Shown: positions 1 to 64,000 of the stretch, one piece after another
Position numbering within the stretch: the stretch's first letter is position 1
Layout of the letters: each line of letters starts with the position of its first letter
NCBI GenBank assembly: GCA_900088475.1
Contig: FLMG01003792.1
Span: 14,501-78,500, forward strand
DNA from: Hyphochytrium catenoides
Lineage: Eukaryota > Protista > Hyphochytriomycota
Direction of reading: 5' to 3'
Length of the DNA: 64,000 nt
Position numbers and translations under genes: made by a program
The notes under the pieces: model-generated
Seen by the model: only the letters and a program-made list of their open reading frames with translations
Databases searched by the model: none
What the model was told of the DNA's origin: nothing

Positions 1-927
1 GGGCAACGTTCAGAGGGTCCTCTCGGCGGAGGTCTGGGCTGGGCCTACAAGCGTCATCGGCTGCTCGCTCAGGCCGTTGACCTTCTTCGAAATCGTGCAC
101 GGCTAAAAGCAGTCGGTATGAACCAAGCCGGTGTGTTTCTGCACGCCAGCCCTATTCCAGGGTTAGACCAACGCGTTCGAGATTCTCACATTCTCCGACT
201 CATGCTTCGTAGATACTTGGGTGTGCCGATCTTCGACGCGCCTGCTGGCCTTTGTAAGCTGTGTCACACGGAATTTCATGTGTTTGGGGACCACGCGAAG
301 GTTTGCCGTTTGGCTCACCGTCGCATGACCAGACGTCATGATGGCGTGCGGAATCTTCTTCTTGGCTTCGCTCGGTAGGCAGGACTGGTAGCTAGAGCTG
401 AACCTCCCGACCAGATTCTGCCCAATGGTGGTCGTCCGGCTGACCTGGCTGTTGAGGGCTTCGAGCCTCTGCATGTCTGCACGCTCCTCTTTGATGTAAC
501 TGTCTCTACCTCACTGCAACAAAACACTCTGTTTCATGCAGCGGCTCAAGCAGGCTACTTCGCGGAGCATGTGCATAGGAGGAAACTCTTCCTCTATGCT
601 GAGGGATCCGCGGACCAAGGTTACGGCTTTCGGCCCTTGGCGTGGGAATCGTTTGGTGGGGCCACAGAGACTTTTCATTCTTCCACGCTGAGAGAATGGC
701 TTAGGGCTATCTTTAACAAGTATCGGAATGTGGGTCTTCCTCTTTCTGTTCTGACGGTGACCAGCTGCAGAAGGATCTCTGTCCAACTGCAGCGGTCTAA
801 TGCTGAGATGGTGTTCCATCGTATGCCCAATCCACTCTATTTGAGAATGCGATATTTATTGGGCCAGCTTCCAGGAGCTACCCTACTAGTAAAAAACCTG
901 CCAACTATCATTACACTGTCTTATTAA
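1..927 (+). mobile_element. 3' part of a non-LTR retrotransposon (RLE type, CRE/R2-like): zinc knuckle plus restriction-like endonuclease, inactivated by a nonsense codon
   Basis: ORFs 118..378 and 571..927 are in one frame, separated by TAG at 376-378. Read-through gives CKLC...GDHAKVC...RRHDGVRN...EP...RPADL...FDVTV...RRKLFLY...FRPLAWESFGG...ISVQLQRSNA, the CCHC + RHD + PD..D..K + E.FG signature of RLE non-LTR elements. The element continues off the window edge. Confidence 0.85.
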
Positions 928-999
928 AGCCCTACTGCTCCAACTGCTCCACCTCTTCTCCTTCGTCGTATGCGCTGCAGTGTTGCTGCTGCTATAGAA

Positions 1000-1660
1000 C
1001 ATCCTCGCGAATTGCTCGTGGCAGAGGAAGGCGACTACGCACCATCTCTGCATTACAGCGCTTAGGATGCGTGGATATCCCTCATGTATGGAACTAAAGA
1101 GAGAAGAAGACGAAGACAAACCCCTCCTCCGCACCTGTCGCGAACTGCTTTAATTCAGTGACGGAGTGTTTCATGGACTTCCATGGTTGCTCCACCAAAT
1201 GTCTCCCAGACCAGCGGAACGAAACCATATCCTGATGCCGCACATTCCTCCGCGTAGGGACCAAGCTTGGCCTCACGACTCAACCTAGCGACGTAGCCAG
1301 CCTCGAGCGCTGTATGCTGAAAGGATGTGTCTTGGAGCGGCTCGCGGATGGTCAGGTCGAAGCATGTCGATATCTTGCCCGGCTCGTTGCCCTCAATGGT
1401 CAAGTCACCAGGGGGTCTCCCATTAGCCAATACCCGATCAGCAGGCTCAGGGCGAGCTATCCTGGCTGCAGACCTCGCTACGGCATGGCGCACGGTTTTG
1501 TCTCTTCCCGTCCTACAGACTACAGACCATAGCATGGTCACCATAAACAGCAAAAGGAGCCTGACAAAGTCTGCAAACGTCAGCCTGATCCACGAGAGGG
1601 ATTCCAAGGTATCGTCGAAGCATTATCCTAAATAGACCTGAGTCTTGCACCCTATGCACC
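1000..1660 (-). mobile_element. second, diverged RLE-type non-LTR retrotransposon fragment, inverted relative to the first; frameshifted, with stops
   Basis: The end of ORF 1513..1851 (RIMLRRYLGIP...CRLC...GDHAMVC) and ORF 1155..1607 (EPADRVLANGRPPGDL...FDLTI...AKLGPY...YGFVPLVWETFGG) align with the + strand copy. Homology continues to KRCNAEMV at about 1040-1065. Confidence 0.85.
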
Positions 1661-4154
1661 CTCTGATGTCTTCCTAGTACTGTCTCTGTCTCCAATAAAT
1701 AATACAATTCTCCGTTGTCCTTCTCTTGGTGGGTTGTATGTGAACGAAGACGATGATGATGCAGGAGGTAGAATAGAACCGTCTGTCTGTGGTGGAAGTG
1801 TTTCCTGATGTCGTCGGTGATGTTGGTGGTGTTGAGGAGGTCAAAGCTCAAAGGATGATCACGTGGCGAAGTTTCTCATTCTACTACTAAGTCTCCCCCA
1901 CGCACCTTCCGCCTCCCTTATGGTGGAGGAAGGAAGAAGGGAGGGGAACGGTTGGCTTGTCTCGCAATGAGTGAACCACCGAAGTCTTCCTCTGTGCGTC
2001 GGCCCTGTAGATTAACCTTAGGCACGGCTTGGTGGTGATGATGATTGCTAGCCACCTGTAGCTAGCCACCTGAGTAGCAATATGATTGAATATATAACTG
2101 AAGGTCGGTTTACTCATTCTAAAAGTAGACACCAGAATGTGAGGAAGTCGATGCTGGAAACGCCGACCGACATAGAGGATTAAGATGAGCGGACTCCTAT
2201 TTGCTGCACAGCGTCTCTACACTATCCTTTCCCTTCAAGTGTCGGTGGCTGCCGGTAGTAGTAGTACCGAGCGCGGAAACGAAGCTGCTCTCAGTCATCA
2301 ATATGAGTTAAGAGTGCGTAGCTCTCCTTTAATACATCTGCCACACGTCAACAAGTTCGATTTAGCTAGAAGAGCTATTACCTCTCTCCCTCCAATATCC
2401 CTTTGCAGGTTATGGATGATACTGGACGTCTTTGGGGAGGTCTCAACAAGAGGCTACAATGACTTCTTCTTGGTTCGGCAGCAGCTCCATAGGCTCTTAC
2501 GACGGAAGCACATGTGTAGCGGTTGCTGTGTTTGCGCTACTTCGCGTAAGGACCGTCAAGTGTTTTAGAAAAAGGCTTATTTCCTCCAGGTGCTGACATA
2601 ATGATGGTCACTCCAGTCTCCAATACCCCGAACTAAGTTCTTCTGAGCAACGCTATTTGTTAACCATAATAGGAACCTACGGGTTGTCGAGAATCGCGCG
2701 ATGGCGCTCAGAGCTTTCCTTTCGCAGGTCTTGGAGGTTATGAACAATGCGTCCTTTAGAGCCTGCTGTGCACATATCTCCGTCAACGACTCACTTCTCG
2801 CTATAGATAGATTCTCTCTGATACAGAAGGTGCGTTATCGAGTGGCCAATGCGCAGAGTTATTGTTCAAAGAGCTTCCCTTTTTGACAGTGTTAGCGACA
2901 CACCTGCCATTCTCGATATAAATGATGCTTCAGACGTGATTCAATCTCTGGTGGTGGGCCACTTGCTTCACTTCATCAGTGATAAAAAGCTCAAAAGCCT
3001 TCAAGAAGGAGTGCAGTTACGAGCCATCATCGGAAGTCGTTAGAATCTTTCTATGAAGTGCAAACACCTAAATGTATGTGAATGATCACCTCAGGAGGGG
3101 CTTTCAAAAAGCTTTGACGCAACGACCAGCGGCCAATGCACCACAGAGAGCCACCTTCTTCCTTCGGTCGGGATCTCATCTTTCTTCTCCTCGTTGCAGG
3201 AGTATGATGGGATGCTAAGGAGGTACACTCGCAACTGAAGATGAACTGAAAATAAGAAGGTATCGGCAGTCACACAAGCAGAAGATGAGATAAATAGGGC
3301 CAGCTTTCCATCTCAAGGTGCTCAATTAAGAGGGCAAAATTAGCAGCAGTTGATACCCACTACTATACTGCTAGGTACAGCTGCTTAAGCTACGGCTTAG
3401 CCCTCATCATCAGGACCGCTGAACAGCTCATTCTGCAAGTTCATTATCCAAGGACAGGTCAGTGCAAAGTTCAAGAGCACACAGAGGGATGCCAACTAGC
3501 CATCGTCGGTGCATTTAGAACTCATCTGGAGCACAAGGATTCGGAAAGCCAGGAGTCGACGTGCCTCACTGCTTCTTCATCTTGTGTATCCATCGTGCGT
3601 GGCGTACTTCCTCCAGAGATGAAAGAGGTGGTTTACGGAACGACCATATTACGCTTCTCGCCTAGCCAAGCAAAAACATTGGCCACCACTAACCACTACT
3701 CATGTGTCATCGTAATTCTTCACGCACCTACGCGGGGCAGTAACCCTATCCACCGCCATCACAGGATTCTCGTCTGTTTTTTAAGGATGCAAGTTAGCCG
3801 AGCCCGAACTACTACTGGTCATACCTACCTGTTCATCTCACGGTGGGTCCATTAGAGTCGGTAGCACTGACGACGTAGGAGTTTTACGTCACTGCTGGGC
3901 CGTAGAAGATGCTAATTAGTCTTCTTCGGAGTCCTAACCTTTGCTTCGGAGAGCTACCGATATCAAACGCTAATAGCGATGACTGGGGTAGAAAGGGATA
4001 TCCTGACGACGTGGATAGCTTATAGTCGTTGCATACATTTCTAGGATAATTGTAAAGTGGGATATGAAGATTACTTTTGAAAAGAAGAAAGGCAAACAAA
4101 ATAGCGACTACTACGAGTGATGACGACTGCTGCAGACGATGATAATTTTATCTA

Positions 4155-5420
4155 CTAGTTTCGGATACTTGGAGTTGCGTAAGTAAAGCCTTCATAGAAG
4201 AGCGGATGATGATCAAACTCTTCCTTTTCCTTAAGTGCTCTGGCGGAGCTTGGTCTTTGGCTGTCTTCTCCTCCCAGCGTCTCCGTCTCTTCTAGCGGCT
4301 TCTCTTTCAGAATTTCAGGAAAGTTCACTGAATTGGTACCCTCAACAAGAAGGCAGGATGATGGGTCGTCGGCGTGGTTCAAGTTCAAAGCTGCAGTGTA
4401 AGGCTTATACGCAGATGCCTGGGACGGCAGCCTCTCAAAGTCAATCCCGGCGAAGAACGGATGCTGCTTGATCTCTGAAGCCCCATTTCCACTGCCCAAG
4501 CGTGTCCGCGGATCCTTATCTAGGAGCTTGCGGATGAGGTCCCCTCCAACTTTATTGATGGACGGAGGGAGGACAAGCGGCGTGTTCACGATTTGGCGAA
4601 ATGTCTGGAGGTTGTTGCCGGCACACCAAGGAAGATAACCTGCGAGCAGCTCAAACAGTACAACCCCAAAACTCCACCAGTCGATTGCGGTTCCATAGCG
4701 GCTGCGCTGTAGGATCTCTGGTGCCATGTATTCTGGCGTCCCACATAGAGTCGTAGCACCATACAGGGGGTGTCTCACGCTCTCTTTGGCAAGATCAAAG
4801 TCGACAAGTCTTAGATGCCCATGGCCATCCAAGAGGATGTTCTCCGGCTTAAGGTCTCTGTACAGGATGCCAAGCCCATGAAGGTGCTCCAAAGCCAGCA
4901 AGAGCTCAGCCATGTAAAGTCGCGTTAGCCCTTGTGGGAGGCGCTTCAGCTTCTGAAGAAGGGCAAACAGCTCACCTCCCGGACAGTAATCGAGCACGAA
5001 GAAGAGGTGCTTCTCTGTCTGAAAGGCATAATGAAGGCTGACAATGAAGGGATGTTTAACCTTGGCCAAAACCCTTCTCTCCGTCCAGATTCGAGTTCTT
5101 TGCCTTCTGATGCCGGGGGGATCATTGGGCCTGGGAATCATCTTCATTCCATATAACGTCTGGTCCATCTTCCTCTTGATGAGGAACACCAGTGTTCCGC
5201 CTCTGCCCTTGCTAAGGATGCGAATCACCTCAACCTCATCTAAAACACTTGCACCAGCATTGACCTCTTCCGCAACTCGAGGAGGATTAGCACGAGGCCC
5301 ATGCTGGACCGACCTTGGACAACTATCATTTTCTGTCTTATGATACGCATGATGATGGCTGTGACTGCATCCAGGTAGAAAGCACAGAGCACTGCACTCA
5401 GGTGCAACGTGTCGAGCCAT
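4155..5420 (-). CDS. AGC-group Ser/Thr protein kinase (S6K/SGK/PKB-like), intronless, with DFD in place of DFG
   Basis: 421-aa ORF containing YGMKMI, ERRVL, HPFIVSLHYAFQT, YRDLKPENILL, VDFDLAK, TLCGTPEYMAPE, DWWSFG, RLG...EIKQHPFF and a C-terminal hydrophobic motif (FYEGFTY). Confidence 0.93.
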   Translation of the reverse strand: MARHVAPECSALCFLPGCSHSHHHAYHKTENDSCPRSVQHGPRANPPRVAEEVNAGASVLDEVEVIRILSKGRGGTLVFLIKRKMDQTLYGMKMIPRPNDPPGIRRQRTRIWTERRVLAKVKHPFIVSLHYAFQTEKHLFFVLDYCPGGELFALLQKLKRLPQGLTRLYMAELLLALEHLHGLGILYRDLKPENILLDGHGHLRLVDFDLAKESVRHPLYGATTLCGTPEYMAPEILQRSRYGTAIDWWSFGVVLFELLAGYLPWCAGNNLQTFRQIVNTPLVLPPSINKVGGDLIRKLLDKDPRTRLGSGNGASEIKQHPFFAGIDFERLPSQASAYKPYTAALNLNHADDPSSCLLVEGTNSVNFPEILKEKPLEETETLGGEDSQRPSSARALKEKEEFDHHPLFYEGFTYATPSIRN

Positions 5421-8160
5421 CCGTCTTCTCTTATTTTTCTCTCTATGTATATCCTTTTCCGCGACCCGGCCCTTGCTTTTTTGTCCTTATATTTCGCCAC
5501 CCTATGAACGTGTAAGGAAATGGTGAAGTGTTGAGATCTCATACAGGCGTCCGTAGTACCGCAGGCCTGGTTGCCGCAGGCATCATGCAGTAAAAAGCAA
5601 AGGTTCATCACGACATCCTTCACCGAAGAAGAAGCCCCCAGCAGCCCCTCAATAACAACTACACTACTTTTTCTGGCTGTTATCGACGGTTGACTGCACT
5701 TGATTGAAGGAGGGTATAAAGCTCTGTTTATTAGAGCTACTGATTAGCAAATGTAGGCGGAAGGGCTACTTGTTTATTACAGACGAAGATTAAGTCATCG
5801 GGCATCCTTCCTTGTCGACTCACTCATCACAGTCCGCCTGATGCTAGGGCATCGGTCTTCGAGTTGTTGTTGCCTGGGCGGCCCGCTGCCCTATTATTCC
5901 ACCATCGTCAACACAAGGGTTTGAAAGTCCGACATAATGCAAGCATCACTATTGCGCGGAAGACAAAAAAACACACGATCTTCCTGATTCTTTGCGCAAG
6001 GTGACCCTGGTGTGAGCCCGAACTACTGCACGCAGCAGTGAGTGCGCTGCGAGGCTAAGAAGAGCAGCAGCAATGACCATCTTCTACTTTTAACCTTATG
6101 GGGCTAGCTGCCTCCAGCCCATCGGCAGCACGCGAGTAAAGTGTCGATTTAGTATCATCGTTGTTGTCGCTTGAACTCTTCTGTTTGATAAAGGCCTTTA
6201 GAGTATGTTGGCATTATTGTCGGTCGCTTCTTTGCGAAACTATCCAGCACTGTTCTACCACGACGACTGCACCAGCTAGCGCCATAATTAGACCGGGATC
6301 ATTCCATTAACGCCCTCGTCGTCAACCTCTTCTTTCCAGACGCGAAGTTGGAGGATGGAAAAAGAAGACCACCCATCGCTGTTGATCATCGTAGTAGCTT
6401 TCCTCCTCCGCCCTTAAACCTCCCGAACGCAAAGTTGATTGATGTGTGGACGTCGACTGAAGTGTTCAGCACCAAATCTTTGTTGTATAAGGTGATGACG
6501 TACCCGGTGTTATTGTTCCAAAACATTTTATAATAAAAAAGTGTTTTGCTTGCCCAAGGTCTGTCCAACACCCAAAGTTCCTCCTGTGGTACAACACGAC
6601 GAGATATCCAGTCATGTCAAGAGCGTTCTGACTACTAACTGGATCTATCAACCTTCTTTCATAAAAAGAAATCAGTACAGTACGATACTGCAGCTGATAC
6701 TGCAATCTCAAGTGAGAGGCTGAAAGGGTGAAACGTTTCTTTTTTCAAGGAAAGGAGAAGAGTTGCGAATTTTGGGGGCCCACCAGGAATACTTCACGCA
6801 AGCATACTGAAGTCCCTAGTTAATACCGCTACAAGTAGGACCCAAAATTTGGCACTCCTCCAAGTTAATTTTTGCCCTTCACCTTTCTTGCAGATTCTCG
6901 TAGAGCGTGTTATTTAGAGTGGTACAGTAGACGCCCAGAACGACATACCTGCAAACGCACCTCCTGCGAACCTCCAAACATCTATTGTTAGGCTCTGCAC
7001 AGATTGGCCGCACTTTGTAGTTGGTTTTATTATTATTTTATTATTGTTATTTGATGAGAGATTCATCATGCCTCTTCACAAGCATCCCCCACGGTTGCCC
7101 AACGCCACGAAGGTGGTAACGAGGAGGCGCACTATAAGGCTGCTTGTCTGCAGTTGAAGAGGAAGCAGTACTTTGCCCTACCACTACCACCTCAAGAGCC
7201 TACGAACGAGGTCCTGTTCCCTCGAAGGACTCGCTCCCTTGTGAGCGAACAGCATTGCTAGTCATCTGAAACCAAAAAGTGAATGAATCCGGGAGATCTT
7301 TGTCTAAAGGAGTTTCAGCGGCTTATTAGTATAAGAATCCGTCCTCCTCCTAGGGCGTCCGGAATGATGAGCGAAGGTTCTGTGGAGAACTCTGTTTGTG
7401 GCGAGGTCCACCAGGCACACCCCTCATCCTCTTGACCATCATGAAATAACCACTTCAGTGCGAGAATCTTCTGCTGCGGATAACCTTCCACTACTAAGAA
7501 AGGAGAAGAAGAAGAAGAACAACTCCGGTGCAGTGCGACGACAGACCAAGAAGACGACTTGTTGTTTGGTAAGCACCATCCTCATCAGCTCTTTCATCAT
7601 TTGTGTGTCAAGTACTTTTTCCTCCTCGCGTTGATGCAGTATCCATCTGTCCGGCTCCAAGTTCGCACTTGATACCTTCTCTTCCAGTCATCGTCCCTTG
7701 GTCATGAGTGGAGGACACCCAGAGCGGAACTGACTCCTTGTTCTTGGCGGTGTTCTTTAGCTGGCAGTAGTTTGATGTGAAGAAGAAGAAGAACGAAGTA
7801 TCAAATGGAAAGAAGATGGCTTATAGGTCTATCGCAGGCCACTGCTTACCATTGTTCTTCCCATCATCGCTCTTTCTCAAACGAAGCGGACAAAGTCCTG
7901 CTTCATAGGTGACCCTAGCTACTATCGGTGTACCTCGAGCTCTCGTGGAGCGCCTCGAACCTAAGAACTTCTGGGATTTGAAAGCTCCAGGGGCTTTTGC
8001 TTCCTCCTTCCGCCGAGAGCGTCTGGAGAATATTGAGACATGAAAAGAGGAGCTAAGATAACTCTTCCTTGTCACTTCCAGATTTTCCACGCAAAGACAC
8101 GACCCCCACCTCAGATAACCAAGACAACGTCAAGAAAGGAATCGCTGAAGAAGAACTAAG

Positions 8161-9441
8161 ATGTCGCCACCTACTGATAAGCGCCGCCGGCCATTCCTCC
8201 TCTTTGGAGGAGTCTCCTCAGCGCTGTTGTCACTCTTCATCTCCACTTCGTCTTGGAATATAAGCCTAGCGCAGCAGTCGGCGCGGCACTATTCATGCCC
8301 CTTTCAAGACGTCGTGGCTTCGCCCCAATTCCAAATTGAACAGCTTCAGGGAGTTTGGTTTGAGATTGGCAACACCTTCATTGATAGAAGTCAACAAGAA
8401 GCTGCAGACCAGTGCACGTGTGGCTCATATCGGTTTACGCTGCCAGATGACCTTAGGGATGATGTCGACGGCGATGATACGCCTCCAGGCGGCCAGTGTG
8501 CCCCTTTGGAGCAGGACACCGACTATCCTGGGAATGATCTTGGAGAGACCCAACGAAATAACTCCACGCAATGCTGTCAGGACTGCCGCGACCTAGATGG
8601 CTGTCAAGGCTTTGTGTGGACGGACTGGAACGCAGGAACATGCTGGTTGAAGAGTTCTCTCCCTCAAGAAAGGCAAACCAGTCAGCGAGGAGTGATGGCG
8701 GGCCGCATCCCTGAGGCACAGAATGGCAACAACAGTCAAGAAGAAGGGGAAGAGACCAGGAGTTCTGTCCGTGTGGATTATGTCTGCACCGCTGAAAGCA
8801 CCATGGTTATTAGAACCGGCAATGCCTCACTCCCTCTCACGCGCAATAACGGTATTTTCGCTGTCGTTTGGCAGCAGTACCAGAACGAGAATGAGACAGC
8901 AGGAAACGACCCAAGTGCCAGTGACGGAAGCGAGAGGCAGGAGTGGCAAAGAATGTACCCTGGAGGAGGAAATATGCTCGTCCTTGCGTTGAAGCAAGGT
9001 ACGATAATATAGATGGAAAGTCGGATGGTGTACGATGCTTACTAAGATCGCTTCTTTTAATGTTGTCACTGATGATTCTAAACCGTAGGAGGTTCGGAGG
9101 ACGGGGGAGACAATGAAAGTGGAAGTGGCGGTTATCTTGTTCTTGGATCACCTTGTTACTTAGGTGCCCGCATCCTCTCGCGATCACCTGACCTCTCTTC
9201 CGACGAAATGAATGAAGCCGTCTCCGTCCTGCGTGACAGGAATTATCCGTTGGACATTCTAGACTTCAAAAGAGTTACAAGTATGGAAGCCAATTGCGAT
9301 TCTGTGCAGCAGGCCTGGGACAATCTTCTTCCTACCAGAGAAGGCGGTGGCCAACCCCAAAGTCAAGTCAGGGAGGAGGGAGAGACAAACGACGAGGGCA
9401 ATCGTGCCTTAAGGAGGATGAGTTTACTTGTTGGATTGTAA
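8161..9441 (+). CDS. secreted lipocalin-like protein with an inserted PAN/Apple domain; 2 exons (8161-8998, 9089-9441), about 396 aa
   Basis: N-terminal hydrophobic signal. Lipocalin SCR1 FQIEQLQGVWFEIG. PAN module CAPLEQDTDYPGNDL...CCQDCRDLDGCQGFVW...GTCWLKS. A phase-1 intron (GTACG at 8999 to CCGTAG at 9088) joins in frame to an exon carrying SCR3-like ARILSRSPDL and ORF 9208..9441. Confidence 0.8.
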
Positions 9442-10204
9442 TATAAGGAAGGGTTGTCGATCGCCTTCCTAAGTACAGGCTAGATTCTGATCGGACTAGC
9501 CGGGGATAACCTTTTTCTCAATGACAGTAGTTCTACGCTGAGATGTACGTGATCCCGTCGATTGTTGGTTGTTAGGAGAGGTTGAGAGAGTTTAGACTAT
9601 GGGAAGTATCAGGGTTCGTGAATGCCCCTGTGCGTGGTGGCTCTCAGTAACCAAAACTTCGTGGTCTTAGGCCCCACAGATATTACTACGGTTCCCATAC
9701 CTACCTATCACTACCGCGCATAATAGATGCTTTACAAGCATTGTTGTCGTCTGGTGATTGGCACGAGCTAGCACTTACACTCAGCCTCTTCGCAGCACTA
9801 ACTTCCAGTTATGAAGGAGCTTGGTTGTAGGTCTTTATAAAAGCTTTGGTCAGGCCAGCGCCAGGACGGCCTCTACACCAAGCGACCAGCACAGCCCTTG
9901 CAATTGGAAGCAGTCAAGCACCTTGATTGTTATTGATGGCAATAGCTCCTCACTCAGACGAGGATCGGAGAGGAAGACAGAAAGACAGATAAATAAGGGT
10001 TGCCCTAACTCTATTATCATAGGTGATAAAGGAAACGTCCCAGACCTCTGCAGCAAGGCAGAAGGCGACCGCTGCTCGAACATGTGCGTATATCATGGGA
10101 GGGATAAAAAGTGTGCGACACGGCAGAGCACCAGGAGGGCAGAGTAACACAGCAGTATTTGATGTCCTTAGACCCCTAAGAAATAATCGTCTGGCAAAAA
10201 ATAG

Positions 10205-11360
10205 CCACGCAACACCTTAGCAAACATCTCTGCCGTTAGGCCATGCACAACCAAGGAGGCAAACACCACGAAGGACATGACTTCATAAAAGACATCACTG
10301 TCGAGCTTTTAGTAGAGCACGGCCGCATAGAAGACAGTAGCAACGCCAATTGGGCCGATGAAAACGAGATACGCTACCTCGCTCATATTACGCGCACATG
10401 ACGAGAGCCCTCTCCGGAAGAGAACGACTAAAATGAGCCTTCTAAGTATAACTACTGCCACAAAGTATTAGACCAAGTTGCCGAGCCCAGTGTCGGTCCT
10501 TAGGGGAAAAGGCAAGGCGGTGGCGAAGAAAAAGAAGGACAATGTGAAACAGGCACATCGATAACCTCCAGAGAGCCCTGCTGCTTGTCTTGCTCGTCTT
10601 TGTCTATGGTATCAGTGTAGACGATAACTGCAGCAAACACCGCTAAGATACCATCTCAACCGAGACTCTCCACAGCTCCAAGAATGGCAAGGCACAGCAT
10701 AATGGAATAGATCAGCGATGATTCTCTATCGATTAAGTCCCGAAACTGGGCAAGCTTGAACTGTTGTGCAGCTGAGAAGCCCATGACGATTCCAACTACG
10801 ACGGCCAGGATTATCTCATAGAGGATAGTTTGATAGACCCACCTGGCGAAGCCGTTCTCAGCGCCATGAAGGATGATTATCAAGGCAGATAGAGATACGG
10901 AAAAGCTGCGCCGTCATTAATACTACTTTCAGCTTCAGGCAGGTTGCCCAGGCTGCTGGATAGGTGTTCTTCTGCAAACTTGCCTCTTGCTACCGTGACA
11001 GTAAGAATCGGGTCATTAGGAGGTTGGTCCGCCCGCCATTGCAAGAAGCTCTAGAAGGCCTACTGAGCGAAAGAGTGGGATAGCGAGCGCACAGCATACA
11101 CCCCACCCGAGAGCCATTACTGGACCTACCAAGATCAGAAGCTCCTTCCAATGCCTCCGGACCCAATACTGTGGGAGGGAGATAGCAGCTGTGGACATCA
11201 CTTAAACAGCAATAATGACGATCCTAGAAACCTCCAAACCTATCGTAAAGAGCGTATACCTGTCCGAGAGTAGTGGATCAATAAGCCCCGAGACACGAGG
11301 CCAGCAATGATGCCGAAGACAGTGGCGAACATGGGCTCCTTAAGAATCGTCTTCGTCCAC
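10205..11360 (-). pseudogene. CPA1 Na+/H+ antiporter pseudogene (fungal Nha1/Sod2-like)
   Basis: Fragments in shifting frames: EPMFATVFGII, EVSRIVIIAV*VM..ISLPQYWVRRHWKELLILVGPVMALGW, DPIL...GKFAEEHL...EAESSINDGAAFP, ILYEIILAVVVG...LIDRES, FIGPIGVATVFY. Multiple stops and frameshifts; no obvious introns. Confidence 0.82.
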
Positions 11361-14300
11361 TGGGTGGAAAATGAGATCCACAAAAAAAAATAGATCCCGC
11401 CAGCTAGGCAATACTCTACGGAATGTTGTCTACGGCACCCATCATCTTGCCCTTACTCTATCGCTCGTAAGTCGTCAGGCGGAGCTTAGGGGCGGTCCCG
11501 GCTGTGAAAGGTCAAACTGGACAGCAGAATGGGGCAGCAGTTATGGTTGGTTGGCATGATGCAGCAGCATAATTTTTGAAAGAGAGTGCCTTGACGCGGT
11601 ACAAGTATAAAATGCCTTCTTGAAGAATCTACTGAGTATTCTCCCTTTTCGGTCTGGTACCGCCGGTCGCAACGGCTTGGTACAATCATCTGCGTCTTCA
11701 GAAGCTCCTTCTTCTAGAAGTTATACCCCTGTTATTTATTCGTAGTCCATAGTCCATGAGCATCAGAAGATCTGTCGATATTCTTATTGTCTAGTAAGTA
11801 AAAGTCCTTTCTTATCTAAAGTGTTCCTGTCGCTCTCAAACTTCTCCTCAGCGATGTCTTCTGCTACTGGCAATGAGCTGCTTGAGGGCAATCTGACGAC
11901 TCTAATAACCTCTCTTTCTCAAGTGTCATTGACTCCACTACTCACGCCAATTGTAGTAGTAGTCAAGGGGGAGGAGGAAGAGTTTGGTGAGAAGCAATCA
12001 TCAATGGAATCCATAGAGCTAGCTATACCGTCGTCGAAGGAAGAAGATATTCTTGGGGCAATAGCCGATGGGCTTACAACGAGTACAAGCAGTAGACGAG
12101 GGATCTCACCAGGTTGTTGACTTTGCAGAAGAAAACCACGACTACAGCGAAGAGAGCCATCATAGTCTGAGCTCACAAGACATGAAGCGCTTCGCCAGTA
12201 TACTTCAGAGAAACTTCTCGATGCAGCATTGGCAGTGATTGATGGAGAGCATACGACCGTTGACGCTGCCAGCAAGGTCTTCAATAGCGACACGTGACGG
12301 CTATGAAAAGTAGTGGAAGCAGGATACTTCTCAAGAGTAGGGGTCGTACAGCTATCTTTGAGACGTGGGAAGAGGCGCTCCTAGTAAAGTGGTACTCTTT
12401 CTTGGCAGACGGTAGCAGAGCACTTCTCAAGAACCAAGAGCCCTCCTTATTATCGCCAATAAGTTGGCAAAAGCTCTTCATATTGAGAAACTCCAACCGA
12501 AGGGACTTTCCAGAGGATGGTGGAAAGGCTTCACTCTCAGATGGAAGAAAGGTCTGATTTGAATACCAAGCGTAAGGCTGTGGGGCTGTCGAACCATGAT
12601 GTTGGCTGTATGTGGCGGTCCATTATCTAAAGAGAAGAGTTGGGAAGGTCCAGAGGCTGGCAAGTGATCGGTTTTAAAAGGCAGTGTGTGGAGGTTCCGG
12701 ACTGGCGGTCAAGAAGAGGGTCGAGGCAGTAGTGACCAATAACTACGCTTGTTCGCCCTTCGCGATCTAATCTTGATAACTTTGTCGGTTGAGATAATGG
12801 TGCGGCGGAGCTCCGGAGTAGCAGCTACTAATGCTACTTACTGGGGAAGTCCTTGTAGACCGAGGGTAAAAAATATCCCCGTACTATGTAGCTGAGCTTC
12901 CTGAGCATTGCAGATTGATACAAGTACAGAAAAGGGTGGACAGGTTAAATCACTCAAAAACAGAGAGAGATGATTGAGATGATGGTGGTGAAGCAATTGA
13001 TAGTTTGATGACCCAAAACAACGGTCCTACCTGATTCACTTGGGGAGGACAGGTGAACTCGCTTTTATTGACGAACCTCAGCAGATTTAGAAGAAGATGT
13101 ATAAGACTCGAAAGTGACAGTAGTGAGGTGAGGTGTGTCTAGATAGGGGAAGACAAGGATATTATAACTGTGAGGTATTGCCGTCCTTCCAGTCATATAT
13201 ACCGAGTATACTAAGGTTTACATCCTTCTTGGTCACCATCAACATCTCTTTGAAGACTCAACATCAACATCTCTCTCTTTGAAGACTCATTCTCGGAGAG
13301 TGAGAGGGAACATCGAGAAAGAATAATGACTTTACTTCGTTGTATTTGAATCTTCTCCTCCTACGACGGTCTGGCGATGGTGGTATCAGGTTATTTAGGA
13401 ATACCCATCGCATCATTACCCTTCGCCGCAGAATGTTGTCTTTTTTCCATCGTTGCCTCTCACCACGTTCACTTTCCTTGTCAAGCTAGAGTCCCCTCTG
13501 CTCTTACACCAACTCACCCAAGCCGATAAATTGCCTGTTCTCCCTAGTAGAACGAAGTAGTAGAAGTCTAAATGCTGTTGTTCTTCAAACAGATGGATGG
13601 AGTTTGGGATAGTATGGGCACCCGCGAGCTTCTTTACGATAGCTGCCTTAATTCCATGTAGATCTCTACATCCTTCTCCGTAATCCTGACGCCACACGTG
13701 ACCACAGACTGCTGCCGCGTGTAGCAGTTGGATGCACCACCAGCACCAAGAATATTTCTAATCAGCTTGGACAGACAGTGAAGAGGCCCCTTTGACCAGT
13801 ACGTAATGTGGTTGAGGTGCACCTTGTCAATCCACTACACTCAGCGTACGTGATTATCATTAGCAGCACAGCTGACATCTTGCATAGGCATTGACCAGGA
13901 AGTTGATCATGTCCTCTGGCCGTACTTTTTATCATTAAAGTGGATCTACTTGGCCCCTTGCAAAGGACAATGCGCTGGACTTATACTGCTTGAATGTGCT
14001 TCCCTTGGTTCATGGGCTTCCATTTGATGAGTCTTGAGAGCTTTTGCCTGAAAATGCCTGGCATTTTGGGCCATTTCTGGGGACTAGGCCCCGGCGATCT
14101 TGGCATCTCAATCTGTAGGGGTTCGTAGCACTCGGACAAGTGCTCTGTCTGGACGTGTTTGATGAGCAGCTCTCTGCTTAAGTTCGCATGGTGGGATGTT
14201 ACCACATATTTGCATCGGTGTCCAGTGGAGTCGCTGTAGACGCATCTTCTTGCGCAAGTTTCTCCCATTTACCTTTTTATTTAAGTAAGTAAAACGGTTG

Positions 14301-15467
14301 CTGTCAGCGAGTCAAAGAGCCGAGGGTGTTTCTTCTGCTTGTGCCGTTGGGACGTTAAAGAGACTTTGTCTACTTTGCTTCCAAACAACTAACCTTACCC
14401 AAGCAACTAACAACGATAGCTGAAGGCACAACACCACCTAGTAAAAGCAAAAATCCAAGGCAAAGATTACGAGTTGATTGAAAAGCGGACGACGCAGGCG
14501 GCGTTCGGAGCGCCTAGCAAATTACTTGCTCGCACGCGCGCACCGCGCCAGGTAAGGTCAGAACTCCACCCAAAAACCTTCTTCTCCCACCAATACTTTC
14601 GTCGATCAATGGTGGATTTTATTACAGATGCATCATGATGAGCTGACTTAGCAGTGCTAGGCTGTAAAAGGCGATCTTGCGGCCTGTAACTCCATCCCAA
14701 CGAAGAACGAAATGTATTGTCCTCCTGAAGTTTACCGAAGATTGTTTCTATATTCTCTAGACGGAATTGGAGTCTCCAGAAGTGTGGGAACTCTCATTCA
14801 TTTCATTTTTTGGTTCTCTCTTTTCTTGATTTCTGGCATCCATAAACTGGCCCCAAGACAAACACGACCATTTATTTCCAGACCAGCTTCTGGCTGTTCT
14901 CTTTTACTAATCTGGATGCTGAGAATGGACTTCAAAGTGGAGATCAGCCAATTGCATTTTATAGACTCTGAAGATCATAGTCCAAATGGTCTCGCAGTAC
15001 CGATTGGTGAAGATTGCGAGTGCTCCAGCCTATGGGACCGTTCCTCACTAAATCTGCTGCTGCTGCGGCCCAATATATATATATAGCTCTCTGGCTGCAA
15101 TCCTCTATCTGCAAGCAGCTCCTCCTTTCTTTGTTCCCAACAGTAGGTCCTGTAACCCTCCCTTTCTTCGGTGACATGAATGAGTGAAGAATGAAGCTAC
15201 TCTTCCCAGACGGGTAGCTGCTACTGACAACTGACCAGTGACAGCTTCAGACTAAGAGACATAAGGCCTTGCGAGGTTCTAGTGTAGGAATCCACTCCTT
15301 TTCTTTAATCATCACTTTGTTCTGACTACCTCTGTTCTTCCTACTTGCCATTCAACCACCATTACCGCAAAATAGGGACTAGTGAAGGTCTATTACTTAG
15401 TAGTCAATCACGCTCCTCCTCCTGCCTCCTCCTTCGCTATGTAAGCATTTATATAATGGGAGGTACT

Positions 15468-15519
15468 ACTAGCAGCAGCAGGAGAGCTCCTACCATAGAG
15501 CCCTCCTGCTGCTGCTAGT
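15468..15519. repeat. inverted repeat/hairpin, 22-bp arms (1 mismatch), 8-nt loop
   Basis: actagcagcagcaggagagctc-ctaccata-gagccctcctgctgctgctagt; pairing extends to ggagg/cctcc across a 4-nt bulge. Confidence 0.85.
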
Positions 15520-16028
15520 CCTCCTTCGTAAAGGCTGTTCTCGTCAATGAAAGATGAGGGTCAGGCGAGAGGAAGGGACCGGTAATAACAGCCTTGAAGG
15601 ATGTCTGTCAGTGTGTCCCTTGTGATGTGTGACGGCGGTGGGGTAGAAGAATGGGGTTATTTACACATTTGATAAAATCTACCTTCGTGCTTGCCTGGAC
15701 CGGCCAGCGTTCACTTGGCCACGACGTATACTCTTCTCGGTCGCGTCCTCCCCTCCGTAGTTCTTCTCTCCATAGCGAAAGGCAGATAGGAGGAGGGAAG
15801 TCTGATGTTAGGGAGGATGACACTTACCAATCTGCTGCCTAACTAGGAGAACACTTCCCGCTTACAACTTTGCCTCTTGCTGCCCTCGCTTTTCTAAATG
15901 TGTAATATCAGCTGCTAAAAAATCTCTAAGTTCTCGCTACTAATCAGCCCCAATCCTAATCTCTTAGAGCTACGTTGAGTGCGGGTGCTCAGTACCTCGT
16001 AGACTTGGAATAACGACAGATAGCACAG

Positions 16029-18549
16029 ATGAGTGACGGCAATGGAGCTTCAGGGGGCGGAGGTGGTGCGGAGAACCCCTTTGCGGAGCGAGCTCAAAAT
16101 TACTCTAACTCTTCGAGTGAGTTCTTCACTACTCTCATCGCCACCGGCGCAGTGGGATTAGTCCTACTCGCACTCTTCGTTTGTCTCAGGAACAGAGTAA
16201 GTTCGCAATATTGCAGTATCTATCGCGGGAGCAGCTAAATGACGACTGACCTCTCTCTATTCCTGGTGCTTGTTCTCCCTCCATCCTCTGTACTGTCTTC
16301 CATCAATAATTCTCATCCTGCCTGCACCTTTCTTCCATCTTCTCTTACAGCGGCCACACCTTTACATCCCCAAGCTGCTTCTCACAAAGGAGACTCTACC
16401 ACCGCCTCCTTCGTCCATATTCCGGTGGGCTCTTACCTTACCGCGTATACAGGATCAAGTTATCTACCAGCACGCAGGGCTAGACTCGCTCATTGTCCTT
16501 CGCTTCCATAGGTGAAAGAATACTCTTCTACTAGTTCTCCTCACCTCCTCACCTCTTCATTTCTACAAGATATTGTACCGTTGAGCATCCTTCATCTCCA
16601 CTGATTGCTTTTCCACCTGCAGCTGTGGTTATTAAATTTCTTTGCTGAAGGTTAAGTTTCAGACCGTCGTCGCCTTCATAACTTTTGGGGGGGCTAACGT
16701 CAGCTGTTTTGGCAAGATGCACCTCGTTATAGCTTGATCTAACTTCCGCTGAAGGTTGGTCGTGACCACTCTTGGCCTTTTCGCTATATATGGACTGGGT
16801 TGCCTCATTCCAATCTATGTCACCGGGGGCCAGGGCCAGAGTGGGATGAACAAGCTAACCGTTATGAACGTATCTGATTCTCAAGATGGACGGGTAAGCG
16901 ATTTCTCTGAGTCAAACCTAGCGATAATAAGGCAAAAGTGAAGAAGAAATGAGAGGCAGTTCCTACTCCTTTTGTTTGATTCCCTTGACGTTCACCTACT
17001 ACATCGAGTCACCATTGATACCCCTGCCCCTATCGTCATATAGAGACCCCTTAACTCCTGCAAGGTTGCTGTCTCACCCTTGTTCAGTCTTACCTAACCC
17101 GCCTTGTTGTACACTTCCCTTTCTCTTCCGTGTCTTTCCTCCTCTCTTCTGATCTCTGCGCCCGATCCCTGCAGTTATGGTCGACATTGGTTGGGGTCTA
17201 CCTCCTGACGTTCCTGGTCCTCTTCTTCCTATATCGAGAGTATAAGGTCTTTGCCTTCTACCGGGATCTGGATCTGAAGCGCATTGAACCTCGAAGCTAC
17301 ACCCTTCTTGTTATGGACATTCCCAGGGAAAAGAGGAACAGAGCGGAGGTGACCAGGCTTATGGAGAAACTCTTTCCAGGACATGTTCAGGCTGTGCATA
17401 TGGTGGTGCCCAAGGTAATAAGGCGGCTCTGCTCACCAGGAGGCCAGCACTCCGTTCCTTTCATCAGCACCATGCTCCGCTGGTGCGCGCGAATAATCCC
17501 TGCCATTGTCTGCTCAACCTCCTCTCCTGTCTGGCTACGTATGTCGTCAAGCGGTCTCCTCTATTCAACACGTCTTGTCTCTAGGCAAAGCGATTCTGAA
17601 CTACTATCGCGTCTCTCTTCTCCTTCCATTAAATGAACGCTCATGCCTATTTCCTAAAGGATGATCTCGCAAGGGCTGTTAAACAGCATGACGCCGCAGT
17701 CATTAGCTATCAGGCGGCAAGGCTAAAGGAAGATACAACCGGACAGAGGCCACAGCATCGCTTGCGCATGTGCGGCCGGAAGACTGACTCTATCTCCTAC
17801 TACGAGGAGGAGGTGGAGGACCTAGACACCCAAATTCGGGAGCTTCAAGATGATGTGCGCCTCCGAGTACGTCCGTCCACTTGCTTTCCGACGGTTGGCG
17901 GTCGTCGGCTAGCCCTTATCAAATTCCTTTCGTCTCTTCCGTCCTCACTTTCCTGGTTCATAGCGAAGACCTTCTTGGTCTTACTTATCAACCAGCGGTG
18001 CCCTTTTCCCTTCTTTGCTTCCCCCACTGATGCTCGTTTCGCTTGCTTCCTCTTCGTGCCGTCCAACTAAGTCTTCTTGCCGGACCTCTGTCCTCTTGCA
18101 GGAGCCCACACACTGCTGCTTTGTCACTCTGTCTCAGCGGAGCAAGGTCATAGTCGGAAGCCAAACTCGTCTTTTCAAAGACCCCTTCCACTATGAGATG
18201 TTCGAAGCACCGGATAACAAAGATGTCATATGGGAAAACCTAAAGATTGAGAAAAGACAGCGATCTGTTCGCTTTATAGCTGTCTCCGTCATCGTTGCTG
18301 TCCTGCTGTTCTTCTGGTACATTCCCGTGGTCTTCGTTAGCGGTCTGTTTAACATGGATAACTTGACATCAGCCTTCCCGTTCATGGAGTCAGTCCTCGA
18401 CTCCTCGTCCGTGGTCAGAGGTAAGGGAGAAGCTAAGACGAGGCCGTCCCTTAAGCCTATTGCTTTGCTACTCTGGGCACACCCTGCCACTTGCGGATAT
18501 TTTTTCTTCAAACTCACTTTCTCTCACATGCTCTGTCCCCCCCCCNNNN

Positions 18550-18586
<37 letters not shown>

Positions 18587-20569
18587 TCCTCTCTCTGCAT
18601 TCAACATCCCTCTGCCTCTTTCTTCCTGCTCTCTATGGTTTTTACGTGCCTCTTCTTCCATATGGAGTTACTTCCCCTACACTTTGTCTCTCCCTGTCTC
18701 TATCTTCTCCAAGTGTCTCTTCCATGGAGTTGGCTCTCCCTTAAGCTACGATTACTAAGACTGGCATGTGCGCTAACCACCCGTTTTCAGGTCTCATTAG
18801 CGGGCTGCTTCCTGCTTTAGTGCTCAAAGCGTTCATGGTCCTGCTGGTTAGGATTGTTACCTTCTTGTCGAAGTTTGAAGGGCGATGGACATGGAGCTCC
18901 GTCGCTCTTGGTACTCTAACGAAGCTTTTCTTCTTCAACGTACGTAGGCGGAGAAGGAAGCTGACAGCCAGCTTCTGCCTCTCTCTTGCTTGATATATAT
19001 ACTCTACTATCGTTGACGCTCTCTTTATTTAGTCTGCTCGAAACGGCAGCAAGCTCCATCATTGAAGTGCATGCGCAAGTTCCGCTCTCGCCTCAACCTT
19101 TGTGGATCCCTCTGTTATGTACTTTATCATCCTCTCTCCTCCATCCTCTCCTATCGGTCGCCGCCACCAGCTTGTGATTGACGATCCGATGTAGATATTG
19201 AACATTCTCTTAGGAGTTACGCTCACGGGTACCGTTCTGGACATCATAGACACAGCAGTAGACAACCCTTCGGAGCTGGTCGAATTGTTGGCTGACTCTC
19301 TCCCGCGCCAGTCAACTTTCTTCTTGAACTACGTTATGCTTAATGCCTTCGTGGTCCTGCCTTTTCGGCTTATGAGACTGAAGAGGCTAATTATCAATTG
19401 GATGAAGACGAGGAAAGCGACAACTAGTAGGCAGAAGAGAGATGCCTGGGTACCAGGTTAGCTAGAGTTTAGGAGTCTGTTCTGTCCATTCTTGATGCGC
19501 TTGCTTCCTTGCTCAAGTAGTCTCTCTCTCTCTCTCTCCACACCACGCTCTGTTTGCCTCCACCTCTTTCTGTTCAGTCTCATTGTTGGTCGTTGCCTCC
19601 GTTCTAGCTACAACTCTTGACTCTTCTTCAGCCGTCTGCTTCTTAATTCTTCCCTCCCCTAACTCTCCGTGGACGCCAGATTCTTCCCTATGCTGTTCGA
19701 CTCCCTACTCTATCTATGACCTATAAATGATCCCATCACTGTTCCTTTCTTTGTCTAGGAGAGCCACGTCACGGGGTATTTGTGGCTCAGGATCTGTTGA
19801 TCCTCGCTATCTCTCTGGCCTACTCTTGCATCGCTCCTCTTATGCTAGTCTTCGGCCTATTATACTTCGTGCTGGCATACTATACGACGCTTAACCACGC
19901 TCTTTACGTGCACATTCCGCAGTTCAGGTGAGCTTGACAGGAGACTTATCCCTTATAGTCCTCGCTTAGAGCTCACCTTGTTCCCAAATGTAGCACCGAA
20001 GGGCGTATCTGGAACTCCATAGTACGAAAGGTGATGATCAGCACTCTCATCTTCCAGCTCCTCATGGCTGGACAACTGGGGATAAAGCGGGCGGCAGTGA
20101 GCGCTCCGCTCGTTGCTATTCCAGTCGTTATGACCGTACTCTTCTGGCGCCGCATCACGACGTTCTATAAGCCCAGCACCACGAAGCCATCCCTGGAGGC
20201 AGCTGTTGAGCAGGATCTCTTTGAGATGGAGGTTAGACAAGAGAACTGTTCGTCCTTCTATCTCTTCCCATGTGTCGCTGCAGTCAGGACCTGGCCTCCA
20301 TTCACCTAACTTTTGTCCCCTTTCCCACTGCCTTCCCCGTCCTCCCTCCGCCGATCCTCAAGAACCAGCAGCAGACGGCTCAGATGGCCGCTGCTACCGG
20401 CCGTCCAGCTGGTCAGCCTCAGGAGGGTCTTTCAGAGAGAAAACTCGTCAACGCCTACGATCCGTACAACTATCCGCCGGTGAAGAAATATCAGCTCTAT
20501 GAAGAAGATTCTCTTAGAAACCCGTATGAAGAGGAAGACAGTTATCAGCTCTGGCAGGGGAGGCTATAG
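16029..20569 (+). CDS. OSCA/TMEM63 (CSC1/ERD4/Phm7-like) Ca2+-permeable mechanosensitive/osmosensitive channel, about 11 exons
   Basis: Exons approx. 16029-16196, 16351-16511, 16755-16893, 17175-17414, 17660-17866, 18102-18420, 18791-18939, 19195-19456, 19759-19927, 19994-20231, ~20369-20569, with GT-AG junctions in frame. Motifs: LYIPK, AGLDSLIVLRF, LIPIYVTG, YTLLVMDIP, CFVTL, EAPDNKDVIWENL, LADSLPRQSTFFLNYV, YSCIAPL, EGRIW. Confidence 0.92.
18550..18582. repeat. (CT)n microsatellite in an OSCA intron, next to a 4-N gap
   Basis: tctctctc... run after a poly-C tract and nnnn at 18546-18549. Confidence 0.9.
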
Positions 20570-21159
20570 CCCACTAAAGATCTAAGGGGTGGACCGTAGA
20601 CCTTCCAACATGTCAAGGGCGAGCTTTTGCTCTTCTGTCAAGCTTCTCTATGTCGCTATCGTCTGAAGGGCAGCCACCCACTTGCTTCCCAGTTGCCGAC
20701 TACTTAGCGTTAATGAGAGTGTCGTTAGATCTACTTCCTCTGTCCTTGTGAGCTCCAAAATAGCACAGGAAGAGATATTATTGCCTCTTAGAATAAGGGA
20801 TGATTCTTCTCGCCTCTTGCGTCGGAACTTCTTTTGATGAGAAGGGGGTATCAGACCGATGGGAATAGAACTATGAGCTTCCCCAACGGCTTCGCCAGTT
20901 TGATAAAGAGGAGGGCCCTCATCCTTGCTGCAAGGTAAAGGCCCGTTGTGGCCGGAAGGTCATCTGCGAGCACCTGCAATCGCACGGTCATCGTCACCAC
21001 ATATATATATAATGCAGCGGTCTCTATGAAGGACCTGCTATTCAGTGCAATGGCGACACACCATTAGCCGCTGCAGGGAAGAAGGGAGGAGTGTGCGACA
21101 TAGTTATGCCAGTTGTTTGAGGACAAGCTTCACGATGGTGACCACATAGAGTCGCCAAG

Positions 21160-21700
21160 TGTGACAACAAGAGAGAGACCCAAGAGGGGTGAACAAGAGG
21201 CACGAAGACGAGAGACCCTAGAGGGGACAACAAGAGGCACAAAGACGAGAGACACAAGAGTGGCTAAAAGACACCAATAGAGAGATCCAAGAGAGAGACC
21301 AAGAGAGAGACCCAGAGGGAGAATGATCCACAGATAGAGAGACCAAAGAGAAGAAACGAAGAGAAAGGGGAGGAGCCATCTAAAGAGAGACAGGTAGGCA
21401 GAGAACCTGCAAAAGAAGAGGCGAGAAGACGAGTAGTTCCTAGGAGGCGGGGGATCTGGACCCCAGAAGCTGTACTTAGTTCTAAATAGGGAGATGCGAG
21501 ACCCTAGAAAGAAAGAAAATGCCCTCTCTCTTTCTCTCTCTCTCTTTCTGTCTCTCCCTACATCTGTGTGTGTTTCCTTTCTCTCAGTCCCCCATTCTCT
21601 TTCTCTCTCTACCGCCCGCTGTGTGCCTTGGTCTTCTCTTCTCTATTCTTCCTCCCTTATATTACATTCTCTCTCCAGTGTTCCTCTCTCTCCCTCTTGT
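21160..21700. repeat. low-complexity tract: GA-rich short tandem units (gagagacccaa-like) followed by a CT-rich tract
   Basis: Repeated gagagaccc/caagagaga and aagaggcac(g/a)aagacgagagac units at 21160-21350; pyrimidine-rich tract at 21520-21700. Confidence 0.7.
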
Positions 21701-22254
21701 GACTTGACTTTACCAGAGCGGCGACAGAGATCGACGCAACCAAGCTCGTTGCTCTCCCAGCAGCTGGTCGAGAGTGTGGATAGAGAGAGACCTTGTCCCC
21801 ATTGAATGAAAGGGGCAAGACCCCATCCCATAGAGAGATCCACCGAACCAAAGAGTTGCTCTGTTCTTAGGCTGTTCTCCCGCCCGAAGAAGAGGTCCTC
21901 CAAGGACCCTCTGTCCATCCGTTCCAAGGAAGTCTCGTCCGGACGCAGTCCATCCTCTTATGCTATGGGAATGGAGAGCACAACTAAGCGAGAACGCCCT
22001 AGCTCTGAAGGTTTAGGCTAGGCTCCAGACAGGATAATGTATGGTCGCTCCTGAGGAAAAGAAAGGCAGCCGAAATGCAACATCGCTCTCTTATCTCTTG
22101 CCAGGTGGCTGCGAGGAAGTGGAGGGCCGTTCGGCTACGTCGTCCACAGGGCAACAAGGGAAGGCAGTCAGCCGGGACCTGAGGCTGTCACGGGCGTCAT
22201 GCCGGCCACAGCCGAGAGAGTCCCGAGATCTCTCTTCCTCAGCTCTCAAGCCAT

Positions 22255-23858
22255 GTGTCTCCTGCCCAACCATACCGCCGCCCTTCTTCGACACTGAAAG
22301 AAGCAGACGACGAGGCGACCTTTGAGGTCGTCTCTGCCGTTCCTCCGCCTGGGATCAACTTCAATCGGGACAGTCTGCTGGCCAGAGTGGCAGGCTGGGA
22401 CGCGTGGACGGCCTATTGCCGCTTTGGATGGCGGCACAAGGTCATCTTCTGGCTACTCTTCCTCGCGTACATGGCTGGGATGTTACACTTAGCGCTCATC
22501 ACCGACCTCATGTCCAAGAAGACAGAATCACAGCTCTTCCATCTTCCCTTCGTGATAATGGTCCCTTCAATGGTCCACATCTCGCTCTTCCTCAACGCTT
22601 TACTGCGCTATCATGCCGTCCGCTTCTCCCAATTCTGGTATATTGCGACAGCGGACTTTACTCTGCAATGGCGATCTCTTCCTGCCTTGACCTTCGTGGT
22701 CTGCTTCTCATCCCTGCGTGGTGTGCTATGAAGCTGGCGGATCTAGTGGACATGACTCAACCAACGGTTCGTCAAGGGTATCATATGGCCATGCTGCAGT
22801 GCGTGGTCGCGAACAGCCCTGCCCTAGTCGCGATAGTTGGCGGCTATGTCGACGAAGCCTATGATATATCCTGGCGCTTTGGAGGTTGGAGTTCACTGCC
22901 GCCGACCTGCAGTCTCAGATGGCAACGTCTATTGTCACCTTCGATGCAGCGAACTGCATTCAATTATTTTATCGCACTATGGAATAGGCCTACCGTGGCC
23001 GTGTGATCTGTGTGAACATTCCCTGGACGCTCACCTGCAGGCCGAAGAGTACATCTCCAACGGGCTGCTGTCTGGCTGTACCTAGTCCCCTGCCCATCGA
23101 CGAAGGCGCCAAAGCCACGGCAGAAGGAAAGGTGATAGAGTTAGCTAAGAATGAAGGCGTAGCAGGGGCGCCTCGTCGCGTCCACCCGGCTAGACCTCCT
23201 CTTCGCTCCTCGCCCTTGAGTCTGCTGATCACGCCGCAGGGTCCGCAGCGCGGCCCAACAACAATGGAGCTGGGAAGCGCCTTACCCTAAACACGCCGAC
23301 AAAGGTGATGGTCTTTACAGGGTCAGATAGTGTGTCTGAGAAGCTCTTCTGCTGCGGTACCTCTTCCAACAATTGTGTCTGTCAAGATGCTCGAAATGAC
23401 GCGGGGCTGGAGCCCTCGGGCACAGATGCGGGCTGGACTACTTATGAATAGCCTTGCTTTCCTTGGCATTCTGTTCTGCACCTTTTTCTGCTTTGCGTCG
23501 TCCCGCCGAGCGACATACCAGAAGAACCAGCAGGATTAGCGGCATTGAAGGAGGAGAAGGTATGCCTAGCACTGGGGGTGTCGCAGGAGAAGTTTTGGCA
23601 GGTCAAGCGACAGCTGTCCTTGGTCTGCTTTTTATCCCGCTGTGGAGTTTGTATGTTGTTTCCATGTACAATGTAACTCTGTTGCGTGAAGTCTACAAGT
23701 CCATTGAAGTCTCTTTTTTTACCTTGCAGTCCGTAGTTCTTTCTCTCTGTCTCTTCGACGCCTTTGAGTACGATGCTCGATGCGTCTGCCTCGTGGTCTT
23801 CTTCTTCGCCTTCAGGCAAGATCTCCTCCGCTCTCTGCCCAGCTCCGTATCAGCCTGA
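22255..23858 (+). pseudogene. broken multi-pass membrane protein gene of unknown family (apparently two similar TM blocks)
   Basis: Hydrophobic segments fall in successive, shifting frames (22255..22731, 22728..23006, 23330..23539, 23454..23858) with no clear introns to restore frame. The second TM block ends abruptly at about 23815. Confidence 0.45.
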
Positions 23859-25774
23859 ACCCGTGCTGTTAATCGCTCTTCGGCCGAACCTTAGGTCTCC
23901 CTGGCTGGTGACGCGTTGCTGCCGAGCGTCTGCGCGCTTGGTGTTAGTAAGAGGACTGTCGGACTGGTGGTCCTGCACAGCTTGTTCCTCTACGAACTCT
24001 ACTTCGGCGGCATATAAAGGTGCGCTCCACTGTCCTCTAGCTGCTGCCGCCACAGGGCGCGGGTAGCAAATCAGTGAATGTAGAAGTAGATGACGGCGGT
24101 ACGCCCTGGATTAGTGGTGAAAAGCGGGGTCTCCGTTTGAAGCGTGGGATCTTGTAATGTAAGAAGACGGGCTAGTGAGTGCTAGGTCTTCACTTTAGCT
24201 GGCCAGGCCTGAGTTAGACTAGCGGGCAGAGGAAGACTTTAACTCCGGCGCTAACATAACGGCTTTGGTATCAGAAAGAAGTTATTAACTATCCTCTAGC
24301 CAGGAGTTAGTTAGGGCGGAAGAAGGTAGTAGAGTAGAGCGATAGACAGAAGAGAGCGAGAGGGAGAAAGANNNNNNNNNNNNNNNNNNNNNNNNNNNNN
24401 NNNGAAGAGAGATAAACCGAATGGTTTCTACTAAAAGTGCGCTGCAAGAGAAAGTTGTTCACAGCCCTGAGTAATTCTTGCCCTTGTTAATGAAGCGGAA
24501 TGTTCTCAGTCCTGAGTAGTACTTCCAAGTCCATACATAACACCTTCCCCTTTGAGATTCTTCGCCAGTAGGAAATAAGGTGTCGGTTGACGATAATTTA
24601 ATGACTCTTACGAATGCCTTTTGGTTAGTGGAGGGCGCTCCTCCCTTGGGTCATCTTAAGCTCAGCTACACCAATATTTCACCATCTGACCGCTTCAGCC
24701 TACTGAGAGGGGTGTGAGTAAGAGGTTCCTACGCTGGTGGCTTGTCTCAATAGCCGAACCTTTAGCTCAGAACACAACGAAGTCGCGCAAAGCCATGCTT
24801 GCTAAGTATCAGCAGCACACCTGTAAATGCAAGAAGGCAGACAATAGCAGTGACAGTCAAGAGGTGTGTACCTATCGTAAGCTCCGCAATGAGCTGTCAG
24901 CCATCCGGATCGCAGTGTGCAGGTGCAACTCATCGAAAAAATACGTTCTTACAACATTTCTGTTGAACGCGATAAAGAAGAAAGTTGATGATAGAGGTGC
25001 TTGTTCAGTCATCTGGGATCCTATAGCTATGTAGGTCTGTATGAGCGGACAAGGTATGAGCGGAAAACGTTGACAATATTAGTTCGCAAGTCTGTGTGGC
25101 TCTCATTGAACGAGTCAGTCCCCCACGGCTACTATAAACAGTGCAACCACGTTTGTGATAAATCCACATCATGCCACCAAGAGACCCATGTCTTTTGCGC
25201 TGTATGCTCTTGAACAGGTTCCTCAAAGCCCTAGATGCTTCCCAACAAAACAGATAATATTTCTCTTTCTGGACTCACCCTGAATGCTCATCAACACCCA
25301 CCACCTGTATCGTCTGCATGCAACGAGCTGAGCCCTCAAACTCTGAAACCACCAAACTGGCGTTTACATCCACAGCTCGCATCAATGCGCCTCGCAAGCC
25401 ACAGACCGCTTTATCTCTGCTCGTATTGGATTGTCAGCAACTAAAGAGCACAGAACCCAAACTTGCTCACACCTCTCACCTGTTGTGATCAAAGCTGCGG
25501 CGGCCTAAGACGCAATTTAACAGGAATGCCTTCTTTGCAACTTGGCAAACCTTCCAATCAGCAAACACACGCTTGCAAACACTCTTGCAAACATGTCAAA
25601 TTGCGCGCAATTTGACTCCCCGAGTTGCTCACTCACCCCATCTTCATTGCCCTCCCTTGCCAGCAAAAAGTTGAACCAGGAAACACTTGAACCAGCAAAC
25701 AAAGCCTTGCAAACACACTTCGAATGCGGTAATTGTGCGCACTCCCAAATGCTTGCACCCCGTTTGTCTTCTGC

Positions 25775-25925
25775 TTGGTGCTGGTGCTGGTGTTGGGGCT
25801 GGTGGTGGTGCTGCTGCTGCTGGTGCTGTTGTTGGGGCTGGGGCTGCTGCTGGTGGTGGTGGTGCTGCTGCTGCTGGGGGCTGCTGCTGCTGGGGGGTGC
25901 TGGTGGTGGTGGTGCTGCTGCTGCA
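25775..25925. repeat. compound trinucleotide repeat (TGC/TGG; CAG/CAC on the minus strand)
   Basis: Runs of tggtggtgg and ctgctgctg produce spurious poly-W/C, poly-L/V, poly-G/A and poly-Q/H ORFs in several frames. Confidence 0.85.
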
Positions 25926-26561
25926 TGCTCTTGCGACTCATTAGATAGCCTTCGCTTGTTGCAGCTCGATATCTTTCTTTACAGTCCATTATGGCCGGCG
26001 GCTTCATCGTCACCTCCTCCTGCCTGTATTATACAGGTAGTGTTTCTTTTTTATTGCTAGGGGACTCCTCAATGACTGCTGCTTCTCATGAATGAGGATG
26101 TTGTCGGTCGCCATCATTACTGCCAACAGCTGTTCATCAACATGATATGTTTGTTTTAGTTGTTGCGTTGATTGCCGCATCGTCATTGTGATTGCTTCAC
26201 TCTAGTCACCTCCTACTAGTAGGCTGTTGGAGGAGATATCCAAGACCTGTCGTGGTAGCGCTCGCAGTACTTGACACTCATAGCTGTAGAATAAGAATAT
26301 ACTGCAGGAGGCAGTAATGGGAAATTTTGATCGCGCCGCAGCACGGTCTGCAGCTGGGGCAACAAGAAGCACCTTATTCCCCTCCTGTTGTCAATGATAG
26401 TTAGACTCATTGGATACAAGCTTCTTTTCTGCAAACCGTGCCGTTACTTCCCCTTCCTACAATTTTAGTAGCAGAATAGGTGACGTATCGTAGGGCGATC
26501 TAGCTATCAAGACAGGCTACGGGCATCCAAGAAACGAGAGCCTACAATTTTCTTGACCGCC

Positions 26562-26707
26562 TCGGGCTTTCTCCTTTGAATTTCCTTCTTCTAGCTTTAC
26601 TAGGGGCTAATGTAAGAAAGCCTCACAAGTTTATCGGGCTTTCTCCTTTGAACTCTCTTCTTCTAGCTTTACTAGGGGCTAATATTAGAGAAGCATCACG
26701 AGTTTAT
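26562..26707. repeat. tandem direct duplication, about 72 bp x2
   Basis: tcgggctttctcctttgaa...ttctagctttactaggggctaat...agttta at 26562-26633 and 26634-26707. Confidence 0.9.
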
Positions 26708-29278
26708 CAGTGCAAGTAGCGTTCACTGACATCATTCAACATAGAGAAACGTCGCTGCTGCTCATCAATACCATACATGAAATGGTTTTTCTACAGAAGC
26801 GGACAAAAACATAATAACTAGTGCTACTACGATGAAAGTGCTTCAAATCCTCGTAGTTCTTATTGGTCTTACAAGCGAAGGCAGAACTATAGGATCCACC
26901 AGTACTGAGTCCCCTTCAGCTACTTAGCTTTGCTGAAGATTACGATTGACCACAACTTGGAAGGTGTCAAGATCTTCTATACTATAGATTCGTCCTCTCT
27001 CTTGCATCATAATAACTCTGCTCTCTGCAGAGCGGTAGACTTCATCAGCGAATTCACCTTCCTCAATGTTATAAGAGCAAGAATGGGGCTTTTCAAGACC
27101 CTGTAGAGTGAAGAACATGGTTTCCTTCGCATCTCCCTACGAGCAAGACAGCCGCAGTGACCATAGTACGCAATTTTGTCTTCTTGGACAGAGGCCGACA
27201 ACCGGTCAAAACTCAAGAAAGAAGGAAGGCCGAAACTCTAGTCAGGTACACTTCCAGAGCTCTAGGGAAACCTTCCTCGTGATCAGGATATTTTAACGAA
27301 CTAGGCAACGCCATTACGACGGTTGCCTTGCGTTCTAGGTCTCCCGAATAGATTACTTCCTTGTTGCCTACTACTGTAGCAGCCCGTCCTATGGTCTGCC
27401 TCTTCCGATATTCACCCCCATGTGCTGTCCCTGCCGCTTCTTGCTTCTTGCAAGTAGTAATTATAATTAGTCTTCAGGCATGTGTAGAACTATCTCCCGA
27501 CTATGACAAGCTGCAACGCTGCCGAGGGGAAAAGAATCTCTGAATATAGCATAGTCCTACAGAATTGATGTCAATAGATGTCAAAGGTTCTGTGTGTCTT
27601 ATTATGACCTGTCTTATGCCCTCGCTGAACAGGATATACTGTTCAGCGTAACAAAATAATTACGATGGAAACTTATTAGAGCCGCCATTATCATTGCACT
27701 CAACAACCACGATACGGTCTGTCTGAAAGCAGGGATGTGGAAGGAACTGGACGCACTAGGCTTGTAGCATGTAGTTTATAACTTTATAACAAATAAGAGC
27801 CTCCTCCTCTTCCCAGTACCTAGCTAGAGCCGGAGCGGAACCTGGGGATCTTTCCCCACCACATCCCTACCAGTCCCTGGTTCTTCTTGTTTCTTTCCTT
27901 CAAGGACCTGCTCTCCACTTCGTTGAGATCCCACCTCTGCCTCTCAGAGCTATAGTCTAGTGTTGTTACAGTAGCCATTGAACCGGTCCGCCCTCGGTCG
28001 CATTCTCAGGACATATCAGCAATTCTCAGGGCGAGAACCAAGTAATAGAGACGGAGAAGCTGTCTGGGAGTGAGCGATAGTAGTAGCAGCGTGAAGCTTG
28101 GTGGCGCACTAGTAGTAGAACTATCTTCTCTTCTCTTTGCTCCTTGAGTAGCTCTACCAGAGGAATCACAGCAATCAAACGAAGTACATGTGATGCGTCA
28201 TAAATGCCAGCCCTAACATTAACCTAGTAACGCTATGGGAAGGTGTTCTACTACTACTGTTTTCCCTCTAAACTACAGCTTGCCTGCCAACCTGGGAAAG
28301 CAAAGGCAACGGGATATTTTTGTAGCAATACTAATAGCCAGTCCAAAGCCCTTGTGATTGGCCATGCAACAACAAAGAACTGAAGCTACCACTAGAACTA
28401 CTGAGTATTGGCTAACAGTTCTACCCTTGAGATCACGAAGTGCTTGTCTTCTGGTCTCGAGAAGAAAAGATAGATGGAAAACAGCCTCGAGGGACTCCAC
28501 AGGCTTCCATCTCTCAATGTCCTTCCTCCCCTCCCATCTTGGGTATCATCTCAGGTATCTTTTGCGAGACCCAGCCCTAGTAATACGCCAGTGGTAAAGC
28601 TCGTATCGGTATAAATATATGTAAGTAGTAATACCATTTAGAAGCGCTCCATAGTTCTGGCGTAGTCGCAGTTAGGGCTTCCAGCTGCTCAGCTGTACAC
28701 TCAGGACCCTTCTCGACCCAACAGTTTTAGACCTTTAGCGTCGGACTAACCTAATCCTACGCCGCAACTGGTCAACATACTAGGTGAGAGCGCAATAACA
28801 AACCTAATGATTTGCCGCCTGAAGATGAAGGCTAAGTCGTTACCGGTTACCTGAATCAGAATTAAGTTCTGGAAGGTGGTTGGGGTTGCTTGGTCTGTCA
28901 TTATTATCGCACATCGTGAGTGTGAGGATGAGCGGCAGAGAGACAAAGGAAAGATAGCGGCAGGTGGCCGCGCCGACTCAGATCTCAAACCGCAATTTCA
29001 GGCTCACAAGTGGCAAGGTTGGGCGCAACAAAAGCAATAGCTCCAGACGAAAGTAGTCTTCGAGCCCTGGTTCAAAGCCACGGAGTCAACATACCAGCAA
29101 TTGCTATCGGAAAGGCGCCTTTGCTCTTGAGGGCCTCCATTGGCAGACTCTTTCTGTGTGAGCCCTGTGGCTTTTGCCTGTACCAAAGAACAATCCTCAT
29201 TGTCCAGAGAGGTGAACGACTGACGTTCTATCGCCGTTCTGTCGCGTTGCCCTGTCGAACGTCATTTGATCAAGAGTT

Positions 29279-30121
29279 ATGACTATTATGGGTAGCAGAC
29301 ATCAAACGGTGCTCAGCTTAGCACTATTGCTCACTGCATCATTGGGGTCATTGAAGACTAGTCAAGCAGAGAGCTTCTTTGAAGCTTGCGCTGGAGTTGA
29401 ATCTACCTCAAATGGCTGGATTGTTATGGACGAGCAGGCTATTGCGGCTTGTGGCGGTGGTGAGGTTCCTGACAGCCCAGCCCCAGAAGACACGCTGAAC
29501 TACATTCCGAAGCGCTACCCACCCCTGTGCACAGATGCATGCAATCAAAACATTACCAGGATCATCGCGAAGACTAAAGCAGCTAAATGCGTCTTCGCGG
29601 AAAAGTATCCTATCGAAAAATTGGTCTCCTACATTCAGGACGTCTTCTGTGTCCCAAGCACCAAGTCCAGTGACCTGTGCTTGGTAGAGCTGGCCAAGAA
29701 AACACAAGCCCTAGGAGCTAATCCCTCTGACAGAGTTCAAGCTCCTGTTCTCTGTACTGATTGCTTCAAAACTGTATACCAACGCGCCACGGGCGTCCTG
29801 CCTCCTGGAGTAACGACTATTCTCTTTGGCAAAGATGCAAGCAGCGTAACGATGAAGGCTGAATTTGATAGCGGGCCAAATCAGTTCTCCCGCGTGAAGC
29901 GCATATGTGGAGATGACTACTCGTCAACCTTTACCACTGCCCCTCCTCCCACTACACCGCCTCCAGGGACAGCCTCATCTGACAAAAAGGGTCCTTCCTC
30001 GTCAGCGGACAGCTCAAGCTCTAATGCCGCCGATACCCCTTCCTCCTCTGCCAACGGCAAGGTTGTAGATATTAGCATGACAATGCTGACGACTTTGGCT
30101 GCGGCGCTCTACGCCCTGTAG
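29279..30121 (+). CDS. secreted Cys-rich protein with a Ser/Thr/Pro stalk and probable GPI-anchor signal (elicitin-like architecture)
   Basis: Single 280-aa ORF (start may be ATG 29288). Signal peptide LSLALLLTASLG..SQA-ES; about 10 Cys including LCTDAC and LCTDC; TTAPPPTTPPP/SSS stalk; hydrophobic tail SSSA...MTMLTTLAAALYAL. Confidence 0.85.
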   Translation: MTIMGSRHQTVLSLALLLTASLGSLKTSQAESFFEACAGVESTSNGWIVMDEQAIAACGGGEVPDSPAPEDTLNYIPKRYPPLCTDACNQNITRIIAKTKAAKCVFAEKYPIEKLVSYIQDVFCVPSTKSSDLCLVELAKKTQALGANPSDRVQAPVLCTDCFKTVYQRATGVLPPGVTTILFGKDASSVTMKAEFDSGPNQFSRVKRICGDDYSSTFTTAPPPTTPPPGTASSDKKGPSSSADSSSSNAADTPSSSANGKVVDISMTMLTTLAAALYAL

Positions 30122-32076
30122 TTGAGTCGCCTCTTAGCGGTCCTTCTTCTATATCGTACGAGTAGGTCGAAACAGGCTGGCTCAGGTACTGAAGAAACAT
30201 TACCTCTGCGTTGAGCGTGGCAAGTGGTGGTACATCGTACAGTACCGCTCTATTTATCCAGTATAGTTCATTATGGGCATGCAGTATTCTTCGATAGGTC
30301 TATAATAATATTAAGCCTTCTCTCTACATGTCGAATATAAACCTATGCAAGAGTCATGCTGCATATTTTCCCCTGGGAGGGTGTAGATTGACCACTGCAT
30401 CATTTGTTAAGAAAAGGGAAGCAAGTTGCCTTCCTGTCTAGCTCCATGGGCAGGAATCAAAATGAAGGCGCAGATGCCGCAAGTAGACAGACTGCGTACG
30501 GCCTAAGGCAAAACTAGCGTCCATTTTCTACGAGGTTCCTATATCAGTATCTGGCGCTGGAAAGCGCTGACCCGATTCCAACCAACTTTGCACACAGAAC
30601 AATACTACTGTCACCATGCTATTAGAGTCGATTGTTAGCCGTATCAGCTAGCCTATCATCAGGAGGAACGTCCTTGTTGGCTTGGTAGTGAGGCAAGAAA
30701 TGGCCGCTAGGGGAAAGGTAACAACAAGAAACCTTCACTGGGTATAACCGCCCACCTTATTAGGTTCTACCATAGGCGCAAGAGCCCATTGGATGAGTCT
30801 ATTAGTGTACGATGGCAATAACAAAGTCACGCAACGTTCCCAGCTTCTGGGCGGTCCTCACCCTCACGCTAGGTATCAGCTACTCCCGCTTCTTGACAAC
30901 GTCTTCGACGCACCCCAAACGGCGGAAGCCGTTAGCAGAGCTTCTCAAGGAGACACTTTGGTGGATGATGGAGACAATGGGAATTGAAAGAAGGCGTGTT
31001 AAGCCACGAGAGACGACTATTGCTGGGGAGGCATGATGCCTTATCGGCATATGGCAAGAAGTGCGGCCGACAAGGATATTGGGATAGTAAGCATCGTTTC
31101 AATTGGTCCTGGGTAGATGGCCAAACCTTCTACGCTTTAGGAGGAGCAAGATGAAGCAAGCTTGACATGGCCACCATGTAAGCTGAATCACTTCGTTGTC
31201 TCAACAGCAGGCAAAGTCAATTGCCATGCTACGTGTAGTCATGCAACTAGGTAAATTTCAGTTCCCAATCACTCACTAGAGAATCAGGTCATGCGCGGTG
31301 GCAGCAGCCGCCGCCGGCCGGCAAAGGCTTTGATTGAGATAGCTAACCATCTCTTCTTACGACTGCCTCTCGAAACAACGGCCTATAAAGACCAGCTTTC
31401 ATCATGCATTGGTAGTGGAATCTCAACACCCCTTATTACATCCTTACTTCTCTGACAGCGCTCCGCCAGAGGCCAGCAGAGACAGCTGCTGAGTAGGTCC
31501 CAACTGAGCTCTATGTATAGAGAGAGCAGCAGGCCAACCTCCTCCAGACAAACAACAAGGAGTGGAGCTCCCTAATGGCTCCAAGTACCCTGTCTGCACC
31601 ATCTCCTCCCTACAAGATCTTCGCACGGATCTGCTGCACCACCTAGCACAACCACTCCGCTGTTGCTATATCTTTTGGTCCTCCTCCTCTTCTTTCTGGC
31701 TTGGAAGGTTGTACTAGTAGTAAAGTCACTCCTCCTTTCCGTTTCATTCCTGTCTCCTCGCCTGTTGTGAGAGGTGTCCTCCTTTCTGTATAGGCGTACG
31801 CGATGTTAATCCGTACAGCTCTCATGATATAGCAGAATACCTTTAAAGATCCATCGTTGAGAGGGGTAGTAGGACGGGCGTTACCGGCTACGCTCTGGCT
31901 CTTTTTATAGGGTAGAGGCGGTTTGTCTCACCGTCGTGCCCCACAGTCGGGCAGGGAAGGTTATTTAGCGCCTGCATTTCTGTAGCACCAATAGAGAAAG
32001 AGCTTGATTCCAGTATACAGTAGAAGGAAGAGGAGGGAAGAAGGGAGAGATCCCAAGAGACATGAGCGTTATCCTC

Positions 32077-32380
32077 CACTCCCTACTCTGTCTTGCTGAC
32101 AGCTGTCTCTTTCTCTCACTCTTCTGGATCTAACTCTATTCTCTTAAGCCCTCTTCCACTCTCCTCTGTCTCACCTCTATTGTCTATGAAGTGCTATCTC
32201 TCCCTGTCACCTCCTCCCAGTTGCAGGTTCTTTCACTCCCAACTCTGTCTTGCTGACAGTTGTCTCTTCCTCTCACTCTTCCCGTCTAGCTCTATTCTCC
32301 TAATCCCTCTTCACTCTCCTCTGTCTCATCTCTATTTCTTATGAAGTGCTATCTCTACTTGGTCTCCTCATCCAAGTTGC
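32077..32380. repeat. tandem direct duplication, about 157 bp x2, pyrimidine-rich
   Basis: actctgtcttgctgacag...tctattctc...ctctcctctgtctca...tatgaagtgctatctct occurs at about 32085 and about 32242. Confidence 0.88.
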
Positions 32381-32864
32381 CACTGTTTGCTGCACTTTGG
32401 ATGCTTCTCCTTTCATGCTTCAGGTTGGCTCTCCACTGGCTTCTTGAACAGCACTTTCTGGCTCTATCTACCCTCTAAGGACATCCTTGACACCCCACAG
32501 CCCACACCAAGCAAGGTGATTGCCATCATGCAAGCGATAAAGTCAAAGAACGGTAGGAGATGCCACCCAGTGAGGTGCCATCATCGTCCAAGGATGTGCT
32601 TTGTGGGGTTGAGAGGAAGGGTGCAAAGAGGCCGAACTGAAGGATGGAGTGACGCCTGAACAGCAAAAGAGCATCCAGCTTGATGATGCGACCTCCTCAC
32701 TACATCTTTTTCCAGTGACATAGCAGGGACGCGTGGCGCATCAAACCTACAGCTGCCCGCGTATTCTTCCTCCTCCAACTAAGGCTATAGCCTCGCGCTA
32801 CTGAAGCAAACAACCCATACCGCGCAAATCTGAAGCCTTGCTACCATCTCTTCAATCCAGCACA

Positions 32865-33944
32865 ATGAAGGGCAACACCTCTGCTATAACCTTTCTGCTC
32901 GTCGCCGCATTGGCGCTGTTCGCAGCTACGGTCACTGGAAGGCCAACAGGAGCTCCAGCGTGCCACTTTAACCTTCAGGCAGTCACAAAGGGCCATGGTC
33001 CCCCCACAGACCTTCCTGAGGTAAAAATCTCACTCTCCGCGCAATTTTATGTTCCGGGCAAAGCGCTGAAGATCTCTGTCACCGGTCCCACCGGGTGGAA
33101 AGGGCTCTTGATGTATGCTAGCGCTCAGGGAGGAGCCCCAGCTGCTGGGGCGCCAACTGCTGGGGCACCAGGTGCCGGCGCTAACCCACCCACCACGGGC
33201 CCTGCCATCCCTGGCGGTAGTGCACCCACCACAGGCGCTGCCGCCCCTGGCGCCGCCGGTCTACGCCACCTCCAGCTCGATCCAGGAGCGCCAGGGACCC
33301 CACCTCCTACAGCCGGTGGAGCACCAAGTGCACCTGCAACTGGCGGCGTTGCGACGCCTGGAGGCACCAAGAATCATGTGGGCAAGTTTATCAACCTTCC
33401 TGGCGGCTTCAAGCCACAGACTCAGCAGGCGTGTACCACTGGACAGGTCACTAACGAAGGCCTAGACGCTCTCAGCGGAGCTTCCACCATTACGCACTCC
33501 GACCCAACAGCCAAACAGGACACTACATCGTTCATCTGGCTGGCTCCTACAAAGTCTGTTGGTCCTATCACATTTTCTGCTGTGGTTAACATGGGTGCTG
33601 GGCCTGTTAGCAAGTGGATGCTGGTTGACGTCGTGGTCAAGCCTGGCAAACTAGTGAGTGGACCATCTACTGGAAGTTCTGCAGGTGGAAATGGTACGAT
33701 TGCGGTCACCCCTCCAACTCCTACTGCAGCCACTGATTCGTCATCATCGAGCACACCTACCACTGGTGACAGCAATCTCCCCCCAACTGACGACTCTGCT
33801 CCAACGGACGGAACTTCGGGTGATGCCACTGGCGGAGATGCCACTGCAACGGCTGATGGTCTTGCAGCATCAGGTGCCGACTCCAACAGGGGCAGCTGGC
33901 TCTTGCCAGTGTTCGTTGCAATGCTTGGCGTTAGCTTGAGCAAA
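32865..33944 (+). CDS. secreted Reeler-domain protein with a Gly/Pro/Ala/Thr insertion, Ser/Thr/Asp stalk and probable GPI signal; 3' end runs into the N gap
   Basis: ATG 32865 (MKGNTSAITFLLVAALALFAATVTG). Reeler motifs RPTGAPAC..GHG, YVPG, WKGLLMYA, VGKF, TITHS, FIWLAP..GPITFSAVV. C-terminal SGA..WLLPVFVAMLGVSL. Gap at 33945-34004. Confidence 0.85.
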
Positions 33945-34529
33945 NNNNNNNNNNNNNNNNNNNNNNNNNNNNNNNNNNNNNNNNNNNNNNNNNNNNNNNN
34001 NNNNCGGCGAAGATCGCTGAAAGTGGCATCGAGCTCTGCTGCTCATTCCAAAGATTAAATAAATCTCAACAATATGAATCCCATCATCTCAGTACACCGA
34101 CTCTTCTTTGGTTTATCCGCTTCCTTTGCACTTATTGCCCCAACTTTGGGCTATCACCCTCGATGTCATCTTCCGCTCTTCGTATTTAAGCAGAGTTGTC
34201 CTCCTAGTTGACATGTCCTCGTTTATCATGTCTGTTAATTCTAAAGCGGCAAGGTGGGGCAGAGCTGTGTTAAAGGTGACTAGCTTGTACTTGAATTTGA
34301 TTCTTGACTGCTGCTGATCAGAAGATCCTCACCCACGGTCGCTACTGCTAATGCCACTTAGCAACGAAAAGATGAGTGCAGAAGATCGAATCAATGAAAA
34401 GTGCGATTGAGTTAGGGAACTTTGTTTTCCCTACAGATACATATGTTCTCTCATCATCAACTGCACTGCTCTGTCGTTTTGAAGAGAAGCTTGACACTTA
34501 GCAACAGATCACCCTTCACGACCTCTAAC

Positions 34530-37500
34530 TTACTGACGGAGTCTCGCAGAGGTGTCTCCGCCGGAGAGAAGGCGTGCCATCTGATCACGATAACTTATGT
34601 CTGCATCCCCGTTCATATAGCTTAAACCCGCAGCCTGTAGGGTCTGGCAGTAGTCGGGCTTCTCGATGACGTTGAGATCTACTAGGCTCCGGCATATGGA
34701 ACTAATCCACATTGCCTTGATCGGCGTTGGCCTGAGAAGTCTCACTTCCACCTTGATCACTGACCTTGACCTCCCATTGTCCGCTAGGTTTGGCAAGCAC
34801 AACCCTTCAACCTTATTCAACAGAACGACCACGTGCTCCTCATTGAAACCAAATATCTGAGTGAGATGCAGGAGCACAGCATCATGCAGGAAGTGGAGCT
34901 GATCCCGGCTGGTCCACCATGAGTCGGAGTTATGAGCAAAAGCGAAGGCAAACTTCGTCGCGATGAATCTGGCGGGAACACTTCTTGTCTGCATCAGGCG
35001 TTTCTGGCGGATTGTATCTCCTGGTATGCACCGCGTTGCTAGCTTACTCATGGGCTGGGACCTGTATAAATAGTCATCCGGCGATTAAAGACACTTAGAA
35101 GATAACGAAACCGACATTGGAAAGACCGAGAAAATTATGACTATGGACAGACAGAAACCTTACCGGGTATAAATGAGTCGAACCACGCTGACCACTGAGC
35201 CGGAAGCTTGGTTTCCAGAGGTTTGTTGACCAGAGTCAATTCCTGGCTGCTGCGACGTCTTCCACTTGATAGGAAGAAGTTCAGACAGTCCCGGCTTGGG
35301 GCTTGAAGTGCTGCTGCTATTCATAGTACCAAGAAGGGGTGCTCTACTAGAGATAGTAGAGGGTCGTGGCTCCCACAGGAAACTAGATAAAGAATCTTCA
35401 CTATCCATCGATAGTGACTCGAGCACAAAGTCTTCCGCTACCTTGGAAGGGGCTGGCGGTAGAGGACTATGAAGAAGGTGGACAAGAAGAGTGACAGAAC
35501 TTCCACGTGTCAGATTCAGAGGCTCCGGCGTCTGGAATACCAACTCTTGGTCTCTCATAGGCAACAGACAGGAGAGGGTGAAGTTGACCCTTGCAAGGCC
35601 TTCAACGTAGATAGTTCCTGTAGCCTTGACGCAAGCGCCTCCCTCCGGTCCCCATGCAGCTGGAATGCTGACTCCTTTGAGGGTAAGGTCACGCTGAGCA
35701 CGTAACGAATAAGCGACACGACGATAGCTCCAGCTTTGAGTCAAAGAAAACGGCGTGCGGTGGTTAAATAGAGACATGGCTGACCATAAGCCATCTACAC
35801 TTTGATGTTCCCTGTTCACAAAGCAGAGACAACGTGAGCCAGTAACACAAGGATTCCATGTCGGAGGCAATTACGCTCACCTTTCAATCATCAGACTAAG
35901 TGCAGGATAGCTGCTGACTGGCTGACCAGAATCGGGGCCAAGATTCGCGGGCAAGGAGTCAAATCTTCCTTGGACGTTTAAGAAACGGGCTCCAGAAATA
36001 ATCATCTCAGGTTGCCCTTGGGTAAGGCTGGTCGTTGCGCAAAGGACATTAGAAGTTGCTGTGATGAGCGAGTACCGTCGACCAGGAACTAGGTCCCTGG
36101 ATACTCCAGGGAAGCCACAAAGTCTTCCATCTACTTTTCTAGATGGGGACAGCTGTGAGACCCTGGCCATGGTTAGAAGTATTCCGTCCTCAAAAAGGCC
36201 AACGTTGGGCTCTACTGCGTAAGGAGGGACCCAGGGAATTGCCGAGAGTCTCGTTGGTGAAAGGTATTCTTGCTGGATGCAGATACCACTAAGCTTTGCA
36301 GGTACGAAGAGATTAAAGTCTAAGGTCACATAGCCCTCGTTGCTTGAGACAGCGCAGGATGTTCCAGCAGGCAATGGGTTTGGTAGGCCCGAGTATGCTG
36401 TTCGAGGTGCTTCACTCAACATAGGGGCCTCTGGCCTCCTACGATTTAGCAGTTAAGGTGGCCATAAGTATGATGTCTTGATCAAGTAACATGAAGTGGT
36501 AAAGAGACAGCACAAAGGGCAAAACTAACCTTGTAAGGATGGGTGTCAGTGGACTTCCAGACTCTAGGTTGAGAGATGTGCCTAAAATGTCATCCTTGAA
36601 GCTTTGGGGACCAGAGAAGGTCCCAAAGGCATTGATAAAGGTGGAGTTAACTGAAGCCACTGATGCGGTAAAGCACCTATTGGATAGAACAATATAGATT
36701 GGACCTGCTTGAAGTAAGATGGGCTCCGCGAAGTATTCGGCTGCACCCTCAAGAACCTGGCTTCTATTTGAAAGCGTTAGGCTTCCTAATGTTGGGAAGA
36801 AAGTCTTATTAAAAAATCGGAGCAGGGCCAGACTGGTTGATGTCCAGTCTTCTCCAATGCGGTAAGGAGGGGCTCCAATACCCAGACCTGTCACTAATGC
36901 TTCTTGCTTGACTGTAAATGCAGTAGCGGTCCAAGCTGCGCTGCATGTAGAAGTGTTAGTTGGCGAAGGTAGCCACGAAGAGAGGAAGCCAAAGGCCCGA
37001 GGTGTGGGCTGTGGTGGCTCTAATGCGACAATATCAAATAATGGTGCAGTGATGGGGCCGCAGGATTGAGTGGCCGAATAACCGCTGACCCCTGGTGTGT
37101 TAGAGAATGTGGACGTGTTGACGGCATCGCCTGTCTGGTTACTCTCAAAAATTCTCTGGCAGGAGAACGAAGCCCACCGCAATTTCATCTGAGAGGCGGT
37201 AGGACCTGTCGCCGTCTCCCGATTCTCTACGAGTTCGAGGTACCGCATGGGCAAGACTGCAGTTAAGGAGTAGTGACTTCCGCCATTTAGTTGTGCAGAT
37301 CCACTTAGGCCGCTAAAGCGATAAGAATTTACGCGCTGGGAATCGGATGAGACATTGCTCTGGGCTAGGACTTTGCCTGTCATGGTCTCGTAGAGTCGAA
37401 GGGCTACTGATGCATCTCCCAAGCCTTCGCACAACAGGGGGCTTGCAACATCGAGAATTCCTAACCCTGTTACCGTAATGTTTGCGACTGGGACGAAGTC

Positions 37501-40500
37501 CATGCGAATCTCAGTGCTCTCTCGCACACACCGCGCCGCCGCGACCTTTGTTGGAGGTACGATATTGCCAATGATGGACTGCATCGCACTGTCACCACCA
37601 TACGGAGCAGCAATGAATGGCGTTAGTAAGATGGCTGGAGAATCATCCAGACCTCTTCGACTTACCTCTTGGGCACGAAAGAGAATACCATGGATGGCGT
37701 GCCACCGTCATTTACGCGCTTTGTTGGATCAAGCAGCTCAGCTGTGAGGTTGAAATGTGCTCGTTCTTCTGGTGTCTGTGGCAGGTTTACATAGCTATAG
37801 GAGTTCATGGTGTAGGGAGCTGAAGGACTTGCGCTAATGCCAAACGGAAGAGAGATATTAGGTAAAATAGCCCGCAAGTGGTATTGAAGTCCTCGAGTCA
37901 ACAGCTTCCTTTCGATAGGCTCCAAGAAGACCGATCTTGCGCTGTCAGCCGTAGCTGAGTATCTGCTTACGTCCGATCGAGCCAACAGCTTCGAACCCTG
38001 GAGCAGCTCCACCCTGATGCTAGAAAGATTCGTACCTGTGGGCATCATCATAATACAGAAGGCTAAGCAACGAGGTATGGTCACCTTATTCCTTGGAGTC
38101 TACTAGTATCAAAACCTACCACTTGTATTGAAAAAATACGTGGGCACACCGAGGCCGGTTAAGGTTATGTCAGAAGTCGGGGTGAATTGCATCGCTCTCG
38201 CCACAAAAACCATAGAAGCGTTCGACATCGGCAAGCCCCATCCTTGTGTGTGAGTGGTCTCTAGGAGATACTGCACGGAAAGATTGCCAAGGGGACGCTC
38301 CCTTGGGTATCTAAGATTGAAAAAGCAAAACGAGATGAGTATGGGCCCACGACTCATCGCCATCACGTTTCTTTCTCCATACCGGGTATAGATCGCCGAC
38401 ACAGGCGAGCAAGCTTGATAAGGCAATGCATTGTCCCACGATTGAGTCCAGAAGTCCCGTGGAAGACTGGTTGCCATTGAAGAAACGGCCATTCCGTACT
38501 CACGCTCATTGTTTGGTTCGATGGCTAATGGATGGAATTCTCCTAACACCGGGTCATACCTGTCTGAGCCCGCACAACTCAGTAGCACGGGCTCGTGCAT
38601 AAGAGCAGCCATGAAGTACATTTGTCCACGTCTCAGTAGAAGAGGCGACTCAAAGGAGGTTACCAGTCGGTTTCGAGTGACGTCTGACCAGTCCCCTAGG
38701 TAGACCGAAGCCAGCCGGGATCCGCTGATATAGGGTGCTGAGACCGAATAGGCCTCATAGATTCCAACGTGGTACGTCGGAGTTTGTGCCTCCATAGTAA
38801 ACGGTAGAGCCACGGCTGCACCAGTGAGTAGAACATCCTGTAGCGGCGTGAACTGGTACCCTACAATCAGGCTCCTCTCTTCATGTAACTTAGGACCACT
38901 GAATGGTACTATTGATGCAGGAGCAAGATACCCTTTAGGTTGATAATCGGGGCCGATGGCCTTGGATTTCCTGATGGTGATAGATGCGGAATGAAGTAGG
39001 AATCAGACATAAGTTATGGCGAGAAAAAATAAAAGTCGAGCTTATTATCTCTCAATAAGGTACGTACCGTGCAAACAAGAAGGTCAGTGGGACTTTGGGT
39101 GACTCAAGCACACTGCCAAGAGTAGTGGTGTTGTTATCTACACTTGAAGTCAACATTGTCACCATAGTATGTGTATAGTGTGTCACGGTGAGCTCGAAGG
39201 GCAGCACACCAGAAAGAGTGTAACGCAACCCAGGTTTAAGAGAGATTGACTGCCCCAAAGCACCATAGGCCATGTAGGAATTGGCTCCTTCATAGTCGAA
39301 TGAGAGTGAATCTGACATAGAAGGCGGAGGCTCTATCGACAACGAGAAGGAGGTCAGTAACTTCCCGGATCCTTGCTCGCTCAACTGGAGGGCGACGTTC
39401 GTCATGGCGGATTGAGTTAAGTTAGACCAACACCCTCCCGAGGGACTTGGAAGCACCGACCCAAAACTGGTGACCATTAGCTCTTGCTGCACAGTGAAGG
39501 TGAACGAATAGCTGGTCTGACGCTGATTACATAGGTGCACACTGGCAAATTTGAGGGCCGCCTCGCCAACCGGACCAGGTGCATGTCTGATAGGAGCGGA
39601 AAGGGAATCACTTCACGAGGAGACTCGATCCTGCACCGTGACATCTTAGCTTACCTTCGGAATTTTATAGTTAGGACTGGCACCTCTACTTCATCCCGCA
39701 AACCCGGACCGGGGCAGAAGCCACTCCTAGCTGTCCTATTACCAGCATACTGCAGGACGAGTTGTGGATCTAAACTAGCGGGAAGAGAGCTTGTGCCCTG
39801 ATAATATGCTATCGTGAATGCCGTGGTTTGACCACGGAATTGGGGTGACCTCTCGACATGGCGAGGCCCAGAACGGAGATATTTTCCCGGAACAGTAGCG
39901 GCCAGATAGTACGTCGTACCAGCGTGAAGAGTAAAGGTTCCTGGAAGATGGTAGTACGCATAGTCGTCGCCTTCGTGAAGAAAGGCAGCGAGTACGGACA
40001 GTCTGAAGCGGGTAGACCCTCGAAGTACCAAATTCTCATCGTAGATCCCCAGCTCCAGCCTTCCCATGTCTACGCTCGGGCTCCCCAGTTGGTGGAAGGC
40101 GTCCTCAAGAGCTTCACGCAGCAGGCCTACAGCTAACATGGATGTTGATATCTCTGGTTTGACCTGAAGCAGGGCAAGAGTATGGACTGTCTGGAGATCC
40201 TTTCGCACGACGGGGAAGAAGCCCTTTTGATCAAGGAAAAGAGGTGTTCCGACCCCCGAATAGAAAGAGTTGGACCTAGGAGAAAAGCCAGAGAAACGTA
40301 AGGGTTATTGTAAGGGTCGGCAGCGCAACTCGTCATGCCTGCTTCTAACCTGGTATACATGAAGCCAGCGCCATTCCAGAGGCCAGATATGGCCCAGGGT
40401 GCATTTCTCACAGCCGAGGTACAATTGAAGGATGTCCGCATGTCACATACAACGTCAAAGCGTATGGACTCCTCGGAGAACATTGACCATACTTGCGTTT

Positions 40501-43500
40501 GTGACATCTGTATAGTCAAAGACAGAGATGTCCGCAGAGCATACCTGCGCCCTCGGCGCAGTCGCACCGGTGGCCTCACTGACATATACCTAAAACCTCT
40601 AATCAGTTTTCCTCTTCTTGAACTAAATAACCCCTCAGCGACCACTTGATTTTGGTCATCCACCATCACTACAGCTTGAGTATCTCTAGTGTGGTTGGTA
40701 CATCCTAGGCAATTCTCCTGATTTAGATCTACCAGGCCCAGCGACGTTATAAGGATGTCTTCGTAAGGGTAAAAGTCAGTCGACATCAGCGGTCCAGCTA
40801 AGCTGTCCACCCTAATTACACTTGTATTCTGCATTGCTACTGCTTCAGTATCAAAGTCTTCATCTCTGTCGGAGGAAGACCTGACCAAGGAAAGAGCCAG
40901 TCAGAAGAATTAACGCCAAGCAACACAATTGAGCACTAGGTATCGTTTCAGACTTACCCGCCTCCGAAGGAGAGTTGTGGCACATAAGGCAGCAAGCACT
41001 GCGCGTTCCAGGTCAAAGAGGAGGTGACTGAACAAGAGGGGACAGAACATGTCCTCGACTCTCGGCGGAAGGCACTAATATTCATGCCGCGCACTCCCTC
41101 AGCTCTAACCGCGGCGTCCACCAGTTCCCAGTGTAGAGGTTTTGGGAGACCGCCTAGTTCTAGACCGCTACACCCTTCAAGGACTGAGGGGTAGCAACCA
41201 GATAGACCAAGTCGGTAATCGATCACCTTCACGTAATTGTTGCAGCCACTTGCCACATTCTGTGTAGCCAAGGTCATTGGAAGCTCAGCGGTCAGAGTAT
41301 ACGTGTATCCGGATTCCAAAAACAAGCTCCTGTTCAGGCTGAGATAATGACTGTAGGGGAACAGTGTGACGTTGACTAAGAGAGAGGGCGGTGATCCGCT
41401 CTTATAGATTGAGATTGGAATGGCAGCGGAAATGAAGTCCTGCTGCAACTTCATCGTCCTGTCTGGAGTAGGGAGAGTGTAGGAGTTGATGAACCCTTCC
41501 CGCTTAAAGTACAATCCCTGCACCTCTATTGTTCCCTTTGGTACGATAAAATCATAGCCCACTTTGCTGGTATCTACGGAAAGCAGAACCACAGACGCTG
41601 ACGCTGGAGGTGGAGCTGTTGGAGGTGGAGCCGTTGGAGGTGGGGCCCCACTGGGTGGTGGAGAAGGTTTTGACTGGGTATCATTACTGGGTGCCTCGCT
41701 GCCATAATGATTTCATAGAGGTTTTGGGCTTTATTAGCTCCTTGGCATGGGGAAATTAAAAGAAAAGCCTTTCACAAACCTGGTAGGAAGATACGTGAAT
41801 GTCATCAAAGCAGCAGGGTCCAAGGTCCAGGTCGAGTTCTCCCTTGTGTACCACATCGCGGTGCTGGAGTAAGGGTCATTCGCATACAGCCAGTGGCTAA
41901 TCCGGTGGCCGATCGTGATGTTCGGGTTGACCAGGAAAGACGCAGCCTGACGACTAGAGACATTGAAGACTGGGAGATTAGCAATTAGGAGGTATGAAGT
42001 ATTTGCCAGCAGTTGCGGCGCGGGGGGATAGTAAGCCGGTCCGCTAAAGCCACTAGTCCCGGGATAAGTGTTGAACGAGTTGTAGGCGTTTGTCTCAGCC
42101 CTTCGAAATCTGCCTCCAGCCGCCTCTACTATCGGATCAACTACCTCAACCACAGCGCGCGCAACTTCATAACCATATAAAGCATTATAGATGGCAATAG
42201 TCACGGGCCCATCCCAGCCTGAGGTTAATCCGGACGAACAATTATTCCATTGTGGCTCAACCACACCCAGCCCAGTGAGGGTCATATTCAAGCTTGGCCT
42301 GAACTCGTATCCCAACAAGACTCTACCCGGCTCTAGAGGTGCTCCGCTGATGGGTTTATTTCCTATGCTGGAGCTGGAAGGGCAAGAGTCCAGTAGCAAT
42401 TGGCCCATACGTCCAGCTGGAGTTCCCGATGGTTCTCCTGAGGGCCTGCAGAAGGGCAAGGGGACTTTACTTTGAACTACAGATCTTTGATGTATCGTAT
42501 TGAAAGATGACAGGTTTACCTCACGATAACCATGCTAACCGCAGAGAGATTTTCTCTAGCTAGCAATAGTTCGGCATCCCCTTTTATTGGCCACCAAGAG
42601 GGAATTTCAGCACTGTCAAGGCTTGAAGTCGTGTTAACTCTCGGCAGGGAGAAGAGAGTAGCATTGCCGACCCCCACAAGACTTGCTAAGGTTGACGTAT
42701 TTATCTCTCCTGCCGGTCCCAAGACCCCTCCATTGGAGATGTTTGCGAAAGTTGTTTGCCTGCGTCTCACAAAGGGAAGCAGAGCTAGAACGCCATAACG
42801 GCCTCCCGCTGGGAGAACCATCCCTGAGGGGAGGCCTCCCACATGCTGCATTTCCATGATCGCTGACCATCCACCTACCACGATGGATGCGAGAAGAGTC
42901 ATGTTGCCACTATCCGTAAGGTTATAGACTCCAATTTTCCCATAGAGCTCACGAGCATTTGCTAAATAGGTTCCATTTCCAACGCAAATGTCACCTGAAG
43001 CTCTGTATAGTCCGAAACCCTTAAGGAAAACAGTGCTTTCGGTTGAAAAAGTGAAGCCAGAATAGACACCGGAGTGGACCTTGATGTGGCAGATATCAGG
43101 ATTCCATCCAGTAGGGTTAGAAAGTGGGAATACGCTGCCGCTGCTCACCATTTTCGTGGTCGGTACCCTACAATAAGCCACAAGATTTGCGAAGTTAGTA
43201 GGACTTACAGCGGATGCAGACGAGGACGGAAAGGGCGCTAAGCTAAGCTCGGTACCTGTAGTAGAGGAAGTCTAGGAGACCCTTTATAGATTCATTTCTG
43301 CAAAATGATGCGAGACACGGCTGAAGGTTGAGGTTATACAATGTGTAGGGTAGACCATAATTGGCAGGTCCAGAGGACCCTAAGTCCTCGTAGCTATTTC
43401 GTGATGGGAAAGAGAAGAAAGACGACTCAATCTGTATAACGTCATCAGGACTCATCGTTGATGGAGGTTGCCCATTGCCATTTGATCTTGATGTGTTCAC

Positions 43501-46500
43501 GAAGTACGGAAGTCTGCCTACAATTGTATACCGCTCCCCTTTTCGCAGAATCATAGAGTTCTCAAATCTTAGGGAAGAGTAAATCGTCCCGCCCAACTCC
43601 TGCAGTCTGCGGCCGCTCCCCGGCCCCACGCGAGCGGAGTTTAGAAGATAGCCACGAGCATCGTAAATGCCCAATATACTTGACCATCGGGCACTGTAGA
43701 CCAGCTCTTCCGATTCCGTAGCGTCATACAGTCCCCTATCATTACCATTTATCACGTTGGTGATATTCTCTTCGTCACAAACCCCAGTCCATGCTACGGG
43801 GCTAGCAACGCCCATTGCGGCAATGTAAATATCAGCACGAACTGTGAAGGAGAAACCCGTTTCGACTGACTCCGCAACTCCACAGGAATCAAACGTTGGC
43901 AAAGGCTGGAATGGTTTGGCAAATGAGTACTCATAGCCCCTGTTGAAGGTGCGAATGAGAGGCAGGAGAGCGTTACGTTGATAGTTCAGTCGGGGATTGA
44001 TAAAAACAAGGCCACCGCTTTACACCTAGACCTATGCGTGATTGGATACACTTACCTCGCATATAAAATGTCAACGATTGGTAGCCAGGAGCCTTCCGAG
44101 TGCCAATAGTCAGATCCCGTTCCTGAAACTATCTGAGTAGCCGGCACTGGTGGGAGAGTCCAGGGGAGATCGTCCCCAGGAAGAAATCCCGTGGCTGGAG
44201 TGCGGAACTTGGAGAGTACGGTTAATCTCTCGTTCCAATTGGAACTTGCACTTCCTACAATTTCATAAGAGACCAGGGCAGTGACCGCATATCTTCTTCC
44301 CGGGTAGAGCGTAGTGGGTCCTTGGTCAAGGATACTGTAAGCAGCTCCCTCTGACATGTACTCCGGTCTAGCTGATGAAGCTGATCTATGAAAAATTTTG
44401 GTGGAACCAAGAAGGAGCCCTGAAGTCATATCATAAATGCCGACGGGTACCGCACTCTCCAACGGTAAAGCTCTCTCGCTACCATATACTGTTACTGGAC
44501 TCAGGACTCCTACAGCCGTAATCACCGTGGGCACGCGGACCGCTACTTCAAGGCCAACGAAGGAGCTGATAATAGGGTCTACTGTTCCATATACTGGGCT
44601 GCCTGAATAGTAGCTGATCAACGACTCACCCTCAACCGAACCAGTTGCTGGCCTGTATATAATACGAAGCGGTAGAAATGAGGAAAAAACTATGGGCGTC
44701 AGAGCGTGACAGAGATGCTGTGTCACTCCAATACTGGTACTTACCGCGTGTACAGGAAAGAGCTTGGGATGCTGATGCCTGCACTACCAAGTCCTTCTGA
44801 ACTGTTTCCACTTAAGAATTCACCCTGCCCTTCAGTGTTATTCCCAACATTTACCGATCTCGTAGCCCAGCCGTGAAGAAGGCGGCCTAATCTGAACCCC
44901 GCTCCCAAGAACGCAGGTGCCATTCTTATAGGAGCCGCAGAAAATGTGTCATACGGAGCCTCCACAACGATGGCATATTCAGTGTCTGGCCTCATTTGTA
45001 CCGGCGGCAGTACAGCCTCGTATAGGTAGCTGTCCTGATAGTGACTACCTGCTGTCACGGAGACAGAATGGACCATGATATTCCGCTGAACCTCCCATAC
45101 CGAGACTACAACTTGAGGGCTTAGCGAGTGTGGTGGAAAGAAATATTCTGAGGCTCCAAGAGCAGTCAGAAGAATACTTCTAGTTGGCCAGAACGTGATT
45201 CCGCTCGTATTCAACAAGGGTAAGTTCGAAGGTTCTTGACCAGCAATTATCACTGCATTTTCCCCCGCCACTGCAGTGCGCAACCTACGCGGAGGACGTC
45301 GGCAAACTAAGAAAGCACCAACGCACAATCAACTGTTGTTGTGTTTCACACGTACCTGTCAACAAACAACCTCGGCCTGTGGGAATAGTAAAGAGCACTT
45401 TCCGATCCGTCGATAGTAGTGTTAACGGTGTCATGAAGAGGTGGCTGACATGTTCCATTGACGCTCATGTCCATGCAAACGCCAGTTAGGCTCATGTTGA
45501 TGTGCGCCACCAGACGGGTCCACCACCACTCCAGATTGCCTTCGCCGCTCAACGGCTGGTAATACTCGGACTTAGCCAATGGCCAGGGCAAGGCTTCGCC
45601 AGAAATGTTCGGCGATGTGGTAGCGAGACCACCCAAATCCACACCAAACCTGTATCCGGACACTATGACGCTCTCTAGATTGGGGTTGGACGTACTTTCA
45701 GCCGTTAGGAGGACCATGGGCAACCGGACAAGCACACTATAACTCTTCCCTGGCGTAAGCACAATCGGAGGCTCTACTCTTGCGTGAGACTTGTAAGGCG
45801 CCAAAGTGATATTTGCAAGTGATGCTCCCGTCATCGTCTCGTAAAGCCAGAGAGTCAGAGGGCTGGACTGGAAGGTAGACTGCAGTAATGAAAGGTCAAC
45901 AGAAGTGTTTGAGTCTGGACTTGCACCATAATGAGAGATCACGTGACTGATTGTCCTGTTGAATTCAAGACCAAAGAGCTTCCAAGGACCGGATCCCCAT
46001 ACGGTGAAGTCGTAACCAGCAACATTTGGAACCGACGCAGCATAGAAAACTGGCTGTTGGATGACGGGTCTGGGTAGATCAGGAAAAGGTGTTGGTATGC
46101 CGCCTGTCGTCCCATTTGTACTTGATTGGTTGTCAACCTGCTGCCATTGGCTGTGAAGTAGATTATTAGAGCATTCACGCAGTATATTGCTTCTAAAAAC
46201 TACTAAAACGTTACCTTGGTAGCGGTGGAAGGTACGAGAAGCTTAGCAGCCGAGCGGGATCCAAACAGAAGTCATTCACGCTGTAGCTGGCGTTGACGTC
46301 CTGCGGATGCCAGACATAGCGGGACGCGTAGAAGGAGTCATAGCCTACGCTAAAGGGCCCACTCGATAACCGAGACCCGACGGTGATATTACTTCCAACA
46401 AATAGGTTGGAGGACTCATATGCGCAGCTACCGGGATAGAAGGCAGTCGCTGGGACGTTTGCCACTAAAGAGTAAATTCTGTTTGGCTGCAGGACCACTC

Positions 46501-49500
46501 CACTGCCACTCATAGTGTTGTTAACGTTGTACGGCCAGGAAAGAGTAGAGGGCATGATCGGATGAAATCTAGCTCCAGATACATCGCTAAGACGGGGGCT
46601 AAAGGTCTCAATATCAAAATCTAGAATACGTCCTGCATACTTGTCAAAGAGACCGACCCGAATGGGCTCGCCCCAGCCCCTCGCGCCATTGAGAGTAGCC
46701 TCTGACGTGGCATTATCCCCACATGTCCAGAGAGGCTCCGCTATTCCAAGGCCTGTTACATTTAATGATGTGGAGAGAGTGAATTCGTAGCCGATGATGA
46801 CTCTGCCAGACGCGTTTCTGGTGTCGGGATTGCAGGAGTGCAACACGACGTCTGGTAGGAGCACCGCAAGCTGCCCTGGTGGCGCAGTGTACACCCTGAT
46901 AGGCGTGGAAGGATAGGAATAACGAAAGGCGTCCAGTAAGAGGTTTATGCCTGCGCTTTCAATTTCATTGCTTACCTTGAGAATAATATTGATACACTAG
47001 GTAGTAGTGGTCCTGGCGTGGTGCTTGGCGTGGACCATAGCCAGGGCGGAAGAGAATGGCCCCACTTCATGAAGTTTTCAGGAGCGATATAATCGTTGTG
47101 GGACCATCCTGAGAAGAGGAGCGAGCCAGAATTCCACCATGAGCCCCATGAAGAATAAGATGCTCCTTGATAGCTCGAGTTCGGTCGCGATATATTCGAA
47201 TACGCGCGGGCAAAAGGCAGAACTGCAGCCACTCCGTAACTTCCTCCCTCTGGTAGTAGAATAGGGGTTTCAAGGCCCCCAGCTTGCTGCATGCCATTTA
47301 TGTCCGAAGACCATGGACCGATCATCATGCTCGCAATCAGGTACGGACTCGTTGGATCAGTGAGGTTGTATAGCCCTAAGTTAGTAAGCACGTTCCTGGT
47401 GTTCAATGTAGTATGGTTTCCAAGGCGACAAACTTCGTTGTAAGGCGGCAGCGCCACACCAAAGCCTTTTATGAAGACCGCCGCCGATGTCGAGAAAGTA
47501 AAGGCCGAGTATGAACCGTTCTGGGCTCTGATGTGACAGATGTCGCTGCTGCTGCGATAAAGGCTCGGCAGGAGTTCGCTAGAGTAAACTCGGGAACTGG
47601 GTTGTATTCTGCCGCAGGACAAAGACAAAGAGTCTGTGAGTGCGATCGATAGGAACTTTTACGGGTGGTTTACCAACAAACTGAAGAGATACCTTATGAG
47701 CATCATATTCAGCAAGCCGCGTGCTGCGCTAGTGGTACAGTTTCCAGGACTGTCAGAGCAGGACATAGTAGTATGGTTGATGTTTAGGTATTCCAAGCGG
47801 TCAGGAAGTCTGTGTTCGCCTCTTATGAGATCGGAACCGTCGGAGACTCTTTGTTCAAAAGCTCTTCCGATGGTAAGGACAGGCAGCCCTCCGGAAGCAT
47901 CGTCAGACAGTTCAACGGCCGCGGTTGCAAGTCTCGTTAACCTGAAGGGTAGGACTCCGACGAGGGTATACTTTTGCCCTTTTAGGAGAGTAAGAGAAGA
48001 CGGGATGGACGATGATGTCGAAGCACGAAGAACAGTTATACTACCGAAATAGGACACGCTACTACTCATGCTGGCCTGGGCCGCGGACGGATCATGTTCG
48101 TAAGCAAGATCGGTCGGGCCAACCACCGCGGACGCCAGCAAAGTTCCACCGTCGTCATAAAGACCCATTATGCTTGACCACTTGACGTTCCATAGAAGAC
48201 CTTCCTTGTCATCGATGCATGGATTGCTAATAATCTCGTCTTTGGTTGGAATGTGAGTTCCCATCTCAGTAAGTGCAAAGTCAGCAGTAGGGACAAAAGA
48301 AAACCCAGTCAATGTCTCTTCCGGAACGTAACAGGCATTAGCCATCTTTGGGCTGAAGTAGGGCCTGGCAAGTGTGTCCACGGCAACTTCAAAGCTGGAA
48401 GTGCTACAAGAATAGAAAGAGGATGTGAGTAGTGAAGTGACCCCACATCTACGTTTCGGGGTTACGTGATCATGATTGTTCCAAGCGCTCTCTAATTTGC
48501 GTACCTGGAAAACAAGAAGTCCACCAGTGGAACCGTTCGTGACATGGAGGGATCATCGTAGTTGTATAGACTACTCGATGCTAGGACTGGAGCAGTCTGG
48601 GGTAAGGCATGCCCAGGTCCGAACCCTGATGGTGCCGCTCCGTAGAGCCTTGATACAACTATAAGTCTTTCGTTATAGTTGGAGTAGACGTAGCCCTCGA
48701 CCACATAGGAGACAAGTGCCAAGATAGCATAGCGTCTTCCCGGAAGCAACGTTATTGGTCCATCCTCTATGACGTTGTAGACTGCTGCACCAGAGGACTG
48801 GCTTGGACTGGCAGAGCCAGAAGATCGATGAAAAACGTTCGTTGAGCCCAGGAGGCTACCGGCGGTTAGGTCATAGACGGCCACGGGTACAGCAGACTCC
48901 AAGGGTCCGGATCCTTCTCCGTAGGTGGTCCACGGACTAACTATTCCCAACGCAGTCACCGACGTCATGACTTGCGGAGAGACCTCGATGCCCGTGAAGA
49001 AGCATGCAGCTTGTTGAAGCTGAGGGTGGAGGCCGCCTGGTCCGCTAGAGTAGGTGCTATACCAGAGGGGAGATTTTCCGCTAAGTGTTCCAGCAGCCGA
49101 CCTGTCAAACCCAAAAGAGAATTGTCAGTGCAAGAGATTGCCCAACCACCTACCAAAATAACTCATAATGGAATAGATTCTACCTCGTATATAGAACAGA
49201 CATAGTTGGAGCCTCGACTGGTGTTGCCCAAATGTAGCCCTGATCCCATGCTGGAAATGGGCTAGCAATGGGTCCCAAATAATCAAAGCTGGACTCCATT
49301 CCCCACCCTCCTGACATAAACTTTGGTACATTCGTGTATGACGTGTTCATGATAACCGCATACTCCGCGCCGGCCATGAGCTGAATGGCGGGCAAGACAG
49401 CTGCATACCGGAATCGGTCAATGGCAGCATTGGCGAAGTTAACCGTCACATTGGCAAGCAGAATGCCACCTTGTTGTTGAGCATAGAGTGAGACCGTGGC

Positions 49501-52500
49501 CTCGAAAGGCCCTATCTCGTTGGCCTCGTCCACAAGGCTGTATTTGAAGTAATCCTCCCATACTCCCAGTGCTGTGAGGAGTGTGGCGTGCTTAGGACGG
49601 AAAGAAAAGCCGGTAATGAGACCTCCCTTCCACGTCCCATTGATCGCTAGTGATTGATTTCGTAAGTCCTCGTCCATACTAACGGCGCTGTGGCCGCTTA
49701 CAGACGGGCGCAATCTGTCAAAAGAAGAGAGTTAGAACGAGCCAAAGATCAGGTAAGCTGCAAGACAACAGACCACCCACGATGCTCACCTGGCTGTCCA
49801 GATCGCTGGCAGATGTGGGTATAGGACACGGCTCCCTACACCTAAACCGCCATCCCATTGAGGGATGATACTTCCATTGCCAGAGTTCAGCGAAGAGTTG
49901 ACACCCGCAGATGAACTATTCAGACTTTCGCCTCCAAGTACTTCCGACCAGACGAAAGTCGCATCGGCCACATTTCCATATAGCGGAAGCCTGTGGGTGT
50001 GTTGGAATTGAACTACAGAGCTTCCATTAGCTAGGTGTTCGATGGTGGATTCCGGCGCGAGGCGATACGCTGAAACTGCGATATTGGGCTCAAGAAAGTC
50101 CCAGGGTTTTGCGGTGGTGAGCAACAGAGCAGGCACAGCCACTAATACAGAGTATGTCCTGCCAGGTAGTAGGACTACCGGAGTATCAAACAGTACGCGG
50201 TCACTGTACGGCAACAATGTATCAGTTGTCAAGAGGACGGATGAGCCACTGGTCGTGTCGTAAATCCAGAGGGGAATTTCAGCGGAGGCCAACAGAGCCT
50301 GCACTTGAGGCATAGTGGGTACTGGACCATCGGCAACGACAACATCCACCGCTTGACGCTTGAAGTCAAAGCCTGAGATTGACCAGGGCCTATCGTCCAT
50401 GATACTGAAATCGAATCCAGCCACCATCGGGGGTGATGGCAAGTAGAAGGGCCCGTATTGAGGAGTCGACGCATTACCGTCCGGTAGGGGAGGTGGCACT
50501 GTAGGAGTTGGCCTGCAGGGAGCACAGTTAACAACAAGGAAATAAAGAACCATTGTCCCTGGAATAGAGCAAGCTTTAAGAAGAGGAAGGAAGACCTACC
50601 CACTAGGTTGTAGCTTCTGATACGTGAAGGCGACAAGACCGAGACTGTCCACTGGAGGAAGGCTATTCGAATAGTAGTCGCCTGTAACTAGCCAAATACT
50701 ATCTGGACTCGCATAGTATGGTCCACCTTGTTTACGCTCCCCGAAGCTGATATCCTGTTGTTGAACGCTGTATGTGGTCCTCATTGGAGTTGTCGTGGGT
50801 GGAACTGGCAAGTTGACTACCAAGGTGTAACTCTCCTGACCGCTCAGGCGAAGTCCACGAATCTGGGTGGGCAGGCTACCGTCATAGGACAGTTGTACGA
50901 CAGGGAGGTAATCAAGCACTGTAACCCGCATGCCAAGAGCGGGGAAGAAGGGATTGCTTGGTTCCACTCGAGCACGGAGTACTTCCACGCCTGTATGATC
51001 GTTATAGATAGCGACCGTGATAGCATGTCCCCAACCATATCTCTGGGTATCGATGTGCTGCGAGCTGAAGTTTAAAAGAGACGAACAATTCCACAATGGC
51101 TCAGCAATGCCAATGCTTGTGACGACGATATCGGTCAATGGTTTGAAGTTGTAGCCCAGCAGCAAACGGTCTGTTGCGGTCTCGGTCCTGGGGCAACCAT
51201 CAACGACGAGCTCATGAATCTGGACAGAGCGGTCTCCTGAAGGTGGGATTGGGCGTCTAGGAAAAAAAATAAAGACGGGCAGCAATTCAGCAAAACGAAG
51301 GTTGGACAAGCTTCACAACGCCCATGCCCTACCTGTTAAACATTGCAAAGGCGGATGGCAATAGGGATTCGATAGGGTACGATGCTGCAAGAGTCTCATT
51401 GGCGCTGTACGCCCATAATCTCTGGGACTCGAGCTCTGTAGGAAGTAACCCTCCACTTGCCATAACTTTATTCGTGTCATGGGCGTCGTAAAAGGAGGTA
51501 GAATAGCCCACTCCATTCCACCATGGACTTTTCCCTGGGCTCTGGACCCAAGGTAGCGCATAGTCACCCACCACACGTACAAAAGGCAGTGAACCAGCGA
51601 TGGCATACAGCTTCCCAGCTTGTAGATGCACCTTAGTTGAGAGTACTTCCAATTGTTGTTGCATGCCGATTGTCGGTGACCATGGCCCAATAGTCAGCGA
51701 GCCCAAGAGCGATAATTTGCTAGAGTTAGGGGAGGATGCATTCAGGCCGTAAACGCCAACCTGAGATGAACCCATGCCCATGTTTAGGTGGAACGTCCCA
51801 TTCAGTCGACAGAGGGGCTCATCATGCGATGGCATGATGACTCCAAGAGTTGAGATCTCAACGTCCTCAATAGGGACAAATGTGAAGCCTGACAGGAAGC
51901 CATATGGTACCGGAAGTGCGCAGATGCCTCCAGCACCTGTGTGGGGCGGGAAGATTGCGGTATCGCCAACGGGGAAAGGTTGGAACGGATGCTCAACCCT
52001 ATGACAGAATGTCGTTACTTCTTGCTGTTATTATGTTCTTCAGGCTCACCAAGAGACAACATTTTAGAGCACGAAGACAGAGTAAAGAAAACGCTAGGGT
52101 TCGGTCATACCTTGTCAGAGCCAAGTCCAGAAGTCCATCCATCCCCTCTGCAGAAGCCACACATGAGGAAGAAGCAACATCGCAACCTTCTCCCAGCCCG
52201 ATGGCCGCAAGGTTGTTGAAGAGGCGGAAAGGCGGAATATTGTTCCCTGTAGAATAGGGCACAGGTTTTGGTAGATACCTTCTCTTAACCTCCACAAAGT
52301 TGGCTGGACCAACACCAAGGCTCGTCGCATTGCCAAATGCTTGAAAATGAACAGGAAGGAGTCCAACGACGGTGTATGTACTGTCTGCTCTTAGTAACTG
52401 AGCCGAGGAGTTGTGGAAACTGCCATATAAGGTGCTGCCTCGCTTGGTACTTCCAGGTCCGATGATGGTCGATAGAATAAGCTCCCCCTGCCAGTCATAA

Positions 52501-55500
52501 ACTCCAATAACGCTAGACCATCTGGTTCTGTCCCGAAGTTCTTCCATAGTATCAGGGTCTGAGGTACAGTTCGTCCCATTGTTATTGTTCAAGAGATCGC
52601 TGTTCCATGACTTTGGAAGTGCGAAACCAACAGCGGACAGGTAAACATCCGAAAGAGGGACAAAGCTGAAGGCCACTACTGCTTCCTGAGGGATTGCACA
52701 AGCCTCAGTGAGCTCTAATCCATACAACGGCTGGCCCACCAGAAGTCCATCTCCGTAGGGCACCCTAAGGGATGGGATTATTTAGTACACTATTAATAGA
52801 ACTGTTTTTACTAGAATAACCGTTTGCAACGACTTACTCTGTGTATAGCAGATCAACCATGGGTAGTGAGGCGGAATATGAGTATTGCCCCATCGTACCG
52901 AAGCTCCCGCCGTCTGCTACAGAAAACAACGGTGCGATGCTGGGTAGAGGATCACCTGGACTGGAGCCCCCCATGGGCGGGCCCTGTAACCACGAGTAAA
53001 TATCCAGCAGCTCTGTGGTCTGACGTTGAGGCAATGAGAAAGTCCCGCCAATTCTGTAAGACACCCGGGCCACAATTCCGTAACGCCTCCCAGGGTAGAT
53101 AAGAATCGGTTCTTGCTCTAATGGGCTATACAGAACTGATGGAGAAGTATGGTCTACCCTCACTGAAGCTGTGGATCGATGGAATACGGTGGTTGAACCA
53201 AGCAAAACCGATCCCGCAGTAAGGTCATAGATCCCCACAGGGACTGCGGTCTCTAGTGGTGTCAAGCCCCACTCGAAGAAATAAGGACTTAGAACCCCAA
53301 GAGCTGTCACTTTAGTCACGACCTTGGGAAGGACCTGAAGTCCTACGAGGGAGCTGCCAGCAGGGTCAAGATAGCTTAGGCCTCCAGAATACACCCCATA
53401 GCGCACCGGAGAATTGCCTTCAACGGTTCCTGGCGCGGGCCTTGAAAAAATAGAATATTGTCAACGAGAGCATTCGAGTTAGCAGACTAATGTAAAGGCG
53501 ACTGGAACCGGCGGCAATCACGCACCTGGTAAAGAGGAAGGACACTGTCGGTGACGGAAGTTCGTTAGCTTGAATGTGGCTGTTATAAACGGTGTCCTGC
53601 GTACTGTTAATGCCGTAGCCGTCGGCAAACTCAATGAAATCTCTCAAAGCAAAATGTGAGGAGAGCCTGGCCGAGAAAGCACCATCTGCCACTCTACGAG
53701 GCATTCCGGGAAGTATTCTCATGACGATGCTGAACTCAATATCTGGCTCCAGCTCCAATGCGGGAAATAGAGCAGCGTAGTGGTAGCCATCTCTGACCTC
53801 GTTGACCAGACTTACCGATGTCGAGGTCAAGAGAATTTGGGACTGGTAATCGATGAGGTTCACCTGTACCTGAGCAGGAGTAGCTCCGACCATGCATAGA
53901 GGGCAGTCTAGCTGAGAAGTTAGTAGCTCACTCCAGACCCCAAGGGCAGTTATCAGAGCTCTTCGCCTGGTGATGAACCTGAAGCCGACTTGTTGGCTTT
54001 CGGTCCAGGTGCCATTGAGCCAGGATAGTGTAGAAGCGGCTTCTTCAGGTGCAAGCACTCCTGGCTTCCCGGCAACGGATGGCCTTAAACTGTTTCAAGT
54101 AGTGGTCAACAACAAACGATAAAACGTCCATACGCATGGAAGGAAACAGAAAACTTACGCGCTGACTTGCAAAGTGGGCATATGAAATAGAGTAAAACCT
54201 TCCTCTAATGCAGCACTCTTAGTGATGGCTGGTGACAACTGCTCCCCATTCTGCGATGCGCCGCTATCGGAGCCAGTTGGCATAGTTCCATTAGCAGCAT
54301 CTGACAGGAGGGGCCACCATGGTGGAGCTATATTAGGATATCCATAGTGCTCCGCCAGCGGAAACCACTCTGCTGTGATGTTAGACCATCCACCTGTCAA
54401 AGGATCAAACGTGGCATTACTCCGAGCGCCTAAACCTAAGCGGTAGGCGGAAACGTCCACCCCATGGCCGCCGGGATACTGACTGATTTTGCGATTGGTC
54501 AATAGAATCATGGGTAGTGAGGCTAGAAGCGTGTATGTCTTGCCAGCAGCTAATACTACCGCCCTTTCGAACCGGAGGCCATCTTGATGATCGGGTAGGA
54601 TCTGATGGGCAAGAAGCTGGTTGGAGGCAGTGTCATACAGCCAGATGTTAAGACTAGCATTGCGTAAAACGTCTCGGGAGCTGATCCCTCCCCCTCCTCC
54701 TACACTACTATTGCTGCTGTTGACGTCCCACTCCATTATGCTGCGATTGAAATGCAGACCCCAACAGGATAAGGGGATTGTTCCGGTCACGGTGAAGTCA
54801 TATCCGACTAAGTTGGGCGCTGATGTAAGGTAATAGGGGCCGGTCCACGCATTTTGTGGCGGAGGTGTTGGAACTGGAGCTTCCGTGGGGGGATAAGTGC
54901 TGTGATACGTGAGGAGAATTTAGCCATAATTAGTATTGTTGTTGTTCAAATTCCGTCGATGATGAGAGACTTTGAAGGGCCACTTTCTTTGCTGGAGTTA
55001 GATGGACCAATGGGGCTGACAGGAGAAGAGACCTACCTATAACCTTCCAGCAACGGCACGATAAGACTATATGCCGTCCCGTACAGTGCGCTGTTACCTA
55101 AAACTGTCGTGCCCATGTTCAAAGCAGGCTCTGAATGGTTCCAATAGGCCGGCAAGTCTCCTTCGTCAAGGTGAAGGACATTTCGAGCGTCGTTGGCCCC
55201 AAACCTGTACGCTGTGACCACAATATTATCCTTGAACGGGACACTAACGTCTACCTCAGTTAGCACTGTGAAGGGAAGGGAAACAAGGATTGTATATAAC
55301 ACTCCACCCTGCAGAGTAAAGCTGACCGCATTGCGGGTTGAATATGGTGGTACCGAGCCATAGTAAACAGGATGAAAGTAGCCTGATGCCCTTGAGTAGA
55401 CTGCAATGTATGGATATTGCCCGGCAGTCATTATCTTCTCGGTCAAAGTGGTGGTCTGTCCAGTTGTCAAGTCTCGCAGCAAGGCACCTTGGTTATAGAG

Positions 55501-58500
55501 AAGCCCATCCACCTTGAAGTCACTCGTGCTTGTGACATAAAAATCGTATCCGAGCAGCGATGGTTGCGAGAGCTCGAAGTATGCACCTGGCACACCGGGA
55601 CCTGACGGGAATAGCCTGATAAAGGGGAGAATGTTCAGATAGGGCTGGACAACCAGGAAAAAGCAACAAGAGCCTTACCGGTCAAATGCTACTGCCACTG
55701 AGCTTAGCAGCTGGTGAGAGTTATCCGGAATAGGTTGGCTTTCGGTGCTTTGCAGATTTGATGCCAGTCTTTCGCTATTTATTTCGAGTGGAAGAGCCAT
55801 TGGCAATTCAAGAGCTTCCAACATGGTACGGTAAACGTTGAAAGACCGAGCATATCCGACTCCGTTCCACCAGATATCCTCTGAGAAGCCTTCGATGACC
55901 CTAGCGAAAGGTAAATTTCCAATTACGGCGTAGTCACCACCGGCCCGTAGGTGAACTTTCGATGCCAGTCCTTCTAACTGCTGCCCACCATAGAGAGGAG
56001 ACCAGCTGCCAACTGTGACGGTGGCTATTAGGGTAAAGACTCTTGCTGGTGAGGTTGCGTTCGAGGTGACATTGTAAAGGCCAACTTGCGAAATAGTGTT
56101 CGCCATGTTAGGGTAGTATACCCAGTTGAACCTACAAATATCCTCCTTGAAGGATGGTACGGTGATCCCCAGTGCTGACACCTCGATATCCTCAGTAGGG
56201 GAGAACCAAAATCCAGAATAGACACCAAATTCTGCCTTCAAAGAGCAGGATGGTAGTGCCGCCGGCAAAGGCGGCGGCAACAGCAGCTGCAAAGCGGGCG
56301 ACAAAGGGCTGGAAATAGGCGGTGAGATCCTAGGATGGTGCCACGGATGGTTAATAAAGGTGAAGAGGAACAAGAAAGGAATCAGTATTGACACCAGATA
56401 CTTAGAAGAGAGCTCGATCATCGTTAAGCGACAAACCGTTTGGGATAATCGTCTGTTATAGAATGGTGACAAAGTTGCCTTACCTGACATATAAGACATC
56501 TAATAATTCCTCAATAGCAAAGTCTGGTTCGCAGTCTGAAAAAGGCCCTATCGCGCAGCCATCACCAAGCGGCAAAGCTGAGAGTGATTGAGGAAGCGAC
56601 GAATAACCCCTTGTTTGTGCCTCTGCCTCCGAGTCGAAGGTAATGTATCGCCTGGTCATATGCACCAGAGGGCTGGTGTCTGAGCTTGAGTTACTCGCGT
56701 TTCTAGTGTTGTTGAGGAAGAATGGCAGGGAGCCAACAAGAGTGTACAGTTTTCCTGGTCGTAGGACTAGACCTGAAGAATTGTGCATGGCGCTGTAGAC
56801 CACATCCTGCTTTGTCTGATTGTTGATAGCAGAAGAAGAACTAAATCCTCTGGGGCTTGCGGGCCCGACTTGTGTCCAATCTATCAGCTGGCCTAGGTCG
56901 TCGTAAAGTCCTACTGTGGCAGCCCATCGGGCGCTGAACCGCATGGACTCGACATCATCTTCCTCCAACGAGCATGAGCTATCATTGCCTTCCGCAGGAG
57001 AGTGGCTACTTGCCATCCAATCGGGAAGTACAAAGCCAACAGCGGAGATGTACATATCAACTTGCGCCACAAAGCTGAAAGCCGCTAGCGTTCCTTTGGC
57101 AAGCCCACATGATTGGGCAGACGAGTTCCGGCTCCCGAATAACGGTTGGCCAAAGATAGCGTTGGCCTCGTCTGGCCTGGGGTAAGCATGGAGTTAGTCA
57201 GGTGTTAGAGCAAGCTCACAAACCCGCGCACCTAGTGTAAAGGAAGTCGACCATGGGCAAGGACTCTGAATAGGTGTACTCAAATCCGGCTCCTGTCGTG
57301 TCGAAGTTCTGACCGACCGGATACAGACTGGCAAATGGAGGAAGGGTATCTCCATTGCTTTGCGTCCCTGGGAGGCTTATACTTCCTTTGAGACGAGAGA
57401 AGACAACAATTGGACCCTTCTGATGAATCGCGGTGGTCCCAGGTATGCTGTACGACATAAAAGCCACAATGCCATAGTACCGCCCAGGAAACAGAGTTAT
57501 GGGTCCATTCTCTAGGGCATCATAGACAACCCCTGGCGAGGTGACACCTGAACTAAAGGAGGCTGCCGAAGGATGAAAGACCTTGGCAGACGCAAGCAAG
57601 ATGCCACCAGCGCTAAGGTCATAGATGCCAACGGGAATGGCAGACTCAGGAGGCGACAGTTCGCTGCCCCACAGGTTCCACGGGCTGAGAAAACCCACAG
57701 CTGATATCATGGTCTGAATTCTTGGGGTGATCTGCCAGCCCATGAGGGAGCTTCCTTCTGGATTGATGGACAGCGTGTTGCCGCCAAAGGAAGGAGTGTA
57801 AAGCAGGGGTGACTCTCCTTGTAGCCCACCGGTGGGTCGTCTATCACAAAGTATTCCGACCAGTGGCAAATACATATGAGATATGAATAACATCAGGTGG
57901 ATTGCGGTTAGCACTTGCTACAAGTGGCTTTTCTTAAGTAGTACCTTACCGTGTGTAGAGGAAGGAAACTGCAGGATAGACTTCGTTCCCTTCGAAATTA
58001 GGGTCGACCTTGGGCTCAGTTTCCCATAGGGCTGAGAGGTTATGACTGAGTGATGACCCCTCAAGGCATTGGCCCATGATGAACTGCCTGCCAAGAAGGT
58101 CGGAGGTAGTGGTGGAGCTATTCAGCATAAACCTTGGCATTCCAGCAGCGCTGGTCAACACAATGCCGTACTCCGTACTGGCCTTGAGCTCCACGGGAGG
58201 GAAAACGGCAGCGTAGTAATAGCTAGCTATGATGTCATCCCCAAAACTCACGTCGGCAGCTGCAAGGATAAGGTTTGACTCGCGACTTATCAGCTCTACT
58301 CTGACGCCTGGAGGACCGACAGTGTCGTTGCCTTCAGTGGGCGCGAAGGGTGGTAGCTGATCCCAAGACAAGAGCTGATTCCAGACTCCCAAAGCAGTCA
58401 ACAATGCCCCTCTCTTTGTCCAGAAACTGAACCCAACACGAGTGCCAGTGGTCCATGTTCCGTTGACAAATGGGGGAGAGACTGCACTGGTAGGGTTGTC

Positions 58501-60421
58501 GTCTCCTAGCGATGCCACCAAGCCGGGGGTACCAGCTACCTTTGGCCTCGGCCTTGCAGAATTTGTTTAACCGAGTAGCAGGAGTCCGTGGGTAAGGATT
58601 GCACACGAGGACCATGTCAGCGATTCGAATGGTTGTCTTACCTTGCCATTAGAAGGTTCGGAACGTGAAACAGCGTCATTCCCTCAGCCAATGCAGCCTC
58701 CTTGTTTAGAACAGAAGCCATCTCACCTGCTCCGGTATAGCTGCTATCAGTCTCGTGTTGATGGTCGACATTGTCCGGCAAGTAGGCCCACCAAGGTGGC
58801 GTCTCTCCAGGGTAGCTCTGGGTGGTGGCAATGGGAAAAGAGTAGACAGGCCAAAATGACCACTGCTCCCCGGTGGCAGGACCGTACGACGCATTACTGA
58901 CGGACGGTTGCAGACCGAAGCGGTATGCAATAATGTCCAGGTTATTACTTCCTGTGCCGTATTCAACTACTTGGCGATCTGTTAGGAGAATCATTGGAAG
59001 GGACGCCACAACGGAGTATGCCTTTCCGGCTCCAAGGTTCACGGGCTTGGTAAATCTAACTCTTTCTTGAAAGGCCTCTAACACCTGATGGGCTAGGACC
59101 TGGCCCGTGCCTGTGTCATATACCCAAACGTTCAAAATGGTGTTACGCAAAGTGTCCCTTATAGATTGTATATTTGTCTGGATGTCGCCTTCCATCGGTG
59201 ACCATTCGGCAATACTTCGGTTGAAGTAGAGACCCCAGCACCTCATGGGGATGGACCCAGTAACAGTGAAGTCATAGCCAACGAGATTAGCCTCAGGACT
59301 CAGGTAGAAGGGTCCTCTCCATGACGCAGGACTTTCTGTCACTGGCAACCCACTTATCCTGCGGCACAAGGAGAAGGCAGGAACAAGGAGGTAATCAGCT
59401 CAAGTATGAAGTAGGTGCTGCAATGCAATCTGGTGATCTTCCGAGTGAGTCTCACCTTAAACTCTGGAATGCCGGGATGAGAAGTCCAGCCTCCGATCCA
59501 CAATTGCAGCTAGTCACGATGGCATTGGAAGCAATCACTGACGGAGGATCAACATCATTCCAATACCCAGGAAGAAAGCTCTCTTCAACATTACTGAAAT
59601 CGTCCAGAAACCTTGGGTCGTTTTCTCCGAGCCTGTAAGCTGAGATGCCGATGTCGCTCGCCGATATGTTAGGCTCCAGATTGGGCTTTGTAAGAATTGT
59701 GAAAGGCAGTCTCAACAGCAAGGTGTAGTTGTTATAAGGATACAAGCTAACAGCATCAAGAGAAGAGAGCTCTTGGTAGGGCGAGAAGACACGTCTTGCA
59801 ATCTCCTGGAGGTTGGGCGCACGCACGTAAAGTGCGAATTCAATGTACTGCCCCATGGACTCAAGCTTGGCACCCAAAGACCTCACTTCGCCATTGGTCA
59901 CATCTTTCACAGCCACTCCTTGGTTGTAGATCAATCCCTGTAATTGAACTTCACTAGCAGTGTCTTGCACATAGAAGTCCAAACCAACGATTGAGGGATT
60001 GTAGTCAACGATGAAGGCGTCCGCGACGCTGCACAAAAGGATGCAAACAGGTGTATGAGCGCGGCAAGCGACGACATATCATATGTGAAAGGAGAGAGAA
60101 AGAACGAACCTGTCGGCGGGTGAAGGTGGCTCAGTGGTGGACTGTGAGAGCACGACCTGGGATAACAATTAAATTAGCTCTCAGTAATAGAAAGTTAGCC
60201 AACAAAAGGAAACTAACCGTTCCATGCTCAATGCTGAGAAGGTGGGCAAAGCACAGTGCCCAAAGCCAGGTAGTGGCTCGAAGTTTGGTCCTATAGAGAG
60301 TGGTGGCAACAAGATAAGTAACGACCACAGCAACATAGTTGGTCTCCCTTCTTGTACAATAACAGAAGTTGCTGTTGAAAGACTTTGGGTATTAATCTCA
60401 CCTTCTGCTCAATGGCTCCAT
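34530..60421 (-). CDS. giant secreted multi-domain protein (about 7,500 aa, about 39 exons, about 35 tandem DUF4082-like beta domains)
   Basis: Hand-spliced GT-AG model. Exons (high-low): 60421-60402, 60290-60218, 60156-60110, 60028-59456, 59358-58642, 58552-57950, 57840-57232, 57176-56484, 56329-55679, 55615-55037, 54899-54159, 54089-53526, 53440-52838, 52764-52111, 51998-51333, 51256-50600, 50512-49790, 49714-49184, 49101-48505, 48403-47693, 47608-46976, 46895-46215, 46150-45356, 45284-44745, 44652-44056, 43939-43256, 43167-42520, 42445-41780, 41698-40958, 40880-40350, 40275-39655, 39586-39068, 38970-38383, 38310-38120, 38035-37666, 37588-36530, 36438-35881, 35811-35164, 35061-34530 (or a further short exon ending at TAG 34431). 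The frame is preserved at every junction. N-terminus MEPLSRRTKLRATTWLWALCFAHLLSIEHGTVVLSQ. Repeated core G(F/Y)xF..vtalG..v(G/w)iYD...g.lLa...L.pG..Y.v. Confidence 0.88.
42520..46895 (-). repeat. super-repeat unit 4 of the giant gene (G,B,C,D,E,F)
   Basis: G (GIAEPLWTC..GWG), B (AGYDFTV..FNRT), C (LLTALG), D (PLESAVPVGIYD), E (ARWSSILGIYD), F (DICHI..YSGFTFST). Confidence 0.85.
46976..51256 (-). repeat. super-repeat unit 3 of the giant gene (G,B,C,D,E,F)
   Basis: The first exon is type G (C..R.LLGY.F..GIAEPLWNC..GWG); the other five match B-F. Confidence 0.85.
51333..55615 (-). repeat. super-repeat unit 2 of the giant gene (A,B,C,D,E,F)
   Basis: The same six domain types in the same order as unit 1. 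Confidence 0.85.
55679..60028 (-). repeat. super-repeat unit 1 of the giant gene (domain-exons A,B,C,D,E,F)
   Basis: Type motifs: A GL(I/L)YNQG; B GPFYL..GYDFTV..GL.FNR; C NGTW..GF.F..ALLTALGVW; D ESA(I/V)PVGIYDL..VFH; E FSFV..RW...G.YD; F SGF.F..CR.N..VGLYN..G.WS. Confidence 0.85.
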
Positions 60422-62368
60422 TTCGTAAGCTGATAGAGCACTGCTACTATGGACAGGGTGTCATAATAGCGTGGCAGCAGGAGTTGGCTCTTGGGTGCCG
60501 TCCTCAAGTGAATCTCAAACCGTGTTACAGCGTGTCTTCCAACCAATGGGCGATGAAGCGCGGATATCCCTGATTTGTTGCTATCTAACACCTTTAGCCT
60601 GTTCCCTTCCCTCTTCTCCTTTAAGGTATTCTGCTCAAATGAGAAATGGGCGAAGGTCAATCAAAGAATAATGATGAAGCTAAAGCCAGACTGTTCTTCT
60701 GAGGCACACAGCACTCCAGGTAGCCGACTACAATGTTTGTACCGACAGCGCACGCTATGCACTGACCTTTGTTTGTAAGACAATCTTTCAAAAGAGAGAA
60801 GGAGCTCAGGGTACAATTCCACCACCTACACGATGATTAGCGGTTCATCAGCTCGTTCCTCAAACTCTCAACCAGACACTGCGGCAAGCGGACAGGGGCG
60901 GTATACTAGGAAGTACTGCGAGGCCTTCCTACGAAGTAATGTCAAAGGATGGAGGGGGCGTTTGACCCTACGAGTACAAGTACACCTAAATCTTCCATAG
61001 ATCAATCAACCAAGCAACAAAAGTAGAGAAGATTCACCATCTTCTGAACTGAGGCCTTCCGTCCGCTGAGCTGACATCTTCACGGAAGAAATTGAGCCAG
61101 CTCCTGGGGCTAAAGGCTGGCGGTTTGGAAGGAAGAGGGAACCAACCGGCGACAAGAACTACAGCGGGGATTGTGGAAGAAGCAATGGAAAGAAGGGGAG
61201 GAAGGGAAGAAGAAGGGCCAAGGCCAAGGTAGAGCGGAGGAGAGACGCTCTAACATTAGACAGCGGCTTCCATGAAAGGTCGTCCTGCATCTCCAGCCTT
61301 CCACATAAAGATCAACTCCATAGCGAAAAACGCTCTCATCAACACCTGGTGGCCCCTTGCTTCCGGGATGGGTGGGCAACGAGCCTGTTGACCTCAATGA
61401 TCAAAGAAGGGTGGGAACTCACTCTTCCCTCCCCCAAGTAAGGGAGAGTTTGAAATTCCCTCAGTCGTAACAGAGAGCATCTGGGACTGGAAAGCCAGTG
61501 TGTCAGCAATCAGCAACACGGTCCAGCACACAGCAACAGCAGGAAGGGAAGCGCCCGAAGCCAATGCCATAGCCAGAAGAGAAAGACACGAAGCCGGATA
61601 GAAGATGACTCCTGAAGACATAATATAGAAGGTGTAAACCTCTTCTATGACGGCTACGCCTCCCTCGCTCCGATGCTGCTGCTGAAGGATGTGAGATCCC
61701 ACGTGTCGTCAACATCCATTTATTTTGGAAGGAGGACGACCGACCGAACGATGACCAATTTTAACCAGTCTCTTCTCTCTTTTCTCGTTGATTAGAGGAG
61801 AGCAGTGAAGAAGCTGTTTGCTGCCTCCTGTAAAGAATGACTAGAAAAGCCGAAAGCTGGAAGTCGGAGACGTCGAAAGCTGCTGGAAGTTGGCGAGGCA
61901 GTAGGTCAGAAGAAGACCGACCACGCTGGGACCTATTTTGACACCAATGACGGAGACAAATTTGAATAGTCCGACGACGTCTGTATGGAAAAGACAAACA
62001 GACAGCAACAGCTGATTTGTTGGACTAGTAAGCTCTGCTACCTGGTCTGAAGCGCATCGGTTGCCTCCTTTTTTGACGCTCTCGCTTGTCTTCTTTTTTT
62101 CTTTCTTTGGTCTTTAGGATGGTACTCCCGATGGCTGTTGTTTGTTTTCGCGGGGCAGGGGTGGCGCAGGCATAAAGACTGCTCTCCTTTCCAGAAAGAA
62201 GGGCGTAGAAGAGGTATTATTATTGTTCATCAACCATCAGAATGATGCATTATTCTTCTTAGGGAGACCTCGCTCGCCGGCCCGGGGGTAAAGTGAGGGT
62301 GACCGCTGCTGCTTCTATTAGTATTAGTTAAGTAAAATTACAGAAAAGATCGGTAGTAAAAAGTCATC

Positions 62369-62850
62369 CATCATCATCTACTACATCGTGCTGTTCGAAA
62401 AGACGAGGAAGAGATGACTGCGGGATGCAAGTGGCGAGGAGGAAGAGGAGAGGAAATAGTTGTTGCTGACAGTGGTAGCGGATTTTCACTATTAAGGGAA
62501 CGCCGCCGTTGCCACCAAAATAAAGTATAGCGCTTGATGATGCCGCCTCTTCTTCTTCTTCTTAAATAGCAGCAGATCATCATCAGGATCGATTGCTGCC
62601 GCGCCTCCTCCATCATCATCTACCGTCCTGTTCGAAAAGACCAAGAAGAGATGACTGCGGGATGGAAGGTGGCGAGGAGGAAGGGGAGAGGAGATAGTTG
62701 TTGCTGACAGTGGTGGTAGCGGATTTTCACTATTAGGGGAACGCCGCCGTTGCCACAAAAATAAAGTATAGCGCTTGATGATGCCGCCGCTTCTTCTTCT
62801 TCTTCTTCTTCTCAAATAGCAGCAGACCATCAGGATCGCTGGCGCGCGCC
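62369..62850. repeat. tandem direct duplication, about 240 bp x2
   Basis: ctgttcgaaaagac...gagatgactgcgggatg...gcggattttcactatta...aaaataaagtatagcgcttgatgatgccgcc..(ctt)n..aaatagcagcaga..caggatcg occurs at about 62370-62610 and 62612-62850. Confidence 0.92.
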
Positions 62851-63429
62851 TGGCTGTTCTTCTTCAACTTTCTTCTTCTGCTGGCTGTCGTTGGAAAGCG
62901 GAATAATAAATAGATGTAGAACACAGCTTAATGCTGATGTAGTGAGGATTAGACGCCTCCCCGAGACAATATCGGTTCTCAACCCTATAATTATCATCCA
63001 GTGATTGAAGGCTACTACTAATAATTATTACTCATGATTCATCATCGTTCAAGGTCATCTTCTTCGAAGCTATTGTCCGGCATCGAAGTGGTTGTGCTAC
63101 ATGATGATGATGTATAGGGGACCGGAGGAGGCGGCGGAGATGAGGGAATGATGATGATGATGATCGATCGATGACGACGACAAAGAGCTCCTCCTTCTTC
63201 AGCAGCGTAGTAGCTTTATGTTGTCACTCCTAGCACTTCTCGGAGCAACAAATAATAACTGTGGACTTGATGCTACAATTGCCTTTACATGACGAGGGTA
63301 CAAGCTTGTCCGGCCAAGAACACCCAAATTCTGTTCGAGCACGTTACAACAATTACCGTTTAGATTCTAGATATAGACCTAATTACCATACGGATTCCCA
63401 ACAGAATGTACCGGTTTCGTTGCCGGCAA

Positions 63430-64000
63430 TTACATGCTATTGATGCTCTGGCTGTCAATGTCAACAATATTGCGGTGGGATTTCCTTTCACGGACCATTT
63501 TCTCAGTCATAGGGAAGCCACCGTCTTCCACCGCCAGAAGAGCATCCTTTGCCGCAGCCAGTGCTTCATGCTCAGTTAAGGCCCCAAGGCTTGCGTCTCT
63601 GGCCTTCTTCATTGCTTCATAGACCCGGAGGTAATCACGGGTCTTTCGAGCAAAGCGGCGAACACGTTCTAAAGGCAGGAAAGTCGAACCAAGAGAGAGA
63701 AGCACGTTGCGGGCAAGGTTTTTCGCCAAGAAGTCGTTCGTCTTGCGACGGAAGGAGAGTTTGGACTTTCCCCAACAGTACTCAATACCGACCCCTGCTA
63801 CCTCAGGATGGCATTTAGGAGATAACAGAAGGATGTGAAGCAATACCGAGTCGCGTCTCCTTTCTCATCATATACTTCCTCGCTGATAAGAAGAAGCTCG
63901 TAGGCTTTGCCGCTTGTTGCGAGGTTAATCAGTTCTTGAGCTTGGCTCTTCGCGTCTTCTGCTCTTTGTCGCAGAAGGTCTGCCTTCGACATCAGATAGC
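63430..64000 (-). mobile_element. C-terminal part of a DDE transposase (IS630/Tc1/mariner-related, PKxHxE..IE..WG..K type), frameshifted; continues off the window
   Basis: LSPKCHPEVAGVGIEYCWGKSKLSFRR...VRRFARKTRDYLRVY...KSHR in ORF 63430..63843. The upstream part is in another frame (63798..63992). Confidence 0.75.

Follow-up and report, generated by a model that had tools for sequence, protein, structure and literature searches.

A locus of about 26 kb on the minus strand of the window, the 64,000-nucleotide stretch of Hyphochytrium catenoides contig FLMG01003792.1 (positions 14,501 to 78,500) that was analysed, probably represents a single eukaryotic gene. Its product would be a secreted, N-glycosylated protein of 35 domains that grew by exon duplication and has a role as an extracellular fibre or coat. 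We infer the transcript as well as the secretion, glycosylation and binding of the product.

A predicted gene of 37 exons

Open stretches between stops, each of about 180-420 codons, tile the minus strand from 60408 to 34533. For the joining of exons, one GT donor and one AG acceptor were picked in each gap between open stretches, under the requirement that the frame be kept and with a scoring that favoured the splice consensus. The resulting spliced model is open without an internal stop from the ATG at 60336 to the stop codon at 34530-34532. Its overall extent and ends are as follows.

34530..60336, minus strand: whole predicted gene; 37 exons, 36 GT-AG introns, coding sequence of 22,620 nt, 7,539 aa
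60402..60421, minus strand: upstream open reading frame from ATG 60421; 7 codons, in another frame than the signal-like peptide
60218..60336, minus strand: exon 1; Met and hydrophobic signal-like peptide (MLLWSLLILLPPLSIG...); the intron after it is the longest of the gene (189 nt)
34530..35061, minus strand: exon 37; 176-aa non-repeat C-terminal region and stop codon

In the initial annotation, about 35 minus-strand ORFs had been read as exons of one gene, and the model bears this out. The continuous frame to the stop at 34530 was recovered as well, but the coding length of 22,614 nt given there had to be corrected to 22,620 nt. Similarly, the AG/GT boundaries and the minimal intron length of 55 nt held, but not the maximum of 154 nt, which is exceeded by the first intron. 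The start codon proposed previously, ATG 60421, was rejected: it does not share the reading frame of the signal-like peptide, runs into a stop after 7 codons and would require an intron of about 30 nt. The signal-like peptide begins with the Met at 60336.

The 36 predicted introns have lengths of 55-189 nt (median about 80 nt), and 35 of them are in phase 2; the single phase-1 intron splits one domain between exons 32 and 33. The donors follow the consensus (A/C)AG/GTAAG and the acceptors are pyrimidine-rich YAG sites, statistics that are partly circular because the introns were picked under a frame-keeping rule and a consensus-rewarding score. Retention would break the frame for 35 of the 36 introns, and the GC content is 0.516 in exons versus 0.442 in introns. 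The lengths of all 30 exons from exon 2 to exon 31 are divisible by 3, i.e., these exons are symmetric. Most of the exon-sized ORFs do not start with ATG, and they are therefore not separate genes. The prediction of a single giant gene draws support from its unbroken frame, its uniform set of phase-2 GT-AG introns and the lack of stops and indels; the junctions and the single transcript would follow from this gene model. Contamination with bacterial DNA was rejected on account of the 36 spliceosomal-type introns and the eukaryotic neighbouring genes.

The locus might instead comprise several shorter tandem genes of one family, or be one locus with many exon-skipping isoforms. Any subset of the symmetric exons 2-31 would keep the frame, and an mRNA of 23 kb is unusually long, which would both fit this arrangement. 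However, the internal exons lack an ATG and signal-like start of their own, none has an in-frame stop ahead of its donor, and every gap is filled by a short GT-AG intron of the same phase. Because, in addition, the whole array has a single signal-like peptide and a single C-terminus outside the repeats, we regard a division into several genes or many isoforms as unlikely.

Organization and proposed growth of the domain array

Run on the spliced protein, an HMM of the exon-domains detected 35 domains in tandem, three of them outside the training set of the HMM. The domains have a size of about 200 aa, and 32 of the 35 are encoded by one exon each; exon 34 (1,059 nt) contains two domains without an intervening intron. 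The domains could be assigned to super-repeat blocks and a divergent tail.

55679..60028, minus strand: super-repeat block 1; exons 2-7, domain types A B C D E F
51333..55615, minus strand: super-repeat block 2; exons 8-13, domain types A B C D E F
46976..51256, minus strand: super-repeat block 3; exons 14-19, domain types G B C D E F
42520..46895, minus strand: super-repeat block 4; exons 20-25, domain types G B C D E F
40350..42445, minus strand: partial block 5; exons 26-28, domain types G B C
35164..40275, minus strand: divergent tail; exons 29-36, eight further domains

When blocks 1 and 2 were compared type by type, the identities were 31-47%. Identities between paralogous domains are only 28-48%, and all frames are open. 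The only DNA tandem repeat of the gene (41605-41647) encodes a proline-rich (PPPTA)n linker that opens exon 27. Each domain has its own C-terminal extension, which ends in a conserved strand, v-d-f-L-Y-T.

This organization suggests that exon-plus-intron units were tandemly duplicated inside a eukaryotic genome. Symmetric phase 2-2 exons would permit the duplication of any unit with the frame intact. The seven domain types (A-G) would have arisen first, and later the six-domain block of about 4.4 kb would have been duplicated to about 4.5 copies.

Relationship to DUF4082

A profile of 32 exon-domains matched 662 proteins at E <= 1e-3, with a best E value of 1.9e-40. The Pfam family PF13313 (DUF4082) was present in 17 of 20 profile matches that were scanned, in 11 of them above the gathering score of 28.4 bits, and PEP-CTERM was present in three. 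Alignment of the exon-domain profile with 10 PF13313-positive segments using hhalign gave a probability of 98.5% and an E value of 1.5e-15 over 98 columns, a result that is not fully independent, as the segments came from the profile's own matches. In a Pfam scan of the 32 single domains, the PF13313 gathering score was not reached, and only one domain matched at all (E 0.13). A scan of 10 raw pieces against Pfam yielded nothing at E <= 0.1, and a profile-based sequence search of the PDB yielded no match. The HMMER/HHpred check that had been suggested for the exons was positive for homology at the profile level, but negative for single domains at the Pfam threshold. Because individual domains score below this threshold, "DUF4082-like" is the right wording.

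The AlphaFold2 model of a domain had a pLDDT of 82.3 and a pTM of 0.83. Among AFDB clusters, its best match was a DUF4082 protein (E 3.8e-6), and the name DUF4082 occurred in 7 of the best 30. In an Atlas shape comparison, the best 10 matches were all DUF4082 or PEP-CTERM clusters (TM 0.61-0.66, rmsd about 3 A), and an Atlas feature comparison scored 0.95, with 188 features common to the domain and a DUF4082 cluster. The structure search proposed in the initial annotation led to DUF4082 models, and the resemblance noted there is borne out by the profile matches, the hhalign alignment and the predicted fold. These sequence and model comparisons support the view that the array domains form a divergent branch and are remote homologues of DUF4082.

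The best matches among solved structures were PHR domains of MYCBP2/Highwire/RPM-1 and BTBD1/2, and the domain model has the PHR beta-sandwich fold by this comparison (3no8, Z 10.0; 3gbw, Z 9.7; 3hwj, Z 9.0; about 135 residues aligned). PHR was also matched in some DUF4082 clusters. The same kind of beta-sandwich is found in the lectin-like domain of Clostridioides difficile Cwp84 (PF18560, PDB 4ci7; Z 8.9) and in the CBM-like N-domains of acetylxylan/sialate esterases (PDB 7tog, 7tok; Z 5-6). In three bacterial profile matches (P0001, P0006 and P0007), both the DUF4082 and the Lectin_like models match. The best explanation of the modelled fold is that the domains are divergent members of a DUF4082 / PHR / lectin-like fold group.

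Features of a predicted secreted glycoprotein

The protein contains 116 N-x-S/T sequons versus about 52 expected, a twofold excess. The number of cysteines is even in 30 of the 37 exons; type E domains always have four and type F domains always two. Proline-rich linkers are present, and neither a membrane segment nor a GPI-like tail was found in the 7,539 aa. The N-terminus, as judged by eye, is signal-like: it is short and hydrophobic and lacks a charged n-region. The signal-like N-terminus, the sequon excess, the even cysteine counts and the lack of a membrane segment lend indirect support to a predicted secreted N-glycoprotein, in line with the extracellular glycoprotein that had been proposed initially. 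Its chain would consist of a short signal peptide, 35 beta-sandwich domains with proline-rich linkers and an unrelated 176-aa C-terminus, and it would be heavily N-glycosylated and not membrane-bound.

The C-terminal region has four cysteines, no sequon and no hydrophobic tail. A Pfam scan of the 176 aa gave no family match, and in the Atlas a SEA cluster was found at rank 7 (score 0.77). A single-sequence AlphaFold2 model had a beta-alpha-beta-beta-alpha order at a pLDDT of 45.6, a resemblance to SEA that is only suggestive.

The nearest bacterial relatives of the domains adjoin genes for GH38 mannosidases, LacI and sugar ABC transporters, neighbours with which a glycan-related role would fit. 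The most likely role would be that of a long extracellular fibre or coat component, possibly an adhesive or lectin-like surface fibre. The domains would serve as spacers and as multivalent lectin-like modules that bind glycans or surfaces, and the C-terminal region would provide attachment or assembly.

A giant intracellular scaffold, cytoplasmic or cytoskeletal, in which PHR-like domains bind proteins as in MYCBP2 and the BTBD proteins, would be in accord with the solved PHR structures as best matches (Z 9-10), with a signal peptide that is short and putative, and with the lack of a membrane segment and a GPI-like tail. PHR proteins act in intracellular signalling and have one PHR domain or two rather than a secreted array (PMC4806438). 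However, a sequence match to PHR (PF08005) was absent in all 32 domains at E <= 10, and the sequence homologues are secreted or surface DUF4082 proteins with PEP-CTERM, dockerin, PKD and chitobiase-type modules. The sequon excess, even cysteine counts and proline-rich linkers also fit the secretory pathway, making an intracellular location quite improbable.

Relatives and selection

On the eukaryotic side, the matches were two environmental fragments, P0024 (from ERR12035942) and P0061 (from SRR5690349), and diatom and haptophyte clusters. The two fragments fall inside the B and E types and have kept type-specific sequence. No named eukaryotic relative was found, and the earlier impression that the protein does not belong to a described eukaryotic family was not contradicted. 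Word-based protein homology searches with the domain alignment and with exon 11 retrieved no relative, with long proteins excluded by a length filter, and two JGI metagenome scans by tblastn, with type-D and type-B alignments, gave no match. In a quick tree, the domains of the array did not form one clade, and the C type grouped with bacterial sequences; because the support for this placement was weak (80), no conclusion is drawn about the number of origins or about horizontal transfer.

Two further observations were made in these searches. A sequence-word search of sequencing runs matched only DNA runs and one soil metagenome, the latter with 5% of the words, and a separate search for RNA runs found none. 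The neighbouring AGC kinase gene had an identity to animal RSKs of at most 47% in a homology search.

Independent DNA contigs of the same organism differed from the gene by 27 substitutions and no indels across 2.8 kb of coding sequence. Sixteen of the 27 differences are non-synonymous, and the pN/pS of about 0.48 (one-sided p 0.049) that was calculated from these 27 sites points to only mild constraint. The SNP density is 0.95% in coding versus 2.1% in non-coding sequence, and the sole indel lies past the stop codon. A decaying or non-expressed relic, i.e., a dead gene with its frame not yet broken, would agree with this pN/pS and with the failure to find a close relative in protein or metagenome searches, but it is very hard to reconcile with 7,539 codons without a stop, duplicates at 28-48% identity that imply a long time under frame-preserving selection, the lack of coding indels versus one just past the stop, a coding SNP density half of the non-coding one, cysteine counts conserved within each domain type, and the type-specific sequence of the environmental fragments.

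Implications and comparison with known systems

Beyond a single secreted fibre or coat protein, the gene might be the founding full-length member of a family of giant, lectin-like surface fibres in eukaryotes, in which a bacterial-type domain diversified into seven types and reached 35 copies by phase-2 exon duplication, with relatives in other uncultured soil eukaryotes. This extension is speculative and less likely than not. If true, it would open the ligands of DUF4082 domains to experiment for the first time and provide a clean non-animal case of the exon-shuffling-style growth of a titin-sized protein. In the literature searched, DUF4082 was mentioned by only two papers and in both in passing, and a function, ligand or binding site was not reported. 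DUF4082 is widespread in bacterial surface proteins, and a eukaryotic array of 35 copies in one putatively secreted chain, in which the domain types are conserved, is a tractable source of single domains for expression and binding studies. The gene is also a very regular non-animal example of giant-protein building by symmetric exons and block duplication, and it carries a warning: ORF-based or bacterial-style gene calling breaks such proteins into dozens of orphan fragments.

To our knowledge, the DUF4082-type beta-sandwich is otherwise almost exclusive to bacterial surface proteins. The bacterial DUF4082 proteins share with the array a homologous beta-sandwich with the motif G-x-x-F ... vTALG ... 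VGIYD ... LLAs ... L-x-aG-x-x-Y. These bacterial proteins are secreted or located at the surface, and tandem copies of the domain occur in some, with up to eight matched stretches. They include PEP-CTERM exoproteins and multi-domain proteins such as an Arenicella MAG protein (P0003/P0151; 5,332 aa) and Sorangium DNRLRE proteins. In contrast, the present array is found in a eukaryotic host, is encoded by an intron-rich gene and has 35 copies per chain. Its domain of about 200 aa, with a C-terminal extension, exceeds the Pfam DUF4082 model of 143. Unlike the bacterial homologues, in which PEP-CTERM, dockerin, PKD and chitobiase-type modules occur as partners, the array protein has no PEP-CTERM, dockerin or other partner domain. 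The Cwp84 and esterase domains belong to surface or carbohydrate-active proteins, and their link to the array is indirect and at the level of the fold.

Giant modular proteins on a one-domain-per-exon plan, among them titin and animal matrix proteins, and bacterial repeat adhesins such as SiiE, LapA and MpIBP are of similar scale and are also built from tandem beta-sandwich domains. Growth through the duplication of symmetric exons and, as in titin, of multi-domain super-repeats is proposed for the present array too. However, animal extracellular modules are typically of phase 1-1, whereas the array described here is of phase 2-2, consists of another domain family and is found in a protist host.

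A predicted 37-exon gene on the minus strand

The minus strand between ~34.5 and ~60.4 kb is tiled by open stretches that extend ~180-420 codons from stop to stop. Since an ATG opens only a minority of them, these stretches cannot be taken as independent eukaryotic genes. Each has a good GT donor a few codons before its end, and the read-through ends resemble "...LYTR", which corresponds to AG/GT. Every frame-keeping GT...AG pair of 40-400 nt was enumerated for each gap, and candidate introns were ranked by a simple score of donor, acceptor and length; a few were set by eye, e.g. the intron at 38311-38382 (72 nt, without an in-frame stop). The resulting model, which we consider very likely to be correct, runs from an ATG at 60336 to a stop codon at 34530-34532 and contains 37 exons, separated by 36 introns that are 55-189 nt long.

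Exons of the predicted giant gene (all on the minus strand)
60336-60218, exon 1
60028-59456, exon 2
59358-58642, exon 3
58552-57950, exon 4
57840-57232, exon 5
57176-56484, exon 6
56329-55679, exon 7
55615-55037, exon 8
54899-54159, exon 9
54089-53526, exon 10
53440-52838, exon 11
52764-52111, exon 12
51998-51333, exon 13
51256-50600, exon 14
50512-49790, exon 15
49714-49184, exon 16
49101-48505, exon 17
48403-47693, exon 18
47608-46976, exon 19
46895-46215, exon 20
46150-45356, exon 21
45284-44745, exon 22
44652-44056, exon 23
43939-43256, exon 24
43167-42520, exon 25
42445-41780, exon 26
41698-40958, exon 27
40880-40350, exon 28
40275-39655, exon 29
39586-39068, exon 30
38970-38383, exon 31
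38310-38120, exon 32
38062-37666, exon 33
37588-36530, exon 34
36438-35881, exon 35
35811-35164, exon 36
35061-34530, exon 37

The coding sequence comprises 22,620 nt (7,539 aa) without internal stops, and chance cannot explain an open frame of this length. Phase 2 was found for 35 of the 36 introns, G at donor position -1 for 34 and at +5 for 31, and the acceptors are pyrimidine-rich YAG sites. The lengths of exons 2-31 are all divisible by three, retention of 35 of the 36 introns would introduce a stop or a frame shift, and exons have a GC content of 0.516, compared with 0.442 for introns. All these statistics are partly circular because frame and consensus served as selection criteria. At some introns, e.g. 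after exons 3, 6, 20 and 26, alternative acceptors lie a few codons away.

The initial annotation had predicted ~35 exons totalling 22,614 nt, introns of 55-154 nt and the same stop, in close agreement with this model. Its start codon was replaced: the ATG at 60421 is in a different frame from the signal-like peptide, MLLWSLLILLPPLSIG, whose opening Met is at 60336. The replaced ATG begins a seven-codon ORF (60402-60421, minus strand; MEPLSRR-stop) 85 nt 5' of the predicted start, a possible uORF if it lies within the 5' UTR.

Domain array and super-repeat

A profile HMM built from 32 exon-domains detected 35 tandem domains in the spliced protein (residues 21-7369). For 32 of them one exon equals one domain. 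One domain, encoded by exons 32 and 33 (iE 1.8e-9), is split by the sole phase-1 intron, and exon 34 contains two (iE 1.5e-12 and 9e-5); these three had not contributed to the profile. All-against-all BLAST and a tree resolved seven domain types, A to G, with SH-aLRT support of 95-100 for clades B, C, D, E and F. Their order is (ABCDEF)(ABCDEF)(GBCDEF)(GBCDEF)(GBC), after which come eight divergent domains. The blocks have a period of 4.36-4.45 kb, and the nearest pairs are blocks 1 and 2 and blocks 3 and 4. In every type the intron falls at the same domain boundary; thus the exon-plus-intron unit is older than the whole amplification, and the array therefore expanded inside a eukaryotic genome.

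Identity of the repeated domain

Direct Pfam scans yielded no significant match, and DUF4082 was hit in only one of the 32 domains (E 0.13). The same profile was then used against 1.84 billion representative proteins and retrieved 662 matches at E <= 1e-3, 32 of them at E <= 1e-10 (best E 1.9e-40). PF13313 (DUF4082) was present in 17 of 20 scanned matches, in 11 above the gathering score of 28.4 bits, which supports the resemblance proposed in the initial annotation. Some scanned matches additionally carried PEP-CTERM, PKD, dockerin or chitobiase-C modules, and all named matches were bacterial (an Arenicella MAG, Sorangium, Armatimonadota, Planctomycetota). Alignment of the profile with ten DUF4082-type segments from these matches using hhalign gave a probability of 98.5% (E 1.5e-15), with the common motif G-x-x-F / vTALG / VGIYD / LLAs / L-x-G-x-x-Y. 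According to BLAST and, with weak support, the tree, type C is nearest to the bacterial sequences.

The fold comparison proposed at the outset agreed. With the 32-domain alignment as input, AlphaFold gave a confident, all-beta model for the exon-11 domain (pLDDT 82.3, pTM 0.83). The top AFDB cluster for this model was a DUF4082 protein (E 3.8e-6), and seven of the best 30 carried that name. All ten rows of an ESM-Atlas shape search were DUF4082 or PEP-CTERM clusters (TM 0.61-0.66), and a language-model feature search ranked a DUF4082 cluster first (score 0.95, 188 features in common). The best matches among solved structures included PHR domains (Z 9-10), and others were a cyanophage capsid protein, the lectin-like domain of Cwp84 (Z 8.9) and CBM-like domains of carbohydrate esterases. 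The repeats thus form a divergent branch of the DUF4082 / PHR / lectin-like beta-sandwich group, with longer domains (~200 aa). There is little doubt about homology to DUF4082.

Relatives

Word-based searches and two metagenome scans revealed no close relative; intron-rich eukaryotic genes are poorly accessible to such tools. Two fragments from environmental sequences could be assigned to specific types. P0024 (246 aa, from a 1.2-kb Logan contig of run ERR12035942) is 41-45% identical to type B across the whole domain and falls inside the B clade (support 97). It continues beyond the homologous exon end as "...LTLTR-Y...", which is compatible with an AG/GTA donor at that position. P0061 (116 aa, soil run SRR5690349) falls inside the E clade (support 95). 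The two fragments suggest that other soil eukaryotes have homologous genes with several domain types. The Atlas clusters from diatoms and haptophytes are no more than weak leads.

The two closest bacterial relatives, the multi-DUF4082 proteins P0001 and P0004 (loci L001, 6001-8934, and L002, 6001-10672), come from the same ENA sample. Their neighbourhoods contain two GH38 alpha-mannosidases, LacI and sugar ABC transporter genes, and in L002 the next gene is a second DUF4082 gene. These sugar-utilisation neighbourhoods hint that bacterial DUF4082 proteins handle glycans.

Constraint and allelic variation

DNA contigs of two to three sequencing runs with the same organism label, spanning 34400-37700, were compared with the window. 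In 2.8 kb of coding sequence, 27 substitutions were found, 11 synonymous and 16 non-synonymous (pN/pS ~0.48; one-sided binomial p for synonymous excess 0.049). Non-coding DNA contained 10 substitutions in 469 bp (2.1%, versus 0.95% in the coding sequence), and the single indel is 3' of the stop codon. These counts point to mild but consistent purifying selection. Paralogous domains share only 28-48% protein identity, with the reading frame open in all, and no DNA-level tandem repeats are left except a 15-nt Pro-linker repeat; the age of the repeats is the stronger argument for constraint.

At 36252-36366 and 37404-37540, the Logan contigs of two runs fork into a pair of alleles with similar depth and 3-4 differences each, a pattern that suggests heterozygosity of the sequenced organism (diploid or a mixed culture).

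Probable secretion and putative role

The N-terminus of the protein is hydrophobic and signal-like, and neither further segments of membrane-span-grade hydrophobicity nor a GPI-like tail were found. The protein has 116 N-x-S/T sequons, compared with ~52 expected from composition, as well as Pro-rich linkers. The Cys number is even in 30 of the 37 exons and constant per type (E always four, F always two, D nearly always none). As far as sequence features can tell, all this points to the secretory pathway, and the protein is probably secreted. On the favoured reading it would form a very long glycosylated extracellular fibre or coat, roughly in the order of 100-plus nm, along which multivalent lectin-like or adhesive modules would be arrayed. 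The bacterial relatives are exoproteins, and lectin-like and carbohydrate-binding modules belong to the fold group; binding to a glycan or surface is a tentative proposal. The C-terminal region (176 aa, four Cys, no sequons) gave a weak lead to a SEA-like alpha/beta fold.

Neighbouring features

The window also contains the following features:
2970-3036, minus strand: borderline Rfam match to C/D-box snoRNA SNORD36 (33.6 bits, gathering score 30, E 0.15)
4155-5420, minus strand: intronless AGC-family kinase, 421 aa
8161-9012, plus strand: secreted protein with PAN/apple domain (PF14295, E 3.8e-8)
25542-26060, plus strand: ORF, mostly a Cys/Trp/Gly low-complexity run from a simple TGC/TGG-type repeat, probably non-coding
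29279-30121, plus strand: intronless ORF with signal peptide, Cys-rich and Ser/Pro-rich, GPI-anchor-like hydrophobic C-terminus, no Pfam match
32838-34058, plus strand: adjoining gene; its secreted product is rich in Ala, Pro and Thr, has a hydrophobic C-terminal tail and weakly matches the Reeler domain (E 2e-4)
63430-63992, minus strand: two neighbouring ORFs, one with the motif CHPEVAGVGIEYCWG, no Pfam match; they look like remnants of a mobile-element protein

The Reeler-like ORF enters an assembly gap (N run read as X) ~500 bp downstream of the giant-gene stop. Together with the 29279-30121 ORF and the giant gene, it forms a row of three genes with putative surface or secreted products. 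The best database matches of the kinase were animal ribosomal S6 kinases with only 42-47% identity, so a close sequenced relative of this genome is absent from the protein collection.

Comparison with known systems

Giant secreted tandem-domain proteins and their growth by exon duplication are well known, and the DUF4082 family is already catalogued but functionally blank. What is new is that the host of a DUF4082-like array is a eukaryote, that 35 copies occur in one chain, compared with at most eight matched stretches in any database match to the profile, that the layout is strictly phase 2 with one exon for one domain, and that the super-repeat is built of seven domain types.

What the first reader, a model, noticed from the sequence alone, without database searches (positions are those of the whole stretch)
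35164..60028. One domain per exon, with symmetric phase-2 exons: a ready-made exon shuffling/skipping cassette array
Seen: from exon 4 onward every domain-boundary intron falls after the second base of a codon, usually splitting an Arg (…YTR|, …FSR|, …FDR|). Nearly all domain exons have lengths divisible by 3 (e.g. 573, 717, 603, 609, 693, 651). Any exon or block could therefore be skipped, duplicated or deleted without a frameshift. Inference: the array grew by intronic recombination and could yield combinatorial isoforms or strain-variable repeat numbers, by analogy with Dscam and the exon-shuffling LRR-ROCO/NB-ARC-TPR genes of brown algae. That would suggest a diversifying recognition or surface-variation system.
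Basis: partly seen in the sequence, partly recalled or inferred. Interest (0 to 1): 0.88.

Follow-up and report, generated by a model that had tools for sequence, protein, structure and literature searches.

The report
Giant repeat gene, uniform phase-2 introns
A soil protist carries a 26-kb gene for a giant secreted protein of about 35 similar beta-sandwich domains, nearly one per exon with every domain-boundary intron in the same phase; this regularity looks like an old footprint of exon duplication, not a working system for making variable proteins.

Summary
Observation confirmed. On the minus strand, 60336-34530, an in-silico model of 37 exons gives one intact 7,530-codon frame. Of 36 introns (55-189 nt), 35 are phase 2, 26 of them splitting an Arg codon.

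Each domain exon encodes a complete beta-sandwich related to bacterial DUF4082 and to PHR domains. The exons form a six-exon super-repeat, (ABCDEF)2(GBCDEF)2GBC, followed by a decayed tail.

Interpretation only partly supported. Growth by duplication with breakpoints in introns fits. A live cassette or diversifying system does not fit the tests available:
- Paralogous exons are only 24-51% identical in protein, with no DNA-level repeats.
- Exon order is strictly collinear.
- Introns are too short to hold relic exons, and no copies lie elsewhere or on the other strand.
- Exon lengths are unequal.
- Two DNA samples are collinear over 6 kb, with no indels or joints.
- Polymorphism gives pN/pS 0.32.

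No RNA run was listed, so exon skipping is untested. Arg-splitting follows from AG|G splice consensus in phase 2.

Verdict: a relic of clonal exon and block duplication in a probably constitutive giant extracellular glycoprotein. This is a new member of a known kind. The scan has noted this same stretch before in overlapping windows.

The parts
60218..60336 (-). Candidate first coding exon: ATG at 60336, MLLWSLLILLPPLSIG signal-like start, donor CG|GTTAGT in phase 2. Inferred; further upstream exons are not excluded.
55679..60028 (-). Block 1, six single-domain exons: A1 60028-59456, B1 59358-58642, C1 58552-57950, D1 57840-57232, E1 57176-56484, F1 56329-55679. All lengths are multiples of 3 and all flanking introns are phase 2.
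51333..55615 (-). Block 2: A2 55615-55037, B2 54899-54159, C2 54089-53526, D2 53440-52838, E2 52764-52111, F2 51998-51333. This is the closest sister of block 1 (34-51% aa identity, type by type).
46976..51256 (-). Block 3: G3 51256-50600, B3 50512-49790, C3 49714-49184, D3 49101-48505, E3 48403-47693, F3 47608-46976.
42520..46895 (-). Block 4: G4 46895-46215, B4 46150-45356, C4 45284-44745, D4 44652-44056, E4 43939-43256, F4 43167-42520.
40350..42445 (-). Start of block 5: G5 42445-41780, B5 41698-40958, C5 40880-40350.
35164..40275 (-). Divergent tail of eight more domains: 40275-39655, 39586-39068, 38970-38383, 38310-38120 plus 38035-37666 (one domain split by a phase-1 intron), 37588-36530 (two domains, no intron between them), 36438-35881, 35811-35164. 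Type assignment is only tentative (D?, E/F, F, G/C?, B, ?, D, ?).
34530..35061 (-). Putative last exon: a 176-aa non-repeat tail with no known family, then a stop. Alternative: the gene ends at the TAA directly after 35164 and this is a separate small ORF.

Best explanation
This is one very large gene for a secreted, heavily N-glycosylated protein of about 7,530 residues. It is a string of about 35 divergent DUF4082/PHR-like beta-sandwich domains, probably an extracellular fibre, coat or adhesive/lectin-like component of a soil protist. The uniform 2-2 exon symmetry is a historical footprint. An ancestral unit of domain exon plus phase-2 intron was duplicated in tandem into a set of distinct domain types. 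A six-exon block was then duplicated several times: (ABCDEF)x2, (GBCDEF)x2, then GBC and a decayed continuation. Only symmetric exons can be duplicated without breaking the frame, so the symmetry is a precondition of the array's existence rather than a device. The split Arg follows from the AG|G splice consensus read in phase 2. The duplications are ancient and the array is now a fixed, most likely constitutively spliced structure under purifying selection. Shown: gene structure in silico, intron phases, block structure, the age of the copies, fold and family of the domain, and purifying selection. Inferred: secretion, constitutive splicing, and an extracellular structural or binding role.
For: Gene structure: an intact 22,593-nt reading frame across 37 exons, with 35 of 36 introns in phase 2. 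Intron position is homologous in all copies, after the last strand (...LYT|R).
Block structure: blastp and global identities give an ordered six-exon super-repeat with blocks 1 and 2 as sisters.
Age of the copies: paralog identity is 24-51% aa (18-25% for the diverged C5 copy). There are no direct DNA repeats above 73% over 64 nt, no tandem repeats and no alignable introns.
No relics: no extra or reverse-strand copies in the 64-kb window. Introns are 55-189 nt and cannot hold relic exons.
Selection: SNPs are 15 synonymous, 15 nonsynonymous and 10 intronic, giving pN/pS 0.32.
Structural variation: contigs of two DNA samples are collinear over 6 kb with no gaps or joints.
Domain: one exon folds as a complete all-beta domain (pLDDT 82, pTM 0.83). 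It matches DUF4082 clusters at TM 0.60-0.66 and PHR domains at Z 11. hhalign to bona fide DUF4082 segments gives 98%, E 1.5e-13.
Secretion: N-glycosylation sequons number 116 against 52 +/- 6 in shuffles. There is no transmembrane stretch and the start is signal-like.
Outside relative: a fragment, P0014, keeps the same exon end.
Literature: extreme phase-2 bias is read as clonal exon expansion in Tetrahymena LRR genes (PMC6564038). Phase-2 AG|G introns split AGG Arg, and only symmetric modules duplicate in frame (PMC8001218).
Against: No transcript evidence of any kind was available, so constitutive splicing is assumed. The exon borders, the start and the last exon are predictions. The two DNA samples belong to one study and species label and may be the same strain, and only 6 kb of 26 kb was laid. 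A gene-wide pN/pS of 0.32 is fairly relaxed and does not exclude positively selected sites in loops. The function of DUF4082 domains is unknown.
Confidence: 0.75

Rival explanations
1. One reading: the symmetric exons are used as cassettes. Regulated skipping of single exons or blocks gives a combinatorial set of isoforms of a recognition or surface-variation protein.
For: Arithmetic allows it: 33 of 37 exons are multiples of 3 with phase 2 on both sides, so any skip keeps the frame. The protein is probably extracellular. Some donors depart from consensus (GTGCGC, GTACCG, GTTTGT, GTATCT), which could make some exons skippable.
Against: No RNA data. The domain types are distinct and kept in a fixed order, so skipping would not exchange like for like as in Dscam. 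No conserved intronic pairing elements were found. Selection is purifying overall. The copies are ancient. Frame-preserving symmetry is expected from duplication alone (PMC8001218, PMC6564038).
Confidence: 0.1
2. The array is copy-number variable between strains through unequal crossing-over between repeats, as in apolipoprotein(a) kringle repeats or the Ectocarpus ROCO LRR exons.
For: The tandem block structure, with a period of about 4.3-4.4 kb, must have arisen by unequal recombination at some time.
Against: Homologous recombination needs DNA identity. Here the best direct repeat is 64 nt at 73% identity. The introns share nothing. No indel or joint was seen in two samples over 54000-59999. 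There are no relic exons and exon lengths are unequal (26 different lengths among 32 single-domain exons).
Confidence: 0.05
3. The six-domain super-repeat is functional in itself: a periodic scaffold or ruler that matches a repeating partner, as in the titin and nebulin super-repeats. The exon symmetry is still only a relic.
For: Type-specific conservation across blocks is stronger than between types within a block. D copies are 41-49% identical to each other, against 12-27% identity to other types. The order has been kept through at least four block copies.
Against: Conservation of order also follows from simple block duplication without later rearrangement. No partner or periodic structure is known, and the tail blocks have decayed.
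Confidence: 0.1

Closest known systems
Tetrahymena LRR genes with arrays of 90-bp exons separated by phase-2 introns (PMC6564038)
   Same: Tandem exons, each a repeat unit. More than 96% of the introns are phase 2. A junction codon is shared between neighbouring exons. The authors read this as clonal origin and successive expansion of one exon-intron unit.
   Different: There the exons have exactly equal length (90 bp) and encode part of a solenoid. There are thousands of genes, many with recent copies still alike in DNA. Here there is one gene, the exons are 519-795 nt and each encodes a whole ~200-aa globular domain, all copies are old, and there is a six-exon higher-order repeat.
Ectocarpus ROCO-LRR and NB-ARC-TPR genes with dynamic exon shuffling (PMC3341825)
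   Same: One repeat per exon, with lengths divisible by 3, so that gain or loss of an exon keeps the frame. The organism is a non-metazoan eukaryote.
   Different: Ectocarpus has 72-nt exons of identical length, inactivated and reverse-strand exon copies inside introns, nearly identical paralogous genes with recombined repeat regions, and attached signalling domains. None of these is present here.
Titin, twitchin and nebulin type modular giants, and Patthy's symmetric-module rule (PMC8001218)
   Same: A giant protein of tandem beta-sandwich domains, about one domain per exon, symmetric intron phases, and super-repeats of several domain types. Symmetric exons are well suited to in-frame skipping.
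   Different: The metazoan modules are class 1-1 Ig/Fn3 domains and some are known to be differentially spliced. Here the modules are class 2-2, the domain is DUF4082/PHR-like, the organism is a soil protist, and the protein is probably secreted.
Drosophila Dscam1 alternative exon clusters (from established knowledge; no paper read here)
   Same: Many similar exons in tandem within one gene for an extracellular protein.
   Different: Dscam clusters hold alternative versions of the same half-domain, only one of which is chosen, guided by docking and selector RNA pairing. Here successive exons are different whole domains in a fixed series, and no pairing elements were found.
Bacterial DUF4082 (PF13313) surface and secreted proteins, and PHR domains of MYCBP2/BTBD2
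   Same: The same fold: TM 0.60-0.66 to DUF4082 clusters and Z 11 to PHR crystal structures. The profiles are homologous, and multi-copy arrangements occur in bacteria (P0001 has 7 stretches).
   Different: The exon domains do not reach Pfam's threshold. They are about 50 residues longer than the 143-position model, have introns between them, and are about 35 in number in a eukaryotic gene.

Membership tests
Clonal exon-duplication array with uniform intron phase | Introns between repeat units are all of one phase | tested here: met
   35 of 36 introns are phase 2. The single exception lies inside a domain.
Clonal exon-duplication array with uniform intron phase | Introns sit at the homologous position of homologous repeat units | tested here: met
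   An alignment of 32 exon peptides shows a shared core and a shared C-terminal strand directly before the donor.
Dynamic exon-shuffling receptor genes (Ectocarpus ROCO/NB-ARC-TPR type) | Repeat exons of identical length | tested here: not met
   Lengths range from 519 to 795 nt, with 26 different lengths among 32 single-domain exons.
Dynamic exon-shuffling receptor genes (Ectocarpus ROCO/NB-ARC-TPR type) | Inactivated or reverse-strand exon copies in introns or nearby | tested here: not met
   Introns are 55-189 nt. tblastn of all exon peptides against the window found 0 HSPs outside the gene and 0 on the plus strand.
Dynamic exon-shuffling receptor genes (Ectocarpus ROCO/NB-ARC-TPR type) | Recent copies, alike at the DNA level | tested here: not met
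   The best direct repeat is 64 nt at 73% identity. There is no tandem repeat with the exon period. Amino-acid identity is 24-51%.
Dynamic exon-shuffling receptor genes (Ectocarpus ROCO/NB-ARC-TPR type) | Signs of diversifying selection | tested here: inconclusive
   pN/pS is 0.32 from 30 exonic SNPs over 5.2 kb. Site-wise tests are impossible without orthologues.
Dscam-type mutually exclusive exon clusters | Neighbouring exons are alternative versions of the same protein segment | tested here: not met
   Neighbours are different domain types in the series A/G-B-C-D-E-F.
Dscam-type mutually exclusive exon clusters | Docking and selector complementary intron elements | tested here: not met
   Only short, imperfect inverted repeats (76-94% complementary, 16-32 nt) scattered with no recurring docking-type arm; I did not map them to exons or introns or compare them with chance.
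Dscam-type mutually exclusive exon clusters | Many isoforms seen in RNA | not testable with these tools
   No RNA run was listed.
DUF4082 (PF13313) | Reaches Pfam's gathering score | tested here: not met
   0 of 8 and then 1 of 32 exons matched, at E 0.13.
DUF4082 (PF13313) | Profile-level homology to bona fide members | tested here: met
   The exon profile finds bacterial proteins, 7 of the 10 scanned passing PF13313. hhalign gives 98%, E 1.5e-13. Caveat: those members were picked from hits of the same profile.
DUF4082 (PF13313) | Same fold | tested here: met
   TM 0.60-0.66 over about 150 residues to DUF4082 clusters. AFDB DUF4082 entries match at E 1e-5 to 4e-4.
PHR domain (PF08005) | Fold similarity to solved PHR domains | tested here: met
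   3gbw Z 11.2, 3no8 Z 11.1, 3hwj Z 10.8. Sequence similarity is not significant (E 1.1), so this shows a shared fold, not membership.

The most novel reading that the evidence does not exclude
A non-metazoan soil protist has built a class 2-2 mobile module from a DUF4082/PHR-like domain that is otherwise mainly bacterial. It multiplied the module into a 35-domain secreted giant with a six-domain super-repeat. It still uses the symmetry, skipping whole exons or six-exon blocks to set the length or binding repertoire of an extracellular fibre. That would be a protist counterpart of titin-like differential splicing, and a counter-example to the view that exon-shuffled extracellular modular proteins are a metazoan speciality.
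Probability: 0.1. Interest if true: 0.65.

Novelty: new member of a known kind. Interest (0 to 1): 0.33.

Why it matters
The gene is a clean, large example of intragenic growth by exon and block duplication outside animals. It uses class 2-2 modules, whereas metazoan modular proteins use class 1-1 almost exclusively (PMC8001218). It also places about 35 copies of a poorly known, mostly bacterial domain (DUF4082) in a eukaryotic secreted giant that has almost no relatives among 15 billion public proteins. That is useful for annotating this unannotated genome and for discussion of how modular extracellular proteins arise in protists. It does not open a new mechanism at present. The symmetry is what duplication leaves behind, and nothing yet shows that the cell exploits it.

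Tried and rejected
- RNA evidence: none was listed for 50000-59999. The second search (kind any) gave only DNA runs, so splicing could not be checked.
- Comparative loci: the search for homologous proteins with exons D1 and B2 and with the C-terminal ORF found nothing. Two scans of metagenome contigs with D-type and B-type alignments found nothing; one attempt failed because no conserved stretch was available.
- Only close relative: P0014 sits on a 1,186-bp contig whose DNA could not be fetched. P0043 is not on record.
- Direct Pfam naming of the exons failed.
- A profile search of PDB sequences gave only E 0.18 and E 1.1.
- Assigning the eight tail domains to types A-G with type HMMs was inconclusive apart from C5, so the idea of a full 6 x 6 design is not claimed.
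- dN/dS between paralogous exons was not computed, because at 24-51% aa identity synonymous sites are saturated. Polymorphism was used instead.
- A pseudogene or non-gene reading was rejected, because 22.6 kb stays open across 37 exons and SNP density is threefold lower at nonsynonymous sites.
- The organism's name is coded in the tools and was not pursued.
Full report
WHAT IS THERE

The stretch is one gene on the minus strand. ORF listing shows about 35 successive open segments of some 200 codons between 60078 and 35163. Most segments end in Arg followed at once by a stop. The DNA shows why: the exon ends in AG (or CG) and the intron starts GTAAG, GTGAG or GTAGG, so reading through gives AGG-TAA, AGG-TGA or AGG-TAG.

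I enumerated frame-keeping GT..AG pairs, checked the doubtful places by eye and joined the exons in a script. The result:
- 37 exons and 36 introns of 55-189 nt.
- One uninterrupted frame of 22,593 nt, or 7,530 residues.
- 35 introns in phase 2.
- One phase-1 intron (38119-38036), which lies inside a domain.
- One domain boundary (inside exon 37588-36530) with no intron.
- 33 exons with lengths that are multiples of three.

The junction codon is Arg at 26 of the 35 phase-2 introns.

All borders are predictions, because no RNA run was listed. The model has independent support from polymorphism. Contigs of three DNA runs laid on 54000-59999 differ from the window at 40 listed places. These fall at 1.3% of intron bases, 1.2% of synonymous sites and only 0.38% of nonsynonymous sites.

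IS IT MORE THAN CHANCE?

If introns were independent, 35 of 36 in phase 2 would be vanishingly unlikely (about 2e-20). A rough intron scan of the rest of the window shows no such bias (phases 6/5/8). But the introns are not independent. In an alignment of 32 exon peptides, every copy has the same core (G.F ... lTalGv ... V.iYd...g.LL ... L..G..Y.i...LP) and the same last strand (v.fLYT) directly before the donor. The introns are therefore homologous: one ancestral exon-intron unit, copied.

HISTORY OF THE ARRAY

All-against-all blastp and global identities sort the exons into seven types, in the order ABCDEF ABCDEF GBCDEF GBCDEF GBC. Eight more diverged domains follow, and only some of them can be tentatively typed.

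Blocks 1 and 2 are each other's nearest relatives for every type: B 51%, D 49%, F 41%, C 39%, A 35%, E 34%. So whole six-exon blocks of about 4.3-4.4 kb were duplicated.

The copies are old:
- Protein identity is 24-51% (down to 18% for the diverged C5 copy).
- The best direct DNA repeat in 25.6 kb is 64 nt at 73% identity.
- Tandem Repeats Finder sees nothing at the exon or block period.
- The introns share no sequence.

THE DOMAIN AND THE PROTEIN

One exon (D1, 202 residues) modelled with the 32-copy alignment folds as a complete all-beta domain (pLDDT 82, pTM 0.83). 'One domain per exon' is therefore literally true.

The nearest shapes are:
- Bacterial DUF4082 clusters, TM 0.60-0.66, and AFDB entries at E 1e-5 to 4e-4.
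- Among solved structures, the PHR domains of MYCBP2 and BTBD2 at Z about 11.
- After those, a cyanophage capsid protein, the lectin-like domain of Cwp84, phage fibre and baseplate proteins, and the CBM of an acetyl-xylan carbohydrate esterase.

Pfam does not name the exons directly. However, a profile of the exons searched against 1.84 billion representatives finds 552 proteins. The best are bacterial multi-DUF4082 proteins, and 7 of the 10 I scanned pass PF13313. hhalign between the exon profile and those DUF4082 segments gives 98%, E 1.5e-13. The domain is a divergent relative of DUF4082, not a member by Pfam's own cut-off.

The best library hit scores only 145 bits, so no orthologue of the giant is in that library. 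One 246-residue fragment (P0014, from a 1.2-kb contig of another sample) is 41-45% identical to the B-type exons. It loses similarity exactly at ...LTR, the same exon end.

The protein starts with a signal-like MLLWSLLILLPPLSIG and has no transmembrane stretch. It carries 116 N-glycosylation sequons against 52 +/- 6 in shuffles. I read it as a secreted giant glycoprotein: an extracellular fibre, coat or multivalent binding protein. That function is inference.

Pieces 98% identical turn up in a rhizosphere metagenome. An earlier follow-up in this scan calls the genome an unannotated soil eukaryote.

TESTING THE CASSETTE IDEA

Ectocarpus ROCO genes, the model of dynamic exon shuffling, show exons of identical length, inactivated and reverse-strand exon copies inside introns, and nearly identical paralogues with recombined repeat regions (PMC3341825). 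Here:
- Exon lengths differ (519-795 nt, 26 values among 32 exons).
- Introns are far too short to hold relics.
- tblastn finds no copy outside the gene or on the other strand.
- No two copies are alike in DNA.

Dscam-type choice needs neighbouring exons that are versions of the same segment, and pairing elements in introns. Here neighbours are different domain types in a fixed series, and only short, imperfect inverted repeats with no recurring arm were found.

Strain-variable copy number needs DNA homology between repeats, which is absent. Contigs from two samples run collinear with the window across exons B1 to B2 with no gaps and no joints. The samples may be the same strain, and only 6 of 26 kb could be laid.

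Diversifying selection is not indicated: pN/pS is 0.32. That is relaxed but purifying, and a gene-wide figure cannot exclude a few selected sites.

WHAT THE LITERATURE SAYS ABOUT THIS PATTERN

Only symmetric modules can be duplicated or inserted without breaking the frame, and a phase-2 intron in an AG|G site splits an AGG Arg codon (PMC8001218). Tetrahymena LRR genes show the same extreme phase-2 bias, which their authors read as clonal origin and successive expansion (PMC6564038). Both the symmetry and the Arg are thus expected by-products of how the array arose.

What is somewhat unusual is the class (2-2, against the metazoan 1-1), the size of the module (a whole 200-residue domain), the six-exon super-repeat, and the domain family in a eukaryote.

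VERDICT

The inference of growth by intron-level duplication is supported. The inference of a live cassette, shuffling or diversifying system is not supported by any test I could run and is contradicted by several, with the caveat that splicing itself is untested.

Most likely (about 0.75) this is a fixed, constitutively spliced giant extracellular protein whose exon symmetry is a relic. The same stretch was noted several times by first readers of overlapping windows. Those notes agree with what I measured and are not independent support.

Noticed in passing
window 32838-34058 (+): Neighbouring ORF with a weak Reeler-domain match (PF02014, E 2e-4, 22.3 bits against a cut-off of 21) and long Pro/Thr/Gly/Ala-rich mucin-like stretches. 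It is interrupted by an assembly gap of 60 N at 33945-34004.
   Followed up: partly
protein P0014 (Logan contig of 1,186 bp, run ERR12035942): The only close outside relative found. It is 41-45% identical to the B-type exons, and similarity ends exactly at ...LTR, so the phase-2 exon end seems conserved in another organism or sample. Its DNA could not be fetched.
   Followed up: partly
window 56066-56324 and 58026-58176: A rhizosphere metagenome run (X4) holds 259- and 151-nt contigs about 98% identical to this gene, so the organism or a very close relative lives in soil around roots.
   Followed up: no
window 54000-59999: Contigs of the species' own DNA runs differ from the window at about 50 sites in 6 kb, and different runs carry different alleles. 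This fits a heterozygous diploid or mixed haplotypes at roughly 0.8%.
   Followed up: partly
window 38036-38119 and 36530-37588 (-): Two departures from the one-domain-one-exon rule: a phase-1 intron inside a domain (probably a later gain) and two domains fused in one 1,059-nt exon (probably a precise intron loss).
   Followed up: partly
window 61424-61630 (-): ORF starting MSSGVIFYPASCLSLLAMALASGAS..., hydrophobic and ending at a GTGAGT donor. It is either an upstream exon of the giant gene or the start of another gene; it has no Pfam match.
   Followed up: no
window 34533-35060 (-): The 176-residue C-terminal piece has no family, no homologue in the 5.8-billion-cluster collection and only weak Atlas neighbours. 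Whether it belongs to the giant gene depends on one predicted intron.
   Followed up: partly
exon B2, window 54161-54898 (-): The nearest ESM Atlas cluster by features is an unnamed eukaryotic cluster, mostly diatom fragments (score 0.92, 172 shared features). This is a lead that stramenopile transcriptomes may hold relatives. It is not an alignment.
   Followed up: no

Follow-up and report, generated by a model that had tools for sequence, protein, structure and literature searches.

The window analysed here, a stretch of 64,000 nucleotides from the protist Hyphochytrium catenoides, carries on its minus strand a long series of related exons, for which a first-pass annotation had proposed a repeat of higher order, composed of blocks of six exons. 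The locus raises the question of whether such a super-repeat exists, how it was built, and whether the six-domain period serves the protein or is a trace of the way in which the protein grew.

Super-repeat organization

Each of the 26 consecutive exons found between positions 60028 and 40958 (minus strand) corresponds to one domain of ~200 aa. Based on the exon table of the splice model, BLASTP and the domain tree, these exons were assigned to four complete units and the start of a fifth:

55679..60028, minus strand, unit 1: exons A 59456-60028, B 58642-59358, C 57950-58552, D 57232-57840, E 56484-57176, F 55679-56329
51333..55615, minus strand, unit 2: exons A 55037-55615, B 54159-54899, C 53526-54089, D 52838-53440, E 52111-52764, F 51333-51998
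46976..51256, minus strand, unit 3: exons G 50600-51256, B 49790-50512, C 49184-49714, D 48505-49101, E 47693-48403, F 46976-47608
42520..46895, minus strand, unit 4: exons G 46215-46895, B 45356-46150, C 44745-45284, D 44056-44652, E 43256-43939, F 42520-43167
40958..42445, minus strand, start of unit 5: exons G 41780-42445, B 40958-41698

The splice model reproduces the coordinates of the first-pass annotation exactly: the D exons have their 5' ends at 57840, 53440, 49101 and 44652, the first domain exon begins at 60028 and the 26th ends at 40958. The period, which had been put at ~4.3-4.4 kb, measures 4339-4449 bp. The claim that exons six positions apart are more alike than neighbours holds for the whole array: in an all-against-all BLASTP comparison, the best matches were located at offsets 6, 12 and 18 for 26/26 exons, with 28-48% identity and 50-208 bits at these offsets and only ~20-48 bits between neighbours. 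The mean Smith-Waterman score was 242, 179 and 166 at offsets 6, 12 and 18, respectively, versus 40-54 at every other offset, and none of 10,000 permutations of the exon order reached the observed Smith-Waterman periodicity. The motifs described for individual positions are present, namely E(S/T)A(V/I)PV.(I/V)YD..G..LL.S..(V/I)FH in the D exons, (R/K)W....G.YD with a C-terminal Cys pair in the E exons, and G.WS in the F exons.

Clades by position had been predicted beforehand, and the maximum likelihood tree of the domains (IQ-TREE) indeed groups equivalent positions, while a grouping of adjacent exons did not appear. Clade support was 100/100 for A, 97/92 for C, 100/99 for D, 94/93 for E, 90/96 for F and 99/98 for G. 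In a test of whether A arose from the B domain of units 1-2, the free tree placed A within B, but B monophyly was not rejected (p-AU 0.42). The tree requires six label changes, which is the possible minimum and was equalled by none of 200 shuffles, and the formula (ABCDEF)2-(GBCDEF)2-GB was recovered exactly from the 26 exons. By its offsets, its phylogeny and its block structure, the array is a higher-order domain super-repeat with a titin/nebulin-type organization (for the super-repeat concept, see PMC12241362).

Gene structure

The super-repeat belongs to a gene with a predicted span of ~26 kb and a predicted product of ~7,700 residues comprising ~35 domains, mostly one per exon. The gene as modelled and its parts located outside the units are:

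34530..60336, minus strand, whole giant gene as modelled: candidate signal-peptide exon, ~35 domain exons and candidate last exon (~7,700 codons)
60218..60336, minus strand, candidate first exon (predicted): ATG at 60336, hydrophobic N-terminus (MLLWSLLILLPPLS...), phase-2 donor
35164..40880, minus strand, degenerate tail of ~9 more domains of the same family: exons 40350-40880, 39655-40275, 39068-39586, then blocks to 35164
34530..35061, minus strand, candidate last exon: 175 codons and a stop, in-phase acceptor 102 nt past the donor of the last domain

The minus strand displays 34 consecutive stop-free blocks, with ~7,400 codons without a stop. Predicted donors are in phase 2 throughout (of the form ..R|GTRAG), acceptors are in phase, and predicted introns are 55-189 nt long. 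In the splice model, 26/26 super-repeat exons have a length divisible by three, phase 2/2 and GT..AG borders, with acceptors that are least sure for E05 and E06 and ambiguous for E17, E20 and E23.

The 3.4 kb upstream of the array were scanned for an ATG, a hydrophobic core and a phase-2 donor of at least 6/8; the candidate first exon, which is joined by an intron of 189 nt to the acceptor at 60029/60028, was the sole match of this pattern scan, on which the putative signal peptide is based. An ATG with a hydrophobic peptide at 60077, in another frame, overlaps the acceptor tract of the first domain exon; it was left unused as a probable by-product of the pyrimidine tract.

Towards the 3' end of the gene, the B domain of unit 5 (B_E26) forms a long branch of 2.1 substitutions per site. 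The next four exons best match C, D, F/E and F, which is the expected order; a complete fifth unit was nevertheless rejected as unproven, because the scores of 5-21 bits fall within the cross-type range (up to 18-32 bits). In the tail, one domain is split by an intron, one exon contains two domains, and phase-2 splice sites persist. Five of its exons (E27, E29, E30, E32 and E33), none of which had contributed to the 26-domain profile, match that profile at 20-45 bits. For the candidate last exon, no Pfam match and low recognition in the Atlas were found; it is not DUF4082-like, belongs to no recognisable family and lacks a hydrophobic anchor, and neither a membrane anchor nor a known C-terminal domain was found for the giant protein.

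In the six-frame translation of the window, matches to the 26-domain profile are confined to this array, with none on the plus strand. The array region contains no detected ncRNA or tRNA. A gene for an AGC kinase neighbours the giant gene; a search with this kinase yielded generic animal RSK matches only, which pointed to no taxon, and an exact look-up gave no record of it.

Duplication history

The first-pass annotation had ascribed the pattern to the duplication of a six-domain block, formally similar to that of titin and nebulin, and this is supported by the per-domain tree as well as by a tree of the units. The tree of the concatenated BCDEF domains has the topology ((u1,u2),(u3,u4)), both alternatives being worse by 53.5 lnL units (p-AU < 0.001 each), and therefore the duplications involved entire blocks of six exons (~4.4 kb); the trees of the individual types agree with the unit tree wherever they are resolved. 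Amino-acid identity over BCDEF is 42.5% between units 1 and 2, 35.0% between units 3 and 4, and 31-35% for the other pairs (overall span 31-43%). DNA self-comparison of the region from 34 to 60.5 kb (blastn, word 9, E<=1e-3) yielded no match, and the sole tandem repeat reported by TRF is a 15-nt motif in 2.9 copies at 41605-41647. The super-repeat exists at the protein level only and, judging from this amino-acid divergence and from the lack of DNA similarity, the duplications are old.

The array most probably started as six already very different domains (x-B-C-D-E-F), from which the whole six-exon cassette of ~4.4 kb was copied in at least two rounds, likely by in-register unequal crossing-over. 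The first split separated the ancestor of units 1 and 2 from the ancestor of units 3 and 4 (and 5), and in the second round each of these two ancestors was duplicated. The first position of the unit is occupied by A, which is B-like, in units 1-2, and by G, which is of a different type, in units 3-5. After these ancient events, the copies have been retained under purifying selection together with their position-specific features. Duplication of multi-domain blocks is the commonest mode of repeat expansion, irrespective of function (PMC1553488).

Domain family and predicted fold

All 26 exons score below the gathering threshold (28.4 bits) of the DUF4082 (PF13313) Pfam HMM, the best E being 0.13 for one exon. 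The profile built from the 26 domains matched 473 proteins at E<=1e-3 among 1.84 billion, with whole-library E values down to 2e-36; a Pfam scan of the eight top profile matches found DUF4082 above the Pfam cutoff in 6/8, and those top matches that have a source name come from bacterial MAGs or Sorangium. Alignment of the profile with Pfam-delimited DUF4082 segments (hhalign) gave a probability of 98.2% and an E of 5e-14 over 84 core columns.

An AF2 model of the domain (pLDDT 79.6, pTM 0.83) matches DUF4082 in seven of the 30 best AFDB clusters (TM 0.41-0.62) and in eight of ten ESM-Atlas shape rows (TM 0.54-0.65), in both cases with an rmsd of ~3 A. Compared with solved PHR domains, the model reaches Z scores of 10.4, 10.3 and 9.4 (rmsd ~3 A over 131-138 residues); this likeness is at the fold level only, with no sequence match to PHR (PF08005) at E<=10 in any exon. 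According to the profile search, the profile-profile comparison and the predicted fold, the domain is distantly related to the DUF4082 beta-sandwich, which is mainly bacterial, and has a PHR/lectin-like fold.

Across the protein and metagenome libraries searched, no close orthologue turned up. Word-indexed homologue searches with a D exon and with the 26-domain alignment, whose length filter leaves out giant proteins, found nothing, and a metagenome scan with the D-type alignment gave 93 pattern matches with no relative among them.

Read through its fold, each unit might tentatively be seen as a multivalent carbohydrate-binding cassette, with six lectin types of six specificities, whose block duplication would raise avidity in a surface coat, an adhesive or a wall protein. 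The predicted fold has relatives in the Cwp84 lectin-like domain and in CBM-like modules, but PHR domains, the best solved matches, are not known as lectins, which counts against such a function. Matches by Atlas features include DUF4082, Lectin_like and PHR clusters, and the domains co-occurring in the top profile matches include chitobiase C-terminal, PKD, lectin-like and dockerin domains. The best bacterial relatives adjoin genes for GH38 alpha-mannosidases, a LacI regulator and sugar ABC-transporters; no DUF4082 domain, however, has a known ligand, and DUF4082 was found to be named in two papers only, in passing in each.

Position-specific features

The protein as a whole contains 92 NxS/T sequons versus 40 +/- 5.8 in shuffles, a 2.3-fold enrichment. 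In the B, C, E, F and G types, sequons occur at 1.75-2.2 per 100 aa, and the D type, which has an Asn content of 1.8%, has none in 798 aa. The D type is also the slowest-evolving, with the shortest branches (0.38-0.62). The E, F and G types each have conserved Cys pairs of their own, which are kept in all copies. Together with the candidate signal-peptide exon, the sequon excess and the Cys pairs suggest that the protein is probably secreted and heavily N-glycosylated. The lengths of units 1 to 4 are 1282, 1269, 1284 and 1315 aa, respectively. These unit lengths, the Cys pairs of E, F and G, and the sequon-free, slow D type fit specialised positions; they do not demonstrate a ruler.

It appears doubtful that the six-domain period is itself under selection, as it would be in an extended rod whose unit of ~1,280 residues matches a periodic partner or lattice, in the manner of titin and nebulin, and whose glycan-free D domain provides a docking site at every sixth position. 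The tightly kept unit lengths would agree with such a ruler, as would the equal count of six in A-starting and G-starting units, but in-register block duplication, being the commonest mode of repeat growth (PMC1553488), yields a fixed period without selection on the period. The bare, slowly evolving D type and the Cys pairs conserved across all copies also point in the direction of a ruler; however, there are only four to five units, these are only 31-43% identical, they have no known partner, and the order of the domains is not clearly kept in the tail. We regard it as unlikely that the protein is an extracellular rod of a free-living protist with a true structural period, in which the bare, most conserved D domain provides a docking site every ~1,280 residues and which serves a periodic structure of the surface or wall as its ruler or scaffold. 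If this were true, the count of six would have been kept despite replacement of the first domain (A in units 1-2, G in units 3-5), and the protein would represent an extracellular, non-metazoan counterpart of titin and nebulin, derived from a domain family of no known function.

Coding status and selection

Comparison of the window with the contigs of three DNA runs yielded 40 listed differences (15 synonymous, 15 nonsynonymous and 10 intronic) and no indels. With a pN/pS of 0.32 over these listed differences (binomial p 0.0018), the gene is under purifying selection. It is very improbable that the array represents a relic, decaying or without function, or an artefact of assembly: none of the protein libraries searched contains the protein and its 3' domains are degenerate, but the stop-free codons with splice phases consistent throughout, the low pN/pS without indels, the independent contigs of at least 99% identity that run along units 1-2 (none of which covers the whole stretch) and the lack of any inter-unit DNA similarity able to mislead an assembler all speak against this. 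We consider it highly probable that the locus is one real, intact and very large minus-strand gene, encoding a probably secreted, N-glycosylated string of ~35 DUF4082-related beta-sandwich domains that grew by six-exon block duplication.

Comparison with known systems

The A-band super-repeats of titin consist of 7- and 11-domain patterns of Ig and Fn3 domains that arose by block duplication, with many domains encoded one per symmetric-phase exon. The protein described here resembles titin in being giant and modular, in having equivalent unit positions that are much more alike than neighbours, in its block-duplication origin, and in its one-domain symmetric exons. It differs in its domain, an unrelated DUF4082/PHR-like sandwich of ~200 aa instead of Ig/Fn3 domains of ~100 aa, in its probably extracellular and glycosylated rather than sarcomeric nature, and in having four to five units and no known periodic partner.

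The PHR domains of MYCBP2/PAM-Highwire-RPM-1 and of BTBD1/2 share with it the best solved structural matches to the domain model, but not a match at the sequence level, and are found as single domains or pairs in cytosolic proteins related to ubiquitin ligases. The secreted bacterial DUF4082 (PF13313) proteins belong to the same domain superfamily and are also built with copies in tandem, with 2-8 matched stretches in each protein; in contrast, the domains of the giant protein are ~50 aa longer, fall below the Pfam cutoff as single exons, and are found in a eukaryotic host with one intron per domain, ~35 copies and a six-type higher order. The seven-module super-repeats of nebulin likewise have a fixed, repeatedly duplicated unit size and an exon pattern that repeats with the unit (PMC1553488), but their modules are helical, of ~35 residues and with exon borders inside them, whereas here the borders lie exactly between the 200-aa domains.

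The mechanism is not new, since the duplication of multi-domain blocks is known as a frequent origin of giant repeat proteins. The value of this gene lies in its cleanness, with one domain per symmetric exon and six sharply different types that were block-copied at least three times, and in copies so old that selection alone explains what persists. Such clean, old block copies therefore provide a natural experiment on the constraint acting at each position, such as the putative disulfides in the E, F and G types and the lack of glycan sites in the D type. The array is also the first large eukaryotic context for the functionally unknown DUF4082 fold, for which it offers lectin-type binding or periodic docking as possible leads.

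Gene organization

The giant gene of the Hyphochytrium catenoides contig is located on the minus strand between approximately 60.3 and 34.5 kb, where 34 stop-free blocks of 145-422 codons each follow in succession. Each block is closed by a phase-2 donor (GTRAG directly after ..(Y/F)xR), and an in-phase AG acceptor preceded by a pyrimidine tract is found 55-189 nt past the donor. The first 26 blocks give predicted exons of 531-795 nt, all of which (26/26) have a length that is a multiple of three and are in phase 2/2; each would encode a single domain of about 200 aa, assigned to one of the types A to G according to its position in a six-domain unit.

Predicted landmarks of the giant gene
60336, minus: ATG of a candidate signal-peptide first exon, which ends in a phase-2 donor
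60028, minus: start of the first domain exon (splice model)
57840, 53440, 49101 and 44652, minus: 5' ends of the four D exons (splice model)
40958, minus: end of the 26th domain exon (splice model)
34530-35061, minus: candidate last exon, 175 codons

The D-exon 5' ends and the positions 60028 and 40958 in this splice model are identical to those of the first-pass annotation; the exon borders, like the expression of the gene, are predictions. The domain profile has no match in the window upstream of 60078 and none on the plus strand. In Pfam the candidate last exon has no match, its Atlas recognition is low, and it displays no hydrophobic anchor and no transmembrane or GPI-like end.

Another ATG, at 60077 (60030-60077, minus), opens a hydrophobic, signal-peptide-like peptide (MSSLAALIHLFASFCAAS...), whose frame is one base off that of the first domain exon and which overlaps the acceptor tract of this exon. 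The pyrimidine tract probably gives rise to this peptide as a by-product, and a one-base assembly error in the older read data may lie behind the frame offset. The sole DNA-level repeat in the gene is a 15-nt x 2.9 tandem repeat (41605-41647), which codes for a Pro-rich (PPPTA-like) linker where the 26th domain exon begins.

Several other features surround the gene. Three plus-strand ORFs have signal-peptide-like starts (32838-34058, 29279-30121 and 8161-9012); based on reading of their translations, they include a Pro/Ala/Thr-rich, Reeler-like protein whose hydrophobic C-end runs into an N gap, a Cys-rich protein whose tail is Ser/Pro-rich, and a putative PAN/lipocalin ORF. The single Rfam match above gathering score, to SNORD36, a C/D-box snoRNA (2970-3036, minus; 33.6 bits, E 0.15), sits upstream of an AGC-kinase ORF (4158-5420).

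A six-domain period

Exons six positions apart are more alike than neighbours. When all blocks were compared with each other by BLASTP, the best matches of 26/26 exons were at offset 6, 12 or 18 (28-48% identity, up to 208 bits), while neighbouring exons reached only about 20-48 bits. Mean Smith-Waterman scores were 242 at offset 6, 179 at offset 12 and 166 at offset 18, versus 40-54 at all other offsets up to 20, and the offset-6 value was never reached when the domain order was permuted 10,000 times. The maximum-likelihood domain tree (LG+C20) contains clades for A (support 100/100), C (97/92), D (100/99), E (94/93), F (90/96) and G (99/98), and a joint A+B clade (100/100). The seven type labels require six changes on this tree, the minimum possible, which was equalled by 0/200 shuffles. 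The exons are thus grouped by super-repeat position; a tree joining adjacent exons, which the first-pass annotation had named as refuting its reading, was not obtained. The order (ABCDEF)2-(GBCDEF)2-GB proposed in the first-pass annotation is exact along the gene.

Block duplications and the degenerate tail

The same annotation had put the pattern down to block duplication of a six-domain module, which is supported by the relationships among the units. For the concatenated B to F domains of units 1-4 (u1-u4), identity is 42.5% for u1-u2, 35.0% for u3-u4 and 31-35% for the remaining pairs. The topology ((u1,u2),(u3,u4)) lies 53.5 log-likelihood units above either alternative, and both alternatives were rejected (p-AU < 0.001, 1000 replicates, p-values approximate). 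Where resolved, the subtrees of the individual types agree, with u1+u2 grouped in B, C and F, less firmly in E, and u3+u4 in D and F. The copying therefore took entire six-exon cassettes at a time and went through two or more rounds. Units 1-2 begin with the B-like domain A and units 3-5 with G; since B monophyly was not rejected against a nested A (p-AU 0.42), the A/B split may have preceded or followed the unit duplication. The duplications are old, with branch lengths of 0.4-2 substitutions per site in the domain tree and no nucleotide similarity among units (blastn, word 9, E<=1e-3).

The exon design persists downstream of the 26th exon, where five of the eight remaining blocks, all left out of the profile build, match the family profile with 20-45 bits. 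The best types of the next four exons (C, D, F/E, F) follow the order expected of a complete fifth unit, but their scores stay inside the range that the type models give to other types, so that a degenerate fifth unit is no more than a suggestion. The 26 upstream exons keep strictly to one domain per exon, in contrast to the tail: one tail exon holds two domains that no intron separates, apparently through intron loss, and another tail domain is cut by an additional intron whose donor lies near 38139 (36442-37707 and 38112-39002, minus).

Evidence for a functional gene

Independent contigs from three DNA runs of this organism carry the stretch with at least 99% identity and no indels. Between 54100 and 60080, the 40 single-base differences listed comprise 15 synonymous, 15 nonsynonymous and 10 outside exons; they are twice as dense outside exons as within them, and pN/pS is 0.32 at 24% synonymous sites (binomial p 0.0018). 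Together with about 7,400 codons without a stop, these values argue for purifying selection on a functional giant gene.

Domain family and predicted fold

Single exons have no Pfam match, the best being DUF4082 (PF13313, a mainly bacterial beta-sandwich family) with E 0.13 in 1/26 exons. A 26-domain profile searched against 1.84 billion representative proteins retrieved 473 proteins at E<=1e-3, of which the top one scored only 142 bits; a close orthologue, or the gene's own product, is absent from this library. DUF4082 scored above Pfam's cutoff in six of the eight top matches scanned, and the top matches with a named source are from bacterial MAGs or Sorangium genomes. By hhalign, the 26-domain alignment matched six Pfam-delimited DUF4082 segments (probability 98.2%, E 5e-14, 84 core columns). 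One D domain was modelled with AlphaFold2 (pLDDT 79.6, pTM 0.83) as an all-beta sandwich spanning the whole exon, for which DUF4082 models made up 7 of the 30 best AlphaFold DB clusters and DUF4082 was found in 8 of 10 ESM Atlas rows (TM 0.54-0.65). In the comparison with solved structures, PHR domains (BTBD2 and MYCBP2) matched the model at Z 10.4, 10.3 and 9.4, the decoration protein of a cyanophage capsid at Z 8.9, and Cwp84's lectin-like domain at Z 7.9. All this makes the domain a divergent relative of DUF4082 that stays below Pfam's own membership threshold.

DUF4082 has no known function, and its name turns up in two papers, both times as a passing mention. Two of the best bacterial relatives adjoin sugar-utilisation genes on bacterial metagenome contigs (L001 6001-8934 and L002 6001-9351), namely two GH38 alpha-mannosidases, a LacI regulator, a two-component system and sugar ABC-transporter genes, a neighbourhood that faintly hints at glycan biology.

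Position-specific features

NxS/T sequons number 92 in the 26 exons, compared with 40 +/- 5.8 in shuffles. They occur at 1.75-2.2 per 100 residues in B, C, E, F and G, without enrichment in A, and not at all in the 798 residues of the four D domains, in which Asn makes up only 1.8%. Of all types, D evolves most slowly (branches 0.38-0.62), and it has no conserved cysteine. Cysteines are kept at approximately 23, 66, 207 and 215 in 4/4 E domains, at approximately 26 and 63 in 4/4 F domains, and at 21 and approximately 60 in 3/3 G domains. These sequons and cysteines, the candidate signal-peptide exon and the anchor-free candidate last exon would fit a secreted, glycosylated and disulfide-bonded protein.

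Comparison with known super-repeats

Units 1-4 comprise 1282, 1269, 1284 and 1315 residues. The first-pass annotation had raised a molecular ruler as one meaning of the period; the period may be one, but this reading is not supported, because in-register unequal crossing-over alone can yield a fixed period. Bjorklund et al. (PMC1553488) showed that repeats most commonly grow by several domains at once, the nebulin unit of seven being the textbook case. Formally the giant gene is a super-repeat like titin or nebulin, from which it differs in its domain family, its probable extracellular setting, its strict one-domain-one-exon design and its host. It represents an unusually clean case of an already known super-repeat organization.
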